Of a stretch of 64,000 bases of DNA, positions 1-64,000 are shown piece by piece. Positions within the stretch are counted from its first letter, which is position 1. Every line of letters starts with the position of its first letter. The translations under genes were made by a program, and so were the position numbers. The DNA is taken from the IMG/VR virus record IMGVR_UViG_3300009031_000368, positions 32,001 through 96,000 of that record; one strand, written 5' to 3'. Below the pieces are notes generated by a model that ran no database searches, had not been told where the DNA came from, and worked only from the letters and a program-made list of their open reading frames with translations. The DNA is from a virus. Lineage: Duplodnaviria > Caudoviricetes.

Positions 1-15
1 CTTCACTACCCGTAC

Positions 16-43
16 AATATAGCATTCGATAAAGAAAAGTCAA
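16..43 (-). promoter_or_regulatory. sigma70-type promoter (TTGACT-16-TATATT, TGn extended -10)
   Basis: Reverse complement of 38-43 is TTGACT and of 16-21 is TATATT; AT-rich upstream. It drives a gene beyond the left edge. Confidence 0.7.
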
Positions 44-226
44 GAGAAAATTACAGATATTGTGATGGTGCGACAAGCTTTCAATAATGTGTCTTGTCGT
101 TGTGGCGTTTTGGCACCATTGTGTGTGACAAACAGATGAATGGAAATGATAAAAGCAAAACGTTAAGTACTGGGAATCTACTTTGTTGGATTTTAACGAT
201 GATGTTGTGTTATTTGGAAAGAATTG

Positions 227-502
227 TTAGTAAAGCGAAGACATCGGCATCTCACCGTCTGGTGAATCAAATCCCTTAAAGACATGACTCATCAGAATGA
301 TCCGTCCGTCTGGAAGAAGTTCACCACGATACTTCAACACATCGTAACGGTACCTTGGACCTTTCGGTGGCACATAATAACCGGCAACGACGTCGCGCGC
401 CTGCTTTTCATCCCGGTATGGTCCGGTGATTGGACCGAGATATGACTTACTGTCACGTACATCGTTATACTGAATGATCCATACGTCGACAGCTGGAAAC
501 AT
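227..502 (-). CDS. hypothetical protein, 91 aa
   Basis: ORF with AGGAG RBS, in a run of small minus-strand genes. Confidence 0.7.
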   Translation of the reverse strand: MFPAVDVWIIQYNDVRDSKSYLGPITGPYRDEKQARDVVAGYYVPPKGPRYRYDVLKYRGELLPDGRIILMSHVFKGFDSPDGEMPMSSLY

Positions 503-535
503 AACTGTAACTCCTATAGTTGTTGATGGAATAAT

Positions 536-787
536 TCACTCGATTGCAAAAATAACATCAGGGAAATAACAAACGGTATCAAGTCCCATACTGTCTGTCC
601 TTACGTGCTTCAACACGTTAAGGAAATCAACGTCATCATGGTATTTGGCCGCAAGCGCGACCAGAGCCGCGTAGATAAAGATACTATTAAACGCCGGACA
701 CTGACGGCCATACATGCCACGACCAGAATACCGGTAAGGTTCCAGGTTTTCGTTTTCCAATATTTCCATAAAATCTTCAGCAGTCAC
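536..787 (-). CDS. hypothetical phage protein, 83 aa
   Basis: ORF with GGAG RBS; YSGRGMYG..C and D.MG...V.YFP pattern typical of small phage early proteins. Confidence 0.7.
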   Translation of the reverse strand: MTAEDFMEILENENLEPYRYSGRGMYGRQCPAFNSIFIYAALVALAAKYHDDVDFLNVLKHVRTDSMGLDTVCYFPDVIFAIE

Positions 788-799
788 ATCTATCTCCAG

Positions 800-970
800 T
801 CAATTATGCGGTGTAAGTCTGGTATCATGACCTAAATGGCGGTGGATGAATTCAAGTCCAGCTTTTCCATTCAGGAATGACATGGCGCTATTGCAGTCCC
901 GGCAAATAATGAACATCGGGCCGTCCGCTGAACCGATCAGCCTAACTTGAACGATCTGATATACGGTCAT
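800..970 (-). CDS. small protein, 56 aa (MTVYQIVQ...CRDC...HLGHDTRLTPHN), possible Zn binder; absent from the ORF track
   Basis: Hand translation; GGAGG RBS; directly downstream of promoter 998-1026; CxxC plus two His. Confidence 0.65.
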   Translation of the reverse strand: MTVYQIVQVRLIGSADGPMFIICRDCNSAMSFLNGKAGLEFIHRHLGHDTRLTPHN

Positions 971-997
971 TTAAGCCTCCATGATTGAACTGATATC

Positions 998-1026
998 AAT
1001 ATACCACATATCGGCCCATATGTCAA
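998..1026 (-). promoter_or_regulatory. sigma70-type promoter (TTGACA-17-TATATT)
   Basis: tgtcaa at 1021-1026, aatata at 998-1003, TGn motif, AT-rich UP region. Confidence 0.8.
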
Positions 1027-1114
1027 GCTGAATTTTAAAAATTGTTGTCAATATCGCAATCCAGAAACCGGATGGTCCAGCAACACTAAACCGGTATATG
1101 ACAACATTTTGTAG

Positions 1115-1528
1115 TTATTCCGTTTTGGTGAATTCATCAACGAATTCCCTAAACCTGCGTCTCATGTCATTCTTGCCTGATTCCATCCCCCTGGAATGGC
1201 TGTGGCGGATCAGTAACATGATAGACTCGGTTCCAATCCGGCTGAAGCATTCTGCCAAGATCTTATCGGCAATATCGGATGACTGATGTTCGCAACTTTC
1301 CGTTAACTCACAAAACAATCCGTACAGAATGTCGGCACAAGTTATCGTGATGTTGAAACAGATATCGCTGTTCTCGATAAAACAGTACCTGGCCTTAATG
1401 GCATCACTGCATTCGACTGTTCCGGATACGACACGTTCCACATGGCCGAACGTAATGGTAAAGCCCGATTCCCTTTCCGGTGAATGATTGGCAACAAATT
1501 TAAACCCGCGACAATTGGTAATGTCCAT
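1115..1528 (-). CDS. hypothetical protein, 137 aa
   Basis: ORF with AGGAG RBS. Confidence 0.65.
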   Translation of the reverse strand: MDITNCRGFKFVANHSPERESGFTITFGHVERVVSGTVECSDAIKARYCFIENSDICFNITITCADILYGLFCELTESCEHQSSDIADKILAECFSRIGTESIMLLIRHSHSRGMESGKNDMRRRFREFVDEFTKTE

Positions 1529-1559
1529 ATGGTCTCCTTAATGAATGGTTTTGAACGGT

Positions 1560-2033
1560 TTAACCGTTTTCCCGGATGAGACGTTTTACTGACAGGATGG
1601 CATCAAAGACACTGGTTCGCCAGTTGAGAAGATGCTGTTTGTTGACATCGGCAGCATCCATCGCCATCAGCTTGTCGGTGGCTTGATTCCATTCCTGTTG
1701 CAACATGCTCAACTTTAATTCCAATTCCTTATGCTGCAATTGATTGCATTCGCGCTGGCTGAGATCATCAACAGCGCCACATGCCGCAATGTGACGAACC
1801 CATGATACCGTTGCTTGGTATGTGGTGTTCTCAACCACGACGGTGGCATGCAGGCTAAAGCCGTCATCCATCGTCACCACAACACTTCGATTCAAGTATC
1901 TGCTAAGCGTATTGGACAAATCAGCTACGGTATTACCATCAACGGCCTGTTTGACCGATAGACCATTAGGCACAACACTGTCGGCAAAAGTTAAAACAAT
2001 CATGTTTGTTATCCTCGTTTTGTTTGATCTCAA
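1560..2033 (-). CDS. hypothetical protein, 157 aa, C-terminal helical region
   Basis: ORF packed against its neighbour; contains a GCAATYRATTGC copy. Confidence 0.65.
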   Translation of the reverse strand: MRSNKTRITNMIVLTFADSVVPNGLSVKQAVDGNTVADLSNTLSRYLNRSVVVTMDDGFSLHATVVVENTTYQATVSWVRHIAACGAVDDLSQRECNQLQHKELELKLSMLQQEWNQATDKLMAMDAADVNKQHLLNWRTSVFDAILSVKRLIRENG

Positions 2034-2036
2034 ACA

Positions 2037-2321
2037 CTAATCACAATTGTTGTTTACCAGCTCCCACTGATACCAATCGGAACTTGTCCAGTCTCGGGTA
2101 TCCCATTCAAAATCCAGCGCGCGAATTTCCTGTTCGGTTTCCCAAGCGGCGGAATCCAGCTGGTTACACCACTCGCCGAGCTTTAACGCATTTTCTCGTT
2201 CTTCCGCTTCCTCTTCCATAAACCGGTCAATCCGTTCCGACCCAGCCTGCCACTCTGTCAGCAACATATCATGCTTGAAGTTCAGCTCCGCTAACCTGAT
2301 TTCATATTGTCGCTTCGTCAT
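2037..2321 (-). CDS. hypothetical acidic helical protein, 94 aa
   Basis: First ORF downstream of promoter 2368-2396. Confidence 0.65.
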   Translation of the reverse strand: MTKRQYEIRLAELNFKHDMLLTEWQAGSERIDRFMEEEAEERENALKLGEWCNQLDSAAWETEQEIRALDFEWDTRDWTSSDWYQWELVNNNCD

Positions 2322-2367
2322 TACCGTTCTCCGCGCGTTTTAGGCTCCCAAACAATCAACAGAACAT

Positions 2368-2396
2368 ATACTAGCATGATGATAGGAAAATGTCAA
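2368..2396 (-). promoter_or_regulatory. sigma70-type promoter (TTGACA-17-TAGTAT)
   Basis: tgtcaa at 2391-2396, atacta at 2368-2373, TGC extension. Confidence 0.8.
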
Positions 2397-2405
2397 GAGA
2401 AAATT

Positions 2406-2852
2406 TCAGCAGTCCGTCAATTGCCGGTATCGCTGGAAAGCTGCTTCGCCCCACACCGTATTGGTAAAATCGTACCTGGCGTCAAGGAGGCTTTCAGCGC
2501 CGATATTCCAACTGAATGTTCTAAACAACAGGTCGGTAGACTCATAGTTGATGCCTGATACGTGTAGTCCACCGTTACGTTCCGATACTTCGGCGCGAAG
2601 TACCTTCCAGCCCTTGTATTGGCTATAGAGCTTGACGTCGTGCAGGGTAAGATTCAGCCCATAAACGTAACATTCTATTCCCGCAATGTCGGCAACCCAT
2701 GAGTCAGGTACTTCGCCAAATCGACGAGGCACCAGCTTATGGAGGTAATTCCGCGCAGATTCAACACTATCATGTTCAACGACAATGATTTTCTTGTTGG
2801 CATCCTTCTCATTGCGCCAGATGAAAAACACAGCATCTCCTTTGAAATACAA
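2406..2852 (-). CDS. hypothetical protein (probable true start GTG at 2831)
   Basis: ORF track; AAGGAG lies 5 nt upstream of the GTG at 2831. Confidence 0.6.
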   Translation of the reverse strand: MYFKGDAVFFIWRNEKDANKKIIVVEHDSVESARNYLHKLVPRRFGEVPDSWVADIAGIECYVYGLNLTLHDVKLYSQYKGWKVLRAEVSERNGGLHVSGINYESTDLLFRTFSWNIGAESLLDARYDFTNTVWGEAAFQRYRQLTDC

Positions 2853-2869
2853 GGTTTAAAAACAACATC

Positions 2870-2898
2870 AATATAGCATCGCCGATATGATTTGTCAA
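2870..2898 (-). promoter_or_regulatory. sigma70-type promoter (TTGACA-17-TATATT)
   Basis: tgtcaa at 2893-2898, aatata at 2870-2875, TGC extension. Confidence 0.8.
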
Positions 2899-3085
2899 GA
2901 TGTTTTTAAAGCCATTGTCGGATTCAGGAATCATTCAGGCATATTGTTGTTGGTGCGACATCGTGAAGCACAGTTGTGTCCTGGTAATGCGTTATGGCTG
3001 GTGGATTGAATGATGGATAGGCGATTGTATTGGATCGATGCGCAATCAATTGCGCGGTATGCTGCGCAGACACTGGAAGAGAAAA

Positions 3086-3370
3086 CTACTCGGCGGATTC
3101 ATTGAGCGGTAATTCGGTCCAGTCCTTCCCTTCAAGGTAAGGGATAACCGGTGTTCCGTATGGATCTGTACGTTTCTGCCGGTCAGGATGACAGCACTCT
3201 CCAAATTCCCGCTTTTCAACCGGCCGGACCATCAGCGAAGCACCGCACTTGTAACGGTATTCGATCGACTCACCCTTATAGAGGAAGAAATATCGCCCGT
3301 TGATTTCCACTCCCAGTTCGCCGTCACTGTTGACGACCCACCTGACATCCTTCGTTCCTAGTTCAGACAT
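3086..3370 (-). CDS. hypothetical phage protein, 94 aa
   Basis: ORF with AAGGA RBS. Confidence 0.7.
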   Translation of the reverse strand: MSELGTKDVRWVVNSDGELGVEINGRYFFLYKGESIEYRYKCGASLMVRPVEKREFGECCHPDRQKRTDPYGTPVIPYLEGKDWTELPLNESAE

Positions 3371-3409
3371 GTTGTCATCCTTTAATTCAAGTATCCGGTT
3401 GATTAGATG

Positions 3410-3652
3410 TTAACGTGTTGCCTTCACGATGAGAGAAAGCGTCAATCCGCCCAACTCGCACTGCCGCTTCATTTCCGGCATGTCGGTACGCTGCCACGTT
3501 TCATCAAGTGACTTCATGTTGAGCGGCAACGTCCATGTGCAGTGTGCGCCAGGCTCAAAACGATTACGACGCAACACGGCCTTCATAAATGCTTTTGAAA
3601 TAACGCCACGGTTACAGAGTCTGATAATTTCCCAGCCGGCCAGACTGTTCAT
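3410..3652 (-). CDS. hypothetical protein, 80 aa
   Basis: ORF with AAGGAG RBS, downstream of promoter 3688-3716. Confidence 0.65.
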   Translation of the reverse strand: MNSLAGWEIIRLCNRGVISKAFMKAVLRRNRFEPGAHCTWTLPLNMKSLDETWQRTDMPEMKRQCELGGLTLSLIVKATR

Positions 3653-3687
3653 CGGTCATATCTCCTTTTTGATGTTACCTGGTATCA

Positions 3688-3716
3688 GGTATACCTTGTC
3701 TCGAATCAAATGTCAA
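3688..3716 (-). promoter_or_regulatory. sigma70-type promoter (TTGACA-17-TATACC)
   Basis: tgtcaa at 3711-3716; same CTCTTGAC context as the promoters at 43 and 2396; weaker -10. Confidence 0.6.
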
Positions 3717-3728
3717 GAGAAATTTAAA

Positions 3729-4214
3729 TTATCCCCAGACAATATCTTGATGATGTTTTGCCGCATAGGCGAGCAAGGCATCAAGCTGGTTCAGTCGCCG
3801 AAGGATGGAGGCATCTGTTGTTCCAAAATGTAAAACGTGACAGCCTGCGGCACCGATTTCCTCATGCGGATCAGACGTATAACTGAATCTCATGCTGGAG
3901 ATGTTTTTAGCCCGCATGATGCCGCGTGCAACGGCCGGAATTTCTGAAACCTTTATCGTGCCACAACAATCAACCGGAAGTCCAATCATCCGCATGACGT
4001 CATCCGCATTACCGTTGGCAAAATTGCATTCCGGTGCTTCTGACTCCGATATGCCGGCCATAAAACCGCATTCGTCACATCCCCATTGTTGCTGAACATC
4101 AAACGGTTGACGTTCTATCCAACCATCAATGTCGTCAACCGGTAAACCGACCATACATTCTCGACAAACCCTGTAATGCCGGGGAGCGTCAGGACATGAA
4201 AACGTGATCGACAT
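3729..4214 (-). CDS. hypothetical Cys-rich protein, 161 aa, possible Zn finger
   Basis: GAGGT RBS; CxxC pairs (CREC, CDEC). Confidence 0.7.
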   Translation of the reverse strand: MSITFSCPDAPRHYRVCRECMVGLPVDDIDGWIERQPFDVQQQWGCDECGFMAGISESEAPECNFANGNADDVMRMIGLPVDCCGTIKVSEIPAVARGIMRAKNISSMRFSYTSDPHEEIGAAGCHVLHFGTTDASILRRLNQLDALLAYAAKHHQDIVWG

Positions 4215-4255
4215 ACGTTCACCTCAAAACAACGTTCCAGCATTCAACAGGTGCC

Positions 4256-4283
4256 AGGATAGCATTCCTGGTAGAAAAGTCAA
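4256..4283 (-). promoter_or_regulatory. sigma70-type promoter (TTGACT-16-TATCCT)
   Basis: agtcaa at 4278-4283, aggata at 4256-4261, TGC extension; same layout as the promoter at 16-43. Confidence 0.65.
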
Positions 4284-4300
4284 GACAATTTTCAAGTAAT

Positions 4301-4381
4301 TCGGATCCAATTTTTCATAGATCAAATTCTGCATCCTGTTATGGGCGTTTTGCAATAAGGCCGGGGGGATCGTCGGAGTAA
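4301..4381 (+). repeat. 81-bp imperfect direct repeat, copy 1
   Basis: Exact 20-mer TCGGATCCAATTTTTCATAG and terminal GTCGGAGTAA recur 546 nt downstream, AAATTCT 545 nt downstream. Confidence 0.85.
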
Positions 4382-4390
4382 ACGACATAT

Positions 4391-4648
4391 TTGAGGATGC
4401 GTGATATATCAAGATCGGCCCAATGGATCCGAACTAACAACACATTGAACAGGATATCTGACGTTATGTCCACCTTTATTGTTACCATTTCAATGATTGC
4501 CGGTCTAGCGGTTAGTCTTCTGGGATTTTGGATAGGTATCTGGCACCAGTACAGTAGGCCGCTGGTTCACGAAGATATTCAGTATCTTGCCGCGATAGCT
4601 CAATTCATACTGACATGCTGTATCGTGCTAGCATGGTTGTTGTATTGA
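4391..4648 (+). CDS. small two-TM membrane protein (start may be ATG at 4466)
   Basis: Two hydrophobic stretches (TFIVTISMIAGLAVSLLGFWIGIW; YLAAIAQFILTCCIVLAWLLY). Confidence 0.5.
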   Translation: MRMRDISRSAQWIRTNNTLNRISDVMSTFIVTISMIAGLAVSLLGFWIGIWHQYSRPLVHEDIQYLAAIAQFILTCCIVLAWLLY

Positions 4649-4694
4649 ACTGGTAAAATTGGTATCCCCAATCAATATGTGAAAGGACGTTGTC

Positions 4695-4757
4695 ATGTTG
4701 CCCATCCTGTTAGCGGTTAGTCTTTTACTGTTCTATCTAGACGTGTGGCACACATAA
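4695..4757 (+). CDS. 20-aa hydrophobic peptide MLPILLAVSLLLFYLDVWHT; absent from the ORF track
   Basis: AAAGGA 7 nt upstream of the ATG; single TM-like helix. Confidence 0.4.
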   Translation: MLPILLAVSLLLFYLDVWHT

Positions 4758-4846
4758 ACATGGCCGCCAGGTTCAATACATTCTGGTCTTGCGTACCCTA
4801 TATTCCGCTGTAACGTTTGAAGCAACAACGGCCATGGTGCGGCAAA

Positions 4847-4927
4847 TCGGATCCAATTTTTCATAGTGAAATTCTACGTGGTCGTATGACCCTCCCTAAA
4901 ATCGACCCCCTATGCCTGTCGGAGTAA
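4847..4927 (+). repeat. 81-bp imperfect direct repeat, copy 2
   Basis: Partner of 4301-4381. Confidence 0.85.
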
Positions 4928-5245
4928 TTGAGTGTTGTTACAACCGGTAGTTGGTAATGGTGCAACAATCCACGTCGGGCGATACATGCGCACCATAACG
5001 ACATGGCGTTAATAATTTAACATTCAGTCCAGTTAACTGCCGATGTACAGATATGGAAATTGAAAAAAGACGGGGTTTTTCTGTTTTGCCCATGGTAGAG
5101 ACATCATTAATCCGATCTGCGGCTAAATCCGTGTTGGATGACTCAACGATAAATAAACTGCCAACGACAATTATAGCCCATAATCCACATACGAAGTGCG
5201 ATTGTCAAATCAGAAAATTGCCAAAGATGTTAAATAAGTAAATCG

Positions 5246-5322
5246 TCAAATTAAAAACTAACCATTTGAAATGGAAAATCCCTTTAGGAATCTCTATTTT
5301 GAATAGTTAGTTTTTAATTTGA
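5246..5322. repeat. perfect 17-bp inverted repeat enclosing a degenerate CCT(T)TAGG core
   Basis: TCAAATTAAAAACTAAC at 5246-5262; GTTAGTTTTTAATTTGA at 5306-5322. Confidence 0.9.
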
Positions 5323-5803
5323 AACAGACTTGCCAAGTTGTATCATGCCCGAAGTAGTCAATCGACATATAGAAGCGTGGACGGCTGTAGCTATTCTGAA
5401 AAAATGAAATTCTCCCTATAGGGACTTTTTCATTTTCACAGAATCAAGTCATCCTTCGCCGGCCGGCAATCAATTGCGCTATACGGGTAAAACGTCATAA
5501 CGTTATGTTAGCGCTAGATAAATTGCACCGACGCGCTGCCGGTAACGCCTAAATGGCAGTTGTGCAATGGTGCAGTGATTGAAGAAATCAAAAATCTCCT
5601 ATAGGGGAATTCTCATTTTCAGGATTCGGCACCATCGCACAACTATGTCGTTATGTCGGCCCGACAAACTGGCTGAAAATGTAACCGGTTGATAATATTA
5701 GATAAGTGGCGCAGCCAGCACCATGACGGTTGCTGTTGTCGGCTGGATATGCGGTATTATCGGTTGGGAAATAAAAATCTCCCTATAGGGAAATCTTAAA
5801 TCA
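5262..5803. repeat. array of four ~40-bp palindromic units with a CCTATAGG core
   Basis: Cores at 5281-5288, 5413-5424, 5598-5605 and 5780-5791; A-rich left arms and T-rich right arms. Confidence 0.85.
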
Positions 5804-6106
5804 TTAGCTGGACGATCGGTTGCGACGTCGATTCATCTTTTCCAGCAATGCGCGCAACTGTTTAACTTCATCGGTGGTAAGACTACAGTCACGAAGTTTG
5901 TTGCGTTCAGTAACAACATGGGTAGCATATTCAAGTGCCAACAATCGTTGCTCGATTTGATGCCGATCGCCGCCAACCACGGTTGTACTGTTAAATATCG
6001 ATTCAGGTAAACGGCCGGTTGGATTACTTTTATGCGGTGGTTCCAAACTACCGATCAACATCGCCATAATGATGACAAACACTGTTAACGACACAACACA
6101 CCACAT
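5804..6106 (-). CDS. hypothetical protein with N-terminal TM/signal segment, 100 aa
   Basis: Hydrophobic N-terminus; coupled to the upstream ORF. Confidence 0.55.
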   Translation of the reverse strand: MWCVVSLTVFVIIMAMLIGSLEPPHKSNPTGRLPESIFNSTTVVGGDRHQIEQRLLALEYATHVVTERNKLRDCSLTTDEVKQLRALLEKMNRRRNRSSS

Positions 6107-6107
6107 A

Positions 6108-6377
6108 TCAACCCGCCTGTTCGTTCAATATTGTGCGGATCGATTCGGCATATTTGACGATGAAATCAATGGTTTGTCTGGACTGTGCGCCTAGTGACAG
6201 GTAGTCAATCGGACATAATTCCATCTGGTCACAGTAATTGCGCGCCAATCTGTCTCGAAGATTCAATGCCCGCTGGTGTTGGTTGGCATGATGCAAATCA
6301 TCAAACAGTTGGCCGTCACTGGTCAATATCTTCTGTACCAACGTTGCGCCTTCAACAAGATTCATAAAATACCTCAT
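6108..6377 (-). CDS. hypothetical protein, 89 aa
   Basis: ATGA overlap with the upstream ORF. Confidence 0.65.
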   Translation of the reverse strand: MRYFMNLVEGATLVQKILTSDGQLFDDLHHANQHQRALNLRDRLARNYCDQMELCPIDYLSLGAQSRQTIDFIVKYAESIRTILNEQAG

Positions 6378-6694
6378 TTCAATTCAACGTACAATGTATC
6401 ATCGGCATTACTGCCACGCCAACAACTGGTATGAATGGTCAATACTTGATCGCGGTCCAATGCCAATAGATTGTCTCTATTATACTCCTCTGGCGCGACC
6501 CATTTAACAACAAGCCCATTGACGGCACTTATGGTTCCGTAATCGTCCCAAACATAAAGTCCAGCTTGGCTGCAAGCCTTCAACGCGGCAACCAATTGAC
6601 GGAATGCCTTTACTTGTGCCGATGTCGGCTCATAACGGATTTCATCACACATCGATTCCTCCAGCCCGTTAACCGTTATTGCAATTATCGCCAA
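6374..6694 (-). CDS. hypothetical protein, about 106 aa, start uncertain
   Basis: ORF track (TTG start); no clear RBS. Confidence 0.5.
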   Translation of the reverse strand: MAIIAITVNGLEESMCDEIRYEPTSAQVKAFRQLVAALKACSQAGLYVWDDYGTISAVNGLVVKWVAPEEYNRDNLLALDRDQVLTIHTSCWRGSNADDTLYVELK

Positions 6695-6696
6695 AG

Positions 6697-6712
6697 TGAC
6701 GTTTAAACGTCA
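6697..6712. promoter_or_regulatory. perfect 16-bp palindrome TGACGTTTAAACGTCA, operator-like
   Basis: Seen directly, in the leader of the leftward transcript; followed by TGACA-TT-TGTCA at 6716-6727. Confidence 0.5.
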
Positions 6713-6800
6713 GCTTGACATTTGTCACAACAACGTAGCAACGATGTTACATTTAGACGTTTGGCTATTCCGGCCGATACTGTATGGCAATTATCAGTGC

Positions 6801-6829
6801 ATCATATCACCGATGACTGTTTTTGTCAA
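6801..6829 (-). promoter_or_regulatory. sigma70-type promoter, leftward (TTGACA-17-TATGAT)
   Basis: tgtcaa at 6824-6829, atcata at 6801-6806. Confidence 0.75.
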
Positions 6830-6861
6830 TCGCAATTTTTAATCAAATGATTAAAAACATC

Positions 6862-6890
6862 TTGACAAACCAGCTTTGACGTGTTATATT
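6862..6890 (+). promoter_or_regulatory. sigma70-type promoter, rightward (TTGACA-17-TATATT), divergent partner
   Basis: ttgaca at 6862-6867, tatatt at 6885-6890, TGn. Confidence 0.8.
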
Positions 6891-6927
6891 ATCGGCATGA
6901 TTTGGTTTTAACCGTGAAGGAACCGTT

Positions 6928-7158
6928 ATGAAACAGCTACACGCCGATGTACTGTCATGGATTGCTGGTCATGAAGGCAAGGATATCACGTATAGCAGTT
7001 ATCCGATTCAGTGTCTGATTGTCGCCGGGCGTCATTTCGCAGAACGAGATGCCGCGTTTTGCGTTCAGCGTCGGACCATTGAAGCAATGATCAGACTTGG
7101 GCTTTTGGTTCGTGGTACGACTACTGCTGTCGGTTTCTACGTTGAACTGCCCGGTTAA
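6928..7158 (+). CDS. hypothetical protein, 76 aa, possibly winged-helix-like
   Basis: AAGGA RBS after the rightward promoter. Confidence 0.65.
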   Translation: MKQLHADVLSWIAGHEGKDITYSSYPIQCLIVAGRHFAERDAAFCVQRRTIEAMIRLGLLVRGTTTAVGFYVELPG

Positions 7159-7174
7159 TTAAGGGGATTTAGCA

Positions 7175-7405
7175 ATGAGCAATATCGCATACATCGTAAC
7201 TCGTGATATCGACGTCAGCCGTGCTGAAGGTCGGCCCTATATGCGCCAGCTGGTGTTAACATACAACAGTGATGAGCGGGACAAGGCATTCATATATTTC
7301 GATAATTGTAGGTCATATCTGGGCGACGAATCGGTACGGATTTATGAAGTGAAGGACATCTCCAACGATGTTCCGGTGCTGCCCGAAAACCGCCCACCGG
7401 TCTAA
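7175..7405 (+). CDS. hypothetical protein, 76 aa
   Basis: AAGGGG RBS; its stop overlaps head-on with the stop of the convergent gene. Confidence 0.65.
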   Translation: MSNIAYIVTRDIDVSRAEGRPYMRQLVLTYNSDERDKAFIYFDNCRSYLGDESVRIYEVKDISNDVPVLPENRPPV

Positions 7406-7797
7406 TCGGTTTCTCCTATCCCGCCATCTGGATTTTTAATCCTAACGGTAATGTTGGCACCGTATAGCTGATTTGTTGACTCCAGGTTTCCGCCCAAACG
7501 CTCCAGCTGCAACATCAACCGCTGTATGGCGAACTGCACTGAGGCCGGATCGCCGAATTGCCGGATGGCTATAGCGACCTTGCCTGATTCCATGGTGAAA
7601 TCTGATACCAGTTTTGGGTTAGCCGTCAATACTTCACCGATAGCTTTTTCGATTGGACTTACTTCCGGCTGCTTCGGTTTAGGCGGTTCGGTTGGCTCTT
7701 TCGGCACCGGCTTCGATTGCGGCTGAGGCTGTTTCTTTTTGAATTCCTCAACCAATGACCGGTTCAATGTATCCAGCAGATGGTGTCGTTGAATCAT
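7402..7797 (-). CDS. hypothetical protein, Pro/Lys-rich linker, 131 aa
   Basis: Last ORF of the long late minus-strand run; SLVEE motif near the N-terminus. Confidence 0.7.
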   Translation of the reverse strand: MIQRHHLLDTLNRSLVEEFKKKQPQPQSKPVPKEPTEPPKPKQPEVSPIEKAIGEVLTANPKLVSDFTMESGKVAIAIRQFGDPASVQFAIQRLMLQLERLGGNLESTNQLYGANITVRIKNPDGGIGETD

Positions 7798-8528
7798 TAG
7801 AAGTCAAACCTTGTTGGAACGTCATAATCATCGGTAGCTTGATTATAGGCCAGGCAATGGATCGTTGTGACACGTTGTTCGACCGTTCCACCGAACCGCT
7901 TACCGATTGAGCCATTGATGGCAATCAGTCCTTCCGATAGTTGCCGTGACGTGGCAAATAGCGGCTTATCGGCTTCCATCAGTTTGAAATCAAGTCTAAC
8001 AACTAGGCCATTGCCTTCACGTAAGGTTTCTGCAACCGCATAACGTGATAGCTTGGAATTCACATGTAGCACCATCTGGTCGGCGATCACATAATCGTGC
8101 GTATACGTTTCATTCAGGTCGGCTGATGGCAACAGGTATAGTGATTCCGATACACCGGCCACTGCTTCAACCTCATGCCAACAGGCTGCTGGTGTAGGTT
8201 GTCGTCGTTGCGCACCAACCGACAGTTGATAGCAACACTGTCGGCTATCCCAACCCAAATTCTGGGCAAGCTGTCGTCTATTGCCTCGAATGAACACCAC
8301 AATTCCCGGACGCACCGGTTTCCACCTTGTCGGTGGGCGGCTTGATATAACTGAATCATCGTGTTGCGTATCGAGGAATTCATTCAGGTTTCGCTTGATC
8401 TTTGTGCAATCGCCGATGGAAACCGTCTTACCGGTATTGCTATTCTGTTCATCCATAACAAACAGCTTCCCGAAACCTTTATTGATATCAAACGTAGGTG
8501 CCTGGTTGCCGGTGTGTAACGTATACAT
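7797..8528 (-). CDS. hypothetical protein, 243 aa
   Basis: GAGGT RBS; TAATG coupling to the next gene. Confidence 0.7.
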   Translation of the reverse strand: MYTLHTGNQAPTFDINKGFGKLFVMDEQNSNTGKTVSIGDCTKIKRNLNEFLDTQHDDSVISSRPPTRWKPVRPGIVVFIRGNRRQLAQNLGWDSRQCCYQLSVGAQRRQPTPAACWHEVEAVAGVSESLYLLPSADLNETYTHDYVIADQMVLHVNSKLSRYAVAETLREGNGLVVRLDFKLMEADKPLFATSRQLSEGLIAINGSIGKRFGGTVEQRVTTIHCLAYNQATDDYDVPTRFDF

Positions 8529-8540
8529 GTTTTACCTCTG

Positions 8541-9227
8541 TCAGAATGTGACGATGCCTTTTTCGTCAAGCACTATAATGCATCCGGCCAAATGGCGTAC
8601 CGAATCATTAACCTGTTTAAACTTATCATTAACGGTATAGAAATTTTCAGCAATGCCATTTCCGCTTGACATCGTTACCCGCATTTCTCGTTTTATATCC
8701 AACCTGTGCCCTGAGTCTGTTTCCTTCAGGTACCGTTCCATCAATCCAGTCAATACATTCAATGCCTTCATATTGATCTGAGTCAGGTTAAGGATCGTAG
8801 AAAGAATCGTTTCGTCTAGCTGCTGGAATCCACGGGACAACAAGTCTCTGATGTGTTGACTGTCCATCTTTCTTGCCGCTCTATCGGGCGGTATGAAATG
8901 GGTAAAACGCGCCAATTCATAATCTGGCGGGACATTGAATTTCAATGTCTGCCACTTCCCAGGATCATCGAATGCCAGGTCTTGAGCGAATCCATAAAAC
9001 GCGCCATAGGACTCATGCATATTGTGATATGCCTCATACACCTTGGGAACCAGGATACCCATATTGGTGTTGATGTCCCTATATCGGACTGTTTCTTTTT
9101 CAAACAGATGACGAGATCGCTGCGTCATCGTCTTGCATTCAATCACAACATCTTTAGATGTTTCGAGTAAAGAACTTGAAAGATGTAGATGCGCTAATGC
9201 GTTTTTTGTCGGATCTTGATTCATCAT
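8541..9227 (-). CDS. hypothetical protein, 228 aa
   Basis: Tightly packed ORF. Confidence 0.7.
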   Translation of the reverse strand: MMNQDPTKNALAHLHLSSSLLETSKDVVIECKTMTQRSRHLFEKETVRYRDINTNMGILVPKVYEAYHNMHESYGAFYGFAQDLAFDDPGKWQTLKFNVPPDYELARFTHFIPPDRAARKMDSQHIRDLLSRGFQQLDETILSTILNLTQINMKALNVLTGLMERYLKETDSGHRLDIKREMRVTMSSGNGIAENFYTVNDKFKQVNDSVRHLAGCIIVLDEKGIVTF

Positions 9228-9730
9228 GTGTTACCCATCAGGTAGGAAACGATTTGAACCGTTGCGTCATATCCGGCCCGGCCCTGTCTGACGTCGGCGC
9301 GATATACTTCAACGTCTCGCTGTTCAAACATCCTGGTCAACCTGGCAGCTTCTGTCTTTGCCTTTTCAATATTGTCAAATCCGCTAACTTGAACCGCCGT
9401 GATTATTCCATTGATTTGTTCGGATTCCCAGCAATCGACATCGGTGTTTACGTTTTCACGCTCTGCAATCAATTGCACATAACCGGTAAGCAATGAAACG
9501 ACTTGCTCTGGAATCAAGTGTCGGCCGGTTCCTGTTAACTGCTGTGCTTCATAAATCACTATATTGTCGCACTCTGCCGCAACAACGTCAGCAGTTTCGA
9601 TCAGGTTCCTGTATAGGAATTTATCGAACGTTTCACCGGGATTCATTACTCCAACGTCTCGTGTCCGATGTCGCAGGTATCGGTCTTTTAGATTCTCTAC
9701 TTTGTTTGCTTCAACTATGATACCCATCAC
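9224..9730 (-). CDS. hypothetical protein, 168 aa
   Basis: Coupled ORF; IIVEA near the N-terminus. Confidence 0.7.
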   Translation of the reverse strand: MMGIIVEANKVENLKDRYLRHRTRDVGVMNPGETFDKFLYRNLIETADVVAAECDNIVIYEAQQLTGTGRHLIPEQVVSLLTGYVQLIAERENVNTDVDCWESEQINGIITAVQVSGFDNIEKAKTEAARLTRMFEQRDVEVYRADVRQGRAGYDATVQIVSYLMGNT

Positions 9731-10200
9731 TATACCTCTTCATCGTCGAAAATATCTTCTTCATCTTCGGCGTCTGATTGTGATTCAATAAAAGCCCGCA
9801 CAAGTGGCGCGACAACCTTAACGTCAAAACACTTAAACGTTACCTTTTCCACCAACTCAATCAACCGAGATTGCTGCATATCTGTCAACGCGATATCGCC
9901 AACCAGTGATTCAAATGATTCAATTACCGTTTCGGCAAAATCTTGAACAAACAGATCGAGCGCCTCTTTGTCGATGTCGGACATCTTTGCAATATCGGCC
10001 AACGCTGATTCGGTAATCTGTTTACTTTCAACCTTTTCATCAACAACATCAGTCGTAACTTCATCTGGACGGTTGGTTGGCTGGTCCAGTTTTTCATCAG
10101 CCGGCACGTCTTCCGCCTTATTGTCTCCATCCAACAACGCGCGCATTTCTGCCATCAGTGCCTTAAGCTCATCGATAGAAACATCATTCTTTTTACTCAT
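9730..10200 (-). CDS. acidic hypothetical protein, 156 aa
   Basis: AGGAG RBS; several [ILV]xES motifs. Confidence 0.7.
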   Translation of the reverse strand: MSKKNDVSIDELKALMAEMRALLDGDNKAEDVPADEKLDQPTNRPDEVTTDVVDEKVESKQITESALADIAKMSDIDKEALDLFVQDFAETVIESFESLVGDIALTDMQQSRLIELVEKVTFKCFDVKVVAPLVRAFIESQSDAEDEEDIFDDEEV

Positions 10201-10210
10201 CGGTCATCTC

Positions 10211-10978
10211 CTAAAGCAGGGCATCCCAGCCATCACGGGTTACTTCTGGATCTACCATTGCGACAATTTCAAATGGTGAATATGTTTCGGCAAGGAAATC
10301 CCAGAACACCGTTCTAACATTATTCACAAATTCTTCTTGTGACCTGGTTAGTCCTAAAATAAGACTATTTTGCTTAATACCGTAAGCGGTCAACAAGTCA
10401 TCAACCGCATCTTCCACTGTATTACCGATTTCGTCCAACGTATCACCGTATGTTGATTCTTGAGACTTTGTAAGCTTCGGTTGGCTGGATTCAATAATCG
10501 GTCCAGTCGTTGCTTCAGTCTTTGGCTTTTTGAAACGCGGCGCGGATTCTCTGATCATGGCGGCTATTTCGGCCATCCATTGCTTTGATGTTTCGTCACC
10601 ACCATTGGCCGATTCGGCAAGTCGCTGAACGAATCCTGACACCTTGCCGTAATTTACAGACTCTTTCTTTTTCATGTACGGCTTAAGATAAGTGTTATAT
10701 GTGTCTGAACCTATTACAAGGTCTTGTCCAGAAAAATTAAACCAAAGACTTTTGAAGGCTGGATGGCTCATAAGATCAAGCGCATCAGCATCCGAGTCGA
10801 ACTTAACAACATATTCAATTTCATTCGCAACAAATCCGCCAAGAGCCTTTTTGTTTTTTGCACTTTTGAAGTATACCTTAAGCGTTCCTTGGTGAAGATC
10901 GAACCCACCGATAAGTCTTTTATCTATATCGGATTTAATCCTTTTCACACCAGCATTCTGATCTAATACATCGGCCAT
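10211..10978 (-). CDS. hypothetical protein, 255 aa
   Basis: GAGGAG RBS; LAES and IIES motifs. Confidence 0.7.
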   Translation of the reverse strand: MADVLDQNAGVKRIKSDIDKRLIGGFDLHQGTLKVYFKSAKNKKALGGFVANEIEYVVKFDSDADALDLMSHPAFKSLWFNFSGQDLVIGSDTYNTYLKPYMKKKESVNYGKVSGFVQRLAESANGGDETSKQWMAEIAAMIRESAPRFKKPKTEATTGPIIESSQPKLTKSQESTYGDTLDEIGNTVEDAVDDLLTAYGIKQNSLILGLTRSQEEFVNNVRTVFWDFLAETYSPFEIVAMVDPEVTRDGWDALL

Positions 10979-10991
10979 AAACCGTTACTCC

Positions 10992-11144
10992 TCAATGTCT
11001 TGCAATATATTCATCAATCGCGACAGCCATTAACCGCATTGGGTCCATCTTCAGCTTTTGGGCTGATTCCATGATGGATTCCCATGTTGGTTTTGGAAGT
11101 AATATCATTCTTACTTCCGGTTCTTCCTGTCGCTGGTTTTGCAT
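10992..11144 (-). CDS. ribbon-helix-helix (CopG/Arc-like) DNA-binding protein, 50 aa; absent from the ORF track
   Basis: Hand translation MQNQRQEEPEVRMILLPKPTWESIMESAQKLKMDPMRLMAVAIDEYIARH fills the gap; strand-helix-helix pattern ending AIDEYI. Confidence 0.6.
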   Translation of the reverse strand: MQNQRQEEPEVRMILLPKPTWESIMESAQKLKMDPMRLMAVAIDEYIARH

Positions 11145-11159
11145 TTTAACCGGCACACA

Positions 11160-11633
11160 TTATCCAATCATGCTTTTGGCAATTTGTTTGAAGTCGTTCC
11201 CGCTAACCCATCCAAATCGTGCATTCAATTGCGCAATCTTGCTCAGCTCATGGTTTAGCCGGTCGGGTTCCGTCCCGTTAACTGCTTGCTCGATCAAACA
11301 TTCCACTTTAACGACATTCGGGTCCTTCATGCTGGCAAGGTCTCTGACGTCCCAGGAATTCTGTTTTACCGTCATAACTGATTGACCTTCGAGAATCAAC
11401 GACAACGTGTCTCCATCAACATCGGCTTCAACGATATTGATGCCCTTTAGTCCAAGCTGCTTTGAAACAGCTCCATATACCTGTTCACACTCGCGCCTAG
11501 ACTTGAATCCAGACAATTCCAGATGACATTGCTCATCATTATAAATCTGAGCCTGAATGCCACTGCTTTCGAGTTTGAACAACATATTGCCCAGTTGGCT
11601 CCTAAGTTGTCTTTCATTAAGTTCTAACTGCAT
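11160..11633 (-). CDS. hypothetical protein, 157 aa
   Basis: GAGGAAG RBS. Confidence 0.7.
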   Translation of the reverse strand: MQLELNERQLRSQLGNMLFKLESSGIQAQIYNDEQCHLELSGFKSRRECEQVYGAVSKQLGLKGINIVEADVDGDTLSLILEGQSVMTVKQNSWDVRDLASMKDPNVVKVECLIEQAVNGTEPDRLNHELSKIAQLNARFGWVSGNDFKQIAKSMIG

Positions 11634-11644
11634 AACTTCCTCAT

Positions 11645-12292
11645 TTATTTAGGTGGCATCAGATAGTCTAATGCGCCCCAACTTGAACTATTTTGTTTTA
11701 CTTCTAAACTGTCACGGCTATGCCAAAACACCTTACCGTCTTCTTGCACTATCTCTACGAAAGAAAGCGAAGCATCCATTCTTCGTGGGGAACCATCGGG
11801 CCAAAAATCTTTATACTGTTTTTCACAACTGGTCAATACACACAGGATGTCATCATCGCCATAAAAGCCTAACTGTAACCCGGGCAATACCAATAGCAAT
11901 GTTGGTGGAGACATCGATCTGCCGTTTTTAACATAGAGTGGATAACTATACCAGTCTAACCATTTGGCTACCGCTCTAAGATCTGGATTACGCTTTCTAT
12001 CAAAAACAGCCTCCGGAACATTCCCTGTCGCAATATCTGATGGTGTAATGTTCCCATTAATATCTCTCGAAAACTGTGCTGTAAACGATATGGTGCGTTC
12101 ACCGCCACTAGACCAATACACGAGTGGATGTGATCCACCAGGAATCTGTTCAAAATTCCAACCAATCTGCCTTGAATCTGAAATCTCGGCAGGATGATAT
12201 TGGAATGCCTGGGGCAACATACCGGTCACACCTGTTTTATTGATTAAGCCACCAGCAGGCATCAAGTATCCAATTTTAGGTTTAGTTTTCAT
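11645..12292 (-). CDS. tail tube initiator / baseplate tube-like protein (CIS tube, gp48/54-like)
   Basis: FQYHP.EISD....W....PG...P...W.SGG.RTISF pattern. Confidence 0.6.
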   Translation of the reverse strand: MKTKPKIGYLMPAGGLINKTGVTGMLPQAFQYHPAEISDSRQIGWNFEQIPGGSHPLVYWSSGGERTISFTAQFSRDINGNITPSDIATGNVPEAVFDRKRNPDLRAVAKWLDWYSYPLYVKNGRSMSPPTLLLVLPGLQLGFYGDDDILCVLTSCEKQYKDFWPDGSPRRMDASLSFVEIVQEDGKVFWHSRDSLEVKQNSSSWGALDYLMPPK

Positions 12293-12331
12293 ATTTCAAT
12301 ACTATTGTAATGATAACTGTTTGTCTACAGG

Positions 12332-14245
12332 CTACATCATGGTTCCTGCAATTTCAACAACATCATATGTCATAATAAGCGCAGAGATGCCGGCGTCTTG
12401 AGAACCATCGTCGGCAACAACTATCTTCCAATAGTATTCATATCCTGATTCGCTTGTTATTTCATGGTTAACATCAAAACTGCTACCTTCTCCCAGCTCT
12501 TCTCCAATATGTGTTGAAAATTCAGCTGAGACAAAACTATCCACATAGGTTCCGACATTTCTTTTTATAAGACGTGCCGTAACGGGATAATCTTCCAAAA
12601 GACCCATCTTCCAAAAGAAACGGACAGTTTCTATCGAACACGGTGGGACCGTTATGGGAATATAGAACGTTGCCGTTCCGGCTAGCGGTAGTGTGACGTA
12701 TGGGGAACCGGAATCTGTTGCCGATGCCAACAACGAACTACTATTGGAAGCAGCAATGCCAAGCCATCCATCACAGTGCATTGATTTATAAAATGTCTGT
12801 GCAGAATTATACTCAACACCCTCTAACGATACTACACCGGCATCAATCGTTGCAGTATCGACGCCATCGGTAACAGTCATGGCACCGGTAAGCTGCATAT
12901 CTCCTTCTAACGTGACATCACCATAGGATGCAAATGAGCCATAATGAGTCAAATCTATTTCAATAGACTCGGTGCCAATTTGAAACATATTGACAAGTGC
13001 TGTCGCGCCACCGTTTGGCCTTGAAAGATATAGCTTGCCGTCAGTGTGTTGATGCAATACAAAATCGCTATAACCTGAATCTCGTGATTCAATATGTATT
13101 CGATTTGTCCTTTTAGTGGCGGCCCTATAGCGAGATACACCGTCACGCCAGCCTGGTTCATTTCCACCATATGGTTTGGCATATATTTGGATTCCATCAA
13201 TCGTAATGGTTCCATACGTGCTATCAACAGTATCGTCTTGTCGATCAAATAATAGTTCTATTCTTGCACTTCTAGCCGTTGCTGGTGCCTGTGTATTTCT
13301 AGACGCTCCGCTATGCACAACGATGTCGCCAGTCATCAATATCCATTCACTATCTGCCAAATCGGCAATATCGTATTCATCATTAGCGCGGTAGTGAAAA
13401 TATCCAATACTGCTTAACGTTGCAGTTTCCGAATAAAACCTTACCAGAAATCTGAAACTATTATAGACGCCGGCCGTATCGGTGAGCCGGCATTCAGTAA
13501 GTAATGCGCTACGCTTAATCCAAAAAGAGGCCGACAGCTGCTCGCCGGCGTTTACATAGAATCCGCCTCGTTGTTTTACGTATCCGGTATAGCAATCATT
13601 GTAATCAACCTGAAGTGCATTTGATTGCGCGACACCGGCTCCTGTTGAAAATCCAAGCCATGCTGTTTCAGATGTTGTTGGCGTGCTGCCAACAGCAGTG
13701 CTGGATAATTCCCATCCATCGTTATCGTTAAAATCGTGCTCGATCAGTGGAAGCCATCCGGTTTCATCGTGCGATTTCCATTTCCACTGATCGTCTCTAC
13801 ACCAATAGCCGATATATCCATCAGTAACATTGTAACAAAAGGCAAGGATTGCACTATTGGTTGTCCCGTCATCGTATTCGGCTTGTGTATACACCTTCCA
13901 TTTTGCAGATGTCGACGTATCGCTGGCGAAAATGTGCTCCACGCCAACGTATACGGTACCGGTTAATCCTTCTGGAAATACCAGCGAGACATCGGATGAT
14001 TCCCTATATGTCAATCCATATGGATCGTCCGCACTAGCTTGACGTAACACCATTGCGCTATCTTGTGAGAGTGGATCCACGGAAAGAGTAACTATGTTTC
14101 CGCCTTCGACCGTAGGTGTAAAACCTCGCACGACACCACGGGCATTTACAGCGCCCGTTTTTCTATTGGACGCAATAGAAAATTGTGGAGACTTCCATCC
14201 CACTGAAAGCTTTTCGCTATTGATGGTAGCTAAATCGGTTGCCAT
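12332..14245 (-). CDS. tail fibre / receptor-binding protein, 637 aa, with a probable carbohydrate-binding beta-sandwich
   Basis: Follows the baseplate wedge genes; beta-rich and Trp/Tyr-rich central domain. Confidence 0.55.
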   Translation of the reverse strand: MATDLATINSEKLSVGWKSPQFSIASNRKTGAVNARGVVRGFTPTVEGGNIVTLSVDPLSQDSAMVLRQASADDPYGLTYRESSDVSLVFPEGLTGTVYVGVEHIFASDTSTSAKWKVYTQAEYDDGTTNSAILAFCYNVTDGYIGYWCRDDQWKWKSHDETGWLPLIEHDFNDNDGWELSSTAVGSTPTTSETAWLGFSTGAGVAQSNALQVDYNDCYTGYVKQRGGFYVNAGEQLSASFWIKRSALLTECRLTDTAGVYNSFRFLVRFYSETATLSSIGYFHYRANDEYDIADLADSEWILMTGDIVVHSGASRNTQAPATARSARIELLFDRQDDTVDSTYGTITIDGIQIYAKPYGGNEPGWRDGVSRYRAATKRTNRIHIESRDSGYSDFVLHQHTDGKLYLSRPNGGATALVNMFQIGTESIEIDLTHYGSFASYGDVTLEGDMQLTGAMTVTDGVDTATIDAGVVSLEGVEYNSAQTFYKSMHCDGWLGIAASNSSSLLASATDSGSPYVTLPLAGTATFYIPITVPPCSIETVRFFWKMGLLEDYPVTARLIKRNVGTYVDSFVSAEFSTHIGEELGEGSSFDVNHEITSESGYEYYWKIVVADDGSQDAGISALIMTYDVVEIAGTMM

Positions 14246-14246
14246 T

Positions 14247-15488
14247 CTATACCTCTGTTACATCTACGAACATGACATGCGCCGGCTTGACATCATTTAA
14301 TTTACCAATCAAGCGTGTACCGGCATCTCCTGGATCTTCTTCAACTGTTTCAAACGTATCATTCTGTTCAATTATCAACTTAACCAGATTAGATTTGCAC
14401 CACATACTTGATTCCACAACCGGTGGATTGTATCGAAACGTGCATGCGCCCATCTGTGGTTCAATTGAGCCACGGACGGTAAAAATACGATCCGTCAATT
14501 GGGACTCAAGCGCAAATTCGCTTCCCGATGAATCTATAATGGTCCAATTGGACACATCGGCTATTTCGACAACGGCCACATGTGCTTCAATCTGGTATTC
14601 AGAATCAACCGTCAATTCACCGTCCGGAACAACGACATCGGTCAACAAATATGTCGTTATGTCGAGAAGACTTGCATCAATATCTCGTGACAATGTGTCG
14701 GCCGGAATAAAATCTGTCGTGTATTCGTCAAACAAAACAAATCTAGGGGCAATAACCGTATAATACGTTCCAGAGCCATCCGGATATTGAAAGTATTCAT
14801 CATCAGACAATTCACTTAACCATATTGGATCAATCTTCCAGCACGGATAAACGGCAACATCATAACCTGACATCCTACCACGGTACGCATATCCGGTATT
14901 GGCCCCTTTAACGTTTAACCACGAAACCGCATGTTCCAATTCACCGCGCATGAAGGTATCATTGAAGTATCGGTCTGGTGTAAGTCCATAATCGGCATAC
15001 AGGGTTGACAGTTGTTCTGGACGATAGAATGAAGCCGTCCCGACAGATGGCTCCACGATGCCCGTTACATCAATTCGATTTTCATACCGGTTGACGCGAA
15101 TTACCGTATACGTTGTGTCATTTATTTCTGTCTTCCAATCAGCGCCAATATCAACAGGACTGGTCGCGCAAAACAGTTGTATGTGCTGCCCCCATCCATC
15201 AGAATCGGCATCGAGTATCTTTTCCGTGGATGTTATCTCAATCGATTCCGTTACCGAATACTTTGATGTCACGAAGCCTGGATGTCGTAGACTGGTAAAA
15301 TCTCTTACACGTTGAAGCAAAAAATCTAATGATGGCTTAATGGCATCAAGGATTGCGGCAAAATATCCGCCAGCATCCTCATCGGTTTTACGGCTTACCG
15401 GTGGAACATTTTCATGCAGCACAAGTTTTGACCAATCGGCCCTTCCAAATGGTCCTTGACCAAATTTACCACGTCCAAATCCGGCCAT
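14247..15488 (-). CDS. baseplate wedge protein (P2 gpI / gp7-like)
   Basis: Position after the J-like gene; C-terminal L..VKPAH motif. Confidence 0.6.
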   Translation of the reverse strand: MAGFGRGKFGQGPFGRADWSKLVLHENVPPVSRKTDEDAGGYFAAILDAIKPSLDFLLQRVRDFTSLRHPGFVTSKYSVTESIEITSTEKILDADSDGWGQHIQLFCATSPVDIGADWKTEINDTTYTVIRVNRYENRIDVTGIVEPSVGTASFYRPEQLSTLYADYGLTPDRYFNDTFMRGELEHAVSWLNVKGANTGYAYRGRMSGYDVAVYPCWKIDPIWLSELSDDEYFQYPDGSGTYYTVIAPRFVLFDEYTTDFIPADTLSRDIDASLLDITTYLLTDVVVPDGELTVDSEYQIEAHVAVVEIADVSNWTIIDSSGSEFALESQLTDRIFTVRGSIEPQMGACTFRYNPPVVESSMWCKSNLVKLIIEQNDTFETVEEDPGDAGTRLIGKLNDVKPAHVMFVDVTEV

Positions 15489-15491
15489 ATG

Positions 15492-16073
15492 CTAGCCTCG
15501 CACTACGCGCATTGCTTGCCATGAATCACCATCACTGAATGTAATAACAAATCGCTCAATGTTTTTTGCACCATTTTTACCGTAACGTTTCACGAATTCA
15601 TCAACTAAGCTTTTTAGTGAACCTTTGGGACCAGATTGGCCAATCACTTGACCGTCTAGAAACATTAGTATGGCATTACTGCTTGTGACATTATAGACTG
15701 GAAACTTCTTACCATTTATTGTAACATACCTAACCATTTGGCCTGAGTTGCCATCAGTCGATTTGACAATCTCAATAGTTCCTCGATATGAACCTATAGA
15801 AGTGGATTCAACGATTGATTCTGCAATCAATTGCACCAAATAGGAAGTGTCGATACATTCTTGTTTATTCATATTTACCAACCCTTGTCGTTGCAACACA
15901 GCATGTGCTGAAGCGTAGGCTCTCGACTTATCGCCGGTTCGATTCAATACACTGTTTACAACATGCATAAATTGCCTGGCTTGTCTTTCCGGCACATTGC
16001 CATATGTCTTGCCAAGCTTCCTTTTCTTTCTAACTACATCTTTTCTAACCGTCGTATCGTATGGTACCGGCAT
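15492..16073 (-). CDS. ChaB-like domain protein
   Basis: YGNVPERQARQFMHVVNSVL....KSRAYASAHAVLQ resembles the ChaB helical hairpin. Confidence 0.5.
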   Translation of the reverse strand: MPVPYDTTVRKDVVRKKRKLGKTYGNVPERQARQFMHVVNSVLNRTGDKSRAYASAHAVLQRQGLVNMNKQECIDTSYLVQLIAESIVESTSIGSYRGTIEIVKSTDGNSGQMVRYVTINGKKFPVYNVTSSNAILMFLDGQVIGQSGPKGSLKSLVDEFVKRYGKNGAKNIERFVITFSDGDSWQAMRVVRG

Positions 16074-16089
16074 AGACCTCCTTCAATCA

Positions 16090-16842
16090 TCATTCTGCAT
16101 GATATTTAACAATAAGTGTGCTTCCAGCCAAAGGGACATCTGTTGTTGTAAATGTACCCAACGTTGAATCTGTTTCAACAAACCCGTTACCATTAAATCC
16201 AACCATCCGGCCATCAAGATAGACTTCCAAAGTATCACCAGAATACGGTTCAGAAATGGTAAATAGATTTGCAACACCATCTACTTGATCCGATAAATCT
16301 TCCTTTTGCTTTTCACTCAACGTTTTAATCTGAGTCTGTGTGACGAATGGATTAAGACTGCTTGGACTACTGGCACCATTAAGCGCATCAACGATATCAT
16401 CACTAAGCGCTAAATCGGAACCCGATGGGCCTAATCCGTTTCGCCAAACCAGCTGACCGCCATCTCGGCGAGCAATTGCAAGCGCATTGTGATCGGATGG
16501 CACATTATCGGCAACAGTAGCCGTTAGACTGTATGATGTCGTCGCATACCGGGTAACCGTTACATAAAGCACTTGTCCATCTTCAATTGTTACTGAGCCG
16601 GCCGCCAGACTGCCTGAACCGCCAACGATTGGAGAAATAATCTTAATCGGACTAGACCATGTCAACGTGTCGGTGCCGCTATCCCAATCAATGGTGCCAC
16701 CACCTGAAATAAATAGGTTTCTATCTTCTCTGGTCGGATATATACATCCATCAAGAAAGGACATAAGTGTTTCAAATGCATCCCACCACGGGTCAATATC
16801 TTGTGATGGATATGGTATTCCAATACGCGACGTTTCAGGCAT
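16090..16842 (-). CDS. virion structural protein with C-terminal Ig-like domain
   Basis: Between wedge genes; LEVYLDG...GSTLIVKY beta pattern. Confidence 0.55.
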   Translation of the reverse strand: MPETSRIGIPYPSQDIDPWWDAFETLMSFLDGCIYPTREDRNLFISGGGTIDWDSGTDTLTWSSPIKIISPIVGGSGSLAAGSVTIEDGQVLYVTVTRYATTSYSLTATVADNVPSDHNALAIARRDGGQLVWRNGLGPSGSDLALSDDIVDALNGASSPSSLNPFVTQTQIKTLSEKQKEDLSDQVDGVANLFTISEPYSGDTLEVYLDGRMVGFNGNGFVETDSTLGTFTTTDVPLAGSTLIVKYHAE

Positions 16843-18938
16843 CAGACAACCTCTGTAACCGTTATGGTTCCCTTTGTTATCGTTTCATAACTGGCAACAA
16901 CTATATTGCCATCACCATCCACATAACCGGACGGCCCAAGTGTGACGTTAAGATAGTCAATGCCATCGATTTCATTCTTGATATCATATACGGTTTGCAG
17001 CATCAAACCATCTCCAGGCGTATTGTCTTTCAATAACTCTTGCACATACACGTCAACCTGTGACAGTATTGTTGTCGATACATAGTTTCGACTGACTTTA
17101 ACCTTAACGGTAACGTCAAGTTCAACAAGGTCATCTGCACCCGATACAACATTAATTGTATGTGTAACATCTTTCCTGGCATCTAGATACGTTTGAAGCG
17201 CTCGTATCAAGCCATTGCTCGGCGCGACATAAAAACCATCACCATCTTTTGCAAGAATCGGTACCGACACAATGTTTGATTCCGTATTTGATGCCCAATG
17301 AGTATTGATGTGTTCAGCGATTGAATCTGTAAGTTCCGAGATATCATCGCTATAACCATCTATCGATGATTCAATTCCTGTCATAGATGTATTGATTGTT
17401 GCAATAAGTGTCGTCAACGATGTGGTGGCTACATCTATCGTTTCTAGTCCCGTCGTAACATCTTCATTAACATCACTAAGAACTTCAATTTCCGATGAAA
17501 CAGAATCCGAACTATTTTGAATGCTGCCGACAAGTGCATTAATCAACACCACGAGGCTTTTTATTTCAGTTGCGATTGACGTTACATCATTAACCAGATT
17601 TGTAGTTCCACCAGTTAGCGTTTCATCTGTCAATATTTCGGCAGTATCTGATATGATGCTATCCGCTTTAGCAGATACCGTATTGGCCTTAATGTTGATC
17701 GATGACGCATACCCGTTTATAGCCGTCAATAATGACACTACATTGATTTGTGTAGAAGCTATCGTGTCATTGGCATCAGATATATCATCATGTGCATCCT
17801 CGACTGATGTAATCTGGCTGGTAGCCGATGCAATGTCAGCTTGAACGGCTGCTACATAACCGTTTACTTCACTGACCGTGTCTGAAATATAATTATTGAT
17901 TCTGGTCAGGTCGGCGCGCAGCTCAATATCCTCTTCATAGCTTCTCGTATTGACCGCTGACGCCATAGCCGGTTGACCATATTGACCGTCTACGAAATTG
18001 ATGGCAAGACCTTCATAATCCGATTCAGTTACTGCAACATCTCTGGCCGAATAATACTTTGGCGCATTAGCCTTTATCGACTCCAGAGATTCTGGATCAT
18101 CGCCACCAGATGCCGCATCTGGTTGAGATATCGATAAACTGATCGTCGTTCCTTTTACGATCAAAGGGATACTGGTTGACGTGATTTGACTTGATGTAAT
18201 GTTACCTAGAAGTCCGCTACCTGCCCGATACGTGACTCTTATTTCACCATCTACCGTTGGAATATTGCCAGCTATGCCGTCCCCAAAGCGCAATACCGTG
18301 GGTTCTTCCTCGTATTCGATTTCATACTGATCCGTTTGCTCAGCCGACAGAATATCTGATTCAGTCCATGTTGATGAATCAACGACCACCGTTATCGAAC
18401 CAGACGTTATGTATTTATCAGACGATACTGGCAGTTTGAAACGCTGATTGGCTGTGCCATCTGATACAAACGTTACTGACTTTGTTTCACCTTCCGATAC
18501 ATCTACATCTTGAGCAGACGTTACACCGGCCGACCAGGTGGTGGACTGTGTGGTTTCAAATACAAGCCCACTGATGGAAACAAACTTAAACCCAACCGGT
18601 ATCCTGACATCAAATCCATACGTGTTCTGAAGAGAAACCGATAACGTGGTTGATGCCGATGTGGCTCGCGATGGCTTATACCCAAGCGCGCGCACAATAC
18701 GAGCAGCAATAGATCTCTTTGTGCAGCTGTCAAGATATGACTCATTCGTTTGACGGTCAAGATACCATGACATTGAATGTAGTGCATAACTGACGAGGTC
18801 TGTGATGATTCTTAATGGATCAGTATGTGATGCATTATTGATCACGGAACCAAAAGTTGTGCTTAGACGATTTATGATATCATCGTAAAACGTATCGTAA
18901 TCTTTTCCGACATACAATATTTTATTTAACTGCGACAT
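16842..18938 (-). CDS. baseplate wedge protein J / gp6-like with coiled-coil insertion, 698 aa
   Basis: KD.D.....II, A..LGYKP, FGDGI.G..P, GG.D.ES.E.IK..AP and RAVT..DYE-like motifs. Confidence 0.85.
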   Translation of the reverse strand: MSQLNKILYVGKDYDTFYDDIINRLSTTFGSVINNASHTDPLRIITDLVSYALHSMSWYLDRQTNESYLDSCTKRSIAARIVRALGYKPSRATSASTTLSVSLQNTYGFDVRIPVGFKFVSISGLVFETTQSTTWSAGVTSAQDVDVSEGETKSVTFVSDGTANQRFKLPVSSDKYITSGSITVVVDSSTWTESDILSAEQTDQYEIEYEEEPTVLRFGDGIAGNIPTVDGEIRVTYRAGSGLLGNITSSQITSTSIPLIVKGTTISLSISQPDAASGGDDPESLESIKANAPKYYSARDVAVTESDYEGLAINFVDGQYGQPAMASAVNTRSYEEDIELRADLTRINNYISDTVSEVNGYVAAVQADIASATSQITSVEDAHDDISDANDTIASTQINVVSLLTAINGYASSINIKANTVSAKADSIISDTAEILTDETLTGGTTNLVNDVTSIATEIKSLVVLINALVGSIQNSSDSVSSEIEVLSDVNEDVTTGLETIDVATTSLTTLIATINTSMTGIESSIDGYSDDISELTDSIAEHINTHWASNTESNIVSVPILAKDGDGFYVAPSNGLIRALQTYLDARKDVTHTINVVSGADDLVELDVTVKVKVSRNYVSTTILSQVDVYVQELLKDNTPGDGLMLQTVYDIKNEIDGIDYLNVTLGPSGYVDGDGNIVVASYETITKGTITVTEVV

Positions 18939-18946
18939 AGACTAAA

Positions 18947-19300
18947 CTACCTTGGAAGAGGAATTGTAATGTCTTCAATCTTATTGTTGAATTCATATTC
19001 GATGTAGACATTTATTTGAGTATCGGTTATTTCTGCCTTAACTGAAACCAATGTAACCCTTGGTTCTCCGACCCTTATTGCATTAATGATACTTCTTTTT
19101 ATCAACACCGCTGTTGCGACGTCGGCATTTTCAAACACATATTGATAAATGTCAGCACCTAACTGTGGACGCATACGGCGCTCTCCACGCTGTGTTTCCA
19201 ATATGGTTCTGATTGAAGCTGCAACGACGTCTTCATCATAAACTGTTTCAATAGTATTGACGTCTCCAAGCGTAATGGGCCATGCAATTCCTTTAAGCAT
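18947..19300 (-). CDS. baseplate wedge gp25/GPW-like protein
   Basis: IL.T..GER.MRP..G and I...EPRV motifs. Confidence 0.9.
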   Translation of the reverse strand: MLKGIAWPITLGDVNTIETVYDEDVVAASIRTILETQRGERRMRPQLGADIYQYVFENADVATAVLIKRSIINAIRVGEPRVTLVSVKAEITDTQINVYIEYEFNNKIEDITIPLPR

Positions 19301-19303
19301 ATC

Positions 19304-20182
19304 TTAACCTAACTTTACTTTTACCGATAACATATCCGGTGTTGGCGGTTTTAATGGAACGGTTGACGGTGATGTTGGATTCGTCGGCGTAGTGGTTAAA
19401 TGAACATGGCCAACGGCCCAGCCATAAAGTGTTGAAAGCCATGTATATAGATTATTACCCAACACGGCCTGTTGCCCGGACCCATTGATGTTTATAATAC
19501 CAGAATTGATGTCAACCTTACCGGTTGAGGATATCTCCAGCGCTGTTTTTGTTTCAATCTTCATTGATCCGTTATTCATATCTACTTTGTCGCCGGATGA
19601 TGTTTTTATTTCGCATCCAGTTGAATCCATCACTATACTGTTTTGATTTGAATCAACAACCGATATGGTGTCAAGTCCTATAGTGATTTCATCTTGATGT
19701 TTTGATGACAGCGTAATGATGCCTCCATTAATGACAACCGTTGCATCTCCGTCGTCGGCATGATGGGTTACCGTTATGGTGTCGGATGTTTCATCTATCA
19801 CGATGTTATGACCATGTGGTGTCACAATCCCGACAGCGTTATCCTGTTTGTCTCTAAAGGCTGTCGGAAGCTCATCCTTCCCATACCAGCCACCGATCCA
19901 GATTGGATTCTGTAACCTGCCGCCTTCAAACATAATCCAAACGGTATCTTTTACCTTGGGAACCTGATACCAACCATAGCCGTTACCGGCGAATGGAAAT
20001 ACCGGATATGCCCATGCTGAAAGCGGTGTTCCGTCATTACCGGTTCCAGGAACGATGACCTTTAACCTACATCTATTCTCTACATCTAGCTCTGATACTA
20101 CGCCGCGATAAACGCCATACCATAACCCATAGTATTCCAGCCCAAACCGCTTTATATTCTTAATAAAATCAACAAAACTCAT
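19304..20182 (-). CDS. central spike (gp5/gpV-like OB-fold plus beta-helix)
   Basis: YRGVV, R.KV.VP, P.V.D.VWIMFEGG....PIWIG; C-terminal HVH metal motif. Confidence 0.85.
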   Translation of the reverse strand: MSFVDFIKNIKRFGLEYYGLWYGVYRGVVSELDVENRCRLKVIVPGTGNDGTPLSAWAYPVFPFAGNGYGWYQVPKVKDTVWIMFEGGRLQNPIWIGGWYGKDELPTAFRDKQDNAVGIVTPHGHNIVIDETSDTITVTHHADDGDATVVINGGIITLSSKHQDEITIGLDTISVVDSNQNSIVMDSTGCEIKTSSGDKVDMNNGSMKIETKTALEISSTGKVDINSGIININGSGQQAVLGNNLYTWLSTLYGWAVGHVHLTTTPTNPTSPSTVPLKPPTPDMLSVKVKLG

Positions 20183-20184
20183 AG

Positions 20185-21462
20185 TTATTCCGGTCTATCT
20201 TTTGATGACGTGTATCCTGTCGCATTATCGGCTCTTTGTGCAAAATCCAATCCCTCACTATAGCCTTCACATCTTAATTCCAGACCTGTTGACCACTTCC
20301 CATCCGATATTTCGTGTTCAACCTGTTCAACCCTATATACACCTTCAAATCGTCTTGATACTCCGGCAATCTGTACAAGGTCCATCGGTTTTACATGAAT
20401 ATTGCCCAATATGCTTGCTGTTGCCTGTATGCCGGCCAATGCACGAGATTCATCGTATCTGGACTGAAGCGCATCTCTCTCCAACGATTTATTATCGCCT
20501 GTCGGCACATATGCGGACATCGGAACTTCGTAATCGTCTTCACGGATTCCTTTTGAATGGACCAAACCACTAAGGGAATCCTTTTTACCTTTTGAATCAT
20601 TACCGCCGTGCATCACTCTTGCCATCGGCGAAGGAACGTCTGAAGTACCATTATTCACCGAAATGGTTTCTATCTGCTTTGAATCGCGATCGATCTCTTT
20701 AGAGACAATGCCTTGACTGATGGCCGGCAACCATGCCTGCTTGGCATCGGCGTCAAATGAAAGAAGTGGATATTGGCTAATGGTGGGATCGAAAACACCA
20801 CGCATCACGAACCGGCGAACCGGAACCGAGGCATTCATTTTTTTTAAAGATGAAACGAATACGACAGACTTCCCGTCCCTATTGGTGCCAAACCAAAAAG
20901 TGCATCCGCGCTGTTCGATGACTCCTTTCATCGTTTCCCAATCGGTAACACCACCCTGATCAAGTGCAGGTATTTTGACTGCTAATTTTTGTATCGCGTC
21001 AGTATCACCGTCCATGTATTCCAAGTCATATCCAAACTTACGTGCAATTGATTGCGCAATATCGTGAGCAGACACATTGGACCAACTCTTGACTCCTGAA
21101 GTCCTCAGCATACTGTTCATCGGCTGGCCGGTTAATGTTACCGATACGGTATCTGGGCTAATCGGCACCGATGGCTCAAATACAAGCCCATGATACCATG
21201 GTGTATACAATCCTTCATCCTCGTAACCGAATCGAACCGACAGGATGTTGCCGATATCAAAAATGTGCGGTTGTCGGTTGTCGACAAGATCGATGAAATC
21301 ATCATATGGTATCGTCAACGATACTTCCACGGTCGCGATTCCGCCTCGATTCAAAGTAATCTTTGCTGATTGCAGATATGGGTAATCGGGTTGCCACAAG
21401 TCTATGACTTCCCCGGTGGCGACTTGTTTTATCCTTGCATATATGACGGCTGAGAGATACAT
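20185..21462 (-). CDS. baseplate hub (late control gpD / gp27-like)
   Basis: Position; Q...TDWE.+; G.Y.VEQVEH.I....WST.LEL. Confidence 0.8.
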   Translation of the reverse strand: MYLSAVIYARIKQVATGEVIDLWQPDYPYLQSAKITLNRGGIATVEVSLTIPYDDFIDLVDNRQPHIFDIGNILSVRFGYEDEGLYTPWYHGLVFEPSVPISPDTVSVTLTGQPMNSMLRTSGVKSWSNVSAHDIAQSIARKFGYDLEYMDGDTDAIQKLAVKIPALDQGGVTDWETMKGVIEQRGCTFWFGTNRDGKSVVFVSSLKKMNASVPVRRFVMRGVFDPTISQYPLLSFDADAKQAWLPAISQGIVSKEIDRDSKQIETISVNNGTSDVPSPMARVMHGGNDSKGKKDSLSGLVHSKGIREDDYEVPMSAYVPTGDNKSLERDALQSRYDESRALAGIQATASILGNIHVKPMDLVQIAGVSRRFEGVYRVEQVEHEISDGKWSTGLELRCEGYSEGLDFAQRADNATGYTSSKDRPE

Positions 21463-21463
21463 G

Positions 21464-21844
21464 TTATCCTATCGGCTTAACGATTACTTCATGCTGAAGA
21501 TGATACCCATTCGTTACATGGTAGCTGAATTCATAAAATGGGAACACGGAATCCACCTTGATAAAGATTTCATCTCTGGTAAATTCTCGACAAACCAACT
21601 TACGACAAGGCCCACCGTAAACAGCCGCGATAGCCCTATCGGTTGTCCATGACGTATATCTTGAGTATTGTGTTGGATCAACGACATGTTCATTCCTATA
21701 TAACATCATGTTACGCTTGTATGGGAGATCCGGATAACGGTCAAATACCAGTTTGCAAAGGCAATAATCATCAGCATTCCCACGTATCCATAAATCCAGC
21801 GCAACGATAAGATCATCAGCGATATCTGGCATTAAACCATTCAT
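21464..21844 (-). CDS. hypothetical protein, 126 aa
   Basis: ORF inserted in the baseplate operon. Confidence 0.55.
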   Translation of the reverse strand: MNGLMPDIADDLIVALDLWIRGNADDYCLCKLVFDRYPDLPYKRNMMLYRNEHVVDPTQYSRYTSWTTDRAIAAVYGGPCRKLVCREFTRDEIFIKVDSVFPFYEFSYHVTNGYHLQHEVIVKPIG

Positions 21845-22223
21845 ACTGTTCTTCCAACTTCCCTATGTACCAAAACGTTGTTGGTTCGCCATCTATTCCG
21901 GCACCAGACGGATGTGGATCAAATACAAACCCATCAACGTTCCAAATGACGCAATGACCGAAATCGCCTCTTGGGCTTTTACCGCACCCTATTGCATAAC
22001 TGAATTCTTTGTTGTATTGACCACTCAAACGATCGGCCATGAATCCATAACCGGTTCCGTCCAACCATCTAATCATGGCAGTCCACCATTCTGTTTCGTC
22101 CATATCTTCAAAACACGACACATCATCGATGTTGATTTCCAACAATGAAGCCAGACATGCCGCCATACAGTTACCATTGGTTGTTGGTGGATTATGAAGT
22201 TTTGTTTGTTTGACTGGAATCAT
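21816..22223 (-). CDS. papain-fold / peptidase C39-like protein
   Basis: GNCMAACLASLL (Cys), GHCVIW (His), FDP (Asp). Confidence 0.5.
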   Translation of the reverse strand: MIPVKQTKLHNPPTTNGNCMAACLASLLEINIDDVSCFEDMDETEWWTAMIRWLDGTGYGFMADRLSGQYNKEFSYAIGCGKSPRGDFGHCVIWNVDGFVFDPHPSGAGIDGEPTTFWYIGKLEEQYEWFNARYR

Positions 22224-22528
22224 CCCTTGATAACCTCCGTCAATATCCGTTTTTTTGAAGGAATCAATATGGTGCGTCCTTCATACATTTCGATTTCCGG
22301 TAATCCGAACCCGTTGGCCCAACAGATGATCCACATCAATCGCGGGTCACCATAAAACGTATACGCCAGGTTATCGATCTTATCGCCATCAGTTACAGTA
22401 TACCTGGTGTCTGTTGGATCTTCAATAAATGTTTTGAGTCGTCCAGATTCCCAATAACCATAGCCTTCATGTTCAATGAAATTTGATGTTTGGAGAAAAG
22501 AATTCCTGTGCGGTTTTGGTTTCATCAC
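22220..22528 (-). CDS. LysM-type baseplate protein (P2 gpX / gp53-like)
   Basis: YTVTDGDKIDNLAYTFYGDPRLMWIICWANG. Confidence 0.8.
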   Translation of the reverse strand: MMKPKPHRNSFLQTSNFIEHEGYGYWESGRLKTFIEDPTDTRYTVTDGDKIDNLAYTFYGDPRLMWIICWANGFGLPEIEMYEGRTILIPSKKRILTEVIKG

Positions 22529-25500
22529 TTAACTCCAATCAATTCAATCACACCGTTATCGGTTTTTACTCTACCTTTGATTTGTTGAGTCTTCGGCTGT
22601 TCAATCAGCACTTTACCAATCTGCAACATATCGGTATGCAGCTGATTGAATCCAAGTCTTGCGACTCCTATCAATAATTCGATATTGTCTTTATCTTTAC
22701 CGGCAGCAAGAATCTCTTGCTTTGCTGCAACACGCTCTCGTTGCTCTGATTGAGACGTCGCGGCCTTTACCTGCTTATTTGATTCATCTGATTCAAACTT
22801 AATGCCAAATCGTGCCGCCATATCGGTGACAATGTTTTTGATGAATGTGAATCCACCGGTCAATTTATCTATCGCGGCTTTAATCGAATTGGTAATACCG
22901 GTAAGGATTAAATCCCCCAATCCGATGACCGTTGTAATGACCGTCGAAATAACATCAGAAGCCGTTGAAACGATAGATTTGATCGATTCAAAAACACTAT
23001 AGAATGCATTCTTTAATGAATCCAAAACCGGTTGAACCCAGCCCATGATTTTACCGAAATCCTCACCAATCACGGTGTTGACCGAGTTACCAAACATCCA
23101 CTGAATCAATCCCCAGAAATCATTAAACGCAGATTTCATTGTGTCGATTACTGGATTCACGTAACCCATGATTAGATCGAAGTCGCGTTTTATCATCCGG
23201 CTCAAGCTGTTTTCACTACCATAACCAAAGATCATACTTACTGTTTCGACTATATCGGAAATGCCTTGTAGAAATCCTCCAACGAACGTATCAAACAGTC
23301 CATACGCGGTATCAACAAACGCTTGCATTTTATTTTTGACATCTTCACCAAAAATGCCGCCGACGATTTGAACAATGAAATCAGTAACCGTTTTGGCAAT
23401 TCCAGAGAATATGGTGAATACAGACTGCAAGAACTTTGGAATAAACGATATCAATCCAAACCCAGTATCCAACAACAATTTTAAAGCAATCGCTATCGGC
23501 TTACCGATATATGTAGAAATGACTCCTAGCCAATCGATATTCATTAGGAACACGGTAAAACTTGAAACAGCGCCCATTACCCATTCGCCAAGCGCTGATC
23601 CAATACTTTTTGTTCCATCTTTTTTACTAAAGAAACCAGTAACAAATGCTAAATATTTATCACCAAGTCCCGACAACTTGCCGGCGATATCGAAGCCACT
23701 AATCGCTTCAAACACATAATCAAAAAATCTCGATACCGGCTCAAGTATCGTTTTATTGTAGTCAAAATCACTAAACATCACGAACTTATCGCTCAGATAT
23801 GAACTGACATCAGTCAACATGCCGGACAGCGATTGACTCAAATTTGAGCCAACTTTTTTCAAGCCAGACCCCTTTGTATCATCTGTTGAAAACAATGAGC
23901 CTATTCCAATGCCATCAAAGCTAAGTGTAGACTTGAGCGATTCAAAAGCAGATGTGAATGATAGTTTGAACAATTTCAGTAATGCACCGCCCAGTTTTTT
24001 AACGGCTGGTTTGAGTATTGCGAACGTTCCAAATATTTTACCAAGTCGTTCAAATGCCTTACTGAATGCTGCTGAAATGCTTCCATTTCCTTCCAACAAG
24101 TTATCGGCGAAATTGGAAATATAATTAGCCGCACTGTCTATCCATCCCGCCACAAAACCTAATCCCCAATCCAATACCGTTACAATCTTGTTAACGAACC
24201 TCCCACCGCCATCACTGGCAAGCAGGAACGCGCCTGCAATGGCGGCCAAGGCTAATGGGATTGCTGCAAATACACCGGTCAACAACACGCCACCGATACT
24301 GGTAATTGTTGCAAAGACTGAACCTAAACCGGCTAACGATACGCCTAATGCCGATAATGGTCCACCAAGAAGCAATCCAAGCGCATATCCTAACTTGGTC
24401 AACAACCCGCTAAAAGGTATCAGAGCCGATTTACCCAATATGCCAACCGCCGACAATATAGCGCCGAATGGTTTACCGATTGTCGCTCCGACTCCAAGCA
24501 ATCCACCAACGGCACCGGTTAATCCACTGGTGAGAAATGGCAACACGATGGCGATCTTCATCATACTGTCAAGGTATGGTTGCATGACGTCAACCGTCAT
24601 ACCTGTTACCTTACCGAAGATGAACATCTGTTCTGCCATTCCAGCAATTTCTTTATTCTGTGAATCTAACGGAAGGAATGCGGCACCACCGATCTTCTGA
24701 AACTCAGAAAGCTTTCTGACAAACATGCCCATCGGGCCATCTTTAGATGCCGTCTGTGTCAGATTTAATGCAAACCTATCCATGGCTGGAATAACTTTTC
24801 GATAGAATAACTGATCAATCTTAGCGCCACGAATATCCCTAACTTTCTGCTCAAACATATCCATCGAAAGCTGAACAGAATCAGATAAAGTCCGGCCACT
24901 TCGATAGTATTGCTTTACCGCTTTTGCCGTTCTACCGGCCGCGCCTTCAATCGGCTTGCTGACATCTCCAATCTTTGCAAAGGCTCGCTCTACTTCTGGA
25001 CCTTGCGTCAACAGTTTAGTCAATTCTGGATTGATTTCCGCCAGATCGAATGCAAACTTGTCCATGAACGTTTGCGCGCTGCCGCCTTTTGCGGAAGCCG
25101 TTTGTGACATGGTTCTTAAACGCTTAATGAATTCCAGAGAATCGCTATCAAGCAGAGCCATCGCTTCATCGACGCTACCGGTATTGGTGGCAATGGTCTT
25201 TATCAGTTCTGGAAACTCGCCCATTCCGACAAACAGCTTACGGTATTCATTTCTAGCTTCTTGCATTTTGGTGGTCAGAGATAGTGCCGCTTGGATCGAT
25301 TCTGATCCTTTTATGCCAAGCGAATCCTGCATCACCGCTGCAAGTCCTTGCGTGCTTCTAACCATGTCGGCGACAGCTTCCGGGCCTTTTCGTTGAAACG
25401 TATTGGTCAGCAGCGGGCCAAGCTCATTTAGTATTGTTTCAACCGATGTCAATCCGGCCGCTCCAAGATGCCCTTTTTCAGCAATCAGCACCATGTCATC

Positions 25501-26067
25501 AATAAGCCGCATTGATGTTTTACTATCAAGACCTAGTGTTGTCATATTGCTGAACGTATTCGATAACTGTTCGCCCGACATTCCAAGCAATTTCGATGTT
25601 TTAAGAAATTCGGTAAACGTGAGGCCGAACTTCTTAATATCAACGCCTTGTTCCGTCAGTGCCTTGAATGATTCAACCGCTGATCCGATGTCGGAATTAG
25701 TGGCAAGCGCTGCTGATTGAATGGTTGACTTCCACCGGTTCAATTCTTTACTGCTTAATGCCAGACCAACGGCTGCCGTCGATACCATCTCATCTATTTG
25801 AACCCTATTTGATTCAAACGTATTGGTAAGGCGACTGATATCCTTATCCATGCCGATATATTCACCAAGCTGGTTCTTGATATCGGTTAGCTTGGTAAAA
25901 TTGAGTGCATTGATGAAATTGCCGAATTTACTTGAACCGGCGACACTATTCATGCCGACGATAGAGTTTTTTATTCCCTCGAATCCTGTCCTGGCAACAT
26001 CAACGGCCTTTTTGAGATCTGTTGCTGCCCCACGCATCACGACCCCAAGGCCAAGCTCTCTAAGCAT
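22525..26067 (-). CDS. tape measure protein, 1180 aa
   Basis: Long helical protein with a central hydrophobic region and W/F periodicity, downstream of the chaperone. Confidence 0.9.
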   Translation of the reverse strand: MLRELGLGVVMRGAATDLKKAVDVARTGFEGIKNSIVGMNSVAGSSKFGNFINALNFTKLTDIKNQLGEYIGMDKDISRLTNTFESNRVQIDEMVSTAAVGLALSSKELNRWKSTIQSAALATNSDIGSAVESFKALTEQGVDIKKFGLTFTEFLKTSKLLGMSGEQLSNTFSNMTTLGLDSKTSMRLIDDMVLIAEKGHLGAAGLTSVETILNELGPLLTNTFQRKGPEAVADMVRSTQGLAAVMQDSLGIKGSESIQAALSLTTKMQEARNEYRKLFVGMGEFPELIKTIATNTGSVDEAMALLDSDSLEFIKRLRTMSQTASAKGGSAQTFMDKFAFDLAEINPELTKLLTQGPEVERAFAKIGDVSKPIEGAAGRTAKAVKQYYRSGRTLSDSVQLSMDMFEQKVRDIRGAKIDQLFYRKVIPAMDRFALNLTQTASKDGPMGMFVRKLSEFQKIGGAAFLPLDSQNKEIAGMAEQMFIFGKVTGMTVDVMQPYLDSMMKIAIVLPFLTSGLTGAVGGLLGVGATIGKPFGAILSAVGILGKSALIPFSGLLTKLGYALGLLLGGPLSALGVSLAGLGSVFATITSIGGVLLTGVFAAIPLALAAIAGAFLLASDGGGRFVNKIVTVLDWGLGFVAGWIDSAANYISNFADNLLEGNGSISAAFSKAFERLGKIFGTFAILKPAVKKLGGALLKLFKLSFTSAFESLKSTLSFDGIGIGSLFSTDDTKGSGLKKVGSNLSQSLSGMLTDVSSYLSDKFVMFSDFDYNKTILEPVSRFFDYVFEAISGFDIAGKLSGLGDKYLAFVTGFFSKKDGTKSIGSALGEWVMGAVSSFTVFLMNIDWLGVISTYIGKPIAIALKLLLDTGFGLISFIPKFLQSVFTIFSGIAKTVTDFIVQIVGGIFGEDVKNKMQAFVDTAYGLFDTFVGGFLQGISDIVETVSMIFGYGSENSLSRMIKRDFDLIMGYVNPVIDTMKSAFNDFWGLIQWMFGNSVNTVIGEDFGKIMGWVQPVLDSLKNAFYSVFESIKSIVSTASDVISTVITTVIGLGDLILTGITNSIKAAIDKLTGGFTFIKNIVTDMAARFGIKFESDESNKQVKAATSQSEQRERVAAKQEILAAGKDKDNIELLIGVARLGFNQLHTDMLQIGKVLIEQPKTQQIKGRVKTDNGVIELIGVK

Positions 26068-26117
26068 AGAACTCTCCTAAAATATCTGTCCTGTTTAATT
26101 GTATTGAATACCTGAAG

Positions 26118-26294
26118 TTATCGGCGTTTTGACATGAGGCCGTTTAGCGGATTGTTTTTATTCTCTTCTTTTGCAATCAGTTCTTGCATATAGAGAAGAT
26201 TTTTACGACGACTGTAGGGGATAGACATGAATTCTGTTACACCCATGCCCCAGAATTTCATAGCTTCCAATTGTTCATGGATCAAGATACTCAT
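26118..26294 (-). CDS. second tail chaperone segment (lambda T-like), 58 aa; absent from the ORF track
   Basis: Hand translation MSILIHEQLEAMKFWGMGVTEFMSIPYSRRK...; lies in the -1 frame of the upstream gene. Confidence 0.65.
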   Translation of the reverse strand: MSILIHEQLEAMKFWGMGVTEFMSIPYSRRKNLLYMQELIAKEENKNNPLNGLMSKRR

Positions 26295-27169
26295 GTCTCC
26301 AATTGGAGAAAAAAATCAACACCCATCGGAATTGGAAGTCGTGCAATTCTGCCACAAGCCGGATTACAACATTCATGTTCAAACGACATTTCGATCCCAC
26401 CTTCATGCCGCTTGAATTGTGTCCTTAATTGTGCCCTATCTCGCATTCTTAGCGATTTGACAATCGTAATGGCTTCAGCAATACCCTTCTTGGTGGCAAG
26501 GTCTAACTGCTTATCATCAAAGCTAATGACGCGAGCTACAATCATATAGGTAAGAACATCATCAATGGTATGAGTCCTTGCCAACTGCTCTAGCTCTTTG
26601 GCCGATTTCCCATTCAACACACGCCACCGGGCTGATGAAAACAATCCACCGGGCTTAAACGTCTCGATAAATTCTTGCCGGTGTGGATCTTCAGGTTCAA
26701 TTGATTCCAATTCATTGAGTGGAACAAAGACGTTATCGCCATCAACCGTTTTACATTTTTCGCAGGTAATCTTAACCTTATACTGATCTCCAAGCGATAG
26801 ACTTCTCAATGCAACCATGATGGCGATACGATCACCTTCCGGCATAGACGAAGCCGCGATACTGATGGTTCTTGTATCGGTGATTTCATCAATCGAAATA
26901 ATCTCATTGGTGAGGATTGAATTCACCGCATCTGCCCAAAGCAATTTTCCATTCATCGCACTTGCAATGGTGTCTTCCGACTTGCCGCCCATTTCTTTGA
27001 CAACAACCGTCTTGTGAAGCACACCTTCACCATCCAGCCATCCAGACGGAAGCCTTACTGATGCAAATCCTGGACGAACATCCAGATCAACAAACATTCC
27101 ACCACCAGCCGTCCCACCATTATCGATGGCTTGCTGTTGCGCCTTATCGTTCAACTCTTCTTTTGTCAT
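26291..27169 (-). CDS. tail assembly chaperone / baseplate hub assembly protein (gp26-like)
   Basis: D...+..ALR..S.G......TC..C; second CxxxxC near the C-terminus; sits before the tape measure gene. Confidence 0.7.
   Translation of the reverse strand: MTKEELNDKAQQQAIDNGGTAGGGMFVDLDVRPGFASVRLPSGWLDGEGVLHKTVVVKEMGGKSEDTIASAMNGKLLWADAVNSILTNEIISIDEITDTRTISIAASSMPEGDRIAIMVALRSLSLGDQYKVKITCEKCKTVDGDNVFVPLNELESIEPEDPHRQEFIETFKPGGLFSSARWRVLNGKSAKELEQLARTHTIDDVLTYMIVARVISFDDKQLDLATKKGIAEAITIVKSLRMRDRAQLRTQFKRHEGGIEMSFEHECCNPACGRIARLPIPMGVDFFLQLET
26309..26315 (-). other. -1 slippery site T TTT TTT in the tail chaperone gene
   Basis: GAT TTT TTT CTC; the -1 frame reads FSPIGD into the 58-aa ORF. Confidence 0.55.
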
Positions 27170-27224
27170 AAAATAGATCTCCTAAATTTAAAATCATTGT
27201 ATCATTTCGTGCAATTGATTGCAA

Positions 27225-27416
27225 TCACTTCTTTTTGCTTTTTAGCATTCTACTAACGCGCCAATAATGGTTGAACAGTTTATCGTCAAGTTTTAGGTTA
27301 TTGAATGCTGTTGCTGGAACAAATGTGGTGCTTAATCCCATGAACCGCTTAATGGCCGGCTGAACGACAAGCATAGGTTTAACAAATCCAATCGGTGCAA
27401 TATCTGCTTGAACCAT
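27225..27416 (-). CDS. hypothetical protein, 63 aa
   Basis: Fills the gap after the tube paralog. Confidence 0.45.
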   Translation of the reverse strand: MVQADIAPIGFVKPMLVVQPAIKRFMGLSTTFVPATAFNNLKLDDKLFNHYWRVSRMLKSKKK

Positions 27417-27418
27417 GT

Positions 27419-27955
27419 TTAGAATACCTTTAGTAAATCTTTTACCGTTAATTCTTCAATACCATCTATGGTTACTTCTAATTCCATTACCGATATCTCT
27501 CCCTGGCTGGCATCAAAATCACTACCAGGTTTATATCTAACAGGAAGACATCCTTCCAATTTCCACATTCTTGCCGGCACAAAATTTAAATCAACAGGTC
27601 CAGGAAATGCAACCGGGATATCTAGCAATTTAACTCTTGCAAGATGAATCAATACCATGTCACGGCGAGGACTATTGACACCCTCAATGACATCCATAAT
27701 CCAATCCCAGAAATTACTATCGTAAAACCTCACACCTCTTGAAAGAGTCAGATTACTTACACTGGCTTTTCCTGTTACTTTTTTTGTAAATTGAGCCGTT
27801 CCATCGGTAATGTCTTCTGACGCGATTGTGATTTCAGGCAGACTACAGGCAGAAAATCCAAGCAGTGGATTCAGCCCCCAGGAAGGGAATGGTGTCAGCG
27901 TTGTAACCCAAAATGAATCATTCTTGAGCAGATCGAAAATTCTTAGGCGTGCCAT
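27419..27955 (-). CDS. tail tube-like protein 2 (gp19 family)
   Basis: GFS.CSLPEI, NLTLSRGV, W.L.GCLP.RYK...FDA..GE+.+.ELE+. Confidence 0.85.
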   Translation of the reverse strand: MARLRIFDLLKNDSFWVTTLTPFPSWGLNPLLGFSACSLPEITIASEDITDGTAQFTKKVTGKASVSNLTLSRGVRFYDSNFWDWIMDVIEGVNSPRRDMVLIHLARVKLLDIPVAFPGPVDLNFVPARMWKLEGCLPVRYKPGSDFDASQGEISVMELEVTIDGIEELTVKDLLKVF

Positions 27956-27958
27956 TTA

Positions 27959-28435
27959 TTATCGCTTTAGGGTAGCCAGTTGTCTGTTTAACTCGGCAAG
28001 ACGTTTGTCGACGTCGTCAAGTTGTTTGACGAGTCTACTCCGTTCAGACTTAACAGAGTCAATAGATGCTTCAACCTGCCAGATGTCAGCCTGTCTTGTT
28101 TCATTAGATTTTGCATTCATTAACTCTTTAGTCAGCTTTGCAAAATACTCTTCCATCTTACGTTGCGCACCTGGCGTCAAATGATTGTAACCAACATCTG
28201 TTATGACATTTTTAGCATCGGCAATCCAATATGCGCCTTTTAAATTAACGTATACGTTCCCAATGAATGATTTGCCACGCACATCGAACTTTTCTGTACC
28301 ATTGCGCCCATCACCTGTGTACATTACGTAAGATGACGCATTGATTTGAAATAACTTCTTGCCATACTGTGTATCGATAATTTCGCTATGGATTTGTCCT
28401 TCTGACAACACACTTCTCATAATTCGTTGCTTCAT
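27959..28435 (-). CDS. putative internal head protein (MKQRIMRSVL leader)
   Basis: Leader MKQRIMRSVLSE; C-terminal coiled coil. Confidence 0.6.
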   Translation of the reverse strand: MKQRIMRSVLSEGQIHSEIIDTQYGKKLFQINASSYVMYTGDGRNGTEKFDVRGKSFIGNVYVNLKGAYWIADAKNVITDVGYNHLTPGAQRKMEEYFAKLTKELMNAKSNETRQADIWQVEASIDSVKSERSRLVKQLDDVDKRLAELNRQLATLKR

Positions 28436-28440
28436 ATCAG

Positions 28441-28932
28441 TTAATCCTTTATACCAAGTACGATTTTAAGTCGGTTGATCTCTTTATCAATATTGGCAAG
28501 ATTATCGGCCACATGTTGACGATCTCTCACTAGCTCATCATATCGCTTTTGTGCCTTCAACTGCTCTGGCGTTACAATGCTGTTTTGATGTTTTCCAGAC
28601 CAATCTCTAACGATCTGAAGCATTTCATTCCGCATAAACTTTTCAGCCGATGGTGTCGGAACGTTGTTACCACGCCCCCTCCAATAGCTTTCTTGATAAT
28701 CGTAATTGAACCCGCCACGTTGATCAAGCGTATAATCTGCATGTCCTTCTAATTGCTTACCACGAATTGCAAAATCTATGTCTTTATATTCATTCTTGTG
28801 AGGCCCAAGCCATACACGGATATGATACCTGTTGATAAGTTCAATAACGACATTGCCTAGCTTTGGAATACGGATTGTTTCTGACGGAAGTGCCGACTCA
28901 CACAACACTGAACGCATTATTCGTTGCTTCAT
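28441..28932 (-). CDS. putative internal head protein (MKQRIMRSVL leader); start corrected from 29064
   Basis: ATG at 28932 overlaps the upstream TGA; leader MKQRIMRSVLCES. Confidence 0.65.
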   Translation of the reverse strand: MKQRIMRSVLCESALPSETIRIPKLGNVVIELINRYHIRVWLGPHKNEYKDIDFAIRGKQLEGHADYTLDQRGGFNYDYQESYWRGRGNNVPTPSAEKFMRNEMLQIVRDWSGKHQNSIVTPEQLKAQKRYDELVRDRQHVADNLANIDKEINRLKIVLGIKD

Positions 28933-29255
28933 CGTCTGTAATGTCCTATTGAAGATTCCTTGAGTTTTACCGTCATGGCAACACGCCACATATCGCCTTT
29001 TCGCTGTATCTTTGATTCCAATACAACTACATCTGAGCTTTTGGCCAACAGTTCCTTCTTCCAATCCTTGCCAAGCTTCAGAATGAAATTATGTGCCGCA
29101 TCCGACATTCCGCCCAATGTTACCAACTGAACACTGACACCATCATCAAGTGCAAACGCTTCATCGACTAGATGGGTAAGGCTTTGTTCATCGTGCCAAA
29201 GGTATTGTAATCTGTATGTCGCAGCAGATACCGCGTATTGTTGCAAATCAGTCAT
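28929..29255 (-). CDS. hypothetical protein, 108 aa; start corrected to MTDLQQ
   Basis: ATG 2 nt after the tube stop codon; the longer track ORF overlaps the tube gene. Confidence 0.6.
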   Translation of the reverse strand: MTDLQQYAVSAATYRLQYLWHDEQSLTHLVDEAFALDDGVSVQLVTLGGMSDAAHNFILKLGKDWKKELLAKSSDVVVLESKIQRKGDMWRVAMTVKLKESSIGHYRR

Positions 29256-29256
29256 A

Positions 29257-29760
29257 TCAGCTACCCGCTCCAAGTTCGGCATATTCGTAGGTGATGTCCA
29301 ACTCTTGAAGTCCAACATCTTCCGATTGCGCATCCAGATCAGCGGCAAGCTTAACCCTTGTAGGAAATGCTTCAAAACACTTATACAGCCTGGCCTTACT
29401 GAAATCAAGCTTATCGCCGCGTTGAAAATGGTATATGGTTACATCAGCTCGGTATTCCTCACCTTTTACAACCTTACCGATAATCCAGTCATAAAACGCA
29501 GTATCGGATTTCATAACACCACGATTCATGCTCAGCGTATCGCTCCATGTTGGTGCCCCAGGATACTTCCGCTTATAGGTATCAATACCTTCCTTGTATT
29601 CTACCGGGTTAACGGAAATCTCCGGCACACCGACTGTGCTGAATCCAGCCTGAGCGCCAGATGGATCTGTATACTTCATCGCATCAGTGCCGTCAGCCAT
29701 AAAAGCTTCAGCATGAAATTTCATATTTGATAGTGGGTCTGTCGCTTGTGCGCGTGCCAT
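29257..29760 (-). CDS. major tail tube protein (T4 gp19-like)
   Basis: DP.....F, GFSTVG.PE+....VEYKEG, K.PG......+.+.RG+, FY.W, E+.+TYE; GGAG RBS. Confidence 0.9.
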   Translation of the reverse strand: MARAQATDPLSNMKFHAEAFMADGTDAMKYTDPSGAQAGFSTVGVPEISVNPVEYKEGIDTYKRKYPGAPTWSDTLSMNRGVMKSDTAFYDWIIGKVVKGEEYRADVTIYHFQRGDKLDFSKARLYKCFEAFPTRVKLAADLDAQSEDVGLQELDITYEYAELGAGS

Positions 29761-29810
29761 AATGATTCTCCATTAACCGTTAAATACTTTCATGCAATCA
29801 ATTGCACATG

Positions 29811-30071
29811 TTACCGGACGATCCGCATTGTCCTGATTCCGAACTGCTTGGCCCATGAGTCTCTAAAGCGTGATAGTGCCGATGAATAATCAAGGAATGT
29901 AGCGGCTGGCTTTTCTGCCATCCAAGCTCGATATAGCTCCGGTTTGTCGTCACATTCTTTTAGCAGTTTGTGGAACTTGGCCAATTCGGCATGCAGCTCT
30001 TCAGTCATTTTATTTATCTGCCGTGACGACATGGCTACTTCGTCAAGTGTTGATTCTGTAATACGTCTCAT
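29811..30071 (-). CDS. small protein, 86 aa, MRRITES leader
   Basis: AGGAA RBS. Confidence 0.65.
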   Translation of the reverse strand: MRRITESTLDEVAMSSRQINKMTEELHAELAKFHKLLKECDDKPELYRAWMAEKPAATFLDYSSALSRFRDSWAKQFGIRTMRIVR

Positions 30072-30079
30072 GGTTGTTC

Positions 30080-30568
30080 CTATATCAACAGGCTAGATGT
30101 ATCGCGACTTGCGTATACGATCCTAACCATATGTTCTACGTTTGAATTGTCTGTACTGGTCAGCGATAAATACCAACCTGGTTCTACCACGATATTCAGA
30201 TCAGAATAAAACACATTCGTTTCATTGGTTCCACTGTAAATGTCTATCGTGTCATCGCCATCAGTCAGGCTTAATGTCCATACCGATTGACCGCCAAGCA
30301 CCATCGCTATTTGCCGGATCCGCTGAAACGATTCCTGGTGTCTATCCGGAACGCCTAGCAATTTCTTGTAGCGATTTCTGTCACCGACAAGATCAAACAT
30401 CCCACCTGTATCATCGGCAGGATACTCAATAGTAGCTTCCGGGCCTGTTGAAGCGCCAACGGCATCTGTCGGATATACTGGTGTTGTCGTTGGTAGTGTT
30501 CCATCCCATACCTGGCCGATATTTAATCGCTGAACGATAACCTTTATCGGCGATTTAATGATTGCCAT
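30080..30568 (-). CDS. hypothetical virion protein, 162 aa
   Basis: Packed ORF between sheath and tube. Confidence 0.65.
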   Translation of the reverse strand: MAIIKSPIKVIVQRLNIGQVWDGTLPTTTPVYPTDAVGASTGPEATIEYPADDTGGMFDLVGDRNRYKKLLGVPDRHQESFQRIRQIAMVLGGQSVWTLSLTDGDDTIDIYSGTNETNVFYSDLNIVVEPGWYLSLTSTDNSNVEHMVRIVYASRDTSSLLI

Positions 30569-30571
30569 AAG

Positions 30572-30907
30572 TTACCAGCTTGATGCCTTCCCAGTTTTGC
30601 CGACTCTGATAAAGAACGTCTGACTGAACGTAATGTCATCAGATGCAACATTCATTATGTCTAATCCCCTAAACTCTGCCGACTCAAGAAACCCCTTTAA
30701 TCCTTTTTTAAGTTCAGATACCGTATGGGCTTTGTTTAGCTTTAGGGTAACTATGAAACCATCAGCAGCTTCTGTAACAAACGATTCAGCCGACACATAT
30801 TTTGCGTAAGCGGTTGGCCTAAATACAGACTTTACCACTTCCATTGTCACACGGTATGTATCGCCGGCAGCTTCTTTAAGTTTTGATATCAGTTTTAATC
30901 TATGCAT
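30572..30907 (-). CDS. hypothetical protein, 111 aa
   Basis: KLKEA, VTEA and FLES motifs. Confidence 0.65.
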   Translation of the reverse strand: MHRLKLISKLKEAAGDTYRVTMEVVKSVFRPTAYAKYVSAESFVTEAADGFIVTLKLNKAHTVSELKKGLKGFLESAEFRGLDIMNVASDDITFSQTFFIRVGKTGKASSW

Positions 30908-30910
30908 CTG

Positions 30911-33322
30911 TTATGCCGTTTTCTGTGACAGGTTAAACACTACAAACTCAGCCGGCTTGTGTGGCGCAAATCCGACGTCGATATTGACAACACCTTGATC
31001 GATTGATTCCTGCGGATTATTGGTACCATCTACAACGATGAAAAATGCTTCATCCTCAGTCTTGCCGGCAAAATAATTGTTGTTAAACAAATTCTTCATA
31101 AAGCTTTCAAGCTGAAGCTTAATCCGGGTCCAAAGCTGCGGGCCATTGTTTTCAAAAGGAACCCAATGCATCGCGTTATAGATTGACTTACTGAGATACA
31201 TGTAAAGCATTCTTGCCTGAATGTATTTATACTCATCATTGACGTCAAGCGTCCTGGCTCCCCATACCGCCGTTCCGATCCTGGTTCGTTTAATGATGGC
31301 ATTCAATCCTACGTCATTGGCCGTTCCAACCTCGCCATCTAGCGCATTGGATTCAAGTCCCAGCAGGTAGGCCAATTGTCCATCTTCTTTACCGGCTGGT
31401 GCCTTTGAAACGTTCTTATTACTTATCGTTCTAGCATATACGCCAGCCACATGACCGATTGGTGGCACAGTCTTTGACTTTTCTGTCACTGGGTCTATGA
31501 CTCTTATCCATGGCCAATAGATGGCTGCATATGTTGACAGCTTATTGAGCGTATTCTTTTTATAATTGACTGCCTGTTGAACCGTCATACCTGATGGTGT
31601 AGCCAGGATTGCAAACCTGTCACCCTTATCTTCACAAAAATCAACAATGGCACCATCTACCGTTTCATCACCGGCAAAATCAGGCACAACGATCAGCAGG
31701 TTATCTTCAATGGCGTTGAATGCAAAGATACCCTTTCCATCCGCCTCAAGACTTGCTGATGTTACATCGCTTGACGAAACGGCTGAGCCATCATCGCCAC
31801 CAGCCATTGTAACCGTATAAGTTGTTTCGGCCGGCTGCTTCACGTAATCGATTGTAACATCACTATCGGCAAGTGGTGCAGTGCTTAACGTGAATGCATA
31901 CACGCCGGTATCGTAATCGATCGTATTGTCGCCCGAACTATCAACATCACCAATCAAATTGCCAGAGCCATCATCGGTAATTGAAAGTTCAGAACTATCG
32001 GCCGCCGTTGCCGTAATGGTAACCGAATACTTGACACAGCTAGCTTCCGCCAATGTCCCTGTAACTTCTGTCGATCCATCGCTGCCATCAACCAATACTT
32101 CACCACTCACAGCTGTTCCAGACAGTGTGGTCGGAACACTATCATCAAATGATGGTGTTTGAACTTCAATAAGCGCCGAACCATTATCCTCATCATTTAC
32201 AACGTTTGGGAAATAATCGGCATCGTCTGAATCGGTAAAGCTCATAGCCTTAAACGATTCCTTTTGATTCCATTTTGCCTTGCTGGCATCATATTCTTCA
32301 ACAATGACGTCATACCGTGAGAATGTCCCAAGTCCGATGTTTTCATAATTGGGATTACCGGAAATCTTCACTCTAACATTATCACCAGATGCACCGGGCC
32401 ATAACATCACTATACGCCACAATGCTTCCGTGTATGCTGACGATACGATACCAAGACTTTCATGCGTTTCAATAGTTGATGATGTTTTGAACGAATACGC
32501 GCCAGTATCGTAATCTATCGTGTTGGTGCCGCCATCGTCTACATCCCCTTCAAGACTGCCTAATCCATCATCGGTAATAGTACGTTCAATAAGCTGTCTA
32601 TATGTGACTGTAATAGTTGTCCCTGTTTTAACCGGAGCACCAGTTGTATCAAGCTCAAGAAGACCGTTTACATAATCAAACGTTGTATTGGCCGGTGCGC
32701 CATCGCCAGCCCATTCACCGGTTGAATCTGTTTGTGATTTAGCAACGTCCGCTGCGTTTACCCAGTTAATCGTGACACTGCCAGGCTTAACCGGCAATGA
32801 GGCAAACGGCAAAACGGCGCCTTCACCATCGTCTGAACCAACTGTTTTCCATAACACGATGATTCCGTTCGCCTCATTGCCATCTTCGATTTCTTCATCC
32901 TCTGTTTCAGCACCATCGCCATAATAGGTAATTGACAACGTCGATGGAACAGGCTTGCCGGTTAACGTTCCAGAAAATTGAGTCGTTGCACCGTCACCAA
33001 CTTCAATATTTTCTTCAGCGCCAGCATTTTTTACATATAACGAAGACTCTACCGCGTCATCAGGCGTAGTGCGAACCACGTAAGCCTTAGAACCGCCATT
33101 TTTAAGGAAAGTATACAGTGATAGTGGAACCAGTCCATCTGCGGTAAATGTACCGAATCGATCGACAAATTGTCCCCAACTCGAAACAAGTGTTGCCTCG
33201 TGGTGCGGCCCCTTGGTCGTCCATCCAGCTATTCCGAGAGTAGACGATGACACGCCTTGGATTGGAGATGGAGCACCTTTTTTCTCATTAACATAAACGC
33301 CAGGGTATGTTACTTGTGCCAT
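30911..33322 (-). CDS. tail sheath protein, 803 aa
   Basis: YPGVYV.E, F..NGG...YVVR, YAAIYWPW, PP.GHVAGVYAR, KAPAG, WGART, FAP.KPAEFV. Confidence 0.97.
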   Translation of the reverse strand: MAQVTYPGVYVNEKKGAPSPIQGVSSSTLGIAGWTTKGPHHEATLVSSWGQFVDRFGTFTADGLVPLSLYTFLKNGGSKAYVVRTTPDDAVESSLYVKNAGAEENIEVGDGATTQFSGTLTGKPVPSTLSITYYGDGAETEDEEIEDGNEANGIIVLWKTVGSDDGEGAVLPFASLPVKPGSVTINWVNAADVAKSQTDSTGEWAGDGAPANTTFDYVNGLLELDTTGAPVKTGTTITVTYRQLIERTITDDGLGSLEGDVDDGGTNTIDYDTGAYSFKTSSTIETHESLGIVSSAYTEALWRIVMLWPGASGDNVRVKISGNPNYENIGLGTFSRYDVIVEEYDASKAKWNQKESFKAMSFTDSDDADYFPNVVNDEDNGSALIEVQTPSFDDSVPTTLSGTAVSGEVLVDGSDGSTEVTGTLAEASCVKYSVTITATAADSSELSITDDGSGNLIGDVDSSGDNTIDYDTGVYAFTLSTAPLADSDVTIDYVKQPAETTYTVTMAGGDDGSAVSSSDVTSASLEADGKGIFAFNAIEDNLLIVVPDFAGDETVDGAIVDFCEDKGDRFAILATPSGMTVQQAVNYKKNTLNKLSTYAAIYWPWIRVIDPVTEKSKTVPPIGHVAGVYARTISNKNVSKAPAGKEDGQLAYLLGLESNALDGEVGTANDVGLNAIIKRTRIGTAVWGARTLDVNDEYKYIQARMLYMYLSKSIYNAMHWVPFENNGPQLWTRIKLQLESFMKNLFNNNYFAGKTEDEAFFIVVDGTNNPQESIDQGVVNIDVGFAPHKPAEFVVFNLSQKTA

Positions 33323-33325
33323 GTC

Positions 33326-33517
33326 TTACTTCTTTCTAGAAACGACCACGTCGCCATTAGCCGGAATGCTTTTATTTATTAGACTTCCTGATTGCTGATA
33401 TCTGGCAATTTGATCTGAAACCTTTTCGATATCGAGGTATTGCCCTGTTTTAAGCAATACAACTTCACCAGACAGTAGACGGACAGGAATATCTTTCCTG
33501 CAATAGAATGTAGCCAT
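33326..33517 (-). CDS. small pre-sheath protein, 63 aa
   Basis: GAGG RBS; position. Confidence 0.55.
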   Translation of the reverse strand: MATFYCRKDIPVRLLSGEVVLLKTGQYLDIEKVSDQIARYQQSGSLINKSIPANGDVVVSRKK

Positions 33518-33549
33518 ATTGAAACCTCAAAATTTAATCTTATTAAAGA

Positions 33550-34245
33550 CTATGTGGTGCTAACTGTAAGGTCAACGGTTGTCGCAGCACTATATTCAAC
33601 GTCATCAAATATATCTATCTCGCCGAGAACTTTAACGGTGAAACTTACGCCGATATTTCTTTCAGCCACATTCATCAATTCGCTATTGCCGGTCGCTGAA
33701 TCCAAATACATGTCATACATTCGTTCTTCGTTAAGACTATCCATAACCGTCAATGAACCAAACTTTGGAAACTTCCTAGCCAGGAATACCTGCATTCTTA
33801 CCATATCTTCGCGCGTCGTAGCGGTTGCAATTATTTCATAATTGAAATCAAATGGCTGCGCGGCTTCACGCTGTTGGTATCTGGTAAACCCGGTAACTTC
33901 GACGCCAATACTATTTGTTACCGTTACCTGCTTGGATCCAGGTGCTGCCCACCTCCCACCGATTTGATTAGATCTAAAACGATCCATGGCAATCGATGGA
34001 ATGTCGGGTCTGATGGCAATGGATGGCAACAGATCGGGATAATACTTAACATCTACAGGTATGATTTTGACTGGTATTTTTTGATTGATTTCTTTTGGAC
34101 CAGTGACGCCGGGGATACTGACTGCGAACGAATAGAAGGTTTGGCCAGATTGTTTCCGACAAGTCTCAACAACTGAACCTAAATGTAGGATGATTCCTTT
34201 ATCAAAGCATTCTAAATCAACCTTTCCTGGTGCCGCCATTTGCAA
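33550..34245 (-). CDS. tail terminator / sheath stabiliser (gp15-like)
   Basis: QPFDFNYEI.A...EDM..M...+..KF; position upstream of the sheath. Confidence 0.55.
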   Translation of the reverse strand: MQMAAPGKVDLECFDKGIILHLGSVVETCRKQSGQTFYSFAVSIPGVTGPKEINQKIPVKIIPVDVKYYPDLLPSIAIRPDIPSIAMDRFRSNQIGGRWAAPGSKQVTVTNSIGVEVTGFTRYQQREAAQPFDFNYEIIATATTREDMVRMQVFLARKFPKFGSLTVMDSLNEERMYDMYLDSATGNSELMNVAERNIGVSFTVKVLGEIDIFDDVEYSAATTVDLTVSTT

Positions 34246-34633
34246 ACCTATCAGTTCTCTTTAACGTTCTTACGATTATTTTCTTACCTTGTGGTAACCT
34301 GCCTAAGTGTTGTCTGAATTCAGCGACAAGCGTATATCGTCCTTTGACAATCTTATTATAAGATACAAGGAAATCCATCTCCGGCTCTTTCCTTGCTATA
34401 AAGCGTCTTGATTCAATGCTGTTCAATTCATTGATCAAATCCACTACTGACTGCCGCTCAACACCCTTTCGGATATAAATGATATTCATACCGGCGATGA
34501 CGGCAACATCTTCAACGATTGGATTGTCTGCAATCAATTGCACCAGTATCCGCTTAAGTCGCCTTGCCTGGTTCATTATTTCAGACTCAATAACAAGATC
34601 ACGAACAGCCGTTAAACATTCTGTCAAATTCAT
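34217..34633 (-). CDS. putative internal head protein (L.AVRD leader); start corrected to MNLTECL
   Basis: ATGA overlap at 34630-34633. Confidence 0.6.
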   Translation of the reverse strand: MNLTECLTAVRDLVIESEIMNQARRLKRILVQLIADNPIVEDVAVIAGMNIIYIRKGVERQSVVDLINELNSIESRRFIARKEPEMDFLVSYNKIVKGRYTLVAEFRQHLGRLPQGKKIIVRTLKRTDRFANGGTRKG

Positions 34634-34935
34634 ATTCCACCTGTTCCATCTACAACGACATACCATCCATCATCAAGTTCTTGAATGCCGGTCGTTACTC
34701 CTTTAATGCTAAGACTACCATATATGTAATCGTCCAATCGCTCCGCCGTTCTTCTCGAATCGATCGGCCCAACCCTTATCAATTCAGACTTACGACTTAG
34801 ACCGATCGTCAATCCTCGAAGTTTTGACATCCTGGAAAGGATTCGATGCAATGAATCTATGTCGATAACTTGGTCTTCCAACAGGTAATCCTTCACGGCA
34901 TCTAGTTGCTCAAATAGCCTTGTATTGATCCTCAT
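34630..34935 (-). CDS. putative internal head protein (LDAVKDYLLE leader)
   Basis: Shared leader; TAATG coupling. Confidence 0.6.
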   Translation of the reverse strand: MRINTRLFEQLDAVKDYLLEDQVIDIDSLHRILSRMSKLRGLTIGLSRKSELIRVGPIDSRRTAERLDDYIYGSLSIKGVTTGIQELDDGWYVVVDGTGGI

Positions 34936-35711
34936 TACGATATGTCATCATCGACAACGACGACCCAACTATCGCCATTATTCCATTCTTGAACTCCGGC
35001 ATTTACATACTTATGCTTACTAAGTATGTATTTCATAATTTGGTTTGCGCGTCTTTCACTGTCCATCCATCCAATGACGATGACGTTTAATTCATCATTA
35101 ATACTGATGTCCCAACTTCGTAGCAGCGGATCCTGACTAAGTTCATGTCGAAGTTCTATCAAGTCGTTTCGCCGATGCCGTGATGAAATTGAACTTGATT
35201 CCGTCTGCCGTGGTGGTTCAATAACCCAGTACAGTGGTCGCGGGCCGGTTGGTGTTATTTCTGGATCTTGCTCAACCTTTGCAAAACCGCTAATGACAAG
35301 GCTTCCAACAGGGAACCGCTTCAGTGCATTACCATCCTTTACCTGAATAGGCTCTCCAAGTGTGGACACCTTCAGCTTCTCACTATCGTCAAAATAGCCC
35401 TTAACCACATTGATGGTTTTTCGTTTGGCATCAATCCATGCCGGCTTTCCACCAGTAAGCGCCAACTGTTTGATGATATTCCGCGGTATCTGCGCGGCAC
35501 CTATGATACCTTCCGATAGGATCGATTCACCCATTCGGCGCTTTCTTGCCTGTCTGGCTTGTTTATGTTTTTCTCTAACGGCCGAAACGATACCATGTGA
35601 CGCGGATTGTTCTTTAGTCTTTTTCTTGAATGGATTCCACCCCTCTTCAAGGTCATCCATTAAGAATTGTTTTACTGCTTCGAGTTGCCTGTTTACCACA
35701 TCATCACCCAT
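34935..35711 (-). CDS. putative internal head protein (LEAVKQFLM leader), multi-segment
   Basis: Shared leader; several LxE/xES sites. Confidence 0.6.
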   Translation of the reverse strand: MGDDVVNRQLEAVKQFLMDDLEEGWNPFKKKTKEQSASHGIVSAVREKHKQARQARKRRMGESILSEGIIGAAQIPRNIIKQLALTGGKPAWIDAKRKTINVVKGYFDDSEKLKVSTLGEPIQVKDGNALKRFPVGSLVISGFAKVEQDPEITPTGPRPLYWVIEPPRQTESSSISSRHRRNDLIELRHELSQDPLLRSWDISINDELNVIVIGWMDSERRANQIMKYILSKHKYVNAGVQEWNNGDSWVVVVDDDIS

Positions 35712-35717
35712 CTGTTA

Positions 35718-36611
35718 TTAAAAGTCAAACTCATCGAATTCAATCGACTCAGCTCTGGCCAACTGTTTCGCGCGTCCACGTTTTCCAGCTGCCGATAACT
35801 TATTGTGCCGCGCGGCTGACTTATCGGCTTTATCCTTTGTATCTTGTGCGTAGCTCTTGACGTTTTTCATCGTTACATCGAATCGCTTTGAATCAATCTC
35901 ACCACCTAGCGCCTTATCGCCGCGAACGTAATCGGCCTTACTGGATGAACCATGCGTTACCCGATTGGTATGGTTAAAGCGTCCTTTGGTGCGTCCAGGT
36001 TCAACTGAAGGCTCTGAACGAAGCGCCTTTTGAGGATTTGTCTTACTGGATTGACCACGAAGCCCCTTAGCACCAAGCGGCTTATCGGTATTTCGCTTAA
36101 TGGGATTATCTTTACCCTTTTTACGGGCAGCTCGTCCGCCAGGCTCACTCATCAAAACCTTTTTACCCGACTTAAAATAACTCTGTTCCCTGCCAAACGC
36201 CCAACTTGTTGCACGGCTTGGCTCAGAAAACATACCGGCTTCGTCATGGAATGGATTCGCCTCGTCAAGCTCATCTTCATCATATTGTTCAGATTCATCA
36301 AGATTTGGATCGTCTACCTGAATAACCCATCCGCCTTTCGACATTGCATGTACCGATGTCTCAGCACCATCTAACTCTCGCTCAATCGCACGAGCCGTAT
36401 ACTCCGCACTTTTCTTGCTAACAAAGCCGCTAGCCATAATTGAACGACCTGAAATAACGGATTCTATATCTTTATCATCGGATTCCTCTTCAACAACTTC
36501 TTGAACATCATCAAGGAAATCCTGAAGCTCACGACTCACCGCCTCCTCAAGATCTTCATGTTCACTAAGCAGGAAATCCCGCACATCGGTCAACCTATCG
36601 ATAAAACTCAT
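35718..36611 (-). CDS. putative internal head protein, acidic N-half and Lys/Arg-rich C-half
   Basis: Leader LTDVRDFLLSE; NPFHDEAG.F motif; basic tail. Confidence 0.6.
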   Translation of the reverse strand: MSFIDRLTDVRDFLLSEHEDLEEAVSRELQDFLDDVQEVVEEESDDKDIESVISGRSIMASGFVSKKSAEYTARAIERELDGAETSVHAMSKGGWVIQVDDPNLDESEQYDEDELDEANPFHDEAGMFSEPSRATSWAFGREQSYFKSGKKVLMSEPGGRAARKKGKDNPIKRNTDKPLGAKGLRGQSSKTNPQKALRSEPSVEPGRTKGRFNHTNRVTHGSSSKADYVRGDKALGGEIDSKRFDVTMKNVKSYAQDTKDKADKSAARHNKLSAAGKRGRAKQLARAESIEFDEFDF

Positions 36612-36628
36612 AACTCCTCCAAAACCTA

Positions 36629-37300
36629 TTAATAATTGTCGACAAGCGCCTGAGCCAGATGCTTGAGATATTTATTGACATCACCATTAACGAAATCAAT
36701 CCGGCGTATCATATTGGCGATACCGGTTTGTTCGTTCTTTGGTGCGCCGGCTATTGCTTCTATCACTACTTCATTGCTAATGATATGTGGCATCCCATCT
36801 TTTGACTTAAGTGTCCATTGCTGAAATGGAAGATCCTTCTCTTGAAAGAAGGTCTTCAAATAACGACTCATTCCTTTAAGATTAAGACTATCAAGGTCAA
36901 CACCAACAGATTCACTAACGATAGATTCTTCCCATGTATTTATCCGTCTAATGTTTCGTTCCGCTATTTCGTCTACCGCATCATCGATAACACTGTATAG
37001 GTTATCGTCTTGAACATCTTTTGTTACGTCAAGCTTCAGGATATCTCTACCTTTATTACTAATGGACAGTGGACGGACTTCATAAGTGTCTCGACCTGGC
37101 ATATATACGATAGATATCGCACCAATACGATGCCCATCAAGTTTGCTTTTTATATCGAATATCAGTCTATCTGATTCCGAATGTGTGATGCTATTAACGC
37201 CCCATCGCCGATATGCATTACTGTTTACTGCCAGTATTTGTGCTTCAATAGTTTTTGATATTTGTGACTCAAACAGTGAATTCATTATACGCTTCTTCAT
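36629..37300 (-). CDS. putative internal head protein (MKKRIMNSLFES leader), two domains
   Basis: Shared leader; internal WEESIVSES junction. Confidence 0.6.
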   Translation of the reverse strand: MKKRIMNSLFESQISKTIEAQILAVNSNAYRRWGVNSITHSESDRLIFDIKSKLDGHRIGAISIVYMPGRDTYEVRPLSISNKGRDILKLDVTKDVQDDNLYSVIDDAVDEIAERNIRRINTWEESIVSESVGVDLDSLNLKGMSRYLKTFFQEKDLPFQQWTLKSKDGMPHIISNEVVIEAIAGAPKNEQTGIANMIRRIDFVNGDVNKYLKHLAQALVDNY

Positions 37301-38076
37301 AATACCTTCTTTTCAAAATACTGTAGTTTTACGGTTGAATCTAACTGTATTTCATCGACATCAATCTTGAACCGCCAACCGCCATATGTTGGATCTGTCA
37401 ATGTCCGTTCAATACGCTTCAACAGTTTCGGCCTAGCGTCAAACAAATCATCAACGGCTGGCCGCCAATGTGGTTTTAACGCTTCACCGATACCGAATTC
37501 AGCTCTAAGAACCTGGAAAGCAAAATCCTTAACCGCTGACTGTCCGACATATCCGATCGGTGTTGTTGGGAAATCAATATCGGTTCCATTCCGCACAATA
37601 TCTGCGATTGACTTCCATTCCGATTTTATTCTATCGTTAAGAATATCGATTTCTCTAGCCGTTACATGACGAGACGTTGCTTTAAGATTCTCTGTCGGTC
37701 TAAATGGAACCAATCCAGCCGGCCATGGTGAGTAATCAACCAATATCTGTTCAATTACGCTTAACGGTCTAGCTTCAGATGTAAACGAGATAACGGTTTG
37801 ATTCACTGTTTGCTCGGTAATTGTTTCCAACATGTCGGCGTCAGATGTGACGATATATGCCGATGTTTCTTTTGCAATACGTTTAACTGTTATCGAATCA
37901 CCGTAACCTTCAAATTGTCCACCTGACGGCGCATAATGCGATACTCGTTCTGCCAGTATTCGAGCTGCCTCATAGGTAACCATATCGTTAGCCGCATTGA
38001 TGCGCTTCGGCAATTCATTCATGAATTTAAACAACAGCTTTGCATCACTGCCAAGCACAAATTCAAAATATTTCAT
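37297..38076 (-). CDS. tail completion / HK97 gp10-like protein
   Basis: A..LAE.V...AP and EFG...KPHWRPA; position between neck and tail. Confidence 0.4.
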   Translation of the reverse strand: MKYFEFVLGSDAKLLFKFMNELPKRINAANDMVTYEAARILAERVSHYAPSGGQFEGYGDSITVKRIAKETSAYIVTSDADMLETITEQTVNQTVISFTSEARPLSVIEQILVDYSPWPAGLVPFRPTENLKATSRHVTAREIDILNDRIKSEWKSIADIVRNGTDIDFPTTPIGYVGQSAVKDFAFQVLRAEFGIGEALKPHWRPAVDDLFDARPKLLKRIERTLTDPTYGGWRFKIDVDEIQLDSTVKLQYFEKKVL

Positions 38077-38438
38077 ACGCGAAACTGTATCTTCTTTTGT
38101 TGAAGTGTCTTGTATCCCTTCGGCTCAACGGAACGTCGCCAAAGGTTAAACTCATCAAAATGTTCACCACATACACCTATTATCGATTCAGAACCGCCGA
38201 CCTTAAGTCCAAATTCTGCCTCAATGCCACATCTAAAACATGTCGTTGTTCTAAGTTGTGTCGTCAATGGACCTTCGTATTGTGGAAAATCCATACCGCC
38301 CATCGGGCCGCGACATTCATTGCCAGTTAGTCCGGCTTCGCATGTTGAATTTCCAGCATCAATGGAACGCCATAATTTAAGGCACATGCTGCATGTGTGG
38401 CTAAAACCTTCTGCCATCAATTGTTTTGGATCAGCCAT
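38073..38438 (-). CDS. Cys-rich Zn-binding protein; start corrected to MADPKQ
   Basis: CSMC, CFRC, GVCGEH; ATG overlaps the end of the upstream ORF. Confidence 0.6.
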   Translation of the reverse strand: MADPKQLMAEGFSHTCSMCLKLWRSIDAGNSTCEAGLTGNECRGPMGGMDFPQYEGPLTTQLRTTTCFRCGIEAEFGLKVGGSESIIGVCGEHFDEFNLWRRSVEPKGYKTLQQKKIQFRV

Positions 38439-38964
38439 CCAGTATACGTCCTTTAATAATAGATTTTGCCACGACCGGACACTTGCCGATTTCGCGCAAT
38501 CGATTGCGTGGCAAGATGCCGGATTCAATCAATGCGGTAAATGCTGCACCTATCGCGCTTGACTCAATATCCATAAAGCGTGTTGCCGTTTCAGACAGTG
38601 TGCCGGTTATAAGCGCATTGTAGAAGTCGCGTGCAGTTTGATTGCCACAAGATAGATGTCGCTCGATAAGCTTGGTTCCTGTTTCAGTCTTATCCTCTCG
38701 GTACAGATCCATCTTGCGCATCACCGCGTCAACTGTTTTTCTACGCTCGTAATCGGACAACATTCCGAACAATACAAAGCTGTCCTTTAAGGCAACATAT
38801 AGCTTTTCCGGATCAGATAGTATGTCTTCATCCAATCCTTCTCGTTGTAGACTCTTGACGGCACGTACCGTAGCATGTAACCTGGTAGGAGATATGTTGC
38901 TATGTGTCTTGCGCCAATCGCGTCTTACCTGCGATCGTTCGGCTTCTTCTAATCGTAAAAACAT
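38431..38964 (-). CDS. hypothetical protein, 177 aa
   Basis: Packed ORF. Confidence 0.6.
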   Translation of the reverse strand: MFLRLEEAERSQVRRDWRKTHSNISPTRLHATVRAVKSLQREGLDEDILSDPEKLYVALKDSFVLFGMLSDYERRKTVDAVMRKMDLYREDKTETGTKLIERHLSCGNQTARDFYNALITGTLSETATRFMDIESSAIGAAFTALIESGILPRNRLREIGKCPVVAKSIIKGRILDG

Positions 38965-38965
38965 A

Positions 38966-39640
38966 TCACTCCTCTGATATCGGAATAAATTGAGAGCTGG
39001 TGTTCAACATCCTTGCCGGATCAAATTTTGTCGTCGATTCACATGTAAGGATTAACTCGATCCAATAATCGGTAAAGTCAATCGTTTTACCATAATTCAC
39101 ATCAGCTATTACAAAATAGTATGGACCTATTCGTTGACCGCCTGTTAAATCTTTCATTGACGTATTGCCAACATCAAGTATTTCAACAATGTCACCAGTC
39201 GCCGGCATTCTTATTTTCTCTTCTACAGGTACATCTATCATGCTGGCTTCACGCAACGATTGCCTCGGCACATTTATCATAAACATGCTGGCCGAATACT
39301 TGTTGCCGTTTTCATCGGTCATTGTTGTGATGATGTCAGATGGCTTTAGCTGATACAATCCACGAAGCCCATACGGGCCATCATAAACTGTTCCTGTTTC
39401 ACCGACCGTTTGATTATCGGTTGGCTGATTACCATAAAGCAACGATGATTCGATATAGGTTGGATTAAATCGCTTTGTTTGGTCAAGACAATATAAATTT
39501 ATAGCCGGCATCTTCACAATGGCACCACCAACTCCCATCCGCTCCATCTTTTTCAATACTTTTTCCGATGGAGGCCAATGTAGTTTGCCCATTGTGTTGC
39601 ACCGTATGGCAGAATGGTCACCAACAATGAAACCAATCAT
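38966..39640 (-). CDS. neck / head-closure protein (gp14-like)
   Basis: SLLYG, P.TGDIVEI, YFVI.DV beta pattern; downstream of the gp13-like gene. Confidence 0.45.
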   Translation of the reverse strand: MIGFIVGDHSAIRCNTMGKLHWPPSEKVLKKMERMGVGGAIVKMPAINLYCLDQTKRFNPTYIESSLLYGNQPTDNQTVGETGTVYDGPYGLRGLYQLKPSDIITTMTDENGNKYSASMFMINVPRQSLREASMIDVPVEEKIRMPATGDIVEILDVGNTSMKDLTGGQRIGPYYFVIADVNYGKTIDFTDYWIELILTCESTTKFDPARMLNTSSQFIPISEE

Positions 39641-39654
39641 TGCTGGTGAATCAA

Positions 39655-40020
39655 TTAAGTAGGCTCAGTTCGCTTTGGTCCAAGCACCAACAGGAACGTG
39701 TCGCCGGCCGCATTGTAATCGGCTGCTTCATTGGTAATCGTTAGACCATCGGCTGAGAGATCGAAGTTAGAACCTGGACGCCACAACAGCACGGCGGCCC
39801 CACTTGCGTCTCGCACAAATGCACCAATCACCGAAGTGACGGCAAAGTCAAGATCAATGTCTGCGCCGGTTGCCGGGCCGGAACCACTTAGATCAACAAG
39901 CTGAACGGAACGAAGGAAATCTGCCTCAAGCAGCTGGAAAGCCGAATCAACTTCATCCCTCAATTCGCTGGCACGAGTCGGATCGCCATAGCGGGATCCG
40001 ATAAAATACTTTGAACCCAT
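39655..40020 (-). CDS. hypothetical virion protein, 121 aa, beta-rich
   Basis: AGGAG RBS. Confidence 0.65.
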   Translation of the reverse strand: MGSKYFIGSRYGDPTRASELRDEVDSAFQLLEADFLRSVQLVDLSGSGPATGADIDLDFAVTSVIGAFVRDASGAAVLLWRPGSNFDLSADGLTITNEAADYNAAGDTFLLVLGPKRTEPT

Positions 40021-40038
40021 AAAATACTCCTTTTTGGA

Positions 40039-40323
40039 CTAAACTGTAATGTCCTTGAACAACTCTTTAAACTTTTCGTTTTTGCCTTTATTGTCGCGTT
40101 CAAATGAATGCTTCATGTTGCGCCTTGTCCCCTTTTGTGTCGACTTGGTGCCGCCATGTTTAAGATATCCATTCCTCTGAAGCGACTTCCTCGCTATATT
40201 AAACGCATGCTGCGTGGTTAACTTTTTATCCTTCTTAGATATAGCAACCGTAGCGTGCCGCAATAATGACGGAATATCGGCTAACGATGACTCACTGATA
40301 ACTATATCTAAACTGATAAACAT
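40039..40323 (-). CDS. basic protein, 94 aa, weakly ChaB-like
   Basis: HAFNIARKSLQRNG resembles RAYASAHAVLQRQG in 15492-16073. Confidence 0.5.
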   Translation of the reverse strand: MFISLDIVISESSLADIPSLLRHATVAISKKDKKLTTQHAFNIARKSLQRNGYLKHGGTKSTQKGTRRNMKHSFERDNKGKNEKFKELFKDITV

Positions 40324-40325
40324 TG

Positions 40326-40637
40326 TTAGCTCGATGCCATTCTTTTTGTTATCGCGGTAATGTCTGCAATATTCTTGCGAATCTCAGTCTCGTATATGCC
40401 TTGAATCTTATTCAACGCTGAAGCAATCATCGAAAGCTTTGCCGCAACTTCTTTACCATCAACGCGAGTCTCCACATACTGTGAGAATTCAATCATGCTG
40501 TTGACGTTGCCAAGCATCCCGGCCAACCGGCCATTGAGCTGAAACAGTAAGTCTACGACACTGTAGCTATCCAGATTCTTCTTTTTCTTTGCTTCTGTTA
40601 GTTCATCGAATACTGAACGCATTATTCTTTGCCGCAT
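40326..40637 (-). CDS. putative internal head protein (MRQRIMRSVF leader)
   Basis: Shared leader, then ELTEA. Confidence 0.6.
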   Translation of the reverse strand: MRQRIMRSVFDELTEAKKKKNLDSYSVVDLLFQLNGRLAGMLGNVNSMIEFSQYVETRVDGKEVAAKLSMIASALNKIQGIYETEIRKNIADITAITKRMASS

Positions 40638-40646
40638 AGTTAATTC

Positions 40647-40928
40647 CTAAAGTTGTTTGACTTTACTCGATATTGTGTCTATTAGATCAATGACCCCGTT
40701 TGTTCTATCATCAAATGCCTCAGCAATATTGGTAATTATATTATCTAAAGATCTTGTGCCGTACTGAATCGTTTTTATTAAGCCGGGCTGATCAGACGTA
40801 ACTTCTAGAGACTCGTTTTTAACGATTTCAGCCAAGTTCATCATTCTGACAATATTTTCGTATGTCACACCAGATAAAGCCTTAAGCAACTTAATATTGT
40901 TTTTTAGTTTATCGTTTATTGAATCCAT
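40647..40928 (-). CDS. hypothetical helical protein, 93 aa
   Basis: GGAG RBS. Confidence 0.6.
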   Translation of the reverse strand: MDSINDKLKNNIKLLKALSGVTYENIVRMMNLAEIVKNESLEVTSDQPGLIKTIQYGTRSLDNIITNIAEAFDDRTNGVIDLIDTISSKVKQL

Positions 40929-40958
40929 GTATCATCAACTCCAAACAAGTATATCGTA

Positions 40959-41513
40959 TTATCTACGGCTATGTCCTAAAACTTTTGTTCCGAATGTCTG
41001 AGCATACATCTGATCTGCCAATTCATTGATGCCGCCATCCTGCACAAACGCATCGATGACTTCACCTTCAGCATCCCAAACAGCCTGAATATCTTCTCTC
41101 AACGGACCATACGAAGCATCCCCGCTCACGCGGCCAGCAAACTCCTTAGCGTTTTTCAACATCTTTGACACGATGCGAAGTTCTGCAACGACTTCTGACA
41201 GTTTTGAATACGCGGCTCTTACGTTACGTTCTACTTCCTTTCGGGCTGCTTTCTCTCTTGCATTGAATTCCTCATCTGGTTCAAATGCCTCAACTGTTAA
41301 TCCGAGCTCTTTCCGCATGGCTTTTGCGGTATTTATGGCATCCTGCTTATCGTTGGTGTAATAGGTTTTGCCTTCATCACGCTTACCGTTACGCTTAACG
41401 ACAACGACCCAATCGCCAGAAGAATCTTTCTTCTGCCTCATGACTTCATATACATCTGCTGACGACTCAACCAATGAGTCTACCACTGCTTTCAATACAC
41501 GGTTACCGTTCAT
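40959..41513 (-). CDS. putative internal head protein, 184 aa
   Basis: Leader VLKAVVDSLVES; internal LTVEA. Confidence 0.55.
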   Translation of the reverse strand: MNGNRVLKAVVDSLVESSADVYEVMRQKKDSSGDWVVVVKRNGKRDEGKTYYTNDKQDAINTAKAMRKELGLTVEAFEPDEEFNAREKAARKEVERNVRAAYSKLSEVVAELRIVSKMLKNAKEFAGRVSGDASYGPLREDIQAVWDAEGEVIDAFVQDGGINELADQMYAQTFGTKVLGHSRR

Positions 41514-41516
41514 ACA

Positions 41517-42245
41517 TCATCCTATAATAAAACCAATTGGCTTCTGTTTCACTTCTTCCATAATGGTCATCATCTCTTCCTTCGCCTCTTCCAACAATGT
41601 CTGCCCATCGGCGATCTCTACATTATCCCCCGGACCTGGTAGATTTCCATACTTGCTTCTAATGCGTCCAAGCACCTTCTTAGCTTCCGCTTCAGCCCAA
41701 CGCAAATAATACAACTGTTCGCTTGGCGTCATGGCATCATAATCGATATCCTTCGACACATAACTGTAATGCACATATCCACCCGAAGATGCCGGTACAG
41801 CCATTGGATAGATACGGATCTTCCGCTCACTTCTTACGTATTCCCAATCACGCTCCGCGCCAAACACTCTAGCCGTCATTTCAATATGGTTCTGCATCTG
41901 ATAGATGTCACCAACTCCACCACCACGACCTGGCCTGAACAGTGTAGCCGGGATAGCCCTAGCGTCACTGAATGTTCCAGGATCAATCATAGCCAAGTAA
42001 TCGGTTGAGCGTCCACTTAGATTTACTTCCAATACCTGAGAACAATCATCGGCTACCGTTATTTCTCGCTCGCCTGAACCGTATTGTGTAACCGCTTCTT
42101 TGATGGTGCCAAACCATGTCAGAAACCATATGTCGGTATAATCTAAAGCGTCTTCAAAGTCATCGCCATCTAGCTCATCGCAGAAATCTCCACCGAGCCT
42201 ACGCTTGATTTTTCCGATGACACGTTCGCGGGTGAGCTTTTCCAT
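41517..42245 (-). CDS. neck / head-tail adaptor (T4 gp13-like)
   Basis: I.KIKRRLG....ELD.DD.EDA; A.AK..LGRIRSKY..+PGP...+...G..L..EA.EE. Confidence 0.8.
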   Translation of the reverse strand: MEKLTRERVIGKIKRRLGGDFCDELDGDDFEDALDYTDIWFLTWFGTIKEAVTQYGSGEREITVADDCSQVLEVNLSGRSTDYLAMIDPGTFSDARAIPATLFRPGRGGGVGDIYQMQNHIEMTARVFGAERDWEYVRSERKIRIYPMAVPASSGGYVHYSYVSKDIDYDAMTPSEQLYYLRWAEAEAKKVLGRIRSKYGNLPGPGDNVEIADGQTLLEEAKEEMMTIMEEVKQKPIGFIIG

Positions 42246-42246
42246 G

Positions 42247-42771
42247 TCAGGATTTTATCCTCGCGCCCGTCATGAATGCTTTATGGGTTGGACGGCCATT
42301 AATTTCCGCCAGTCCATCTTTGACAAGAAGCAACTTTGTCATATCGTCAAAGCCGTTCCATACGACGGATACCCATTGTCGATCTTTGTTTGTCGCAAAA
42401 TCTTTATCGGCATTGAATGCAGCCACATACCATCTATACTTCACATCTTCTGAAAGCTTTGTCTTACGTGAATCCCTTACAAAGTCCATAATGGCATCTG
42501 CGGCCATATCCCAATTCCTGGTATTGCTCATCCAATCTGGCGGTGTATTGCCATACCGGGCTGACTTGACAATCACGACTTTTATACCAAACTGTGCGGC
42601 TTGACGTCTCGCGAATTCCAATTCATCATCGGTGGCTGGACCGCCGTAATCGCTAAAGGCTTCCCAATCTGCTGAAAGCTTCATTGCCGGAATTCTAGTC
42701 TCTTGTAAAGGTGCCTGCTCAGCAAGAAAGTCTCGTATTGCCGTTATGTTTTCAATAAAGTCATTGTTCAT
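42247..42771 (-). CDS. putative internal head protein (ITAIRDFLAE leader)
   Basis: Shared leader. Confidence 0.6.
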   Translation of the reverse strand: MNNDFIENITAIRDFLAEQAPLQETRIPAMKLSADWEAFSDYGGPATDDELEFARRQAAQFGIKVVIVKSARYGNTPPDWMSNTRNWDMAADAIMDFVRDSRKTKLSEDVKYRWYVAAFNADKDFATNKDRQWVSVVWNGFDDMTKLLLVKDGLAEINGRPTHKAFMTGARIKS

Positions 42772-42779
42772 AAAACAGT

Positions 42780-43562
42780 TTATACTCTACCACGAATCAA
42801 TGCAACAAGATCTGGTTTTGGAATCCGCACTTCGATTTCACTAAGCCGGATGCCGCGCAGTTCAGCTTCCTTGATCCATCGGCTCTTGCGCCAGTCGTCC
42901 ATATTGTCTGGGAATGGTGTAAATTGAGCTTGAGACGATTCAGAGAATCCAACAACTGGAACCTGTTCCGGCTCATGTATGAAGCCAGTCTTTGATTCAT
43001 TGGTAATGAATTGAACACTATTTGTTGAAGCCGTTGACTCGAATGTCGGGCCAGCCACAAGCGCGGCAACTTCGGCCGGGGACGCAATTGATTGCATATC
43101 TGGTTCACCGCCGATTGTGGCCATAACTGGTGCCGGCATTGAAACTGCTACCGACACTTGCTCGAATGCCTGTTGACCATCAACGTCTGGATTGCCGTCA
43201 ATATCCACCGCCGTATACTTCAAATTGAATATCGATGACTGACCGGTTGATTCGGCAAACTCGTTAGGGGTTTTCTGCACCGTTAACGCGGATCTTCCCG
43301 TTGACACGGTGACGGTTCTATTTCCGCCAACTACACGCTGTGGGACATCGGAAAGTTGAACCTGAACCATCTCACCTTTGCCGTTCTTTGTTAGCTTTAC
43401 CAGGAATCCACTCTTTACCGCTCTGTCCAGAGAACCATCTTCATCATTGCTTTCAACAATATCACTCTTATTGATGAATAGCTTTTCACGTTTTCCGTCA
43501 CGCTTAATGGTAATCCATGTTCCGTTACGCGGGCATTTGGAGCTTAACTTATAATAAAACAT
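42780..43562 (-). CDS. hypothetical protein with C-terminal Rho-N/HeH-like helical motif
   Basis: W.KS.W.K.AE.RGI......KPDLVALI at the C-terminus. Confidence 0.5.
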   Translation of the reverse strand: MFYYKLSSKCPRNGTWITIKRDGKREKLFINKSDIVESNDEDGSLDRAVKSGFLVKLTKNGKGEMVQVQLSDVPQRVVGGNRTVTVSTGRSALTVQKTPNEFAESTGQSSIFNLKYTAVDIDGNPDVDGQQAFEQVSVAVSMPAPVMATIGGEPDMQSIASPAEVAALVAGPTFESTASTNSVQFITNESKTGFIHEPEQVPVVGFSESSQAQFTPFPDNMDDWRKSRWIKEAELRGIRLSEIEVRIPKPDLVALIRGRV

Positions 43563-43579
43563 TTATTACTCCACCGTTA

Positions 43580-43909
43580 TCAAACAAGCTTTTTAATCGC
43601 AGCAACGGCTTGTTCTGCGGCCAATTGAATTTCCATTGATTGTCTGTCAATACTGGCAAGGATATTTCTCAATGCCTTTTTAGTATCGCGATCGGATCCT
43701 TCAATTTTTTCGTCTAAAGTTTCAATAAAACTATCAAGACTAGCCATGATACCTTTAAACTTAAATACCGCCATACCGACAAGAGCGCCGGCATTCAATT
43801 GAGTTGATTCTTTCATCAAATATCTGTATTGATTTTCATCAATCCGCATACATGCCTCATACAAAAATGGACCAGACGTCCAGCCTGATCCATCTGTTAT
43901 TGATATCAA
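43580..43909 (-). CDS. helical protein, paralog of 49250-49516 and 48819-49224
   Basis: MAVFKFKGIMASLDSF versus MSNFKLKGILANLDKF. Confidence 0.6.
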   Translation of the reverse strand: MISITDGSGWTSGPFLYEACMRIDENQYRYLMKESTQLNAGALVGMAVFKFKGIMASLDSFIETLDEKIEGSDRDTKKALRNILASIDRQSMEIQLAAEQAVAAIKKLV

Positions 43910-43955
43910 AATGTCTGGTCTGACTGTATTGAATCAACGATACAGTCAGAATGTT

Positions 43956-45455
43956 TTACGGCAGGGTGACGTCGATTACGCCATAGAATTCAGGACGCAA
44001 CAGCTTCTTAGCATATCGCATCTTGATTCCCTTACGCGCCGAGAAGTCGTCAGGATCCTCAAGGGTCTGAGTCAGCTTCATCGGAACGTATGGTGCATAC
44101 ACGTAACCTGAGTCCAGGTAACTCTGTCCCTTAAGACCAACCAGGATTGTAGTCTGGTTAGCCATCAGCGGATCGATATATACCATCATTCGGTTAAACA
44201 GTGTACCGACTGCCTGCACGCCGAAATCACTTGACATCGGGCCATAGCTTGGCTGACGAATATGGGTCTGCATACCGTCGCCACCATATGGATTCTGCAC
44301 ATTCTTGGCATAAACCAGCGGTGCAAAGTCACCATGAGTAGTCAGCTGTTGCATATACGCGGCAATCTTTGGCGAAGTAACGATCCAGTTGGCAGGTGCG
44401 CGCATCGAACCAGTATGGATTTGAGCCGACATGGTGCTGATAACGGTCAACAGACCACGGATTCGGTTAATCTCATTCGGATCATCGCCACCACCAAGGT
44501 CATAACTGTCGGTGTATGAAGCATTGCTGATCAGGTCATTGATGATTTCTCGATCAACTTCAAGCGCCATCTGATTACTGAAGATGGCAACCAGTTCCTG
44601 CTCAGCATCCAGTCCATACATGGACTTCATGTCTTCCTGAGCGGTTGAACTCCATCGCGCCCGCATGCGTCGTTCAGTCGCCTTCACAACCTCCATGCTG
44701 ATTTCGATGTTGATCTCAGGAACCTGATCGTTCATTTCATTGTTGTACCAATAGACGGCAACAATGGTTGCACCATCGGCTGGCGCATCGGTGAACTTCA
44801 GGTTACTGACTCGTCCAGTCGTATAGTTGACGGTTCCGGTACCGGCTCCACCGAATGAGCCAGAACCATCGTCGACAACAACCTGAGTAGAATCATCCGG
44901 GTTGGTTGCCGTAATGGTAACGCTGATACCATTGGTGCTATCCAGTGGTCGCACCGGCTTCCAATTGAGTGTCGCATTCAGTCCTAGACCAGCTCCACCG
45001 TAATTGGTACCATCACCTGTTCCGACTGACTCTTCATCAATCTTTTCAGACGAATAGTTGGCACTGAAGGTCTGGATAACCTTATCGCCAGCAGTAATGG
45101 AACCCTTGGTGGTCGCATACTTGGCTTCGTAATAGAACACGGCGCCGTATGGGCCAGTCATCGGCTGAATTGACACCAATTCGTTAGCAATCAGGTTGGG
45201 GAAAATTCGCCTAATGGCCGGGAACAGATACTTGGTATAGGTAGCAATATTGCCAGTCAAAGTATCTTCATTCAGTGCGCCACGCACGAAGTTATACTGA
45301 TTGTTTAACAGAATGGCGGTTGCATTCCGCTTGTGTGGATCCTTAATGTTGCCAACCAGTGGTGCCCAGTTGCGCACAACCCTATTGACCCAACTATCAT
45401 CCTGAATTGTCCCGCGCACATCTTCCTGCATGGGCTTTCGATTTCTTGCTTGCAT
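43956..45455 (-). CDS. major capsid protein (T4 gp23-like) with an inserted beta-domain
   Basis: A.ELVSIQPMTGP.G.VFY, A.ERRMRARWS..AQEDM..MYGLDAEQEL, E+DREII, YAPYVP, RYAK. Confidence 0.97.
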   Translation of the reverse strand: MQARNRKPMQEDVRGTIQDDSWVNRVVRNWAPLVGNIKDPHKRNATAILLNNQYNFVRGALNEDTLTGNIATYTKYLFPAIRRIFPNLIANELVSIQPMTGPYGAVFYYEAKYATTKGSITAGDKVIQTFSANYSSEKIDEESVGTGDGTNYGGAGLGLNATLNWKPVRPLDSTNGISVTITATNPDDSTQVVVDDGSGSFGGAGTGTVNYTTGRVSNLKFTDAPADGATIVAVYWYNNEMNDQVPEINIEISMEVVKATERRMRARWSSTAQEDMKSMYGLDAEQELVAIFSNQMALEVDREIINDLISNASYTDSYDLGGGDDPNEINRIRGLLTVISTMSAQIHTGSMRAPANWIVTSPKIAAYMQQLTTHGDFAPLVYAKNVQNPYGGDGMQTHIRQPSYGPMSSDFGVQAVGTLFNRMMVYIDPLMANQTTILVGLKGQSYLDSGYVYAPYVPMKLTQTLEDPDDFSARKGIKMRYAKKLLRPEFYGVIDVTLP

Positions 45456-45474
45456 CTATAAACTTCCTTTCAAA

Positions 45475-48400
45475 TTAATCGTCAAGCCGGTCTGGAAATT
45501 GGACCGGATATGCACCTTTTCCGCCCGATTGTGCTATTAGCTCATCTAGCGGTGTTGATGTTGACTCTGTAAAACTTCTTCTTCCAAATGTGTCTTCTTC
45601 GACACTTCTTTCGTATCCTCTTCGCACACGCTCCCGCGCCTTCTCGGCCGCATACGGATCGTGTCTTGCATTTGAACTTTCTGCTAGAATTCTATCTATT
45701 TTTGATGAAGGTGCGCGTTCGCCGATAAGAGATGTTAATTTTTTACCATTTTTCATCTTATTGACGATTTCTGTTGCCCGGTTGGCACGCTCTTCAAGGA
45801 TTTCAACAGCACTCACATACTTTTGAAGTTCCCTTTCATACTGCTCCTTCATCTTTTCACTATTTTCCTTCAAAGCCTTAAGTCGTGAACCATACTTGCC
45901 TGATTCAATCTTTGCGCGTTCATGTTCTGCCGTCAATGCATTGATTCGGTCTTTTGATTCCGACAACAACTGCCTGGTTTCTGTAACTTCACCAGATAGT
46001 TTTAATGCTCTCGCCTCAGATTCAGTCAACCGCTTAACTTCGGCATTAAGACGATTCAATTCAATCTTTGAATCCCTTAAACAATCCTTACTGGCATCAA
46101 CGGTTGTCCTGGCTTCAGCCAATTCAGATCTAATGTTGGCAATATACTGGTCCTTGGCATCTACCAGTTTGGCCGTTTGGATTTCCACTTCCTTGAGGCG
46201 CTTAAGCTCACTGGATGATTCGGTCAGTAAATCCTTTAGACCTTGAACGCTTGCCGCAACTTCCGATACTTCGGCAAATTCGGCCTTCAACTGTTGGAAT
46301 CCTTCCAGCTGTGTCTTTGCCTTTTGAAGAATTCCACGAAGCTTTTCAACCTCTTCCGCCTTGGCTGATAACGATTCAATTTGATGCTTCAGTTCAATGT
46401 TCTCAACCGCAGCCGTATCGACAGGAATCTTGCCGATTTCCTTTGCCAGACGTTCTGCCAGTTCGTCAATCTCCGGTAATTGCATCGTATTAGTTACGCT
46501 TCCGGCAATTAAATCAACCATCGTGTCCTTGTTTTCATACATTGAAAACTTTTGAGCCAGATGATACTTGATGACTGCCCGTCGTCCAAATTCAACCGAT
46601 TCTGCCAGCTGATTCTTTGCGTCAGCCAGTTCGCATTCAATCCTGGCACCATTCTGCTGTTCACGCTTTACGCTGTTTTCCAAATCCTTAATGTATTCGT
46701 TGGAATCCTCTGAAAAGATGAATGGTCTGATCAGCTTAACGATACCTTCAATGGCCCGCTTAGCGCCAGCAACCGATGGATCTTCCAACATCGATTCACG
46801 CAGGTTGTCGGTCAGCTCATCCTTTGCCGCAACGACATCTTCAATCAATCGCCTGGCATAGATTTCCTTTATTCGCGACGTCTCGGTCCTTATCGCATTA
46901 CTGACCGCTTCCTCAACATCTGATTTGGAATACTGCTTATCGGTTACCGTTTGTTGAGTCGTTTCCAATAGGAACTTGTTGGCTTCCGGAATCGCGCGCT
47001 CAATCTCTTCAGAAATCGTTTTACCAATACGTTTCCTTACTTCCTCAACTGATGAACCGGCGATGCGCTCACTTTCAGCAAAAACATCCGGGTAAGCGGT
47101 TTTTGTGGCTGGATCGTAAACGACATCGAAGGTCATTAACCTGTAATCGTCACCAACAGATTCCGTTCCATCCTCAAGCTTGGTGGTAGATCCGTAACCG
47201 CGTGAACTGATACCAGGGTCTATGCCGGCTTCAATTAATCCAGTCAGAATCTTACCGGTTGGTGTTGGCAGAATTTCAGCTTCGCCGATGATTTCATTGC
47301 CTTCAATTCTTAAATCAGTGATGACGTGACTGACACGCTGAAGCCTTGTTTGCCCATCGCTGTTACCGGTCCAAAACGTATGGCCGTTTTGCTCCATGTA
47401 GAAGTTACCGTGATCAACCGATAGACAATAGATGCGACCAGCATGGTGCTCTTCTTCAATCTTCATGAATCTCTGATCAAGCCAAATGTGCTTGGAATTC
47501 GAGAAGTGCAACTGGTAAAGTGGCACCTTATTTTCTGCTTTGATGATCCTACCGGCGAATTCGTAATCACCATCAGGTTCAATGACAGAAATGCTACCAG
47601 CACGCCCAGTCTTAATCAAACACTCATGAAGGTCTTTTATAAGCTGCTCAGATACAGTGAAGACATCGTTCCTGATATTGGTGACATTTCCATGTCGTAC
47701 CGACTCAGCCTTCACTTCCTTAAACGTCTTTCCCGAATCTCTCCATTCACCATTAACCGTATGGTCATCGGTTCTGCTGTCAACAATTCTGCCATCACCG
47801 ATGGAAAACCAAAACAGCAATTCAGATAATGGACCCGGGCCTAGATTTTTGATCTCTGACGGAATATACTTATTGTAGCAGTCGCCAAGCGGCTTCAGAT
47901 AGTTGTAAAGCCTTGCGTCGTATGTCATATAACCGTCAGCATACTTACTCCATTGAATCTCAGGCGACATCTTGCTTAAGACTTCATCATAAATATACTT
48001 GGTTGACCATTCATTCTTTTGGCAAACAAACACAGCATATCCGCTATGGTTTTCCGACCTGCAACATCCTTCCGCGAGATAAATACCCATAAATGCTGCA
48101 AACACGTTTGCATCTATTACAAGGTCTTTTGACGCATCAGTTTTTGTTCCACGTAGTCCCTGTATGGCAGGCAACGTAAATGTTTTCGGTGATTCTGGAT
48201 TCCATTGAGCAGTTTTCGGAATTGCGGAATGACCATATGAAGCCCTGTTTGTAAAGATGGTTTCAGAAGTAACATACTCCTCAAACTCTCTCTTTTCACC
48301 AGGTCGTGTAACAAGAAGATTCCTGTGACCGGGAGTAAAAGTAGAATCGATACTCCTACCTTTAAAATGGTACACCGGTCCATCGTATGGCTCGTCGATG

Positions 48401-48759
48401 ATGGCATTCACGGTAGAGAGAACGGCTTTGCCATTTTTGCGGGACCAAGCCTTTTCACCTACGCCGATATCCCTGAACTTTTTCCACCCACTTTCAGTAA
48501 GTACTTGAAATTGTTCACTTTTCAGACAAGGATGGTCAAGTTCCCCCAGCAATTTCCTACCTTGCATTTTCTCTTCAAGTCGCTCCAATTCGCGCTTCCA
48601 GAGTGGTAACTCATATCGGCGATTGTTTTCGGTCGGCACACCGGCCAATGCGAACAATCCGCGCAGGTAGAGCTTCCTGTTACCATTGGCGGTAGCTTCA
48701 CCAAGCTCTGATTTGAATTTAAACGGAACAGTATCTATAAGAAGTCGTGGCTTTGTCAT
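45475..48759 (-). CDS. prohead protease (T4 gp21-like) with an intein, fused to a long coiled-coil scaffold; start at MTKPRLL
   Basis: N.N.R.Y, GELDHP, VSH.IT, G.AEIL.TP.G, GISSRGYGS, FDVVYDPA; heptad-rich C-half. Confidence 0.92.
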   Translation of the reverse strand: MTKPRLLIDTVPFKFKSELGEATANGNRKLYLRGLFALAGVPTENNRRYELPLWKRELERLEEKMQGRKLLGELDHPCLKSEQFQVLTESGWKKFRDIGVGEKAWSRKNGKAVLSTVNAIIDEPYDGPVYHFKGRSIDSTFTPGHRNLLVTRPGEKREFEEYVTSETIFTNRASYGHSAIPKTAQWNPESPKTFTLPAIQGLRGTKTDASKDLVIDANVFAAFMGIYLAEGCCRSENHSGYAVFVCQKNEWSTKYIYDEVLSKMSPEIQWSKYADGYMTYDARLYNYLKPLGDCYNKYIPSEIKNLGPGPLSELLFWFSIGDGRIVDSRTDDHTVNGEWRDSGKTFKEVKAESVRHGNVTNIRNDVFTVSEQLIKDLHECLIKTGRAGSISVIEPDGDYEFAGRIIKAENKVPLYQLHFSNSKHIWLDQRFMKIEEEHHAGRIYCLSVDHGNFYMEQNGHTFWTGNSDGQTRLQRVSHVITDLRIEGNEIIGEAEILPTPTGKILTGLIEAGIDPGISSRGYGSTTKLEDGTESVGDDYRLMTFDVVYDPATKTAYPDVFAESERIAGSSVEEVRKRIGKTISEEIERAIPEANKFLLETTQQTVTDKQYSKSDVEEAVSNAIRTETSRIKEIYARRLIEDVVAAKDELTDNLRESMLEDPSVAGAKRAIEGIVKLIRPFIFSEDSNEYIKDLENSVKREQQNGARIECELADAKNQLAESVEFGRRAVIKYHLAQKFSMYENKDTMVDLIAGSVTNTMQLPEIDELAERLAKEIGKIPVDTAAVENIELKHQIESLSAKAEEVEKLRGILQKAKTQLEGFQQLKAEFAEVSEVAASVQGLKDLLTESSSELKRLKEVEIQTAKLVDAKDQYIANIRSELAEARTTVDASKDCLRDSKIELNRLNAEVKRLTESEARALKLSGEVTETRQLLSESKDRINALTAEHERAKIESGKYGSRLKALKENSEKMKEQYERELQKYVSAVEILEERANRATEIVNKMKNGKKLTSLIGERAPSSKIDRILAESSNARHDPYAAEKARERVRRGYERSVEEDTFGRRSFTESTSTPLDELIAQSGGKGAYPVQFPDRLDD
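47362..48528 (-). mobile_element. intein, 389 aa, with LAGLIDADG homing endonuclease
   Basis: Starts Cys (CLKSEQFQVLT..GWK) and ends HGNFY....TFWTGN; +1 extein Ser; FMGIYLAEG and WFSIGDG motifs; excision restores HP|SDG. Confidence 0.93.
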
Positions 48760-48818
48760 ATTAATTTCCATATTTTTGCGCAAAATGTAACCTACAATCA
48801 CGCACTACATCTAACGAT

Positions 48819-49224
48819 CTATTTTGTTCTACCATGTTTGGATGTAGAGATATCGGAGTGCTTATACCATCCTTCATTTTCTTCGTCATCTGATGATCGA
48901 TAGTAAACACTCGCCTTTTTAGTATTGGCTTCAAGTTTTGCTAGTCCATTCTCAATCGCCTTATTGATATCATCTATTACAGACTCCAAATTAGCCCACA
49001 TATTAACTGCAAATGCACGTTCAGCTTTTCCTTTTGGTAAATCAGCAACCTTCAATCCCATAGTCTTGTGAAACGACTCCATGTTGGCAAGCGGCAAGCA
49101 GTCCACGAAATTTAAAGTTTGCCATTGCATATATCTGCTTATCAGATATTGGCTTCTTTTTCTTTGTATCTGCTGCTTCTTGCAATTCATACAAGAGATC
49201 ATCGCGTTTGATGCTAGCGCTCAT
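48819..49224 (-). pseudogene. paralog of 49250-49516, frameshifted by a 7-bp tandem duplication (132 aa if restored)
   Basis: GGCAAGC twice at 49086-49099; removing one copy joins QIYAMANFKFRGLL to ANMESFHKTM. Confidence 0.75.
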
Positions 49225-49228
49225 ACGA

Positions 49229-49539
49229 TTACCACTTCATCCATTTGGACTATGATTTTAGATTTGATTCCATCTCTTTAAGTCCTTTTGAAATTACATC
49301 GTGTAGTTCGTCAAGGATATCCTTTAGAGTGTAAGACATTTTTCCCCTTCTAACCTTTGTGCTCATTTTTTGGTGAAATTTATCAAGGTTTGCGAGTATG
49401 CCTTTTAATTTAAAGTTTGACATCGCATAGATCTGTCCGTCTGAAATTGGTTTATTTCCAGATTCAGCTTCATAAATACTGTGCGACAGAATGTCCTCGA
49501 GATTTCTAAAGTTCATGCTATTTACCACTTCATCCATTT
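49229..49539 (-). repeat. 18-bp exact direct repeat AAATGGATGAAGTGGTAA upstream of both tandem paralogs
   Basis: Copies at 49229-49246 and 49522-49539, 4-5 nt before each ATG. Confidence 0.85.
49250..49516 (-). CDS. small helical protein, putative internal head protein; start corrected to MNFRNLED
   Basis: SIYEA then KPISDGQIYAM, shared with its neighbour. Confidence 0.65.
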   Translation of the reverse strand: MNFRNLEDILSHSIYEAESGNKPISDGQIYAMSNFKLKGILANLDKFHQKMSTKVRRGKMSYTLKDILDELHDVISKGLKEMESNLKS

Positions 49540-49713
49540 TGTCTTTGATGCAAAACTGGTACCGGCCAACGTTCTAGGTTTCTTTTTAACCTTTCGGTTA
49601 GTCTTATTGTCACGCCAGTACGGTTTCATCCATCTATAGAAGCCAATCTTTTCAAGGCGGCCAGATCTGTAATGTGTTCTGGCTCGCCTTGGTGCTTCGT
49701 TGATTAAAAACCC
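49522..49713 (-). CDS. predicted -1 frameshift extension of the scaffold (61-aa basic tail)
   Basis: G GGT TTT slippery site at 49707-49713 immediately before the TAA; the -1 frame is open to 49522. Confidence 0.6.
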   Translation of the reverse strand, partial: GFLINEAPRRARTHYRSGRLEKIGFYRWMKPYWRDNKTNRKVKKKPRTLAGTSFASKTKWMKW

Positions 49714-50627
49714 ACCTTTGTTTCATACTCCCTAACGGCTTCCGTTACGGCGTGCAATCGCTTGCGTAGAATCCGACGAAGTGACTCATGATCAGCTTCG
49801 CTCTCCGAAAGAGTATCGGTCGCATTGGCGACATCAATCAAACTATCGGCAATTTCAGATTCACCGATGGCATCGTATCGCTTAGCCATAAGCTCCGCAA
49901 TATCGGCAATCAGTCGGCAACTGATATCAAACTTAGATTCAGTCTCAGTATTCTCATTTGCAATAACACTATCGATTCGATCAATTAGATCGTCAGAGTC
50001 ATATCGTCCCATATCGTCACCGTCCTCCACTGATTCTCCATAACTGTATTCATCACCAAAATCACCATCTGATTCGACATCACCTACTGGCTCTTCCAGC
50101 ATTTCCATCGCAATGTCATAAACCTCTTCGGCCGACATATCATCGAGTCCGAATTCATCGGCAATAAAACCAATAAGCTCTTCGTCTGAAGCACCAGCAT
50201 CAAGCAACGACAGGAAGTCATCATCATCGGCCAATTCACCGGCTACGTCTTCAACGCTGAATGATTCATCGTCAACATCATCCATCATTCCCATGTCGCC
50301 CATATCGTCTGATTCGCCGAATTCGTAAAACTCTTCATCCTCATCATCAAAACCTTTGAAGTTAAGAGATGTGTCATCATCACCAAGGATGTCGGTATCG
50401 GGATCCACGTCGCCATAAGGCTCAACGTAATCATCGGCGAATTCCTCATCGATTGGTGCAATTCTTGACAGATTGGTATCCTGATTCATCGGGCCAACTC
50501 CAAGCGCATTAATTGGTGCCAACACGCCAGACATTTCCAGCATTGTGTCAACATTCGCCCCAAGCTCTTTTAATTCTCGAAGCGGGTTTCCATTCTCGTT
50601 CAACATTCCATAAAACATTTCAGCCAT
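49704..50627 (-). CDS. highly acidic prohead core / scaffold protein, 307 aa
   Basis: D/E-rich; between portal and protease; GAGG RBS. Confidence 0.7.
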   Translation of the reverse strand: MAEMFYGMLNENGNPLRELKELGANVDTMLEMSGVLAPINALGVGPMNQDTNLSRIAPIDEEFADDYVEPYGDVDPDTDILGDDDTSLNFKGFDDEDEEFYEFGESDDMGDMGMMDDVDDESFSVEDVAGELADDDDFLSLLDAGASDEELIGFIADEFGLDDMSAEEVYDIAMEMLEEPVGDVESDGDFGDEYSYGESVEDGDDMGRYDSDDLIDRIDSVIANENTETESKFDISCRLIADIAELMAKRYDAIGESEIADSLIDVANATDTLSESEADHESLRRILRKRLHAVTEAVREYETKVGF

Positions 50628-50639
50628 TGTTACTTTCCT

Positions 50640-51503
50640 CTAACTATTGTTTGCAATCCTTTTGATAAACTCTCCACAAAAGTCTGCCGCATTAACGTGT
50701 CCGGCAATGCCATCATGCAATTTACACAGCTCTGATGTCTCGCATACCGTCGAATCAAGCTTGAGCTTTTGTGAAACCGTTTTAACCACATCTTTGCTAA
50801 AACTTGTTACACCATTAAACATATTGACGAATTCTTGTCTCGTCATCAAAATATCATCTGGAAGTTTGACATCATCTACCTGGATATCTTTTATGCCGTC
50901 GATGACGCCTTCCAGTCTTAACATTATATTATGCAAAGCAACAATGACGTTATCTCTAATTGTTTCATCAGATGATTCGTAATATTTTTGAAACCGCGCC
51001 TTAATGGCTCTATCACGCAAGCCGGATAGCGTTCCATATAGCGCCTTTCTCATTGGAACATTCTTTTCCTCATGAATCCTGACGAATTCTGCTTCAGACA
51101 TCAGTGTCCCAATTCTATTGGAAATCAATTCAGATGCTTCGGCATGGTAAGACTGAATGATGGGAAATAATTCGGTAAGCCCTTTACGGAACGAATCAAG
51201 ATCGCCGACAATCAAACGCTCAACCAGTCTTCTAGACTGTTCGATCAATACGATGGCTTCATCTATTTCGTCAAGCATTTCAAGGTTGAGTTCAAGCTCT
51301 TCGCCGATCGTTAAACCGTCGTATTGGAACTTATGGAAACTGCCATCAGCGTATAAGACTACGACATGGTCTTCATATAGTGAAAACAGTTGAGCCGTCT
51401 CACCAAAATTTCCAGTCACGCAATCAATTGCACGTTCTATCTTGTCCTGGTAACTGTTTTCAACAATCCGTTTTAGCGAATCCAACCTGATCGACTTGCC
51501 CAT
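50640..51503 (-). CDS. head assembly protein of unknown function, 287 aa
   Basis: Directly after the portal; AAGGGA RBS. Confidence 0.65.
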   Translation of the reverse strand: MGKSIRLDSLKRIVENSYQDKIERAIDCVTGNFGETAQLFSLYEDHVVVLYADGSFHKFQYDGLTIGEELELNLEMLDEIDEAIVLIEQSRRLVERLIVGDLDSFRKGLTELFPIIQSYHAEASELISNRIGTLMSEAEFVRIHEEKNVPMRKALYGTLSGLRDRAIKARFQKYYESSDETIRDNVIVALHNIMLRLEGVIDGIKDIQVDDVKLPDDILMTRQEFVNMFNGVTSFSKDVVKTVSQKLKLDSTVCETSELCKLHDGIAGHVNAADFCGEFIKRIANNS

Positions 51504-51558
51504 TTTATATCCCTTTAATGTTTCATCTAAGCTAAGACTATTGATATGTGTGCCTATG

Positions 51559-53292
51559 TCAATATTGTTTCTTTTGCATTTCGCTTCGCAATTCCATCAT
51601 CATAGCCCTTGATTTCCTTACATCTCGGCCAACGACATCCATTCGCTCTGTTAATTCGCCTTCCGCGCGCTTAATTCTTGCATCAAGCAATTTACTGACA
51701 TTCCTTTCAGTCAATTGTCCAGCGTTTCGCTTCGTCGGCTTAACCGGCTTACGGAATGTAATGCTTTCTTCACCATAATCACCGCCGCTGTCCTGATTAT
51801 ATGCGTCTTCAATCTCAGCCTGTTGTTCCATTCCGAATGATTGGGCCTTAGCCTGCGTCTTCCCTTCGTCAATGATTTCATTCCTACGCTGTTTCCTGAT
51901 TTCCACAATCTCGTCATCGGTAAACTGCATGACGTTTTTCAAACACCATGTCAGCGATGTGCTTTCAAGAAGCGATTGTATCGTTTGCGCCTTGGCCGCT
52001 AGTGCTTCAATCTGAGACAGTTCATAAATCATTGTTGGCTTTGTCATTGCCAATGTCCATTCGGATTCGTCTGGATCTTTGTCAATAGCCAATAGGTGTG
52101 CGCGACAGACCTGTTTAAATCCAGTCATGATTTCACGCTGGATATTCATCACAGACCTGGCAAAGTTTACATCGGCATGGCTTAAATGCTTTTCTGGAAT
52201 ATCGGCACCGAATCCCAAATATGCGGCAGGAACCTTTAATGCACCTTGCAGTGCCTCTCTAAATCTATCGATATCTTCAGTTCCAGTCCATCCCAATCCA
52301 CCAATCGTTTCAATCCTTGCAGAATCCTTGCCATCTCGTGTGGGTATCCATAGATTTTCGTTCATCGACAACGGGGTAGCGCGCATATCGAGCCCACCCT
52401 TTTCGACATTGTAAAACTTCTTTTTACTATACTGTTGCTTCAATCTATTGATATATTGTCTGGCTTCAGATTCCGGCATACTGCCAACATCGATAAAGAA
52501 TGCAAGCCGCTCTGGACTTCGTTCCAGCCGATACATCAAGCTGGCATCCTCCATCATGGCAAGACGCTTCCATACCGTCCTGGCCGCTTCAACGGCACTT
52601 ATTCCATATACAGATCTGATGTGTTTGGCGCGCAATCTCCAATGGACTATTTCCCATGGCTTATACAGTATCGCACCAGTTGCCGTTATAGCCTTATCGC
52701 GCGAAGCATTGGTATTGACAAAATATTCCATGTCGGTGTCGTTGAATTCAAACCGCATATTGGTATCTTGTATATATCCCAACGTCGTTCCACTAACATC
52801 CATAATCCTTCGCATGCTGGCAGGCGGGAGATAGTTTATGCCAATGACGCCAGTTTCATCAATAAGTATTTCTCCGTATGAGTTCCCCATGTGTGCCAGT
52901 GTCCTTGCCAATGGCCATATATCGGCTTCAATTTCAAGAGCACCATGTAGGAGACCGATCAATTCAGCCTTTGTCCAATCGTCTTCCGTAACGACCCACA
53001 TGCATATACCACGATTGTAATCCGGTTGTGATATATCGTTGGCATATACGTCAAGTGCCGTTTGGATGTATGAAAAGTCATCCATCGCTTCATAATCTCG
53101 ATACCTGGCATGAAGATCGGCTTCGACTTCCAGCATCGGCCTAATCAACGAATAGTTTGATTCAGATACTCCACCGCTACCATCTACACCGAATGTGCCG
53201 CTAATCGGTGACTTAGATGAGCCGGAAATGCGCGAATCCTTCTTACCGAAATACTGTTTAAATTTATCAGATATATTGTTGGACCAACCCAT
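51559..53292 (-). CDS. portal protein (T4 gp20-like), 577 aa
   Basis: YR.YEAM, IVHWRL, YG.S.+E.AR..WKRL.MMEDA..MYRL.RSPER..F.IDVG, ALKVP...L. Confidence 0.96.
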   Translation of the reverse strand: MGWSNNISDKFKQYFGKKDSRISGSSKSPISGTFGVDGSGGVSESNYSLIRPMLEVEADLHARYRDYEAMDDFSYIQTALDVYANDISQPDYNRGICMWVVTEDDWTKAELIGLLHGALEIEADIWPLARTLAHMGNSYGEILIDETGVIGINYLPPASMRRIMDVSGTTLGYIQDTNMRFEFNDTDMEYFVNTNASRDKAITATGAILYKPWEIVHWRLRAKHIRSVYGISAVEAARTVWKRLAMMEDASLMYRLERSPERLAFFIDVGSMPESEARQYINRLKQQYSKKKFYNVEKGGLDMRATPLSMNENLWIPTRDGKDSARIETIGGLGWTGTEDIDRFREALQGALKVPAAYLGFGADIPEKHLSHADVNFARSVMNIQREIMTGFKQVCRAHLLAIDKDPDESEWTLAMTKPTMIYELSQIEALAAKAQTIQSLLESTSLTWCLKNVMQFTDDEIVEIRKQRRNEIIDEGKTQAKAQSFGMEQQAEIEDAYNQDSGGDYGEESITFRKPVKPTKRNAGQLTERNVSKLLDARIKRAEGELTERMDVVGRDVRKSRAMMMELRSEMQKKQY

Positions 53293-53304
53293 TACGTTTT
53301 ATTC

Positions 53305-55329
53305 CTATTCATCAAATCCGAATATTATTGGTTGCTGGAATGGCTCACGCTTTGTTCTATTGGATGGATTTCGCACACCGATGACCCATGAATCATCTTC
53401 ATACTCTTCACGGCTAAATGAACCAGAGATGATGCCCATCGGACGAGATGGAGGATTTTCGACAAGACTGCAAACGACACCGGATGCCGATACGGCAAGG
53501 TCATCGTGTCCTTCTGTTCCATCAATATTAAGATTCGGATGATCAATGATTCCAGTGTTTGGATCCAGTTCAAGGTTTATCAATTCTCTCCTTAATGGAG
53601 AATATGGATAAACGATCAATCTGTCTTCATAGATGGCTGCTTTAATCCGTTCCAGTGCTCTCGACTTACCAGATTCACCGCTAATCAGCGAATGCTTGAT
53701 GCCACGTTCCTCAAACTTTTGCCGCGTTTCTAAATGATGATAACTATCCGTTGTGCAATGAACGATATTGAATCCATGTGCCTTAAGGTCATATATGAGA
53801 GCGCGCAATGCTCCCGGTGTAATCTCACCATTCTTTGGTGCAATTACTTGCATGATGAAGTCAATATAGATCTCTGGCGAATATTCGATATACTCCGTTC
53901 CATCTGGCGCAAGCTTGACGACATCGATCCATCTTGAAATATGCCCAACACAGATGCCGGCCGGATCTTGTCGGCCAGCTGAAAGGTCGATATGGGCATG
54001 ACGTGGTGCATTTGGATTAATGTGGGGGATGTAAACCTTTTCCTTATATCCGCCTTTTAATCTACGCTCAGCCTGACGGCAAAGTAGGTGCCATTCAAAG
54101 TCGCCCGATTCACCACAAGCCCATGTTTCAACGGTGAATGGATGATATAGCCCTTGTTTGAAACAGTTGTCGATCTTGTCGCGCCGGCCAATAAAGGTCT
54201 TTGTCGGCATCGTGCTGACACCAGCATGGTCGCGGATTGCAAGATCTAGATCGTTTTCAAAGACCTGTCGTAGGAATGGATGGTCTGGAACAGGAACTAT
54301 TTTGGCAAATCTATCCGGCCCTGATATTTCTTTCCTTACATGCTCTACTTCATCATTCGTTAGTATTCTATTTGAACACTGGTCGTCGCCGACCAATACG
54401 TAAAATCTCTCCTTGGGATATTGCTCCGGTATAAGTTCCCATTTTGCATACTCTTTTACCATTATTTTGTTTTTAGAATCTCTCGCAGCCTTCACTCTTT
54501 CATCCGTGAATGATCCAACGACATTCTTGGATGAAGCAAGTATCATGATCCCAGGTTTAATACCCGTTCCAGTAAATCGGCTTCTGATACGAGACAATAA
54601 TGCGGTATATTGTTGGTAGGCGACTCCTTTGTCTGCACGGGCTGATCGTTTACCTTCATAAAAGTTAGCTTCGTCAAGAGCTCCTCCGTAAACGTTTCTA
54701 CCAAGTAAGCCTGGTGATCCTGGAGATGCTGTAATGATTGATATATTTTTGGGGAAGTCTATAACGCCAGCTGATACCTTGTATCCGAGCTGTTTAAAGT
54801 ACGGAGATGATTCCAAGTTTGCAATTATGTCTGCAAAAATACCGCGTCGAACCTGTTGTAAGTCGACCGACAATACACCAAATGCAATGTTTTTACCATC
54901 CATCAATCCAAGCTGCCGTTGTGGATTTGCCAGGCAATATATCTGATACACCATGTAAGGAATTGCAAGCGCGCAGTATGTGCTTTTCCCTGTCCCGACA
55001 CCGCCAGATATAATTGCTTCATAGTAGTCGCCTTCAAACATTTCAATCAAATTTTCGATTAATGGTTTGTATGTTCCGGTGCATACTTCACCAAAATAAT
55101 ATGGATCTGAATAAAACGTCTTAGGCGACACCGGCCGTTCAGAATAATGGACTGATTCCAATACATCCAGGATTTCAGATTCACCACCATTATCTAGCTC
55201 GGCAAGTGCCTGCTCCAATACTTCGCGCTCTTCCGGCGAACATGAAGCAATCATGGCCTGAAGCTCTTCAAATTCCTCTTCCGGCGTTTTTACAGATATA
55301 ATCTTACCGTTAAAATCGATTAGATGCAT
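53305..55329 (-). CDS. terL: terminase large subunit
   Basis: Walker A GGVGTGKST, Walker B GGALDE, RNase H-like HIDLS and HDDLA; upstream of the portal. Confidence 0.92.
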   Translation of the reverse strand: MHLIDFNGKIISVKTPEEEFEELQAMIASCSPEEREVLEQALAELDNGGESEILDVLESVHYSERPVSPKTFYSDPYYFGEVCTGTYKPLIENLIEMFEGDYYEAIISGGVGTGKSTYCALAIPYMVYQIYCLANPQRQLGLMDGKNIAFGVLSVDLQQVRRGIFADIIANLESSPYFKQLGYKVSAGVIDFPKNISIITASPGSPGLLGRNVYGGALDEANFYEGKRSARADKGVAYQQYTALLSRIRSRFTGTGIKPGIMILASSKNVVGSFTDERVKAARDSKNKIMVKEYAKWELIPEQYPKERFYVLVGDDQCSNRILTNDEVEHVRKEISGPDRFAKIVPVPDHPFLRQVFENDLDLAIRDHAGVSTMPTKTFIGRRDKIDNCFKQGLYHPFTVETWACGESGDFEWHLLCRQAERRLKGGYKEKVYIPHINPNAPRHAHIDLSAGRQDPAGICVGHISRWIDVVKLAPDGTEYIEYSPEIYIDFIMQVIAPKNGEITPGALRALIYDLKAHGFNIVHCTTDSYHHLETRQKFEERGIKHSLISGESGKSRALERIKAAIYEDRLIVYPYSPLRRELINLELDPNTGIIDHPNLNIDGTEGHDDLAVSASGVVCSLVENPPSRPMGIISGSFSREEYEDDSWVIGVRNPSNRTKREPFQQPIIFGFDE

Positions 55330-56066
55330 TACTTATCCGCCAACAGTTTAACCGATGTCGCCTGTTCAAGATCGTCACCGTTGAGATTCTTTAGCTTCTT
55401 TGCGCGCTTCAAGATATCCAACAGCTTATTGCGTGAAGCATTGTTCTTGAGCACTTCCGATACTTGACTGCCGACATTCTGTAACACTGAATCCTTTTGA
55501 GATTGCGTGTCCTCCAATGGAATCCCCATATTGACTTTTATCTCGGCGCTTGTTTGTAACAGTGACTGTGAAAGCTTCATCGCATTAGTTACGTTTGGAT
55601 TCAAAAATCCCATACTGGCTTCTTGTTCCATGGCGGTTTCAAGTCTTACAGAATTGAGCGCATGCATTTTATGCAATTCCGTCACTTCATTGATACCGGC
55701 TTCAAGTTTTGCCAGCGCTTTAGCAGCAAACTCTGGGAGATGATGTTGAGCTATTTCACCGGCTGGAATCTTATTCCGACGATACCATGACAATACCGAT
55801 GTCAATGAATCATGATCAATATGTAAATATTCTTGACAATCTTCTTGTATGTATTTAGCAATCACTGAAGGAGTAATCCCTGCTTTCAATCTGGATTCCA
55901 CTTCCGGCCAACATTTGATTCTCGTCAGCTTAGGTGGACTTTTTACAAGTTGCGGACGTCGCACGCTATTGGTAGCTGGCGTAACATCAATAACCTCGAA
56001 TCGCTTTAAATCGTCCGAATCATCGAAATCGAACACTGTCATCTCGATATCTTCATCTTCTGTCAT
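55329..56066 (-). CDS. putative terminase small subunit
   Basis: TAATG-coupled to terL; N-terminal HTH-like segment followed by helices. Confidence 0.5.
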   Translation of the reverse strand: MTEDEDIEMTVFDFDDSDDLKRFEVIDVTPATNSVRRPQLVKSPPKLTRIKCWPEVESRLKAGITPSVIAKYIQEDCQEYLHIDHDSLTSVLSWYRRNKIPAGEIAQHHLPEFAAKALAKLEAGINEVTELHKMHALNSVRLETAMEQEASMGFLNPNVTNAMKLSQSLLQTSAEIKVNMGIPLEDTQSQKDSVLQNVGSQVSEVLKNNASRNKLLDILKRAKKLKNLNGDDLEQATSVKLLADK

Positions 56067-56097
56067 TCCAATACTCCATAAAAATGTATCTACCTAT

Positions 56098-56126
56098 AAG
56101 TTATTGAAATTCAATGTTAATGTCAA
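56098..56126 (-). promoter_or_regulatory. possible promoter for the packaging operon (TTGACA-17-TAACTT)
   Basis: tgtcaa at 56121-56126; weak -10. Confidence 0.45.
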
Positions 56127-56182
56127 AAACAAAAAAGCAGATGACTGGTCGGCCCAATTACCGATTCAATCATCTGCTTTTT
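56126..56182 (-). terminator. intrinsic terminator-like hairpin
   Basis: 13-bp arms AAAAAGCAGATGA (56132-56144) and TCATCTGCTTTTT (56170-56182) with a U-tract on the minus strand. Confidence 0.7.
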
Positions 56183-56216
56183 ATCTAAATCAAAGAATGT
56201 ATATTAAAACTATCTA

Positions 56217-57095
56217 TCAGTAGTCGTCATCATTATCGGCAGACTGCTCTGAATCACTGTAATCAAGTGCGTCCGTGTATGATGAAGATAGAAGTTGTTC
56301 GTCGGTGGCATTTGAAGCAACCGCCGCAATCGCATCGATGGCATCTTCGCCATACACGACATCGACGCTGTTTCGCTTAAGGGCCAGGATCGTGATGCCA
56401 AAGTTCTCTTCAAGACTCTTCAACAAGTATGGTAATCCGTCCAAGTTATCGACACCGGCATTCAGGGCAAGGAAGTTGGTGCAGATCTGGTCAATCAAAT
56501 GTCCCGGCTTATCGGATTCTGCCATTTCGGCGGCTTTCTTTAAAGCCAATTCGACATTGTGAAGCTGCTCATCGGTTAGCTTGAAATTCTTACTGTTGAA
56601 CTTTTCACCTGTTGGAAGGTCGGCCGGATCAACATCGGCGTCAGGATCATCGGCCATCTTCTGGAGAGCACCACGAGCCAGTTCGAGAAGCTTTGGTGCC
56701 GATACCTGTTTGGCGGTTTCAACCCACTGGTCAACGTTATCTGGTGTAACGACGCCGATTAGATCCTTGGCCTTTGTCCAACCGATCGTCTTAACCTTAT
56801 CCATCACTTCCGGATTTCCCGCAAGCTTCACACCATAGTATGCCCACATGGAAATAAAATACTGTGCCTTACGCTTCTCAAAATCTAAATCGTTTTCCAC
56901 ATACTCGACAAAGTTTTCATACCCTAGCCTGGTGTAGAGCGCTTCCTGGTGAATGGTGTATAGCACTTCGGCCAGATCAAAGTTCACACTATCGATGCGC
57001 TTCCTGCAATCCCGCGCCTTTTCACCAAAATCATGTGCGCGGATATCCTTTTCATCCAAAACCTCTACCTGTTGATCAACGTTAAATTCATTCAT
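56217..57095 (-). CDS. DUF3102-like helical DNA-binding protein, acidic C-tail
   Basis: L..I....LY..LGY.NF.EY....L.F..RKAQY.I and IGWTKA..L. Confidence 0.55.
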   Translation of the reverse strand: MNEFNVDQQVEVLDEKDIRAHDFGEKARDCRKRIDSVNFDLAEVLYTIHQEALYTRLGYENFVEYVENDLDFEKRKAQYFISMWAYYGVKLAGNPEVMDKVKTIGWTKAKDLIGVVTPDNVDQWVETAKQVSAPKLLELARGALQKMADDPDADVDPADLPTGEKFNSKNFKLTDEQLHNVELALKKAAEMAESDKPGHLIDQICTNFLALNAGVDNLDGLPYLLKSLEENFGITILALKRNSVDVVYGEDAIDAIAAVASNATDEQLLSSSYTDALDYSDSEQSADNDDDY

Positions 57096-57121
57096 CGTCT
57101 GTTATCTCCCATCATTTCCAT

Positions 57122-57394
57122 TTAAATAAAAACTACTTCTTTAATTCTAACTTCGGTAAGTTCTTTGCGCTTCATCAACTCGCCATAAACTTCGGCACGG
57201 CAACCTGCGGCCATATGGCTTCGGCAGATTTGTACCAAGGTCGGCCCATATGCGTTACAGCGAATTGCTGTAATAAATCCGCCATTACCCTCAACGACAA
57301 GCCTAAACGTCGCGCAGTCAGTTCCACTATTGGTTTCATCGAACAGCGGATCTTCAACCGTTCCAGAAACCATTACATGATTCATACCTCTCAT
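57122..57394 (-). CDS. ssb: single-stranded DNA-binding protein (OB fold only, no acidic tail)
   Basis: MNHV.VSG.V.DP....T.SG...ATFRL, IRC.AYG, G.R.EV.G.L. Confidence 0.75.
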   Translation of the reverse strand: MRGMNHVMVSGTVEDPLFDETNSGTDCATFRLVVEGNGGFITAIRCNAYGPTLVQICRSHMAAGCRAEVYGELMKRKELTEVRIKEVVFI

Positions 57395-57442
57395 TCAAGT
57401 TACTCCGTATATATCACAAATATCAAAAGTTGTATCACTCAT

Positions 57443-57494
57443 GCAATTAATTGCACCATTGATTCATGATAAAGCATCTGTTACAGGCTGTCAA
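57443..57494 (-). promoter_or_regulatory. sigma70 promoter (TTGACA-17-TATCAT) with a GCAATTAATTGC palindrome just downstream
   Basis: tgtcaa at 57489-57494, atgata at 57466-57471, palindrome at 57443-57454. Confidence 0.75.
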
Positions 57495-57516
57495 TGGTAA
57501 AAGTGTTTTGATTGCA

Positions 57517-58044
57517 TTAAATTGATGGTTTGATTGAATCGGTGACTTTATCGGCTTGAAGAACTGTATCTTGAACTTCAATATCTGATTCAACAGTAAC
57601 TACAATCATCCGGACGCCCGGATTTGTTCCATATCTCTTACTGATTGTAATATTTACGACCTGATTATCATCCTTAATGACTACACCTTTTATTGCGTCC
57701 TCGACAAGTTTACAAATATTAGAGCAGTCAGGAGTAACTATTGGTAAAAGCTCATGTTTTAGCGCGGCCTCGTGCTTCTTTTTAGAAAATGAAGTCGGTA
57801 TAGGGAATGTCGCTTCTATCCGGATATGAACCGCGCCAACATATGGTGGTCGTACCGTCTCACCGTTCTGGTACGCTGTTGCCGCATAGAATCTCACTTC
57901 AGCCTCACGGCTCACCGTTTCTGGATCCGCGTATGTTGACACAAATTTTCCGACACGTCTAAATTTTGGAGACTTCTTTCCTGCCGGTTTCCCTGGAACA
58001 AAAATATCAATCAATGTTTGCTGCAACTGATGGCACTCCTTCAA
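57517..58044 (-). CDS. rusA: RusA-family Holliday junction resolvase
   Basis: VPG.P..K..P.F, PD..N..K..EDA..G....DD.QV....ISKRY. Confidence 0.88.
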   Translation of the reverse strand: MKECHQLQQTLIDIFVPGKPAGKKSPKFRRVGKFVSTYADPETVSREAEVRFYAATAYQNGETVRPPYVGAVHIRIEATFPIPTSFSKKKHEAALKHELLPIVTPDCSNICKLVEDAIKGVVIKDDNQVVNITISKRYGTNPGVRMIVVTVESDIEVQDTVLQADKVTDSIKPSI

Positions 58045-58417
58045 TCTCTATATCGCAATGTGTTATGATGAAACCATCATCGATAACGTTATCTGTTGTG
58101 GAACCATATCCGGATAACCTGGCGCTGATTGAATATATGGGCTGTCGTTGTTCAAGAATCTGATGTAAAATATTTCCTTGTGGTGTCGCAACAATTTCGA
58201 TATCTGCGACCACTATATCATCGTCATCAACACACATCTCCGTTACACGGTGTGATACTTCGCCCAGCTTCGAGTCTGACGCTGAACCAGTATAGATACG
58301 ACCATACATTGGAAATATTGCCCGGCCGATGGCACGTTCAACGACTTCTCTGGGATATATGTTGCCATTACGGGTTGGCTGGCCGGTTTTCATTCCTTTC
58401 ACATTACATATCTTCAT
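58007..58417 (-). CDS. prohead-protease paralog lacking the ELDHP His motif
   Basis: PTRNGNIY, VSHRVTE, EIVATPQGNIL and SGYGSTT align with the protease at 45475-48759. Confidence 0.75.
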   Translation of the reverse strand: MKICNVKGMKTGQPTRNGNIYPREVVERAIGRAIFPMYGRIYTGSASDSKLGEVSHRVTEMCVDDDDIVVADIEIVATPQGNILHQILEQRQPIYSISARLSGYGSTTDNVIDDGFIITHCDIEIEGVPSVAANID

Positions 58418-58941
58418 TTACTATCCCGGTGTTCTTTTCTAACCTGTACCAGTAATTGAATTTCTGGCTCAGACAATCCAGTATTCTCTCTAAGATAGAC
58501 AGCATATTGTTCGTCGTCATACCCGCGACTATTGGCATATGATGCAAGCCAAGACACTGTTGTTATTTGTCGCTCTCTCAATATTGAATCAATATCCTCA
58601 TCAGAAAACTTCATTATATTCTTTAACATCCATTGGCTCGAAAGCCTGTCGGCTGCTACATTTCGTTCGTTTTGCAATTTCTCGATTTGTGCATTATTCA
58701 AAACCAGATACTCCACAATAGTCTTTTTGAACTCATCTTCATTGAAGTCATTCATTTCAACATATTGTGCAATCAATTGCGCGGCCATGGTGATGCTGTT
58801 AGACATCTGACTAGATAACCATTCCGGTTCAGGAAATCTGTCACCGTCGATATCTTTCAATACATAATTCCGCATATCACGAACACGGCCCATTTGGATA
58901 TCGATCAATTCACTCATTAAAGTCTTAACGTCCATTATCAT
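58414..58941 (-). CDS. protein containing a portal C-terminal (crown)-like segment
   Basis: QIEKL...SSQWMLKNIMKFSDEDIDSILRER versus portal QIEAL...SLTWCLKNVMQFTDDEIVEIRKQR. Confidence 0.65.
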   Translation of the reverse strand: MIMDVKTLMSELIDIQMGRVRDMRNYVLKDIDGDRFPEPEWLSSQMSNSITMAAQLIAQYVEMNDFNEDEFKKTIVEYLVLNNAQIEKLQNERNVAADRLSSQWMLKNIMKFSDEDIDSILRERQITTVSWLASYANSRGYDDEQYAVYLRENTGLSEPEIQLLVQVRKEHRDSK

Positions 58942-59107
58942 TTCTCCTCTTAATCGCCATTTTTAAGTTGTTAAGATAATGCTTCGCCTGAACATCTGAC
59001 AGACTACCAACATCTATAAAGAATGCCAATCGTTCTGTAACCGGCATACGCTTCATTCTGACTTTTCCATCTGTTCCAATCGTCTTACAATATTTCATAA
59101 CTGTCAT
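58925..59107 (-). CDS. 60-aa protein containing a copy of the portal clip-region segment
   Basis: ERLAFFIDVGS identical to the portal, followed by A..Y.N.LK. Confidence 0.7.
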   Translation of the reverse strand: MTVMKYCKTIGTDGKVRMKRMPVTERLAFFIDVGSLSDVQAKHYLNNLKMAIKRRNDNGR

Positions 59108-59673
59108 CCCTTTCCATATCTGGCTTCAATCGCCAATCTGCCTAGCTCAACTTCATCATCTGACATCATCACGGTATCTGATTCACCAATCTCGTTATAG
59201 GTTATTGGAACCGGTGGGCTAAAAACATATCCGGCATCCCGTTTAGCTTCCGCCTCTACTTTTGACTGCAACTGTTTCAACAGATCTTTAATGGTCTCTG
59301 TTGGTATTTCTTTCATCGCTGCTTCAATAGCCGCTTGCGCCGATGCCATCTCTTCATCGGTAAACCGTCTGGCGCTATTGGTGCCCATCCGGCTCTCAAC
59401 CGTATACCATTTTGGTGTATCGGTTAAGCTGTCACCGGTCGTTGTTTCAGACGTTGTGCCATCTTCAAAGAATGACGCATCATCGATCATTGCACCATAC
59501 TTATGGATGCCGCGTAACGGTTGAAAAGAACATATCGGCGTTGCAACGATTCTAACATGACTGATCTGACTACATCCATGGATGCATCCACCTGGAATAA
59601 ATATTGGCCATGCACTGGTCTGTGTCGTTATCGGACATCCGCACCAACAATTACCTACGTTTTTACTCTCCAT
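59104..59673 (-). CDS. hypothetical protein with a terminase Walker-B-like segment; start corrected to MESKNV
   Basis: LRGIHKYGAMIDDASFFE versus TerL LLGRNVYGGALDEANFYE. Confidence 0.55.
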   Translation of the reverse strand: MESKNVGNCWCGCPITTQTSAWPIFIPGGCIHGCSQISHVRIVATPICSFQPLRGIHKYGAMIDDASFFEDGTTSETTTGDSLTDTPKWYTVESRMGTNSARRFTDEEMASAQAAIEAAMKEIPTETIKDLLKQLQSKVEAEAKRDAGYVFSPPVPITYNEIGESDTVMMSDDEVELGRLAIEARYGKG

Positions 59674-60157
59674 CACACTCGTCCTCTGATTGATCGCAAC
59701 ATTCAAATGTGTGACAGATGCTGTTGACATAAATATTACTTTTGCCTTTTTCTGTAATGATGTAAAAGCTTGGGATAGTCTTTTGTTCAAAGTATGCCAA
59801 GCGCATCGTTACACCTGTTTCTTGCTGAATATCGGAAATATGCTTCAATACTGTTTCAACATTAGGGACGACACGGAATCCAGTTAAACGGCTGTCTGGA
59901 TTAACGAAAGCATTCATGTCAACAGTATCGCCATTTTCTTTAAATGCGAAGCCATTAACCGACGAAACGACTACACTTGGAGTCCACTTTCTGAAAGTAG
60001 TGTGGTGCATGATATCACTGTGTTCAACCATACCGCCAAGCCTGTCTTCCAGACTATCCGACACATATGTTTCCAAGTCTTTAGTCACCCGAGCCACATC
60101 CATTTTCAGAACACCGATATCATCAATAATAAGGTTGACATCACTGACTGTCTTCAT
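59663..60157 (-). CDS. hypothetical protein, tandem paralog B
   Basis: SVNGFAF, VPN, ETGV and EQ.T shared with its neighbour. Confidence 0.7.
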   Translation of the reverse strand: MKTVSDVNLIIDDIGVLKMDVARVTKDLETYVSDSLEDRLGGMVEHSDIMHHTTFRKWTPSVVVSSVNGFAFKENGDTVDMNAFVNPDSRLTGFRVVPNVETVLKHISDIQQETGVTMRLAYFEQKTIPSFYIITEKGKSNIYVNSICHTFECCDQSEDECDGE

Positions 60158-60690
60158 TGTCCGTCTCCATTCGCAAACCAGTCTAAATCGTTAGACTCTT
60201 CAGAATCGCACATACAATTTTCACAATGGTCTTCATAAAATGAAACGTATAACTTATTACGTTCGCCATTCTTGTACACATGAAACCTGTTAACCGTCTG
60301 TTGTTCACAACGGGCAAGCATCACTTCCACACCTGTTTCTTCAGAAATTGCCCTTAAATGTTCCATAACAACATCATGGTTTGGCACAAGCCGTTCTCCG
60401 CCTGTTTCCTCTTGAAAATTAGGACCAATATCAATCGTACCACCATCATCAGTAAATGCAAATCCATTAACAGATGTTACTGCAACGTACGGCCTATATG
60501 GAAACTGAACGTCATGAACATCGCTATCCTGATAGAAATTATCTGTATGAAATACAGGCATACCGATTCTAGCATCCAATTGACTATCGATGTACTCTGA
60601 TAACTGCTGAATCTTTGTATCAATATCAAAACTTAGTGTGGCAGTCTGCCGGATTAATTGTTCCACTTCTTTTGCCATTACCATAAACAA
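60154..60690 (-). CDS. hypothetical protein, tandem paralog A
   Basis: Same shared motifs as paralog B. Confidence 0.7.
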   Translation of the reverse strand: MFMVMAKEVEQLIRQTATLSFDIDTKIQQLSEYIDSQLDARIGMPVFHTDNFYQDSDVHDVQFPYRPYVAVTSVNGFAFTDDGGTIDIGPNFQEETGGERLVPNHDVVMEHLRAISEETGVEVMLARCEQQTVNRFHVYKNGERNKLYVSFYEDHCENCMCDSEESNDLDWFANGDGQ

Positions 60691-60691
60691 T

Positions 60692-61033
60692 TTATCCTTT
60701 CTTAATTGTTTTTACCAAATTGAAAGATGAATCATATACCTTGGTGTCATCGTCAGGCTTTGAACCATACAATGCAACAAATACCGGACAATCGATTTGT
60801 CTCGATAGTTGTTTCAAATAGATTGAGTCACCAATAGCCTCATTAATCGAGGCATTCCTAGCAAAACATATTCCAACGACACCATTGTCATTCGCATATT
60901 TAATCGGAAATTTATATCCTATTGCACTAACAAGCTTATAGCTGTCGGTACGACATAGCGCATCATGTATCCGAGCATTCAAAAGCCAATCTGGCTTTCT
61001 GAATAGTATTTGTTTAATTGTCTCTTGTTTCAT
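60692..61033 (-). CDS. hypothetical protein, 113 aa
   Basis: Packed ORF. Confidence 0.65.
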   Translation of the reverse strand: MKQETIKQILFRKPDWLLNARIHDALCRTDSYKLVSAIGYKFPIKYANDNGVVGICFARNASINEAIGDSIYLKQLSRQIDCPVFVALYGSKPDDDTKVYDSSFNLVKTIKKG

Positions 61034-61045
61034 TTTGCAATTTAC

Positions 61046-62014
61046 CTACACTGAGAAACAAATATCTTCCAACTGACATTCCTTAGCTCGTGGACATGAC
61101 CTGGTGCCACATATGCGTTTTGGCAGTGGACCACCATCCAATCCTTCACGCAGCGCAATGATGTTGGATCTGATTTCATCGAACTGTTGTTGGTCTCTAT
61201 TTACGAATACTTCCAGCCAACTATCCTTAATGCTGTTGGTGCTCTTGTCCAGGAATACGAATCTCATCCTACGCCGGTTAGCGGTAGCTAGATAGAATTG
61301 CGCCTGAACCTTATACTTGTCATAAATGTCACCATTCCTGAATCCCTTCATGCTCCATCCGTTGGCTGTTTTGAATTCCCACATATCGGTAGGAATTGGA
61401 TGGAAGCCATCGGTGTGTCCATGAATCCCTAACTCATGGTCTACAAGATAAAGCTCCACATACTCGAACATAACCGGCACAACTTCCCATGCCTCGCCGC
61501 ATTGCTCGCACACTTTATTGGTATACGATTTATCGATTTCCGGATCCCGGTTACGCTTACACTCATTGTGACATTTTACACAAATCAACGTCCCTGACTT
61601 AAATCCACAACCATCGCATCCATCCGGCATAACGGTCGGCTCACTGAATGAACCATGAATCCTGTTACAATTGCTGCACTTCCATTGACCTGTCAACAGC
61701 TTTCGTGGGCCAAGGATTTCGTTCTGAAACACGTAATGCAATCCGGTTCCAATTGCCATCGCCCACTTAATGTCAGAACTCCATGGCTTGGTTCTGATGA
61801 TATCATGACGCGCGGCAAGAACTTCCTCCCTGGCACAGACACCACCTAATCCGCTCGCCCTGATATACGTACCTGATTTCATCGGCCGGATGGTGTCTTC
61901 ACTCTTTAGATTCTCAATACCCCAATCAACAAGCCTTACGTCTCGGATCGGGATGGTTGATTCTTCAACGGTTGAAGTATCCTTTTTTATCGACTTTATA
62001 ATATTGCCTAACAT
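61046..62014 (-). CDS. solo Cas4-like PD-(D/E)XK exonuclease with a multi-CxxC insertion
   Basis: RAS.LG.VC.RE, GT.LH, GHTDG, WEFKT, Q.Q.Y, C-terminal Cys cluster. Confidence 0.85.
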   Translation of the reverse strand: MLGNIIKSIKKDTSTVEESTIPIRDVRLVDWGIENLKSEDTIRPMKSGTYIRASGLGGVCAREEVLAARHDIIRTKPWSSDIKWAMAIGTGLHYVFQNEILGPRKLLTGQWKCSNCNRIHGSFSEPTVMPDGCDGCGFKSGTLICVKCHNECKRNRDPEIDKSYTNKVCEQCGEAWEVVPVMFEYVELYLVDHELGIHGHTDGFHPIPTDMWEFKTANGWSMKGFRNGDIYDKYKVQAQFYLATANRRRMRFVFLDKSTNSIKDSWLEVFVNRDQQQFDEIRSNIIALREGLDGGPLPKRICGTRSCPRAKECQLEDICFSV

Positions 62015-62021
62015 TTGTTTC

Positions 62022-62366
62022 CTAATCTGGCTTTACGATTACTTCAAATTCTACAAACCACACCAACCGACCTGTTCCGAATGCCGCTCCAGTTTTACGC
62101 TTTCCATCAAGGAAATCTTTAATGGCTTCATCACGCGACCTGTTGCCAAGCTGACGCGCCATAGTTTCAGTCAAATCCGTCAACTTAAGACGTCGTGTGG
62201 TTCTGATTCTTACAACGGCAAACGGACCATTCTTTTCAGAGACATGAAGCGTTTGAACACTTCCTTCCGGTAATTCTGGAACATCTGTCGGCCAAGATCT
62301 AAGAAAGGCATTAATTTTACCGGTCAATATCTGTTCTCGTTCTGTTTCATTATATACAATCGCCAT
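62022..62366 (-). CDS. ASCH/PUA-like domain protein
   Basis: IL.GK..A.LR, V.I......L.DLTE..A...G..S.DE, VW.VEF. Confidence 0.65.
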   Translation of the reverse strand: MAIVYNETEREQILTGKINAFLRSWPTDVPELPEGSVQTLHVSEKNGPFAVVRIRTTRRLKLTDLTETMARQLGNRSRDEAIKDFLDGKRKTGAAFGTGRLVWFVEFEVIVKPD

Positions 62367-62382
62367 ACCTTATCCATTCTGT

Positions 62383-62640
62383 TTAATTCATACATTCTTT
62401 AGCTGTATGTATCATTTCTTCTAACAACTGGTCAACGGTGACATATGGAAGCATACCGTTTAACTGCTCTTCCGTCATTTCCGGACTATATAGCATCACA
62501 ATCTCTCGTGCCAACATCCTTCCGGTATTCACACCAAGCGCATAACTTTCATGCTCTAAGCTGAACGGCTCTTTTATCCTGCTCACCGTTAATAGAAACC
62601 TGAATTTTGTGTATTCATCGTTATCCATCATCTCCACCAA
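62383..62640 (-). CDS. hypothetical protein, 85 aa
   Basis: Packed ORF. Confidence 0.6.
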   Translation of the reverse strand: MVEMMDNDEYTKFRFLLTVSRIKEPFSLEHESYALGVNTGRMLAREIVMLYSPEMTEEQLNGMLPYVTVDQLLEEMIHTAKECMN

Positions 62641-63013
62641 ACTTACTATAAAACAAACTCGCCGGGATCAGGAACCAATCCTTTTCAACGAGTCGATTGT
62701 CAAACGTTAATTGAATTGAAAGTGCCGGCTGTCTTCCGGCCTGTAATGCTTCCATGGTAATCTTTTCCAGCCAATCGGCTCTAACGGATAATGATGCTTT
62801 ATCGGTGCGCTTTGCTTCAATCAAAAACTGTTCACTCTTAACATCACCCTTAGCTCTGAAGTCTGCCCCGCTTAACGGTTGTCGTTTTGCTGAGTTTAGA
62901 TTGCGTGCAATCGATTGCTCTTGCCGCTTTGAATCGTCCTTGATTTTCTTGCGATCCACGCCACCTTCAAAACAGGTATTCTTTAGGCTTTTAGGGTTTT
63001 GAGGAAGTGCCAC
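62621..63013 (-). CDS. PD-(D/E)XK Holliday junction resolvase-like endonuclease
   Basis: QE..IAR, R.P.SGA...KGDV....FLIEAKRT, WL.KI..EA...G..PAL. Confidence 0.8.
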   Translation of the reverse strand: MALPQNPKSLKNTCFEGGVDRKKIKDDSKRQEQSIARNLNSAKRQPLSGADFRAKGDVKSEQFLIEAKRTDKASLSVRADWLEKITMEALQAGRQPALSIQLTFDNRLVEKDWFLIPASLFYSKFGGDDG

Positions 63014-64000
63014 TTAACGCATCCTTTCGATCTTTAAACCACCATCAGTTTCGATAGACTGTAGAAACATTTTAGCATGACGGATGGCGTTTGTAACGAA
63101 TGGTGATACATTGTTGTAATCATTTGTATCGACAATCACCACATCATATTGATGTGGTGGATCAAATCCTTCATGACTATCTTTCGTCGCTTTGATGCAA
63201 TCAATCTGTAACAGCCTATCCATCACCTGACTATTATCAAATCGAAGGAACGGTCTCGGATATAGCGGCTTAGCGAAATCAAGTAATGTCGATGCCCGCT
63301 GATTGCCAATATACAAAATTCTCATGTCTGAATTACTTTGTGTTGATCGGAAGTAACAATACCACAACCCGGCCAACATCATCGCGGTTGATTTTCCAGT
63401 CGCCCTGCTACCAGTTACCAGATATTTTCCATCCGTGGCAGTTCCGGTACGACATGCAAACATACCATCCAAAACCTGGTAAGTATTGTAACGTTCGTTT
63501 CTTCGGTCCATTCCCCATATTGAACCAAGATATTCGACCAGAGTCTTTGGCTTTTTATTATCAACCGCTGGCCCATGCACACCATAGACGGCCAATTGCT
63601 GCTGTGACAGATTATCAAAATTCCTGGATATCGACAAATCGCCATCGGTTGAATTATAAACGATAACGCTACACCAGTTATTTCCAATCCTTGATTGCAT
63701 TCTGGAACGCATGTCATTATATGACAATGCATCTTGTAAGGAACCTCTGACATCAAAAGTTAATGCATCCCAACAAGTCATCACGACATTACGTCCTAGT
63801 GTCATACATTGAAATGTAGAACTACCAACTGGACGGACTGAGATAGCCACGCCAATTGTATTAAACACAATATCACTATTTAATCTAATATTTCCATTCA
63901 ATCCAGCTGAGTCAAGTACATGACATAATGCTTTTGCCAGAGATCGCCCTTCGTTAGTGTAATAAAGGATCGTAATCGGCGCATTAGGTGCCAGTCCAAT
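63014..64000 (-). CDS. P-loop NTPase-like protein, 5' end outside the window
   Basis: The frame is open from 64000 through the track's TTG at 63901; GSRATGKST and YDVVIVD motifs. Confidence 0.6.
   Translation of the reverse strand: MGLAPNAPITILYYTNEGRSLAKALCHVLDSAGLNGNIRLNSDIVFNTIGVAISVRPVGSSTFQCMTLGRNVVMTCWDALTFDVRGSLQDALSYNDMRSRMQSRIGNNWCSVIVYNSTDGDLSISRNFDNLSQQQLAVYGVHGPAVDNKKPKTLVEYLGSIWGMDRRNERYNTYQVLDGMFACRTGTATDGKYLVTGSRATGKSTAMMLAGLWYCYFRSTQSNSDMRILYIGNQRASTLLDFAKPLYPRPFLRFDNSQVMDRLLQIDCIKATKDSHEGFDPPHQYDVVIVDTNDYNNVSPFVTNAIRHAKMFLQSIETDGGLKIERMR

Follow-up and report, generated by a model that had tools for sequence, protein, structure and literature searches.

The DNA analysed here, a window of 64,000 nucleotides (G000:C1:32001-96000) from a 231,714-bp virus record that is ~76% complete and belongs to a metagenomic jumbo myovirus from groundwater, raises the question of why one 12-bp word, GCAATYRATTGC, recurs throughout a phage genome, which protein reads it and for what purpose. 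The 15 exact copies claimed for the window by the initial annotation were all recovered with identical starts, and their rarity by chance was upheld, dinucleotide shuffles of the window giving a mean of 0.04 copies and a maximum of 1. In the whole record the word occurs 58 times, compared with 0 matches for the pattern reversed (read backwards) as a control, and the proposed k-mer enrichment check gave it as the top over-represented 12-mer of the genome (53 observed versus 0.155 expected under an order-3 Markov model). The centre dinucleotide of the 58 copies is CA/TG in 53, CG in 4 and TA in 1, the flanking bases are Y in 52/58 and R in 54/58, and the full-length form of the site is about RYGCAAT-YR-ATTGCRY, with one flank position read asymmetrically (P=7e-4). 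The designation as a 12-bp palindrome is exact for the CG- and TA-centred copies, whereas GCAATCAATTGC and GCAATTGATTGC are mutual reverse complements and not perfect palindromes. The exact copies, followed by four one-mismatch copies, are given below in window positions, with no strand assigned unless one is given for the copy itself.

1736-1747, motif copy GCAATTGATTGC, within ORF 1560-2033 (minus strand)
3042-3053, motif copy GCAATCAATTGC, intergenic
5466-5477, motif copy GCAATCAATTGC, intergenic
9465-9476, motif copy GCAATCAATTGC, within ORF 9224-9730 (minus strand)
15823-15834, motif copy, within ORF 15492-16073 (minus strand)
21044-21055, motif copy, within tail/baseplate-hub-like ORF 20185-21462 (minus strand)
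27211-27222, motif copy, intergenic, ahead of T4-baseplate-like gene 26291-27169
29794-29805, motif copy, intergenic, immediately upstream of ORF 29257-29760 (minus strand)
34530-34541, motif copy, within ORF 34217-34666 (minus strand)
38496-38507, CG-centred motif copy forming a perfect palindrome, where ORFs 38073-38528 and 38431-38964 (minus strand) overlap
43084-43095, motif copy, within ORF 42780-43562 (minus strand)
51420-51431, motif copy, within ORF 50640-51503 (minus strand), adjoining the portal gene
57442-57455, minus strand, motif copy TGCAATTAATTGCA with TA centre, perfectly symmetric, proposed autoregulatory operator of the ssb/binder promoter
58769-58780, motif copy, within ORF 58414-58941 (minus strand)
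62907-62918, motif copy with CG centre, within Holliday-junction-resolvase-like gene 62621-63013 (minus strand)
11221-11232, one-mismatch copy GCATTCAATTGC, between exact copies 9465 and 15823 (gap of 6.4 kb)
13617-13628, one-mismatch copy GCATTTGATTGC, in the same 6.4-kb gap
49754-49765, one-mismatch copy GCAATCGCTTGC, between exact copies 43084 and 51420 (gap of 8.3 kb)
53840-53851, one-mismatch copy GCAATTACTTGC, between exact copies 51420 and 57443 (gap of 6.0 kb)

The split of the window copies into ten within coding sequences and five between genes, with all three frames used, was reproduced. Genome-wide, 48 copies (83%) lie in CDS, distributed over the frames as 12/6/30, and the remaining 10 lie between genes; the intergenic share, set against 8.6% of non-coding DNA, amounts to a ~2-fold enrichment in this phage. 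Copies favour neither the 5' end of genes (histogram 9/6/13/8/12) nor, with respect to the coding strand, either orientation (21 CA to 20 TG), and they stand in frame in unique coding contexts without flanking repeat or indel signature. That protein coding does not explain them, as had been claimed, was borne out by synonymous-codon shuffles, which retained a mean of 3.5 copies (maximum 8) compared with the 48 observed in CDS. The gaps between copies are evener than random (CV = 0.71, P=0.003), those below 1 kb numbering 2 versus 12.7 expected (P=5e-5), and even, gene-independent spacing is found in six genomes, this phage, DLP5, G001, G002 and G003 among them. One-mismatch copies number 22 versus about 6 expected, and 16 of the 22 fall within gaps >6 kb, which make up 37% of the genome (P=8e-4). 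Because copies are lost upon codon shuffling, are evenly spaced and are accompanied by one-mismatch copies that prefer large gaps, selection works on the motif DNA itself. Between the phages DLP5 and Summit, which are 90.6% identical, mismatches amount to 5/324 motif bases compared with 9.5% in the flanks (P=4e-9).

The word belongs to a wider motif family, TGCAAY-NN-RTTGCA, present at one copy per 2-4 kb in many phages of 40-65% GC, and a literature search found no paper describing such an array system. Cultured carriers are the Stenotrophomonas phages DLP5 and Summit and the Rhodobacter phage RcZahn, and arrays of variant words occur in the Rhizobium phages TM16 and L338C. The form GCAAT-YR-ATTGC is that of the phage studied here, DLP5 and L407; TM16 uses TGCAAC-AT-ATTGCA and L338C TGCAAC-NN-GTTGCA, and RcZahn and L254 have looser forms. 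The variant tracks phage lineage and not host, the two Rhizobium phages differing from one another, and outer flank preferences are lineage-specific as well. The core word is nevertheless common to phages of Gamma- and Alphaproteobacteria and to uncultured phages. Judged from these sequences, the array system is conserved in a broad group of phages. In the relative G002 the copies are strongly oriented, 35 one way and 2 the other.

Among the four candidate binders named by the initial annotation, the product of 56217-57095 (P0001) was supported, whereas those of 10992-11144, 55329-56066 and 42780-43562 gained no support. The gene stands in the following unit:

57466-57494, minus strand, sigma-70-like promoter TTGACA-17-TATCAT, 11/12 consensus positions
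57122-57394, minus strand, small SSB-like gene, first of the two-gene unit (PF00436, E=5.6e-4, below the curated cut-off)
56217-57095, minus strand, candidate binder P0001, 292 aa, all-helical with an HTH-like core, predicted dimer

The only TA-centred copy of the genome, TGCAATTAATTGCA, lies ~10 nt past the -10 box of this promoter, and the order of SSB then binder recurs in relatives. A motif copy is located 61-117 nt upstream of the P0001-family gene in 7/12 lineages, a pattern confined to this gene among the shared genes and having a chance of 3e-5 already at 6/12; in TM16, G002, L100 and the closest relative, L254, no copy stands immediately upstream of it. A P0001 homologue is present in every array-bearing genome checked, gp067 being the counterpart in DLP5, homologue and array being both present in whole records G001, G002, G003, G004 and G009 and both absent from whole records G006, G007 and G008. 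P0001 is among only seven proteins common to this myovirus and four siphoviruses, the other six being TerL, RecA, two helicases, a resolvase and an AAA ATPase, and its gene is always found in a recombination/replication module comprising SSB, RecA/UvsX, resolvases, a Cas4-like exonuclease and helicases. TerL follows two genes downstream in this myovirus, and the siphoviruses have the gene well away from those for packaging.

The co-occurrence of array and homologue is confounded by descent, the whole replication/recombination module being common to all these phages. Therefore, another small protein of the module, unlinked by BLAST, could be the binder; the DLP5 'transcriptional regulator' gp060 and the basic gp066 are examples.

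As for the protein, the predicted dimer interface of P0001 would be formed by a long N-terminal helix together with the C-terminal domain; outside it lies a core at about residues 57-112 that is conserved, basic and helix-turn-helix-like, and residues 261-292 make up an acidic tail. The homodimer prediction scored 0.49, whereas no control exceeded 0.00; of the proteins used for calibration, 21/30 solved as pairs and 0/23 solved as single chains reached the mark. VIA-align comparison of the central domain with the PDB matched it to the DNA-binding domains of ParB-parS, Spo0J, KorB, SopB and VirB with Z scores of 6.4 to 4.3 (6s6h_B, Z 6.4, rmsd 3.1, 102 aligned; 1vz0, 5.8; KorB 8qa8, 5.2; 1r71, 4.8; SopB, 4.5; VirB, 4.3), values below 8 being reachable by chance in helical proteins, and Foldseek against the PDB returned nothing below E=0.001. 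The modelled central domain may resemble the ParB/KorB DNA-binding domains. Of the likeness to ParB/parS drawn earlier, only this fold would be retained: the N-terminal CTPase domain of ParB (PF02195) gave no match at E<=0.1 in a six-frame search of the ~76%-complete 231.7-kb record, controls matching in 11/14 genomes, and P0001 itself is without this ParB/Srx CTP-binding domain. Against Pfam DUF3102 it scored 16.4 bits, under the gathering cut-off of 24.4, with weak matches in 14/49 family members (best E=1.4e-4), and DUF3102 and DUF222-HNH N-domains were among its Foldseek matches in the AFDB clusters; from such matches, we read the family as separate from, but related to, DUF3102.

The array is best explained, with a probability of about 0.6, as the recognition sites of the phage's own dimeric protein, the product of 56217-57095. 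A phage-encoded binder is likely from the sequences compared, and the genome-wide binder first proposed agrees with the lineage-tracking variants, the conservation of P0001, the upstream copy, the predicted dimer and the ParB/KorB-like domain, from which we infer that P0001 binds the sites. Dimeric P0001, with its putative ParB/KorB-like HTH core and no CTPase clamp, would recognise about RYGCAAT-YR-ATTGCRY, its putative target words being the operator copy TGCAATTAATTGCA and also TGCAATCAATTGCA. It would repress its own ssb-binder operon through the perfectly symmetric copy just past the -10 box and occupy ~60-75 further sites genome-wide, which selection would keep at roughly one per 3-4 kb, whatever the gene, frame or strand. 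A simple symmetric dimer does not predict the asymmetric CA/TG centre, the asymmetric flank position or the 35:2 bias of G002.

The array would serve as recombination/replication landmarks, in silencing or in DNA organisation. A role in DNA metabolism is tentatively preferred, at rather less than even odds: bound sites would be evenly spaced landmarks that control or mark recombination-dependent replication, with promoter repression secondary. The landmark reading follows from the constant position of the gene in the recombination/replication module and from the disregard of the sites for transcription units. The one basis for assigning the role to DNA metabolism is gene neighbourhood.

Global transcription silencing, whereby the protein would be a repressor and the dispersed sites operators or roadblocks shutting down phage genes, either for lysogeny in the temperate phagemid phages DLP5 and DLP3 (PMC5834331, PMC7326821) or, where the phage is lytic, as a temporal switch, much like KorB-OB or the L5 stoperators, appears unlikely. 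It would account for the classic operator position of the ssb/binder promoter copy, for at least one other intergenic copy overlapping a promoter-like element (27211, over TTGCAA-17-TACAAT on the minus strand ahead of gene 26291-27169, read by eye), for the intergenic enrichment, still greater in DLP5 if its GenBank annotation is used, for the phagemid state of temperate DLP5 (PMC5834331) and for the strong orientation bias in G002. Nevertheless, most copies are intragenic without 5'-end preference, their orientation is unbiased in this phage (21:20), even spacing regardless of operons differs from what promoter control predicts, and P0001 lacks the CTPase clamp that allows KorB to act at a distance. 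The same even spacing in six genomes, together with the predicted ParB-like domain, the phagemid maintenance of DLP5 (PMC5834331) and the position of the gene in this myovirus, two genes ahead of TerL, would suit a scaffold in which dimers bridge or loop the genome for compaction, phagemid partition or packaging order. This is improbable: the DLP3 homologue gp62 is not among the 21 ghost-particle proteins (PMC7326821), and a role inside the capsid is therefore not supported; the siphovirus gene is remote from packaging genes, no ParA/ParB CTPase partner was found in the ~76%-complete record, and partition systems require few sites, not dozens.

Two further explanations do without such a binder and have very little probability each. 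In the first, a host factor would bind or read the sites, either a nucleoid protein or a nuclease to which they are a Chi-like signal, and phages would accumulate them to exploit or evade it. A conserved host protein could explain why one core word is common to Gamma- and Alphaproteobacteria phages and uncultured phages of 40-65% GC, but the two Rhizobium phages use different words, flank preferences are lineage-specific and the copy conserved ahead of one phage gene argues for a phage protein; moreover, when bacterial genomes were scanned, almost every match was a lone chance copy, and the few stretches with several copies resembled resident phages. The word could otherwise be a site of enzymatic action, namely a programmed nick of T5/phiKMV type, a DNA-modification target or what a tiny mobile element left behind. 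Nick sites with a dispersed consensus are indeed known in other phages, but these are asymmetric and strand-specific, whereas the present word is palindromic and used in both orientations. DLP3 DNA resists all 15 restriction enzymes tested (PMC7326821), therefore DNA of this phage group is modified, but neither enrichment nor even spacing is required of a modification target, and the unique in-frame contexts without repeat or indel signature speak against this explanation.

Among known systems, KorB-OB of the IncP plasmid RK2 (PMC11790492), as well as ParB-parS, SopB-sopC and VirB, combine a dimer encoded by a mobile element with a dispersed 13-16-bp palindrome, as is predicted here. A palindromic site of that size in multiple copies, one at the candidate binder's own promoter, is found in this phage as well, and in KorB-OB one site likewise controls the expression of the binder. 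Unlike KorB-OB with its 12 sites, there are 58-75 here, mostly intragenic and evenly spaced, with the gene in a recombination module; the P0001 model begins with a long dimerising helix and not with a ParB CTPase/clamp domain, and no KorA/ParA partner was identified in the record.

The stoperators of mycobacteriophage L5 and the gp71 repressor, reportedly described by Brown et al. in 1997, are similar in that dozens of one short site across a phage genome are paired in Cluster A with a phage binder that also controls a promoter, as putatively here. Stoperators are, however, asymmetric, oriented with transcription and mostly located in short intergenic gaps, and the comparison made by the initial annotation does not hold for orientation, the copies here dividing 21 to 20 with respect to the coding strand; the site here is palindromic, 83% intragenic and paired with an unrelated candidate binder family. 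Cluster O mycobacteriophages carry a 17-bp dyad repeat, TGTTCGG-N3-CCGAACA, in >30 invariant copies inside and between genes, which, as here, is a genome-wide interrupted palindrome with a variable central spacer and little orientation meaning, but 24/34 copies lie between genes or near gene ends (PMC4351075), compared with mostly intragenic ones here. Sequence, host group and phage type differ, and a candidate binder and operator layout are proposed here only.

Chi, the hotspot word of RecBCD/AddAB recombination, has 5-8 bases, is asymmetric and strand-biased, and is recognised by the nuclease itself in single-stranded DNA. The array, under the preferred DNA-metabolism reading, would share with it an over-represented short word in coding sequence genome-wide that acts on DNA metabolism, the differences being a 12-16-bp duplex palindrome and a separate putative reader protein. 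A bolder version, which is a long shot, holds that ParB-DBD-like dimers every 3-4 kb are a protein-read 'self mark', telling the phage recombination machinery (Cas4/RecB-like exonuclease, SF2 helicase, SSB, UvsX/RecA, resolvases) where resection stops and strand invasion or replication starts. If true, the mark would separate phage from host DNA in a large family, from 90-kb siphoviruses to jumbo myoviruses, as a phage-encoded, palindromic, protein-mediated analogue of Chi.

The initial annotation had placed 15 exact copies of a 12-bp palindrome across the window, and a search with GCAATYRATTGC recovered 15 matches, each of them where it had been positioned, while dinucleotide-preserving shuffles of the window gave a mean of 0.04 matches and never more than one. 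Over the whole record the motif is present in 58 copies, and the same pattern read backwards, used as a control, in none. No other 12-mer of the whole genome is nearly as enriched as GCAATCAATTGC, which occurs 53 times where an order-3 Markov model predicts 0.155. The motif centre is CA or TG in 53 of the 58 copies, CG in four and TA in one, the CA- and TG-centred forms being each other's reverse complement, and the symmetry is carried on into the flanks (approximately RYGCAAT-YR-ATTGCRY).

The motif lies within ORFs in 48 cases, with all three reading frames used (12/6/30), and is intergenic in the other 10. The earlier claim that protein coding does not explain the in-gene copies was borne out by synonymous codon shuffles per gene, which retained a mean of 3.5 in-gene copies (maximum 8) compared to 48 observed; selection acts on the DNA of the motif. 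In the window phage, the copies favour no part of the genes and neither orientation with respect to the coding strand (21 vs 20). Gaps between copies are more even than under random placement (coefficient of variation 0.71, P=0.003), and those shorter than 1 kb are depleted (2 observed vs 12.7 expected, P=5e-5). Copies with one mismatch are in excess (22 observed vs about 6 expected) and 16 of these 22 sit in gaps longer than 6 kb, which represent 37% of the genome (P=8e-4). Therefore, probably some 70-75 sites are functional, few of the gaps between them exceeding 6 kb.

The source record, assembled from groundwater metagenomes, is a single linear sequence of 231,714 bp with 44% GC and an estimated completeness of about 76% (CheckV). 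Judged by its predicted genes (tail sheath, baseplate, tape measure, T4-type portal, prohead protease, major capsid and large terminase), the phage is identified as a jumbo myovirus. No relative close by DNA or capsid protein was found in the phage collection or in IMG/VR, and its closest relative, the 305-kb huge phage L254, was found via the candidate binder P0001 (67% identical), the 292-aa product of window 56217-57095 on the minus strand. The TerL (674 aa) and portal (577 aa) of the window phage are both without intein; the TerL and portal genes of L254 each contain one (GCA_902730535.1, 11843-18094; Intein_splicing / LAGLIDADG matches). A second enriched word of the source genome, TTGTCAAGAGAAAATT (core TGTCAAGAGAAA, 10 copies observed vs 0.05 expected), probably serves the phage as a promoter or regulatory box and has about 10-13 copies genome-wide, those of the window being the following:
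2391-2402, TTGTCAAGAGAAAATT
3711-3722, TTGTCAAGAGAAAATT
38-49, TTGTCAAGAGAAAATT with one mismatch
An analogous word, TTGACAAAGGAT, is present in about 20 copies in the Rhizobium phage L338C.

When IMG/VR was scanned for TGCAATCAATTGCA, many contigs of 45-63% GC proved to have 3-7 copies per ~12 kb; the one-base-variant control 14-mer TGCAATCAAATGCA, unlike the palindrome, gave single matches per contig among the matches listed. The array contigs of 90-100 kb are kin of cultured siphoviruses. Among these cultured phages, Stenotrophomonas phages DLP5 and Summit carry 28 (in 96.5 kb) and 27 copies respectively, and Rhodobacter phage RcZahn carries 8 exact copies along with related words. The Rhizobium phages TM16 and L338C hold no copy of the exact word of the window phage, and unbiased k-mer enrichment revealed a version proper to each, TGCAAC-AT-ATTGCA in about 17 copies for TM16 and TGCAAC-NN-GTTGCA (word TGCAACNNGTTGCA) in 47-52 copies over 109.6 kb for L338C. 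The array of L254 has the looser form TGCAAY-CA-AHTGCA about every 4 kb, at gene positions unlike those of the window phage, a relative of 65% GC (binder 47% identical) contains GCGCAATCGATTGCGC six times in 18.5 kb, and the complete IMG/VR genomes G001, G002 and G003 contain 40, 37 and 47 copies, evenly spaced as well. Taken together, these lineage variants define the family motif TGCAAY-NN-RTTGCA. Its density is steady at one per 2-4 kb although the proteins shared by these phages are only 22-46% identical, and the carriers range from 90-kb siphoviruses up to the jumbo myovirus, which exceeds 230 kb, and from 40 to 65% GC. The end of a Comamonas testosteroni SWCO2 scaffold (KZ984448.1, 160001-166265) contains the motif five times within 6.3 kb beside a DLP5-like head gene, and this stretch probably belongs to a phage or phagemid of the DLP5-type group resident in that assembly.

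Since the sites of L254 lie elsewhere and are looser, positional conservation is testable only for DLP5 versus Summit. These two genomes are 90.6% identical overall; 5 of 324 motif bases are mismatched, four of the five in one lost site, compared to 9.5% mismatches in the 58-nt flanks (P=4e-9). In G002 (IMGVR_UViG_3300037261_000012, 94,883 bp), the CA centre is on the plus strand in 35 of 37 copies, a bias with P=2e-6 against the 3:2 ratio resulting from stop-codon avoidance in one frame. In some lineages, the near-palindrome therefore acts like a directional signal.

The word differs by phage lineage, the two Rhizobium phages being unlike one another, the preferred outer flank is lineage-specific (RC in the window phage, AG in DLP5, G001 and G002, AAA in G003) and nearly all matches in a scan of bacterial genomes were single chance copies. 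On these sequence grounds, a phage-encoded reader is favoured over a host factor, and a host signal was set aside given the mostly single chance matches in bacteria. The consensus sequences of IHF, Fis, LacI-family, matS, SlmA, Noc and parS sites did not fit. A hairpin or cruciform was discarded with a stem of just 5-7 bp and a 2-nt loop, and a restriction site (CAATTG or ATCGAT, within the word) was set aside too, as no single site is common to the CG-, TA- and CA-centred forms. Three of the binders proposed in the initial annotation, encoded at 10992-11144, 55329-56066 and 42780-43562, turned out to be without family matches and without conservation.

When all ORFs of the myovirus were compared by BLASTP with those of four siphoviruses, only seven proteins were common, namely TerL, the UvsX/RecA recombinase, a DnaB-like helicase, an SF2 helicase, an AAA ATPase, a 130-aa Holliday-junction resolvase and P0001. 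The 130-aa protein was dismissed as binder, being a resolvase. P0001, assigned to PHROG 17202, is the sole shared protein without an obvious catalytic role, and its family counts 1,665 representative clusters at E<=0.001. Searches of whole records agree with a putative link between array and P0001. A homologue is encoded in four array-rich records (G001-G004) but not in the fifth, which is a fragment of 27 kb. Four more records were chosen as single-match controls: three have no homologue and 1-2 motif copies each, and the complete 183.6-kb genome G009 has both a homologue and 10 motif copies. Distant family members on short contigs (L409-L413) were left out of the array assessment, the contigs being too small.

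The most specific evidence for the putative link between the P0001 family and the array comes from 7 of the 12 lineages examined, in which a motif copy precedes the family gene by 61-117 nt, the chance of even 6 of 12 being ~3e-5; this pattern is absent at all six other shared genes. The seven upstream copies are placed as follows:
DLP5, -77
RcZahn, -87
L338C, -61
L117, -102
L016, -117
G001, -87
G003, -100
In the window, the P0001 gene is second in a two-gene unit after a small SSB-like gene, an order that recurs in two relatives, and the unit is preceded by the near-consensus promoter TTGACA-17-TATCAT. About 10 nt past the -10 box stands TGCAATTAATTGCA, the only TA-centred copy of the genome and, therefore, the only perfectly symmetric copy of that kind. 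DLP5 and Summit each have one TA-centred copy as well, and it too stands ahead of the P0001-family gene.

The AlphaFold model of P0001 is all-helical and confident (mean pLDDT 88). Sequence searches gave DUF3102 matches, all sub-threshold, and nothing among solved structures; no functional literature on DUF3102 was found. Foldseek returned DUF3102 proteins and N-terminal domains of DUF222-type HNH endonucleases from AFDB clusters and no significant match from the PDB. Exhaustive VIA-align comparison of residues 33-152 placed the DNA-binding domains of ParB-parS (Z 6.4) and Spo0J (5.8) among the top matches, the same residues also matching KorB (5.2 and 4.8), SopB (4.5), P1 ParB and VirB (4.3), scores which are not decisive for a helical protein. 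Segments 57-80 and 101-112, the most conserved and most basic, are inside this domain and outside the interface of the predicted homodimer, which is formed by the long N-terminal helix and the C-terminal domain. The putative recognition helix is placed at about residues 74-90 and 105-110. The homodimer scored 0.49 and the best control 0.00; among the calibration proteins, the mark was attained by 21 of the 30 whose solved structure is a pair and by 0 of the 23 whose solved structure is a single chain. The C-terminal 30 residues are strongly acidic, and the poorly conserved tail 261-292 (window 56217-56312), with more than 40% D/E, recalls the tails by which SSB-type proteins recruit partners. 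A ParB-type N-terminal CTPase domain was found nowhere in the source record. P0001 is thus predicted to be a dimeric, clamp-less, site-specific DNA-binding protein resembling the ParB DNA-binding domain. The predicted symmetric dimer leaves unaccounted the strong CA-centre preference, the one-sided flank preference (P=7e-4) and the 35:2 bias of G002.

The P0001 gene is constantly housed in a recombination/replication module, its neighbours being RusA, SSB, a second resolvase, a Cas4-like exonuclease and UvsX/RecA in the window phage, and RecA, a resolvase and RuvC in DLP5. The module adjoining the binder gene comprises:
57517-58044, RusA resolvase
61046-62014, Cas4/RecB-like exonuclease
62621-63013, second, unrelated Holliday-junction resolvase
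98592-99839 of the source record, just outside the window, UvsX/RecA

Because of this neighbourhood and the gene-blind even spacing, the array is favoured to be a set of landmarks which, once bound, would serve phage DNA metabolism. Transcription control would be consistent with the operator layout at the P0001 gene's own promoter, with a promoter-like element overlapped by at least one further intergenic copy and with the ~2-fold enrichment of intergenic copies; as the main role, however, it is opposed by the 83% of copies that are intragenic, their uniform positions within genes, the lack of orientation bias in the window phage and a spacing blind to operons. A scaffold or partition system is possible because DLP5 is a phagemid (PMC5834331), but mass spectrometry of ghost particles of the Stenotrophomonas phage DLP3 detected RecA, the shared AAA ATPase and gp61, a 204-aa gene just upstream of the operator, and not the P0001 homologue gp62 (PMC7326821). 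The DNA of DLP3 resisted 15 of 15 restriction enzymes tested (PMC7326821), so DNA is modified in the DLP3/DLP5 group.

By analogy, the array would belong among the dispersed binding-site arrays of mobile elements. Genome-wide arrays of a single palindrome were previously seen in a few phages (Cluster O repeats, stoperators); string searches of the literature for the motif gave primers only and no paper mentioning the word, and the DLP3/DLP5 and RcZahn papers do not mention the motif. New here are a word family kept at constant density despite strongly diverged proteins (only 25-35% identical) and a wide range of genome size and GC, and a specific candidate reader that can be put to the test and belongs to a large uncharacterised family. 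With this candidate and the cultured, genetically tractable carriers (DLP5, DLP3, Summit, RcZahn and L338C), the role of evenly spaced intragenic sites is therefore directly testable, and the system may reveal a ParB-like DNA-binding module functioning without CTP clamp. The L5 stoperators are also among the closest known systems, from which the array of the window phage differs in orientation. The closest systems described are KorB-OB on RK2 (PMC11790492) and the 17-bp dyad repeats of Cluster O mycobacteriophages (PMC4351075). The predicted phage system would resemble KorB-OB in fold and autoregulation but lacks the CTPase that defines it. With the Cluster O repeats, whose reader and purpose are unexplained (PMC4351075), the phage array shares the same phenomenology, to which it adds a candidate reader.

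Follow-up and report, generated by a model that had tools for sequence, protein, structure and literature searches.

A common acidic N-terminal leader in an uncultured T4-type phage: five small late proteins with a possible variant of the T4 capsid-targeting tag

What purpose might be served by an N-terminal helix that recurs on several small proteins of a single phage? In an uncultured T4-type phage of 232 kb present in groundwater samples, of which a window of 64,000 nucleotides is considered here, five small late proteins (P0001–P0005, Table 1) open with the same acidic amphipathic helix of 16–20 residues, hereafter the family-2 leader. The head proteins of the phage were recognised as Gp23 (E 4e-66), Portal_T4 (E 2e-60) and Peptidase_S77 (E 4e-17). 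The leader genes are tightly packed or overlapping. P0001–P0004 are consecutive, and P0005, 6 kb from this array, is inserted between two genes that are conserved in relatives. All five belong to the late head-to-tail operon, between the capsid and sheath genes and away from the scaffold genes; the gp13-like adaptor adjoins P0005 and P0006, which places the leader genes among the neck genes. Two core proteins are encoded at 49704–50627 and 50640–51503. For P0001, the true start is the one given in Table 1, which overlaps the stop codon upstream as ATGA, rather than that of a longer ORF beginning at 34666.

Table 1. Features of the leader locus. All genes are on the minus strand, so that the higher coordinate is where the protein starts.
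Feature	Position	Strand	Length (aa)	Remarks
P0001	34217..34633	-	138	Leader residues 1-16 (codons 34586-34633), end L-V-I-E
P0002	34630..34935	-	101	Leader residues 1-20 (34876-34935), end Y-L-L-E; alpha/beta domain 22-101 (34633-34872)
P0003	34935..35711	-	258	Leader residues 1-19; C-terminal alpha/beta domain 179-258 (34938-35177)
P0004	35718..36611	-	297	Leader residues 1-17 (36561-36611), end L-L-S-E; alpha/beta domain 25-108, acidic
Leader-family-1 protein	40326..40637	-	103	Body matches the C-terminus of a 524-aa protein of relative L003
P0006	40959..41513	-	184	Weak leader-like N-terminus ending L-V-E; membership statistically unsupported
gp13-like head-tail adaptor	41517..42245	-		Conserved neighbour of P0005 and P0006
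P0005	42247..42771	-	174	Leader residues 1-18 (42718-42771), end F-L-A-E
Major capsid protein	43956..45455	-		Gp23 family; candidate maturation site L61-N-E63 (45267-45275)
Prohead protease	45475..48801	-		Peptidase_S77, T4 gp21 type; intein-interrupted (no intein in the ortholog of relative L003); fused to a long coiled-coil scaffold (residues 577-1108)

The sequence-only reading had described the leader by the pattern L.[AD][VI][RK][DQ][FYL]L.E on five proteins and, more weakly, on a sixth (P0006). All six peptides were found at the starts given in Table 1. As written, the pattern fits one protein only; its core, [AD][VI][RK][DQ][FYL][LV], is common to all five strong members. This core occurs six times in the 71,370-residue proteome for 0.37 occurrences expected by composition, and five of the six are N-terminal, at residues 7–20 of their own proteins. 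Shuffled proteomes (n = 500) contained on average 0.35 core matches in total and 0.054 within the first 25 residues, where the maximum was one. The core pattern was set post hoc; the excess over chance is nonetheless large. It begins at residues 7–11, and the closing Glu is found at residues 16–20 in P0001, P0002, P0004 and P0005.

An HMM made from the six N-termini gave its members 20–25.5 bits, the next best score among 4,120 six-frame ORFs being 7.7. When each member was left out in turn, HMMER ranked P0001–P0005 between 1 and 6 of 4,120, and P0006 at 318. A leave-one-out BLOSUM profile applied to the N-termini of 367 proteins ranked P0001, P0002, P0004 and P0005 first, with P0003 and P0006 each at rank 4. 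In a PSSM scan over all 65,434 positions, P0006 scored 13.6, inside the noise. On the HMMER and PSSM results P0006, whose body carries a small domain matching phrog_7884, was rejected as a family member. The broader proposal of a second, distinct and conserved amphipathic helix at the N-termini of late structural-module proteins is supported. Synonymous codons differ throughout the leaders and the DNA upstream is not conserved, which rules out an RNA- or DNA-level element and shows that conservation is at the peptide level. To judge from the codons, selection acts on the leader peptide.

In the leader alignment, columns 9 (V/I), 12 (F/Y/L) and 15 (E) correspond to positions −6, −3 and 0, with L/V at −2; the first two, both hydrophobic, keep this distance from column 15 in all five members. 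The net charge is 0 to −5. The leaders end in L-x-E in P0002, P0004 and P0005 and in V-I-E in P0001. Hydrophobic-[LV]-x-E endings are sites of the T4 gp21 type. The aligned position lacks Glu in P0003, where it is replaced by Asp with L-E-E four residues further on, and in P0004 (Ser).

The T4 packaging tag (CTS) of internal proteins IPII and IPIII is MKTYQEFIAE (PMC8442874). Its positions 4 and 7 direct targeting, positions 8 and 10 direct processing, and Asp in place of the Glu blocks cleavage while still allowing targeting (PMC9026906); it is gp21, the prohead protease, that removes the tag (Mullaney and Black 1996, reviewed in PMC9026906). Leader positions −6, −3, −2 and 0 correspond to Tyr4, Phe7, Ile8 and Glu10 of T4, and the likeness is visible in P0005, with R-D-F-L-A-E facing Q-E-F-I-A-E. 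In both cases a short helix stands at the extreme N-terminus, the phage combines a Gp23 capsid with a T4-type portal and an S77 protease, and the tag is carried by small, partly basic and poorly conserved accessory proteins. The T4 internal proteins are basic (PMC8442874), as are the bodies of several leader proteins here (pI 8.1–10.6). The present leader is longer, at 16–20 residues instead of 10; it adds a turn at its N-terminus and contains a conserved A-V-R/K-D core. In addition, there is no sequence homology between the two, the genes stand amid neck genes, and two members are without the aligned Glu.

Since the capsid protein and the portal are of T4 type, the prohead protease belongs to S77, and the last seven leader residues, V/I-x-x-F-L-x-E, match the T4 CTS spacing, our best reading is that the leader could be a T4-style capsid-targeting propeptide, to which we would give an even chance. 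The leader is real but of a known type, most probably a local version of the T4 packaging tag. We propose that, during prohead assembly, the helix would attach each protein to the scaffolding core through targeting contacts at the V/I and F/Y positions, the counterparts of T4 Tyr4 and Phe7. After assembly of the shell, the S77 (gp21-type) protease, which is presumed to be the leader-removing enzyme, would cut behind the closing [LV]-x-Glu. The cleaved leader would exit the capsid, in which the cargo, mostly basic, would remain with the DNA. The cargo set would be lineage-specific and recently expanded, with a tandem trio of alpha/beta paralogs and two unrelated bodies under the same tag. Docking, cleavage and capsid location are what we infer for the leader proteins from this comparison.

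Further candidate protease sites add to the case for this reading. In the capsid protein, comparison with 25 relatives shows E63 to be invariant and L61 to be conserved in at least 90%. P0004 has a conserved L-D-E117 (36261–36269) just ahead of A-N-P-F-H, and in its family a hydrophobic-x-E directly before [AD]NP[FWY]H is kept in four phages. In the scaffold part of the protease fusion, 21 [LI]-x-E stand against 11.4 expected (p 0.004), an excess to which coiled-coil periodicity may contribute. On the other side, the first 30 residues of structural-module proteins are only mildly enriched in hydrophobic-[LIV]-x-E (9/39 versus 30/332, p 0.012). The scaffolds of relatives carry a leader-like stretch, L-D-Q-V-K-D-L-V-R-P-F in type, which was considered as a possible origin or mimic of the leader; the phage's own scaffold has no match there, and the resemblance was taken as a coincidence.

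The location of the genes, the Asp and Ser at the Glu position in P0003 and P0004, and a Q-D end in the closest relative (see below) count against capsid targeting. The gene location, amid neck genes and next to the gp13-like adaptor, would rather suit an uncleaved helix acting as a permanent dock, by which a set of accessory proteins is attached to a single place on the neck, the collar or the capsid exterior, much as variable fibre or decoration proteins are held by conserved N-terminal anchors. The polar A-V-R-D core is conserved, which suggests a specific partner rather than generic amphipathicity and would fit as well, and so would the repeated small alpha/beta domains of a protein of the relative, suggestive of an exposed decoration or fibre. 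However, a helix of 15 residues is a small anchor, and permanent docking leaves both the closing hydrophobic-[LV]-x-Glu and the T4 CTS spacing unexplained. The basic low-complexity regions of P0004 (the C-terminal tail, 118–297, pI 10.2) and P0003 (24–70, directly after the leader, pI 11.1) are more like DNA-associated internal proteins, and the alpha/beta fold offers no functional lead. We consider such an anchor unlikely, although it is the foremost of the alternatives. An assembly chaperone, a regulator or another late process unrelated to the capsid interior might also be what the helix binds to. Nothing places the leader proteins in the capsid, and beyond the structural module, a double-P-loop ATPase (63014–64255) has a borderline leader-like N-terminus. 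Against this, the late head-to-tail operon contains all five strong members, the protease-site ending would again be left unexplained, and no candidate partner was found. We take this to be the least probable of the explanations considered.

The leader is found on at least three types of body: the alpha/beta proteins P0002, P0003 and P0004, then P0001, and finally P0005. The bodies had been regarded as unrelated. This holds for P0001 (basic, pI 10.6) and P0005, both of which gave an hhalign probability below 1% against the alpha/beta domain, the P0005 body having no detectable relative. It does not hold for the three others, which are paralogs: three of the four consecutive genes share a domain of about 80 residues. 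No significant Pfam or PHROGs family, head and ejection protein families included, was obtained for the five strong members. The full-length structure model of P0002 was of low confidence (pLDDT 62), and that of the domain alone (pLDDT 90.6) is a generic alpha-beta-beta-alpha-beta-beta sandwich. Its best PDB match was YajQ (TM 0.51); there was no match among viral structures at E ≤ 0.001, and no fibre, Ig-like or other known decoration fold was found in the model.

Because three of the five members are paralogs, part of the leader similarity may be shared descent. Taken to its end, this would make the common N-terminus a mere remnant of tandem gene duplication with no role of its own, in agreement with four consecutive members, three of them having a common domain (P0002 versus P0003 183–254: 35% identity over 74 residues, E 1e-8), and with a family limited to its own lineage. 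But the leader is better kept than the bodies: P0002 and P0003 are identical at 7 of 12 leader positions (58%), and P0004 and P0005 show 48% identity over 21 leader residues with bodies of no detectable similarity. P0005, with its unrelated body, also lies far from the array, the motif never leaves the extreme N-terminus even as the domains that follow it are shuffled, and the codon usage of the leaders has fully diverged. A pure remnant is rather improbable. The adjacent paralogs P0002 and P0003 fit a pattern described in giant phages, where tandem paralogs keep similar N-terminal 15–20 residues with a protease motif and the bodies diverge. In SPN3US, gp53 and gp54 have an identical, cleaved N-terminus of 15 residues and bodies diverged to 34% identity (PMC5694885). 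There, as in phiKZ gp93, the motif is A/S/G-x-E, the propeptides are far longer and processing was proven by mass spectrometry (PMC5694885), whereas the present leader also occurs on non-paralogous bodies. No homology to the inner-head or ejection families of giant phages was detected with Pfam, PHROGs or a profile search of 1.84 billion proteins.

The family-2 motif was found only in this phage and in its closest relative, L003 (70% capsid identity). A HMMER profile of the leader family against 1.84 billion protein representatives recovered only the phage's own four proteins, and homolog searches with P0003 and P0005 gave self-matches or nothing. The adaptor and the capsid protein, as single queries against viral contigs, gave no match. 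A search with the capsid alignment yielded 80 loci of 43–50% identity, none of which (0/80) had the motif at an N-terminus. A metagenome scan added one further close relative, whose contig stops within the capsid gene. As the family reaches one other phage only, comparative support is thin. In the L003 ortholog of P0004 (L003 17943–18344), the leader ends in Q-D, with M-D-E seven residues later, and is joined directly to the conserved core; in P0004, the alpha/beta domain is inserted between the two. This pair of sequences shows a reshuffling of domains behind an N-terminal tag that stays fixed. Just downstream of its adaptor, L003 encodes a 524-residue protein that carries tandem copies of the small alpha/beta domain and, at its C-terminus, a family-1 body.

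Leader family 1 of the same phage has the pattern M-K/R-Q/K-R-I-M-R/N-S-...-E. Its N-terminal half is basic, whereas that of family 2 is acidic, and it resembles the MK..E.KLR.II+EE leaders widespread in related huge phages (e.g., LR756508.1), whereas family 2 is restricted as described above. Both occur in the same operons, on small accessory proteins of one kind, and three of the four family-1 leaders close in the same hydrophobic-[LV]-x-Glu. The sequence-only reading had suggested two sorting routes into the prohead. This was not borne out: both families end in the same C-terminal core, and the L003 protein joins the family-2 alpha/beta domain to a family-1 body, a fusion which argues for one destination. 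A version with two routes can be formulated, in which family 2 would be a longer, sequence-specific address (the A-V-R/K-D turn before the T4-like core) docking on another prohead component than the basic family-1 leader. Two cargo sets would then be sorted by place or time, and new cargo genes would arise by the splitting of multi-domain proteins such as the 524-residue L003 fusion, each piece gaining a tag. We consider this to be quite improbable.

As a capsid-targeting tag, the leader would mark the proteins of a lineage-specific set that enters the host along with the phage DNA; cargo injected in this way is often counter-defence equipment. It would also be a second, longer tag sharing only the spacing of the T4 determinants, which would help to define the minimal T4-type targeting signal, and could be of use in packing foreign proteins into capsids. 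Mechanistically, this is textbook T4 biology, so the gain is incremental. The L003 comparison also shows the route by which such cargo genes evolve, namely domain shuffling and fusion or fission behind a tag that stays at the N-terminus.

The window comprised bases 32001-96000 of a single 231.7-kb contig of an uncultured jumbo myophage, in which the minus strand carried nearly all genes. The genes with the family-2 leader, a shared N-terminal helix, were located within the late structural operon. The first of them, P0001, began at position 34633, its start codon overlapping the stop before it in ATGA.

Features of the late structural operon, in transcription order
Feature	Position	Remark
Portal, T4-type	51559-53292	
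Two core proteins		after the portal
Prohead protease, Peptidase_S77 (gp21-type)	45475-48801	intein-interrupted, fused to a long coiled-coil scaffold
Major capsid protein, Gp23-family	43956-45455	
About 20 small genes		between the capsid and sheath genes
gp13-like head-tail adaptor	41517-42245	among the small genes
Tail sheath	30911-33322	

The six peptides quoted in the sequence-only reading were all found in the sequence, and its motif, taken literally, fitted a single protein. All five strong cases (P0001 to P0005) contained the core [AD][VI][RK][DQ][FYL][LV]. In the 71,370-residue proteome this core was expected 0.37 times and was seen six times, five times within residues 7-20 of the respective protein; 500 shuffles gave a mean of 0.054 matches in the first 25 residues and a maximum of one there. 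An HMM built from the six N-termini gave 20-25.5 bits for these six versus 7.7 bits for the next best hit in six frames. When each member was left out in turn, the five strong ones were at ranks 1-6 among 4,120 ORFs with HMMER, and P0001 to P0005 ranked 1, 1, 4, 1 and 1 among 367 N-termini with a BLOSUM profile. The weaker sixth case (P0006, starting at 41513) found no such support, with an HMMER rank of 318 and a score within noise in the all-position scan. The leader codons showed synonymous differences throughout and the DNA upstream was unrelated, so that it is the peptide that is conserved. The family-2 leader is a genuine feature.

Among all other proteins of the proteome, a 413-residue two-P-loop protein (window 63014-64000, gene to 64255; L093 2015-3256) scored highest. 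Its leader-like residues 14-30 end in V-L-K-Q-F-V-M-E-E-E and have a PSSM score of 23.8, compared to shuffled-proteome maxima of 20-23, which makes it a borderline candidate for an extra member outside the structural module. A 179-residue ORF beyond the window (genome 109073-109612; L094 3074-3613) has L-S-D-L-R-E-Y-L-M-S-D near its N-terminus, similar to the P0004 leader, with a score (19.2) inside the shuffled-proteome range.

Three of the bodies behind the leader, those of P0002, P0003 and P0004, are related. P0002 shared 35% identity with the C-terminus of P0003 over 74 residues (E 1e-8), and the same domain was present at residues 25-108 of P0004. Its model, from five sequences (pLDDT 90.6), is an alpha-beta-beta-alpha-beta-beta two-layer sandwich with no specific structural relative, the top PDB match being YajQ (TM 0.51). 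Neither HMM nor profile-profile comparison linked the bodies of P0001, P0005 and P0006 to this domain. With P0001 and P0005 differing from it, at least three body types stand under the leader. Pfam and PHROGs gave no meaningful family for these proteins except for a small domain in P0006, and when 1.84 billion proteins were searched with a profile, only four were retrieved, all from the phage itself. That the leader is a mere remnant of duplication appears improbable and fits poorly, because the tag is conserved more strongly than the bodies, is present on unrelated ones and keeps its N-terminal place as the domains that follow it are shuffled.

The T4 capsid targeting sequence, MKTYQEFIAE (PMC8442874), directs targeting by residues 4 and 7 and processing by residues 8 and 10; with Asp at position 10, targeting persists but cleavage is blocked (PMC9026906). 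All five strong members have V/I at -6, F/Y/L at -3 and L/V at -2 relative to the closing Glu column, which is the T4 spacing, and R-D-F-L-A-E of P0005 can be compared with Q-E-F-I-A-E of T4. A further resemblance to the T4 internal proteins is the acidic character of the leaders and the basic one of several bodies. In the giant phage SPN3US, paralogs with an identical cleaved N-terminus and diverged bodies provide a precedent (PMC5694885). The capsid protein contains L61-N-E63, in which E63 did not vary among 25 relatives; these residues lie some 15 positions downstream of where the mature T4 N-terminus would align. The most likely reading, in which our confidence is evenly balanced, is that the leader would be a T4-type capsid-targeting propeptide in a form specific to this lineage, which the S77 protease would remove. 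Against this stand the situation of the leader genes among neck genes, the missing Glu at the aligned position in two members and an only mild site enrichment in structural-module N-termini (p 0.012). The main rival, in which the helix would permanently dock accessory proteins of the neck or surface, is in our opinion unlikely.

Through homologs of the capsid protein, three near relatives (L003, L004 and L005, with 70%, 59% and 55% capsid identity) and 80 more distant loci (43-50%) were reached. The capsid-to-sheath region has a conserved backbone of about 10 genes, and the family-2 genes all occupy variable positions in it. Among all these loci, an N-terminal leader match was observed only in L003, on a 133-residue ortholog of the P0004 conserved core (41% identity). 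There the leader abuts the core directly, whereas in P0004 the alpha/beta domain intervenes; in L004 and L005 this core protein lacks the family-2 leader. The four P0004-family orthologs, one in each phage, carry hydrophobic-x-Glu immediately before an invariant N-P-x-H. This invariant Glu, with L, M or V two residues earlier (window 36261-36269; L003 17943-18344, L004 13334-13747, L005 13499-13927), is a candidate internal maturation site, at which a cut would free a basic C-terminal protein from the variable acidic N-terminal part.

Beside the gp13-like adaptor gene, L003 encodes a 524-residue protein (13009-14583) in which the alpha/beta domain is repeated two to three times in tandem, ahead of a C-terminal module that matches the body of the 103-residue family-1 protein in the window (40326-40637; E 1e-10); L-S-E-G closes the segment that aligns with the family-1 leader, the separate basic leader of this phage. 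The protein is a fused version of genes separately tagged here. The proposal of two sorting routes into the prohead is left without support, since cargo of both families is united in one polypeptide of L003 and the C-terminal leader core, which fits three of four family-1 leaders, is common to both.

In the 484-kb uncultured phage LR756508.1 (about 400-10800 and 35500-39200), at least nine genes near the capsid gene start with M-K-..-E-.-K-L-R-.-I/V-I/V-K/R-E-E. This resembles family 1 and suggests that such a leader may be widespread in this phage group.

Two paralogous small proteins (43580-43909, with an uncertain TTG start, and 49250-49537; 41% identity over 29 residues, E 5e-7) flank the protease and capsid genes, and both have hydrophobic-[LI]-Y-E-A close to the N-terminus. 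In the alignment of protease-scaffold N-termini (window 48700-48801 plus the protease genes of the relatives), L-L-I-E/D was kept a few residues from the start, with Asp in this phage, similar to the LIE-9 site noted for T4 gp21.

Follow-up and report, generated by a model that had tools for sequence, protein, structure and literature searches.

In bacteriophage T7, a -1 frameshift near the end of the head gene 10 gives the 10A and 10B products, with a C-terminal extension on a fraction of the molecules. To our knowledge, the conserved frameshifts of tailed phages lie mainly in tail chaperone genes and in a few capsid genes. The lambda-type chaperone frameshift keeps its position in many phages with differing heptamers, G_GGA_AAC being used in a haloarchaeal virus (PMC5009743). 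In Lactobacillus phage A2, too, a -1 frameshift near the end of the major head protein gene extends a fraction of the molecules (cited in PMC10885494). The internal proteins IPI-III of T4 are small, mostly basic cargo, taken into the prohead core by a cleavable N-terminal part, their capsid-targeting sequence, which gp21 cuts after L/I-x-E, and then staying with the DNA (PMC9026906, PMC3012670). The T4 proteins gp67 and gp68 are both cut by gp21, whose cleavage motif is L/I-X-E (PMC9026906). Literature searches gave no account of a frameshift among the core or scaffold proteins of T4-type phages, nor of one linked to internal proteins; the preliminary description of this locus likewise knew of none for a T4-type core protein.

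Here we analyzed a stretch of 64,000 nucleotides (the window) from an uncultured T4-type phage of 232 kb (IMG/VR record IMGVR_UViG_3300009031_000368). We propose that a -1 frameshift joins an acidic head-core protein of this phage to a basic peptide that lies behind a protease-type site, a reading to which we assign a probability of about three in four from the sequence analysis; there is no experimental evidence, as both the phage and its host are uncultured. The genes that frame the locus are as follows.

45475 to 48801, minus strand: prohead protease of the T4 gp21 type (Peptidase_S77; PF03420, E 4e-17; phrog_207, E 1e-41)
49704 to 50627, minus strand: hyperacidic head-module protein of 307 aa from the open reading frame list, the zero-frame gene, with the C-terminus ...ETKVGF-stop
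51559 to 53292, minus strand: T4-type portal protein (PF07230, E 2e-60)

The acidic protein (92 D/E versus 17 K/R) is encoded between a portal-proximal 287-aa gene and the protease gene, in the slot of the T4 core proteins gp67 and gp68. It had no match in Pfam or PHROG, but its syntenic counterpart in a related locus, L003, is 31% identical (E 1e-29), and an independent groundwater contig, L002, carries a copy of the acidic gene that is 97% identical and has the same last codons. The label "scaffold", given to the acidic protein earlier, is unverified and is inference only; the likely scaffold is the coiled-coil portion of what the protease gene encodes. The S77 gene product has a long coiled-coil region at its C-terminus, in addition to an inserted intein-like segment.

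The 3' end of the acidic gene reads ...AAG GTG GGT TTT TAA, and the features of the junction are listed below.

49707 to 49713, minus strand: G GGT TTT, the slippery heptamer, of X XXY YYZ form and in phase with the codons GTG, GGT and TTT
49704 to 49706, minus strand: zero-frame stop TAA, abutting the heptamer
49522 to 49707, minus strand: -1 frame extension of 61 codons plus TAA (49522-49524), L-I-N-E-A-P-R-R ... K-W-M-K-W
49627 to 49629, minus strand: internal ATG (Met27), the sole canonical start in the -1 frame, 3' of the conserved core
49728 to 49733, minus strand: AGGGAG, a Shine-Dalgarno-like hexamer 14 nt 5' of the heptamer

The ORF end and the phasing of its heptamer, as claimed in the preliminary description, were thus found at 49707-49713. 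An ORF scan also agreed with that description in that the -1 frame is closed upstream by a TGA, 5 codons before the heptamer end, and contains no ATG, GTG or TTG between this TGA and Met27. The tail of 61 residues, with its 19 K/R and 3 D/E, was likewise as had been described, ending 5 nt before the next gene's ATG at 49516. A second ATG lies at 49537, within the last codons of the -1 frame; we prefer 49516 as the next start because the downstream paralogous gene supports it.

A slip on this heptamer would move the P site from GGT to GGG and the A site from TTT to TTT. For mammalian ribosomes, G_GGA_AAC and G_GGU_UUU are listed with the heptamers that shift most readily, and heptamers ending in AAG are favored in E. 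coli (PMC5009743). The ranking is thus a mammalian one, and the literature consulted does not document how slippery G GGU UUU is for bacterial ribosomes. Of 895 other long ORFs from related loci, only 25 (2.8%) carry an in-phase XXXYYYZ heptamer within their last 8 codons, so the junction pattern exceeds chance. The AGGGAG hexamer is a possible upstream stimulator of the slip; it is not conserved in the relatives (L003 has GAGGA at 6-nt spacing) and is therefore not relied on.

The two frames could also be joined in nucleic acid rather than on the ribosome, if the true genome had six T (an assembly error) or if RNA polymerase slipped on the T run. One added T in GGGTTTTTAA, where the run is of five T, would indeed fuse both frames exactly. 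However, contigs from the three groundwater runs spanning the T run (X3, X5 and X7), a diverged strain among them, show no indel there, and the same T5-TAA is present in the 97% identical L002 and the distant L003. Most relatives have instead G GGA AAC, C CCC CCG or A AAC CCT, where no stretch exceeds three A or six C, and the homopolymers known to support transcriptional slippage are far longer than this. With short runs and no T-run indels in three covering runs, both assembly error and transcriptional slippage were rejected as hardly tenable. No RNA runs containing the stretch were found.

Our reading of a translational frameshift places the following features within the -1 frame.

49693 to 49704, minus strand: putative prohead-protease site I-N-E/A (cut after Glu), with Ile at P3 and Glu at P1, 4 residues past the shift
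49651 to 49680, minus strand: conserved core of the basic peptide, R-T-H-Y-R-S-G-R-L-E, wholly upstream of Met27

An alignment of 39 members of the peptide family (A2) gave the core consensus R-K-R-R-T-A-Y-x-S-G-R-x-E, in which R12, S17 and R19 are invariant and T13, Y15, G18 and E21 reach a conservation of at least 90%. The gp21-type site proposed in the preliminary description was supported by the same alignment: at least 90% of the members have Glu at P1, and P3 is occupied by Leu (31), Ile (2) or Val (4). This L/I/V-x-E is encoded in the -1 frame between the heptamer and the core, although it lies before any start. The N-terminal region of the phage's gp23 homolog also contains L-N-E. The S77 protease is the enzyme expected to cut I-N-E/A, but there are no cleavage data. 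The peptide family had no Pfam or PHROG match.

It has to be considered whether translation is confined to the 35-aa ORF that starts at Met27 (49629), or whether the region is a non-coding remnant, the open frame upstream of Met27 being due to chance. Met27 is the sole canonical start, and automatic gene callers do choose such internal starts in the relatives. Yet conservation within the family is strongest in R-T-x-Y-x-S-G-R-x-E and in the L-x-E site, both upstream of Met27, so that translation from Met27 alone would lose the core, and Met27 itself is not conserved in alignment A2. In a strain variant, 5 SNPs were found in the extension; 4 of them alter third codon positions of the -1 frame without changing the encoded residue, and all 4 lie before Met27. 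Read in the other two frames, the 5 SNPs would change 4 and 5 residues. Judged from these substitutions, the pattern shows selection on the -1 frame. Translation from the internal Met alone, which had been named earlier as an outcome that would refute the frameshift, is very improbable in view of the conserved core and the four synonymous SNPs, and was rejected.

Collection of relatives had to rely on portal alignment, because IMG/VR gave none when it was scanned with single proteins, namely the acidic protein, the 287-aa protein or the portal. No match was found for the region (blastn) or for the acidic protein (tblastn) among 50,697 phage records, and the best cultured relative of the portal, that of Microcystis phage Mel-JY01, is only 29% identical. 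With the portal as synteny anchor, together with a profile of the peptide, 53 distinct related loci were gathered. The basic peptide was present directly upstream of the S77 protease gene in all 53. It was absent from distant T4-type loci (L093-L099, portal about 29% identical) and from T4 itself.

These loci fall into different layouts. In 30 loci the peptide has no start or leader of its own, and an in-phase X XXY YYZ heptamer lies 0-6 codons before the upstream stop; this is G GGA AAC in 26, G GGT TTT in the window and L003, and C CCC CCG and A AAC CCT in one each. A further 20 loci have an own start without a heptamer, often overlapping the upstream stop by ATGA or GTGA, and in 19 of these 20 the peptide begins with a leader ending in hydrophobic-x-Glu. 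This leader, of about 12 residues (M-x-L-I-P-L-x-x-L-L-G-E), is absent from the frameshift-type members. Heptamer and own start were found together in none of the loci sampled. In three loci (L045 and L005/L006) neither heptamer nor start could be clearly recognized, and another expression route therefore exists in the family.

The window, L003 and L004 group together in the portal tree and are the only distinct members of the subclade to which the window belongs. Conservation of the heptamer and of the open -1 frame in homologs had been put forward as a check on the frameshift, and its result was favorable: both are kept in phase in the nearest distinct relatives, L003 (48% portal identity; heptamer identical, as in L002) and L004 (44%), and a sister clade has NNG GGA AAC in 21/21 distinct junctions. 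The L002 contig ends 4 nt past the stop and supports the heptamer only. In the portal tree, the locus with A AAC CCT (L008) falls inside the clade that uses G GGA AAC. Gene-wide in this clade, only 13% of the Gly codons are GGA, while AAC accounts for 57% of the Asn codons and G for 34% of third positions; the residue before Gly is variable (L, M, S, E or V). As synonymous sites are fixed against usage, and as a variable preceding residue keeps its third-base G, the constraint is on the nucleotides and not on the amino acids.

These data also bear on whether the basic peptide is a separate small protein, made from a non-canonical start or by re-initiation after the TAA with no fusion, the heptamer being a by-product of constraints on the acidic C-terminal residues. 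Twenty related loci do make the peptide from its own gene, with ATGA or GTGA overlaps that are classic for translational coupling, and the three loci with neither heptamer nor obvious start would fit such a route. Against this, the window offers no start codon between the upstream TGA and Met27, G GGA AAC and the third-base G before it are fixed at synonymous positions against codon usage, the two layouts never co-occur, and the frameshift-type members lack the leader that the standalone members have. We consider a separate protein in the window unlikely. That a sister clade makes the peptide separately does mean that fusion is not required for peptide function.

An RNA structure that could promote the frameshift was predicted downstream of the heptamer.

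49639 to 49698, minus strand: predicted stem-loop, candidate frameshift stimulator, beginning 8 nt 3' of the heptamer

This hairpin has an outer stem of 5 bp (49694-49698 with 49639-49643) and a core stem of 7 + 6 bp (49678-49691 with 49653-49665). Its predicted stability (dG -27.2 kcal/mol, z -6.6) was equalled by 0/200 shuffles, and it ranked in the top 10 of 9134 68-nt windows on the same strand (top 0.1%). The core stem begins 15 nt past the heptamer, compared with the usual 5-9 nt, and the 8-nt spacing is provided by the outer stem only. Three of the strain-variant SNPs fall in the stems, all changing G-C to G-U. Conservation of the hairpin does not extend to L003 (z -0.8). In one other subclade a 9-bp stem is kept 7 nt past the heptamer, with very different loop lengths and one compensatory pair. 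The mean structure z was -2.4 in frameshift-type loci versus -1.4 in standalone loci. Some local structure was seen in the standalone loci as well.

In the mechanism that we propose, some of the ribosomes on the acidic gene would slip back one base at G GGT TTT, either by a tandem slip or by a P-site slip of tRNA-Phe while TAA waits in the A site, probably aided by the stem-loop at 8 nt. The shifted ribosomes would read Leu (TTA) and then continue through the 61 codons, giving a predicted transframe product of about 368 aa that consists of the acidic protein and the basic tail. Both the occurrence of the slip and its efficiency are inferred, and the suggestion in the preliminary description of a minority isoform at a fixed ratio is inference only. 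The acidic body is inferred to carry the tail into the prohead core, where the S77 protease would cut after the Glu of I-N-E/A and release a strongly basic peptide of 57 aa (A-P-R-R ... K-W); this cleavage, like the packaging, is inferred. The released peptide may remain inside the head and, as T4 internal proteins do, probably stay with the DNA, although its DNA binding is also no more than inference.

As the sister clade has the same peptide as a small gene whose leader ends in L-x-E, the frameshift here would replace a targeting leader. Extended to the whole clade, this would make the frameshift a loading device in which the acidic core protein serves as a cleavable carrier in place of a capsid-targeting leader, the protease-released peptide stays with the packaged DNA, and the cargo would have switched, in the course of evolution, between a frameshift fusion and an own start with leader. 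This wider reading is plausible, but we hold it only tentatively and would not quite give it even odds. If it is true, the slip rate would set the number of peptide copies per head.

A frameshift at this locus, if real, would be a conserved one within the head-core module of T4-type phages, and its purpose would be to tie a basic internal peptide to an acidic core protein in synthesis, in targeting and in dosage. Gene callers skip the peptide, or begin it in relatives at an internal Met and so lose the conserved core; large environmental phages are therefore annotated without a whole small-protein family and its expression mode. Because nature has made the peptide both as a frameshift fusion and from a gene with a leader, the family also offers a ready comparison for studying how proteins are directed into proheads.

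The locus shares with T4 gp67/gp68 its genome slot between portal gene 20 and protease gene 21. In T4, gp67 is hyperacidic (35 D/E in 80 aa) and the C-terminal half of gp68 is strongly basic, but the two are separately initiated genes that meet at a TAATG junction. Comparison of the basic-peptide family with gp68 gave an hhalign E of 0.12 over 1 column, and the peptide HMM had no match on the T4 locus. Only gene position and charge pattern agree, and the criterion of sequence homology for kinship with gp67/gp68 is not met.

With the T4 internal proteins IPI-III, the likeness is one of logic, as the standalone relatives carry a leader of about 12 residues that ends in L-x-E; no homology has been shown. 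The T4-type capsid-targeting sequence, M-K-T-Y-Q-E-F-I-A-E, is different from the standalone leader M-x-L-I-P-L-x-x-L-L-G-E, and the window's peptide has no leader. Unlike in IPI-III, the leader in the window would be replaced by a whole 307-aa acidic protein through the frameshift, with packaging and ejection only inferred.

The lambda gpG/gpGT system resembles this locus in that ribosomes slip by -1 at an X XXY YYZ heptamer located a few codons ahead of the stop codon, in a gene of a structural module, giving a short and an extended product with a common N-terminal body. It differs in belonging to the tail module, whereas the present locus belongs to the head core, and in its protein families. 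Furthermore, neither lambda product is in the virion, whereas here a short basic extension behind a protease site would probably be released inside the head. T7 10A/10B and phage A2 are alike with our locus as cases of a -1 frameshift in a head gene that adds a C-terminal extension to some of the molecules. In those phages, however, it is the major capsid protein that is extended, and the extended form is a component of the shell, whereas in the phage described here an acidic protein of the internal core would be the carrier, and its extension looks made to be cut off.

All genes of interest in the head module of the window, which spans bases 32001-96000 of a linear IMG/VR source record of 231.7 kb, are carried on the minus strand:

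51559-53292, minus strand: T4-type portal (PF07230, E 2e-60)
50640-51503, minus strand: 287-aa protein of no family, downstream of the portal
49704-50627, minus strand: acidic protein of 307 aa (92 D/E, 17 K/R)
3' of the acidic gene, minus strand: gap of 183 nt without a called gene
49250-49516 and 49042-49224, minus strand: two small paralogous genes, between the basic peptide and the protease gene
45475-48801, minus strand: prohead protease of the gp21 type (Peptidase_S77), with an insertion and a long tail of coiled coil
43956-45455, minus strand: gp23-type major capsid protein, downstream of the protease

This matches the T4 gene order 20 (portal), 67, 68, 21 (protease), 22, 23, in which the acidic gp67 and gp68, with its basic C-terminal half, are encoded by two separate genes at the equivalent position. 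The inserted segment splits the S77 domain of the protease gene. Inteins are frequent in head and packaging genes of this clade, including the terminase and portal of the related locus L003 (4605-10856) and several portal homologs.

The acidic ORF ends AAG GTG GGT TTT TAA. The preliminary description placed a -1 frameshift here, giving the acidic protein a basic tail of 61 aa behind a gp21-type site, and on re-reading the sequence we found everything it described. Immediately 5' of the stop, at 49707-49713, G GGT TTT forms an X XXY YYZ heptamer in the correct phase. The -1 frame is closed just upstream by a TGA five codons before the heptamer end, then runs without a stop for 61 codons (L-I-N-E-A-P-R-R to K-W-M-K-W; 19 K/R, 3 D/E) as far as the TAA at 49522-49524, with no ATG, GTG or TTG ahead of an internal ATG, Met27 (49629). 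On strong comparative but not yet experimental evidence, we give frameshifting at this heptamer a probability of roughly three in four. Slippage by -1 on G GGT TTT, where the stop codon follows and a hairpin lies downstream, would produce an acidic-basic fusion of ~368 aa, which the S77 protease would cut after I-N-E inside the prohead to free a basic peptide of 57 aa; in a sister clade, the equivalent peptide would be delivered via a short leader ending in a like site. The slip and its frequency are inferred, as are cleavage, packaging and any binding of DNA.

Among 50,697 phage records, neither DNA nor protein searches matched the region, and no close cultured phage emerged, the best portal match there being 29% identical. 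A groundwater contig encodes an acidic protein 97% identical to that of the window with the same last codons, and stops 4 nt past the stop codon. Through portal homologs we reached two large contigs that share the window's gene order, L003 (306 kb, portal 48% identical) and the GC-rich L004 (137 kb, portal 44% identical), both with an uncalled gap of 185-200 nt between the gene at the acidic position and the protease gene. The upstream ORF of L003 ends AAC GTG GGT TTT TAA, so that heptamer and stop are identical to those of the window, while the protein it encodes is merely 31% identical; its -1 frame encodes a homologous basic peptide. L004 has an in-phase C CCC CCG six codons ahead of the stop and the peptide in the -1 frame. 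The conservation in homologs proposed as a check of the frameshift thus holds in both.

Related loci were collected from IMG/VR via portal alignment (80), from assemblies (4) and from metagenome contigs (1), and a profile built from the peptides of the window, L003 and L004 detected the basic peptide in 53 distinct loci. Its position is invariable, 2-3.5 kb downstream of the portal start and adjoining the protease gene on its 5' side. Thirty of the 53 are without leader or own start (no ATG, GTG or TTG at 9-20 codons before the conserved core, the position compatible with a leader); in these, an in-phase heptamer lies 0-6 codons ahead of the upstream stop. These heptamers are G GGA AAC (26), G GGT TTT (the window and L003), C CCC CCG (L004) and A AAC CCT (one locus, L008). 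Another 20 have their own start, often overlapping the upstream stop (ATGA or GTGA), and no heptamer; in 19 of these a leader ends in a hydrophobic-x-Glu site, most leaders being ~12 residues of the type M-x-L-I-P-L-x-x-L-L-G-E. Heptamer and own start occur together in none of the 53. As background, 25 of 895 other long ORFs in the same loci (2.8%) have an in-phase heptamer in their last 8 codons. Three loci fit neither class clearly: at L045 (9555-9821) and L005 (5348-5719; the same in L006) the peptide lies in the acidic gene's -1 frame without a strict heptamer or a credible start, with G GGG GAA directly before the stop in L005, and another slippery motif or another expression route may be used.

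In the portal tree, the window, L003 and L004 form one group (support 100/100), the standalone loci are a single clade, and the G GGA AAC loci are a deep third clade with the A AAC CCT locus nested inside, a placement from which we infer that the frameshift arrangement is retained while the heptamer is exchangeable. G_GGA_AAC and G_GGU_UUU are listed with the heptamers most prone to shifting on mammalian ribosomes; the former is used at the g-t site of a haloarchaeal virus (PMC5009743).

Constraint is also visible at the nucleotide level. All 21 distinct junctions of the G GGA AAC clade read NNG GGA AAC, in genes that use GGA for only 13% of their glycines, AAC for 57% of their asparagines and G at 34% of third positions. 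Ahead of Gly the residue varies (Leu, Met, Ser, Glu, Val), yet its codon invariably ends in G. This constancy fits the slippery-site prediction and is not predicted by a need for particular C-terminal residues.

Alignment of 39 distinct basic peptides revealed a conserved core, R-K-R-R-T-A-Y-x-S-G-R-x-E, in which three columns are invariant and six nearly so (R-A-R-T-H-Y-R-S-G-R-L-E in the window), and a basic and aromatic C-terminal end. At least 90% of members keep a Glu just upstream of the core, and two residues before it stands Leu (31 members), Ile (2) or Val (4), in agreement with the T4 gp21 motif L/I-X-E (PMC9026906). The protease-type site first noticed in the window, I-N-E|A four residues past the shift, is therefore present at a conserved position. 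The capsid protein of the window has L-N-E in its N-terminal region, where the L-T-E|A cleavage site lies in T4 gp23. At frameshift-type loci the conserved site is in the -1 frame between heptamer and core with no start codon ahead, and can be read solely by ribosomes coming from the upstream gene. Against synthesis of the peptide by separate initiation or re-initiation stands at least one direct observation.

Contigs from four groundwater runs were compared over 49400-49900. A diverged strain keeps the heptamer unchanged and has 5 SNPs in the extension, 4 of them synonymous third-position changes in the -1 frame (chance of at least 4 of 5 about 0.045 by our own calculation); read in the other two frames, the same SNPs would alter 5 and 4 residues. 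Of 10 SNPs in a second variant, 4 are synonymous and 6 fall together in three codons. Translation from Met27 alone is contradicted directly, as both the conserved core and the four synonymous SNPs lie upstream of this codon, which is itself not conserved. Joining of the frames at the DNA or RNA level likewise meets at least one contrary observation: no insertion or deletion was found at the heptamer T run in the contigs of the three runs covering it (X3, X5, X7).

In the window, the 68 nt past the stop are predicted to form a stem-loop (-27.2 kcal/mol, z -6.6; 0/200 shuffles equally stable), among the 10 most stable of 9134 same-length windows on this strand of the 64 kb. Its outer stem begins 8 nt and its 13-bp core 15 nt from the heptamer, and three strain SNPs within the stems each change G-C to G-U. 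Mean z was -2.4 at frameshift-type loci (15/25 below -2) versus -1.4 at standalone loci, and one subclade has a 9-bp stem 7 nt past the heptamer, with very different loop lengths and one compensatory change (A-U to G-C). Since L003 does not share the stem-loop, we regard structure as supportive, not decisive, for the window. At four standalone loci (L087, L021, L031, L015) the leader codons I-P-L-S-L-L-L-G-E-G, just past the gene start, pair C-rich with G-rich sequence in a strong hairpin (z as low as -4.4), so local RNA structure at the junction is not confined to frameshift-type loci.

An exact 18-mer, AAATGGATGAAGTGGTAA, comprising the last codons of the basic frame (K-W-M-K-W-stop), occurs on the minus strand at 49522-49539 and 49229-49246, each copy preceding one of the small tandem paralogs. 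No small genes lie there in the relatives with listed gene tables (L003, L004, L086-L089). Contigs of other groundwater runs depart from the window precisely at 49521/49522: in one, which lacks the first paralog, 49228 is joined to 49522, and another runs on into unrelated sequence. From the repeats, the absence in relatives and the contig divergence, we infer that the end of the basic frame is a hot spot of small-gene gain and loss. The second paralog is broken by a 7-nt tandem duplication at 49086-49099 (GGCAAGC GGCAAGC on the plus strand); with one copy removed, the reading frame extends to 132 aa and matches the first paralog at 43% identity (E 1e-19). The interruption marks either a recent pseudogene or a variant at strain level.

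No Pfam or PHROG model exists for the peptide family, which has 57 cluster representatives in 1.84 billion proteins, many truncated at internal Met codons. Profile comparison detected no similarity to T4 gp68. By eye, the gp68 N-terminus, M-L-L-I-P-E-T-H-E-L-V-L-E (9024-9062 of the T4 locus, L085), and a standalone leader such as M-E-L-I-P-L-S-L-L-L-G-E (L087, 8862-8900) share L-I-P at positions 3-5 and an L-x-E end after 12-13 residues. The small basic peptide might be a short gp68 equivalent; given the profile result, this is a lead only. In one member of the family, the 202-aa protein P0131, the leader W-M-P-A-H-E-V-V-E occurs twice, N-terminally and directly before the basic peptide, separated by a domain of ~120 aa, which suggests that leader and site form a movable cassette able to load other cargo.

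Literature searches brought up no T4-type core or scaffold protein for which a frameshift is described. The proposed event belongs to a known class, programmed -1 frameshifting near the end of a phage structural gene, as in lambda G/GT and phage A2; T7 10A/10B is another such case. What is new is its gene context, the T4-type head core.

Follow-up and report, generated by a model that had tools for sequence, protein, structure and literature searches.

Why would a phage keep, amid its recombination genes, several small genes that resemble pieces of its own head proteins? The question is raised by an uncultured, T4-like jumbo phage of about 300 kb from a groundwater metagenome, of which a stretch of 64,000 nucleotides (the window; positions 32,001 to 96,000 of IMG/VR record IMGVR_UViG_3300009031_000368) was analysed. 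A sequence-only reading of the window had described four ORFs as a miniature head module made of terminase-like, portal-clip, portal-crown and dead-protease pieces. The real head module, encoded on the minus strand, includes a large terminase (TerL, 674 aa, 53305..55329), which had been proposed as the parent of the first ORF, a link that is not supported; a portal (577 aa, Portal_T4, 51559..53292), which is a parent-like relative of the second and third; and a prohead protease-scaffold fusion (1108 aa, 45475..48801) that adjoins the major capsid protein (MCP) gene, carries the canonical motifs GELDHP and GISSRG and is interrupted by an intein of approximately 389 aa.

The four ORFs were confirmed, all on the minus strand, at 59104..59673 (ORF1, 189 aa), 58925..59107 (ORF2, 60 aa), 58414..58941 (ORF3, 175 aa, or 173 aa from the start at 58935 that gene callers prefer) and 58007..58417 (ORF4, 136 aa); gene callers predicted the same four genes on nine metagenome contigs. 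These small, tightly packed genes lie outside the head module and inside a non-structural operon running from an exonuclease to RusA. They belong to a variable minus-strand block (57517..61033) that also holds g113, the tandem paralogs g178/g164 and RusA, and that is flanked by a conserved Cas4-like exonuclease (61046-62014) on one side and an SSB-like gene (57122-57394) on the other, in agreement with the recombination-gene setting described earlier. The overlapping starts and stops were likewise borne out: the ORF1/ORF2 and ORF3/ORF4 junctions are ATGA overlaps, ORF2 and ORF3 overlap by 11-17 nt, and a Shine-Dalgarno-like motif can be read directly at the start of each gene. A promoter and terminator scan of the region gave no signal above shuffled background, and the sequencing runs containing the region are DNA runs only.

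Residues 17-55 of ORF2 match residues 255-291 of the phage's own portal (E 1e-10; shuffle p 5e-10), the 39-aa alignment being 49% identical, and comparison with 40 portals by hhalign gave a probability of 94%. The Pfam model Portal_T4 (PF07230) scores 20.2 bits over 32 aa, under its gathering cutoff of 22.9, and the portal profile covers positions 25-61 only. ORF2 retains P, R, F and G residues that are invariant in the family, together with the subclade signature PERLAFFIDVGS, which it has in common with the phage's own portal. The matching portal segment corresponds to about residues 275-311 of T4 gp20, that is, to the end of stem helix alpha5 and the first part of the clip, so the label of a clip piece from the middle of the portal holds through this mapping. 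In T4 gp20 the same stretch includes a loop that contacts the terminase (PMC4493910). Conservation between ORF2 and the phage's own portal does not extend to the clip-tip residues that make this contact in T4.

Similarly, residues 81-147 of ORF3 match residues 423-492 of the phage's own portal (E 2e-5; shuffle p 1.6e-5; hhalign probability against portals 73%), and mapping through T4 gp20 places this segment at the last wing helix and the crown, as had been proposed. The portal profile covers residues 86-138 only, and no Pfam portal match was obtained for ORF3. Assignment of its N-terminal 80 aa to portal helix alpha8, hinted at by one MAFFT alignment, was not significant and was set aside. 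ORF3 is predicted to be all-helical, and an AF2 model built with portal C-terminal rows consists entirely of helices (pLDDT 74.5, pTM 0.40); this model matched no PDB structure, and the ESM pLDDT of 0.56 indicates poor fold confidence. A predicted complex of ORF3 with portal residues 370-577 scored 0.00, a value that bears neither way on binding. Like T4-type portals (gp20, PDB 3JA7), then, the two small proteins have the stem-alpha5/clip junction motif (ORF2) and crown helices (ORF3). They differ from such portals in being 60 and 175 aa rather than 577 aa, split over two genes, devoid of the wing, most of the clip, stem helix alpha7 and the tunnel loop, and under the Pfam gathering score. Taken together, the alignments and profiles show ORF2 and ORF3 to be descendants of a portal gene from the phage's own subclade, shrunk to stem/clip and crown pieces in which amino acids are preserved and synonymous sites are saturated.

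The terminase piece did not survive comparison. The likeness of ORF1 to TerL is confined to a Walker-B-like motif of 20-28 aa (YGAMIDDASFFE in ORF1 vs YGGALDEANFYE in TerL), the sole match being that of ORF1 53-80 to TerL 208-235 (BLAST E 0.008). By hhalign the two proteins gave E 0.18 and a probability of 0.3%, the TerL profile found no match in ORF1, and the shuffle test (p 0.012) ranks this pair no higher than ORF1 paired with MCP, protease or portal. Further, the invariant DE of TerL is DD in this motif, and ORF1 shows no stretch resembling Walker A. Two other head-gene origins were rejected as well, namely the portal N-terminus (portal profile E 0.048, probability 1%) and a TerS-like protein, for which similarity to g245 disappeared after composition correction. 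ORF1 is rich in Cys and His at its N-terminus and helical, with many A, E and K residues, in its C-terminal half; it matches no Pfam or PHROG entry and gave an ESM Atlas model of poor fold confidence (pLDDT 0.46); ESM Atlas searches with ORF1 and ORF3 returned nothing usable. As far as these comparisons reach, ORF1 is an orphan with an origin that is not assigned to any head gene.

ORF4, located between ORF3 and RusA, represents the complete, stand-alone core of an S77 (T4 gp21/assemblin) fold. It matches the S77 protease domain of the phage's 1108-aa protein (E 6e-8) and the PHROG for head maturation protease (7e-9). Its AF2 model (pLDDT 90.4) has PDB entry 5JBL as best match (Foldseek TM 0.66, probability 1.0), and the alignment of its family matches residues 40-177 of T4 gp21 with an hhalign probability of 96% (E 3e-9). 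The fold is thus common to ORF4, T4 gp21 (Peptidase S77, PDB 5JBL) and the herpesvirus assemblins. The catalytic residues are another matter. At the site of the catalytic His (T4 H85, GELxHP), where GELDHP is found in the true proteases of the clade, ORF4 has Thr43, and His occurs in none of 40 family members. An ungapped alignment places Arg100 at the site of the catalytic Ser (T4 S140, GVSSRG), where 4 of 40 members have Ser; with gaps, Ser98 of ORF4 falls on T4 S140, but only 8 of 40 members have Ser in that column. The earlier description of ORF4 as a dead prohead protease, which lacks the catalytic His and a conserved Ser, is therefore upheld. Compared with T4 gp21, ORF4 also lacks about 40 N-terminal residues and the C-terminal tail/scaffold extension, and its gene, unlike those of gp21-type proteases, is found outside the head module and not beside scaffold or MCP genes.

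An exhaustive profile search with ORF4 recovered a family of 372 clusters of stand-alone proteins, about 120-150 aa in typical length and with most hits at 110-160 aa, that has conserved motifs of its own (NGRIYP, VSH, TPxG and GxG); PF03420 was matched by 25 of 40 members. A word-index search with ORF4 returned only itself, and tblastn against cultured phages found none at 1e-3. T4 gp68 and the T4 protease inhibitor Inh were considered as relatives and are both unrelated to the family. Such genes, here called mini-S77 genes, stand amid non-structural genes in five other phages of the comparison set, one of which has two copies. These results show ORF4 to be a member of a large, widespread family of catalytically dead, stand-alone S77-fold proteins in many large phages. 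The claim that all four ORFs are pieces of the phage's own genes is not supported, ORF4 being a member of this independent family. The order of portal clip, portal crown and dead protease does match that of the real head module.

Are these genes merely the remains of a duplication? An incomplete copy of a portal-protease stretch, produced by duplication or brought in by horizontal transfer, might be eroding in a hypervariable slot, with its frames open through recency or luck and its products inert. The position of the block in a replaced, variable region would fit this account, as would the poor fold confidence of ORF1 and ORF3, the absence of ORF1-3 from the closest relatives and the lack of homologues in a pattern scan of viral contigs with ORF3 and in tblastn searches of 50,697 phage genomes with ORF1 and ORF3, neither of which revealed diverged orthologues. 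Portal likeness can still be recognized in only some 100 of the 424 residues of ORF1-3, which points to an old divergence, and yet ORF1-4 run for 560 codons without a stop, so that the frequent stops expected of a decaying duplication are not seen. ORFs tile 100% of the region, whereas 2000 Markov simulations averaged 24% and never exceeded 77.5%. Codon usage and ribosome-binding sites are typical of phage genes, the codon-usage log-likelihood ratio being 0.149-0.192 per codon as against 0.164 +/- 0.05 for long phage genes, and positive in the annotated frame only. Profile HMMs of portal and TerL, run over all six frames of the region, gave no match beyond the ORF2 and ORF3 motifs; the lack of out-of-frame homology argues against a recently broken gene.

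Codon-position identities speak to the same issue. For positions 1, 2 and 3, identity is 0.68, 0.73 and 0.32 in ORF2 (Fisher p 2e-4), 0.54, 0.75 and 0.25 in ORF4 (p 2e-7) and 0.43, 0.53 and 0.34 in ORF3 (p 0.03). Judged from these alignments, third positions in the conserved blocks are saturated and first and second positions are kept, an asymmetry that requires protein-level constraint on the small copies. The proposal that divergence in the best-conserved segment is synonymous was partly right: 12 of the 19 conserved residues in the ORF2 block use other synonymous codons, with 32% identity at third positions against about 70% at the first two. Since, in addition, hundreds of phages clearly maintain members of the ORF4 family, we regard erosion of an inert relic as unlikely; ORF1-4 look like intact, selected genes rather than decaying DNA.

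The nine metagenome contigs are 99.95-100% identical, with zero variants within ORF1-4, and the region is identical in sequence in contigs of four metagenome studies; blastn of the region against cultured phages gave no match. In the closest relative the whole block is absent from the syntenic place, which is occupied instead by a 97-aa and a 184-aa gene, both unrelated, and no portal fragments were found within 10 kb of the portals in four relatives, the closest one included. The absences suggest that ORF1-3 may be lineage-specific and dispensable. ORF4 occurs beside portal pieces in this phage only, mini-S77 members in other phages being found without portal fragments, and the parts of the 'module' may therefore have come together by chance in a variable slot.

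If the genes are functional, their roles could still be unrelated to head assembly, the portal and protease folds having been co-opted for, e.g. DNA metabolism or host takeover. The operon context of exonuclease, RusA and SSB-like genes is in keeping with such roles, and mini-S77 homologues elsewhere adjoin genes for RNase H, dCTP deaminase, a sigma factor, PTH2, a GroES-like protein and RNA ligase. Against this, the parts retained are the most conserved interaction elements of their parents (stem/clip junction, crown and protease core), and the mini-S77 genes of two other phages, one of them the carrier of two copies, adjoin truncated or diverged Gp23-like genes. The same genome also encodes, elsewhere, a TerS-like ORF of 99 aa and two ORFs resembling MCP ends, and among its 14 intragenomic paralog pairs the cases of a small ORF matching a piece of a large protein all involve head or packaging genes. 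The retained elements, the Gp23-like neighbours and the TerS-like and MCP-end ORFs together indicate a head-related theme, and a role outside the head seems to us fairly unlikely.

The reading that we prefer, with a probability of roughly 40%, is that ORF1-4 are genuine accessory genes which selection has retained in a hypervariable slot, and that the products of ORF2-4 act as subunit mimics. The dead protease ORF4 would bind the partners of the real prohead protease, either its own kind or the core and capsid proteins that bear cleavage sites. The portal pieces ORF2 and ORF3 would attach to the surfaces that clip and crown normally touch on adjacent portal subunits, on terminase or on neck proteins. 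Prohead assembly or maturation would in this way be modulated or poisoned, be it in the phage itself, as a matter of timing, or in a relative or satellite that infects the same cell.

Regulation or poisoning of assemblies by pseudo-enzymes and truncated subunit mimics is a classic theme. In T4, gp24 is a full-length, structural vertex paralog of gp23, and satellite proteins such as SaPI CpmA/B, P4 Sid and PICI Ppi/Rpp hijack head assembly without being fragments of the parts they bind. Like the proposed mimics, these proteins derive from or bind head components and alter the outcome of assembly. To our knowledge, no such mimic encoded by the phage itself has been established for the head assembly of tailed phages.

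Fragments made early might instead act as decoys that titrate or block host sensors of portal, terminase, protease or capsid, such as Avs-type STAND NTPases. The genes do belong to a non-structural operon that is probably early or middle, and the set of mimicked proteins (portal, capsid, TerS-like) has members in common with the known targets of sensors (PMC13581612). Published Avs sensors, however, recognize whole folds through broad, enveloping interfaces (PMC13581612), which makes motifs of 30-70 aa unlikely ligands; short fragments would more probably be invisible to these sensors, or activate them. In addition, the terminase piece was not confirmed, and the literature searches made here gave no example of a phage that encodes fragments of structural proteins as decoys. 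A decoy function thus appears improbable.

The nearest published parallels to ORF4 are small prohead-protease paralogs in phiKZ-like phages, namely SPN3US gp117, PhiPA3 gp143 (136 aa) and 201phi2-1 gp206 (145 aa), which are remote paralogs of each phage's own T4-gp21-like protease, have genes that lie apart from that of the protease, and show no His aligned with the catalytic one (Ali et al., 2017; PMC5694885). ORF4, like gp117 and gp143, is a small stand-alone paralog of its phage's own prohead protease without the catalytic His. In contrast to ORF4, the published paralogs belong to the S80 (phiKZ) branch and have no reported portal-derived neighbours; gp117 is reported to retain Ser and Asp (PMC5694885), whereas Ser is not conserved in the ORF4 family. 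By hhalign, the ORF4 family alignment and PhiPA3 gp143 gave E 0.083 and a probability of 0.7%, with only the motif P.G...L.E.G...RG aligned. Small prohead-protease paralogs have thus been described before in phiKZ-like phages; what is described here are portal-derived mini-proteins, of which we found no report in the literature.

A broader proposal is that this locus is the most complete example of a recurrent class in large T4-like and jumbo phages, in which non-structural genes for truncated, inactive head-protein mimics jointly control or sabotage capsid assembly. The class would comprise cores of dead proteases, pieces of the portal clip and crown, ends of capsid proteins and a segment resembling TerS, and would serve to time the phage's own proheads, exclude co-infecting relatives or satellites, or blind host sensors. 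We consider this generalization unlikely. The question is a testable one, given a dead mini-protease family of several hundred members, the portal mini-proteins and the co-occurring capsid- and TerS-like fragments. If the products bind prohead components, they would represent a new layer of assembly control or of inter-virus conflict; if they do not, the locus would stand as a record of the recycling of structural-gene fragments in the accessory regions of jumbo phages.

The viral record is 231.7 kb long with an estimated completeness of 76%, and thus the full phage genome is probably ~300 kb; the window covers bases 32001-96000 of the record. Four metagenome studies, of groundwater and soil, recovered the sequence in near-identical form. 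The head module, entirely on the minus strand, consists of a putative TerS of 245 aa at the TerS position (g245, 55329-56066), TerL (53305-55329), a T4-type portal (51559-53292; Pfam Portal_T4, E 2e-60), two genes without an assigned role listed between portal and protease, an 1108-aa S77 protease-scaffold fusion (45475-48801) and a gp23-type major capsid protein (43956-45455). The protease gene is split by an intein of ~389 aa (47362-48528, minus strand), which contains a LAGLIDADG-like MGIYLAEGC. It is inserted directly after the catalytic-His motif, between GELDHP and CLKSEQ..., with the far junction between HTFWTGN and SDGQT. The proteases of the related phages L017 and L019 lack it and read HP-(L/A)-DGQT; the inteins of L017 are located in TerL and portal instead.

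ORF1 (59104-59673), ORF2 (58925-59107), ORF3 (58414-58941) and ORF4 (58007-58417) lie outside this module, and every gene around them is also on the minus strand. The sequence-only reading had described them as a shadow head module, with pieces of TerL, portal middle, portal C-terminus and a dead protease. The ORFs exist as it described: their overlaps can be read directly, and gene callers predicted the identical four genes (189, 60, 173 and 136 aa) on nine independent contigs. ORF1 starts behind a GAGGA motif and shares 11 nt with the gene upstream, ORF2 and ORF3 overlap by 11-17 nt with an AGGAG motif ahead, and ATGA overlaps form the ORF1/ORF2 and ORF3/ORF4 junctions. Three of the four shadow pieces (ORF2, ORF3 and ORF4) are real and their order and context hold; the terminase piece in ORF1 does not.

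Several lines of sequence evidence say that ORF1-4 are genes rather than debris, in support of the earlier view that they are selected and not decaying. They tile 1667 nt completely (100%), against a mean of 24% and a maximum of 77.5% in 2000 Markov-1 simulations. Their codon-usage log-likelihood ratios (0.149-0.192 per codon) resemble those of the long genes of the phage (0.164 +/- 0.05), and the score is positive in the annotated frames only. Six-frame scans of the whole genome with portal, TerL and mini-protease profiles confined the portal signal to ORF2 and ORF3 and gave zero out-of-frame signal, which excludes a recently frameshifted gene. Since portal likeness can still be recognised in only about 100/424 residues of ORF1-3, the divergence is old. 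In the conserved blocks, identities at codon positions 1/2/3 were 0.68/0.73/0.32 for ORF2 (Fisher p 2e-4), 0.43/0.53/0.34 for ORF3 (p 0.03) and 0.54/0.75/0.25 for ORF4 (p 2e-7). Third positions are thus saturated while first and second positions are preserved, which requires protein-level constraint on the small copies and not on their parents alone.

Residues 17-55 of ORF2 align with residues 255-291 of the phage's own portal (49% identity, E 1e-10, shuffle p 5e-10), and ORF2 matched a 40-portal alignment with an hhalign probability of 94%. Residues 81-147 of ORF3 align with portal residues 423-492 (E 2e-5, shuffle p 1.6e-5, hhalign 73%). The own portal was aligned to T4 gp20, and the domain boundaries in the literature (stem 255-278, clip 279-358, crown 451-524; PMC4493910) were transferred. 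On this map ORF2 covers the last part of stem helix alpha5, the first strand of the clip and the tip loop by which the T4 portal touches terminase, and ORF3 is portal crown; the labels portal clip and portal crown were therefore right. ORF2, the own portal and its nearest relative have in common the subclade-specific string PERLAFFIDVGS, and the distance of ORF2 from the own portal (19/37) is about the same as that of the nearest relative's portal from the own portal (21/37). A 12-bp palindrome found genome-wide, GCAATTGATTGC, has one copy inside ORF3 (58769-58780, codons AQLIAQ), which fits a long residence of ORF3 in the genome. As far as could be found, portal-derived mini-proteins are undescribed.

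The only part of ORF1 that aligns with TerL is a Walker-B-like motif of 20-28 aa (BLAST E 0.008, hhalign E 0.18); with a TerL profile, ORF1 gave no match. The likeness (shuffle p 0.012) is no better than that of ORF1 to unrelated head proteins. A 413-aa protein (L003:163-1404; window 63014 to about 64255, minus strand) that had been called a TerL paralog gave generic P-loop NTPase matches only (nSTAND/AAA Walker A) and none to the TerL profile.

The closest relative, L017, is a 306-kb phage with a major capsid protein identity of 70%. It has in common the flanking exonuclease, an SSB-like gene, g292, g245, TerL and portal; g113, g178/g164, ORF1-4 and RusA are replaced by two unrelated genes. 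In three further relatives, the stretches up to 10 kb from the portal are free of portal fragments. On this evidence the block is a variable slot, and ORF1-3 may be lineage-specific. Directly upstream of ORF1 are tandem paralogs of 164 and 178 aa (59663-60157 and 60154-60690, minus strand; 32% identity, E 4e-25), which match no family and are absent from L017.

ORF4 resembles the phage's own protease domain (E 6e-8) and the PHROG 'head maturation protease' (7e-9). When 1.84 billion representatives were searched exhaustively, 372 clusters came up at E <= 0.001; most of the best 150 matches stand alone, are 110-160 aa long and align with full-length ORF4 at 30-41% identity. By these sequence matches, ORF4 is not a local fragment. 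The family of stand-alone proteins (mini-S77) has the motifs NGRIYP, VSH, TPxG and GxG, Peptidase_S77 matched 25 of 40 members, and the family profile aligned with T4 gp21 residues 40-177 at 96% probability. The closest match of an AF2 model of ORF4 (pLDDT 90.4) was T4 gp21 (5JBL), followed by herpesvirus assemblins. True proteases of the clade carry GELDHP and GVSSRG; none of the 40 mini-S77 members has the catalytic His at the first site, and the family has no conserved Ser at the second. ORF4 is thus a pseudo-protease, which bears out the 'dead protease' label.

In other large phages, mini-S77 genes have non-structural neighbours, namely genes for a sigma factor, PTH2, RNase H, dCTP deaminase, RNA ligase and a GroES-like protein, and their loci contain no ORF1-3 homologues or portal-like fragments. 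In two of these phages, viewed over +/-8 kb, they adjoin truncated or diverged Gp23-like genes, which may include the real capsid gene. The 350-kb phage L022 has two mini-S77 copies (5302-5730 and 8001-8405), a 440-aa Gp23-like paralog (11162-12484) and a 59-aa C-terminal Gp23 piece (15138-15317), and in L023 (6957-8459) a 347-aa Gp23-like ORF lies directly upstream of mini-S77.

By sequence comparison, the head-fragment theme does recur in this genome. Outside the window, in a non-structural region, a minus-strand 99-aa ORF (G000:C1:109527-109826 of the phage's own record, or L021:5528-5827) is another small head/packaging-derived ORF, copying residues 130-174 of the putative TerS (51% identity over 45 aa, E 2e-11). 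Among 14 intragenomic paralog pairs at E < 1e-4, only two pair a small ORF with a segment of a large protein, namely ORF2-portal and the 99-aa ORF, and both involve head/packaging genes. Two adjacent minus-strand ORFs, likewise outside the window, of 160 aa (L021:3004-3486) and 224 aa (L021:2343-3017), are colinear with the major capsid protein and weakly match its N-terminal residues 19-88 (E 3e-4) and C-terminal residues 412-496 (E 8e-4; Pfam Gp23 E 0.0016), respectively.

Beyond the homologies, the loss of catalysis as judged by sequence, the coding integrity and the constraint of the small ORFs, all demonstrated here, the ORF products may mimic head-assembly subunits. For the dead protease core, the most plausible binding partners would be the real protease or the substrates that bear its cleavage sites; for the clip and crown pieces, they would be adjacent portal subunits, terminase or proteins of the neck. 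Through such mimicry the phage could regulate its own assembly, shut out co-infecting relatives or satellites, or decoy sensors. Two points weaken the decoy version: the Avs sensors known so far envelop whole folds (PMC13581612), and the positions that contact terminase in T4 show no conservation between ORF2 and the own portal. Small diverged prohead-protease paralogs, a precedent for ORF4, are carried by phiKZ-like giants (SPN3US gp117, PhiPA3 gp143 of 136 aa and 201phi2-1 gp206; Ali et al. 2017, PMC5694885). PhiPA3 gp143, however, is not detectably of the same family as ORF4, and thus the two look like parallel cases. ORF1-4 are best filed with a known kind, the head-protein paralogs of giant phages.
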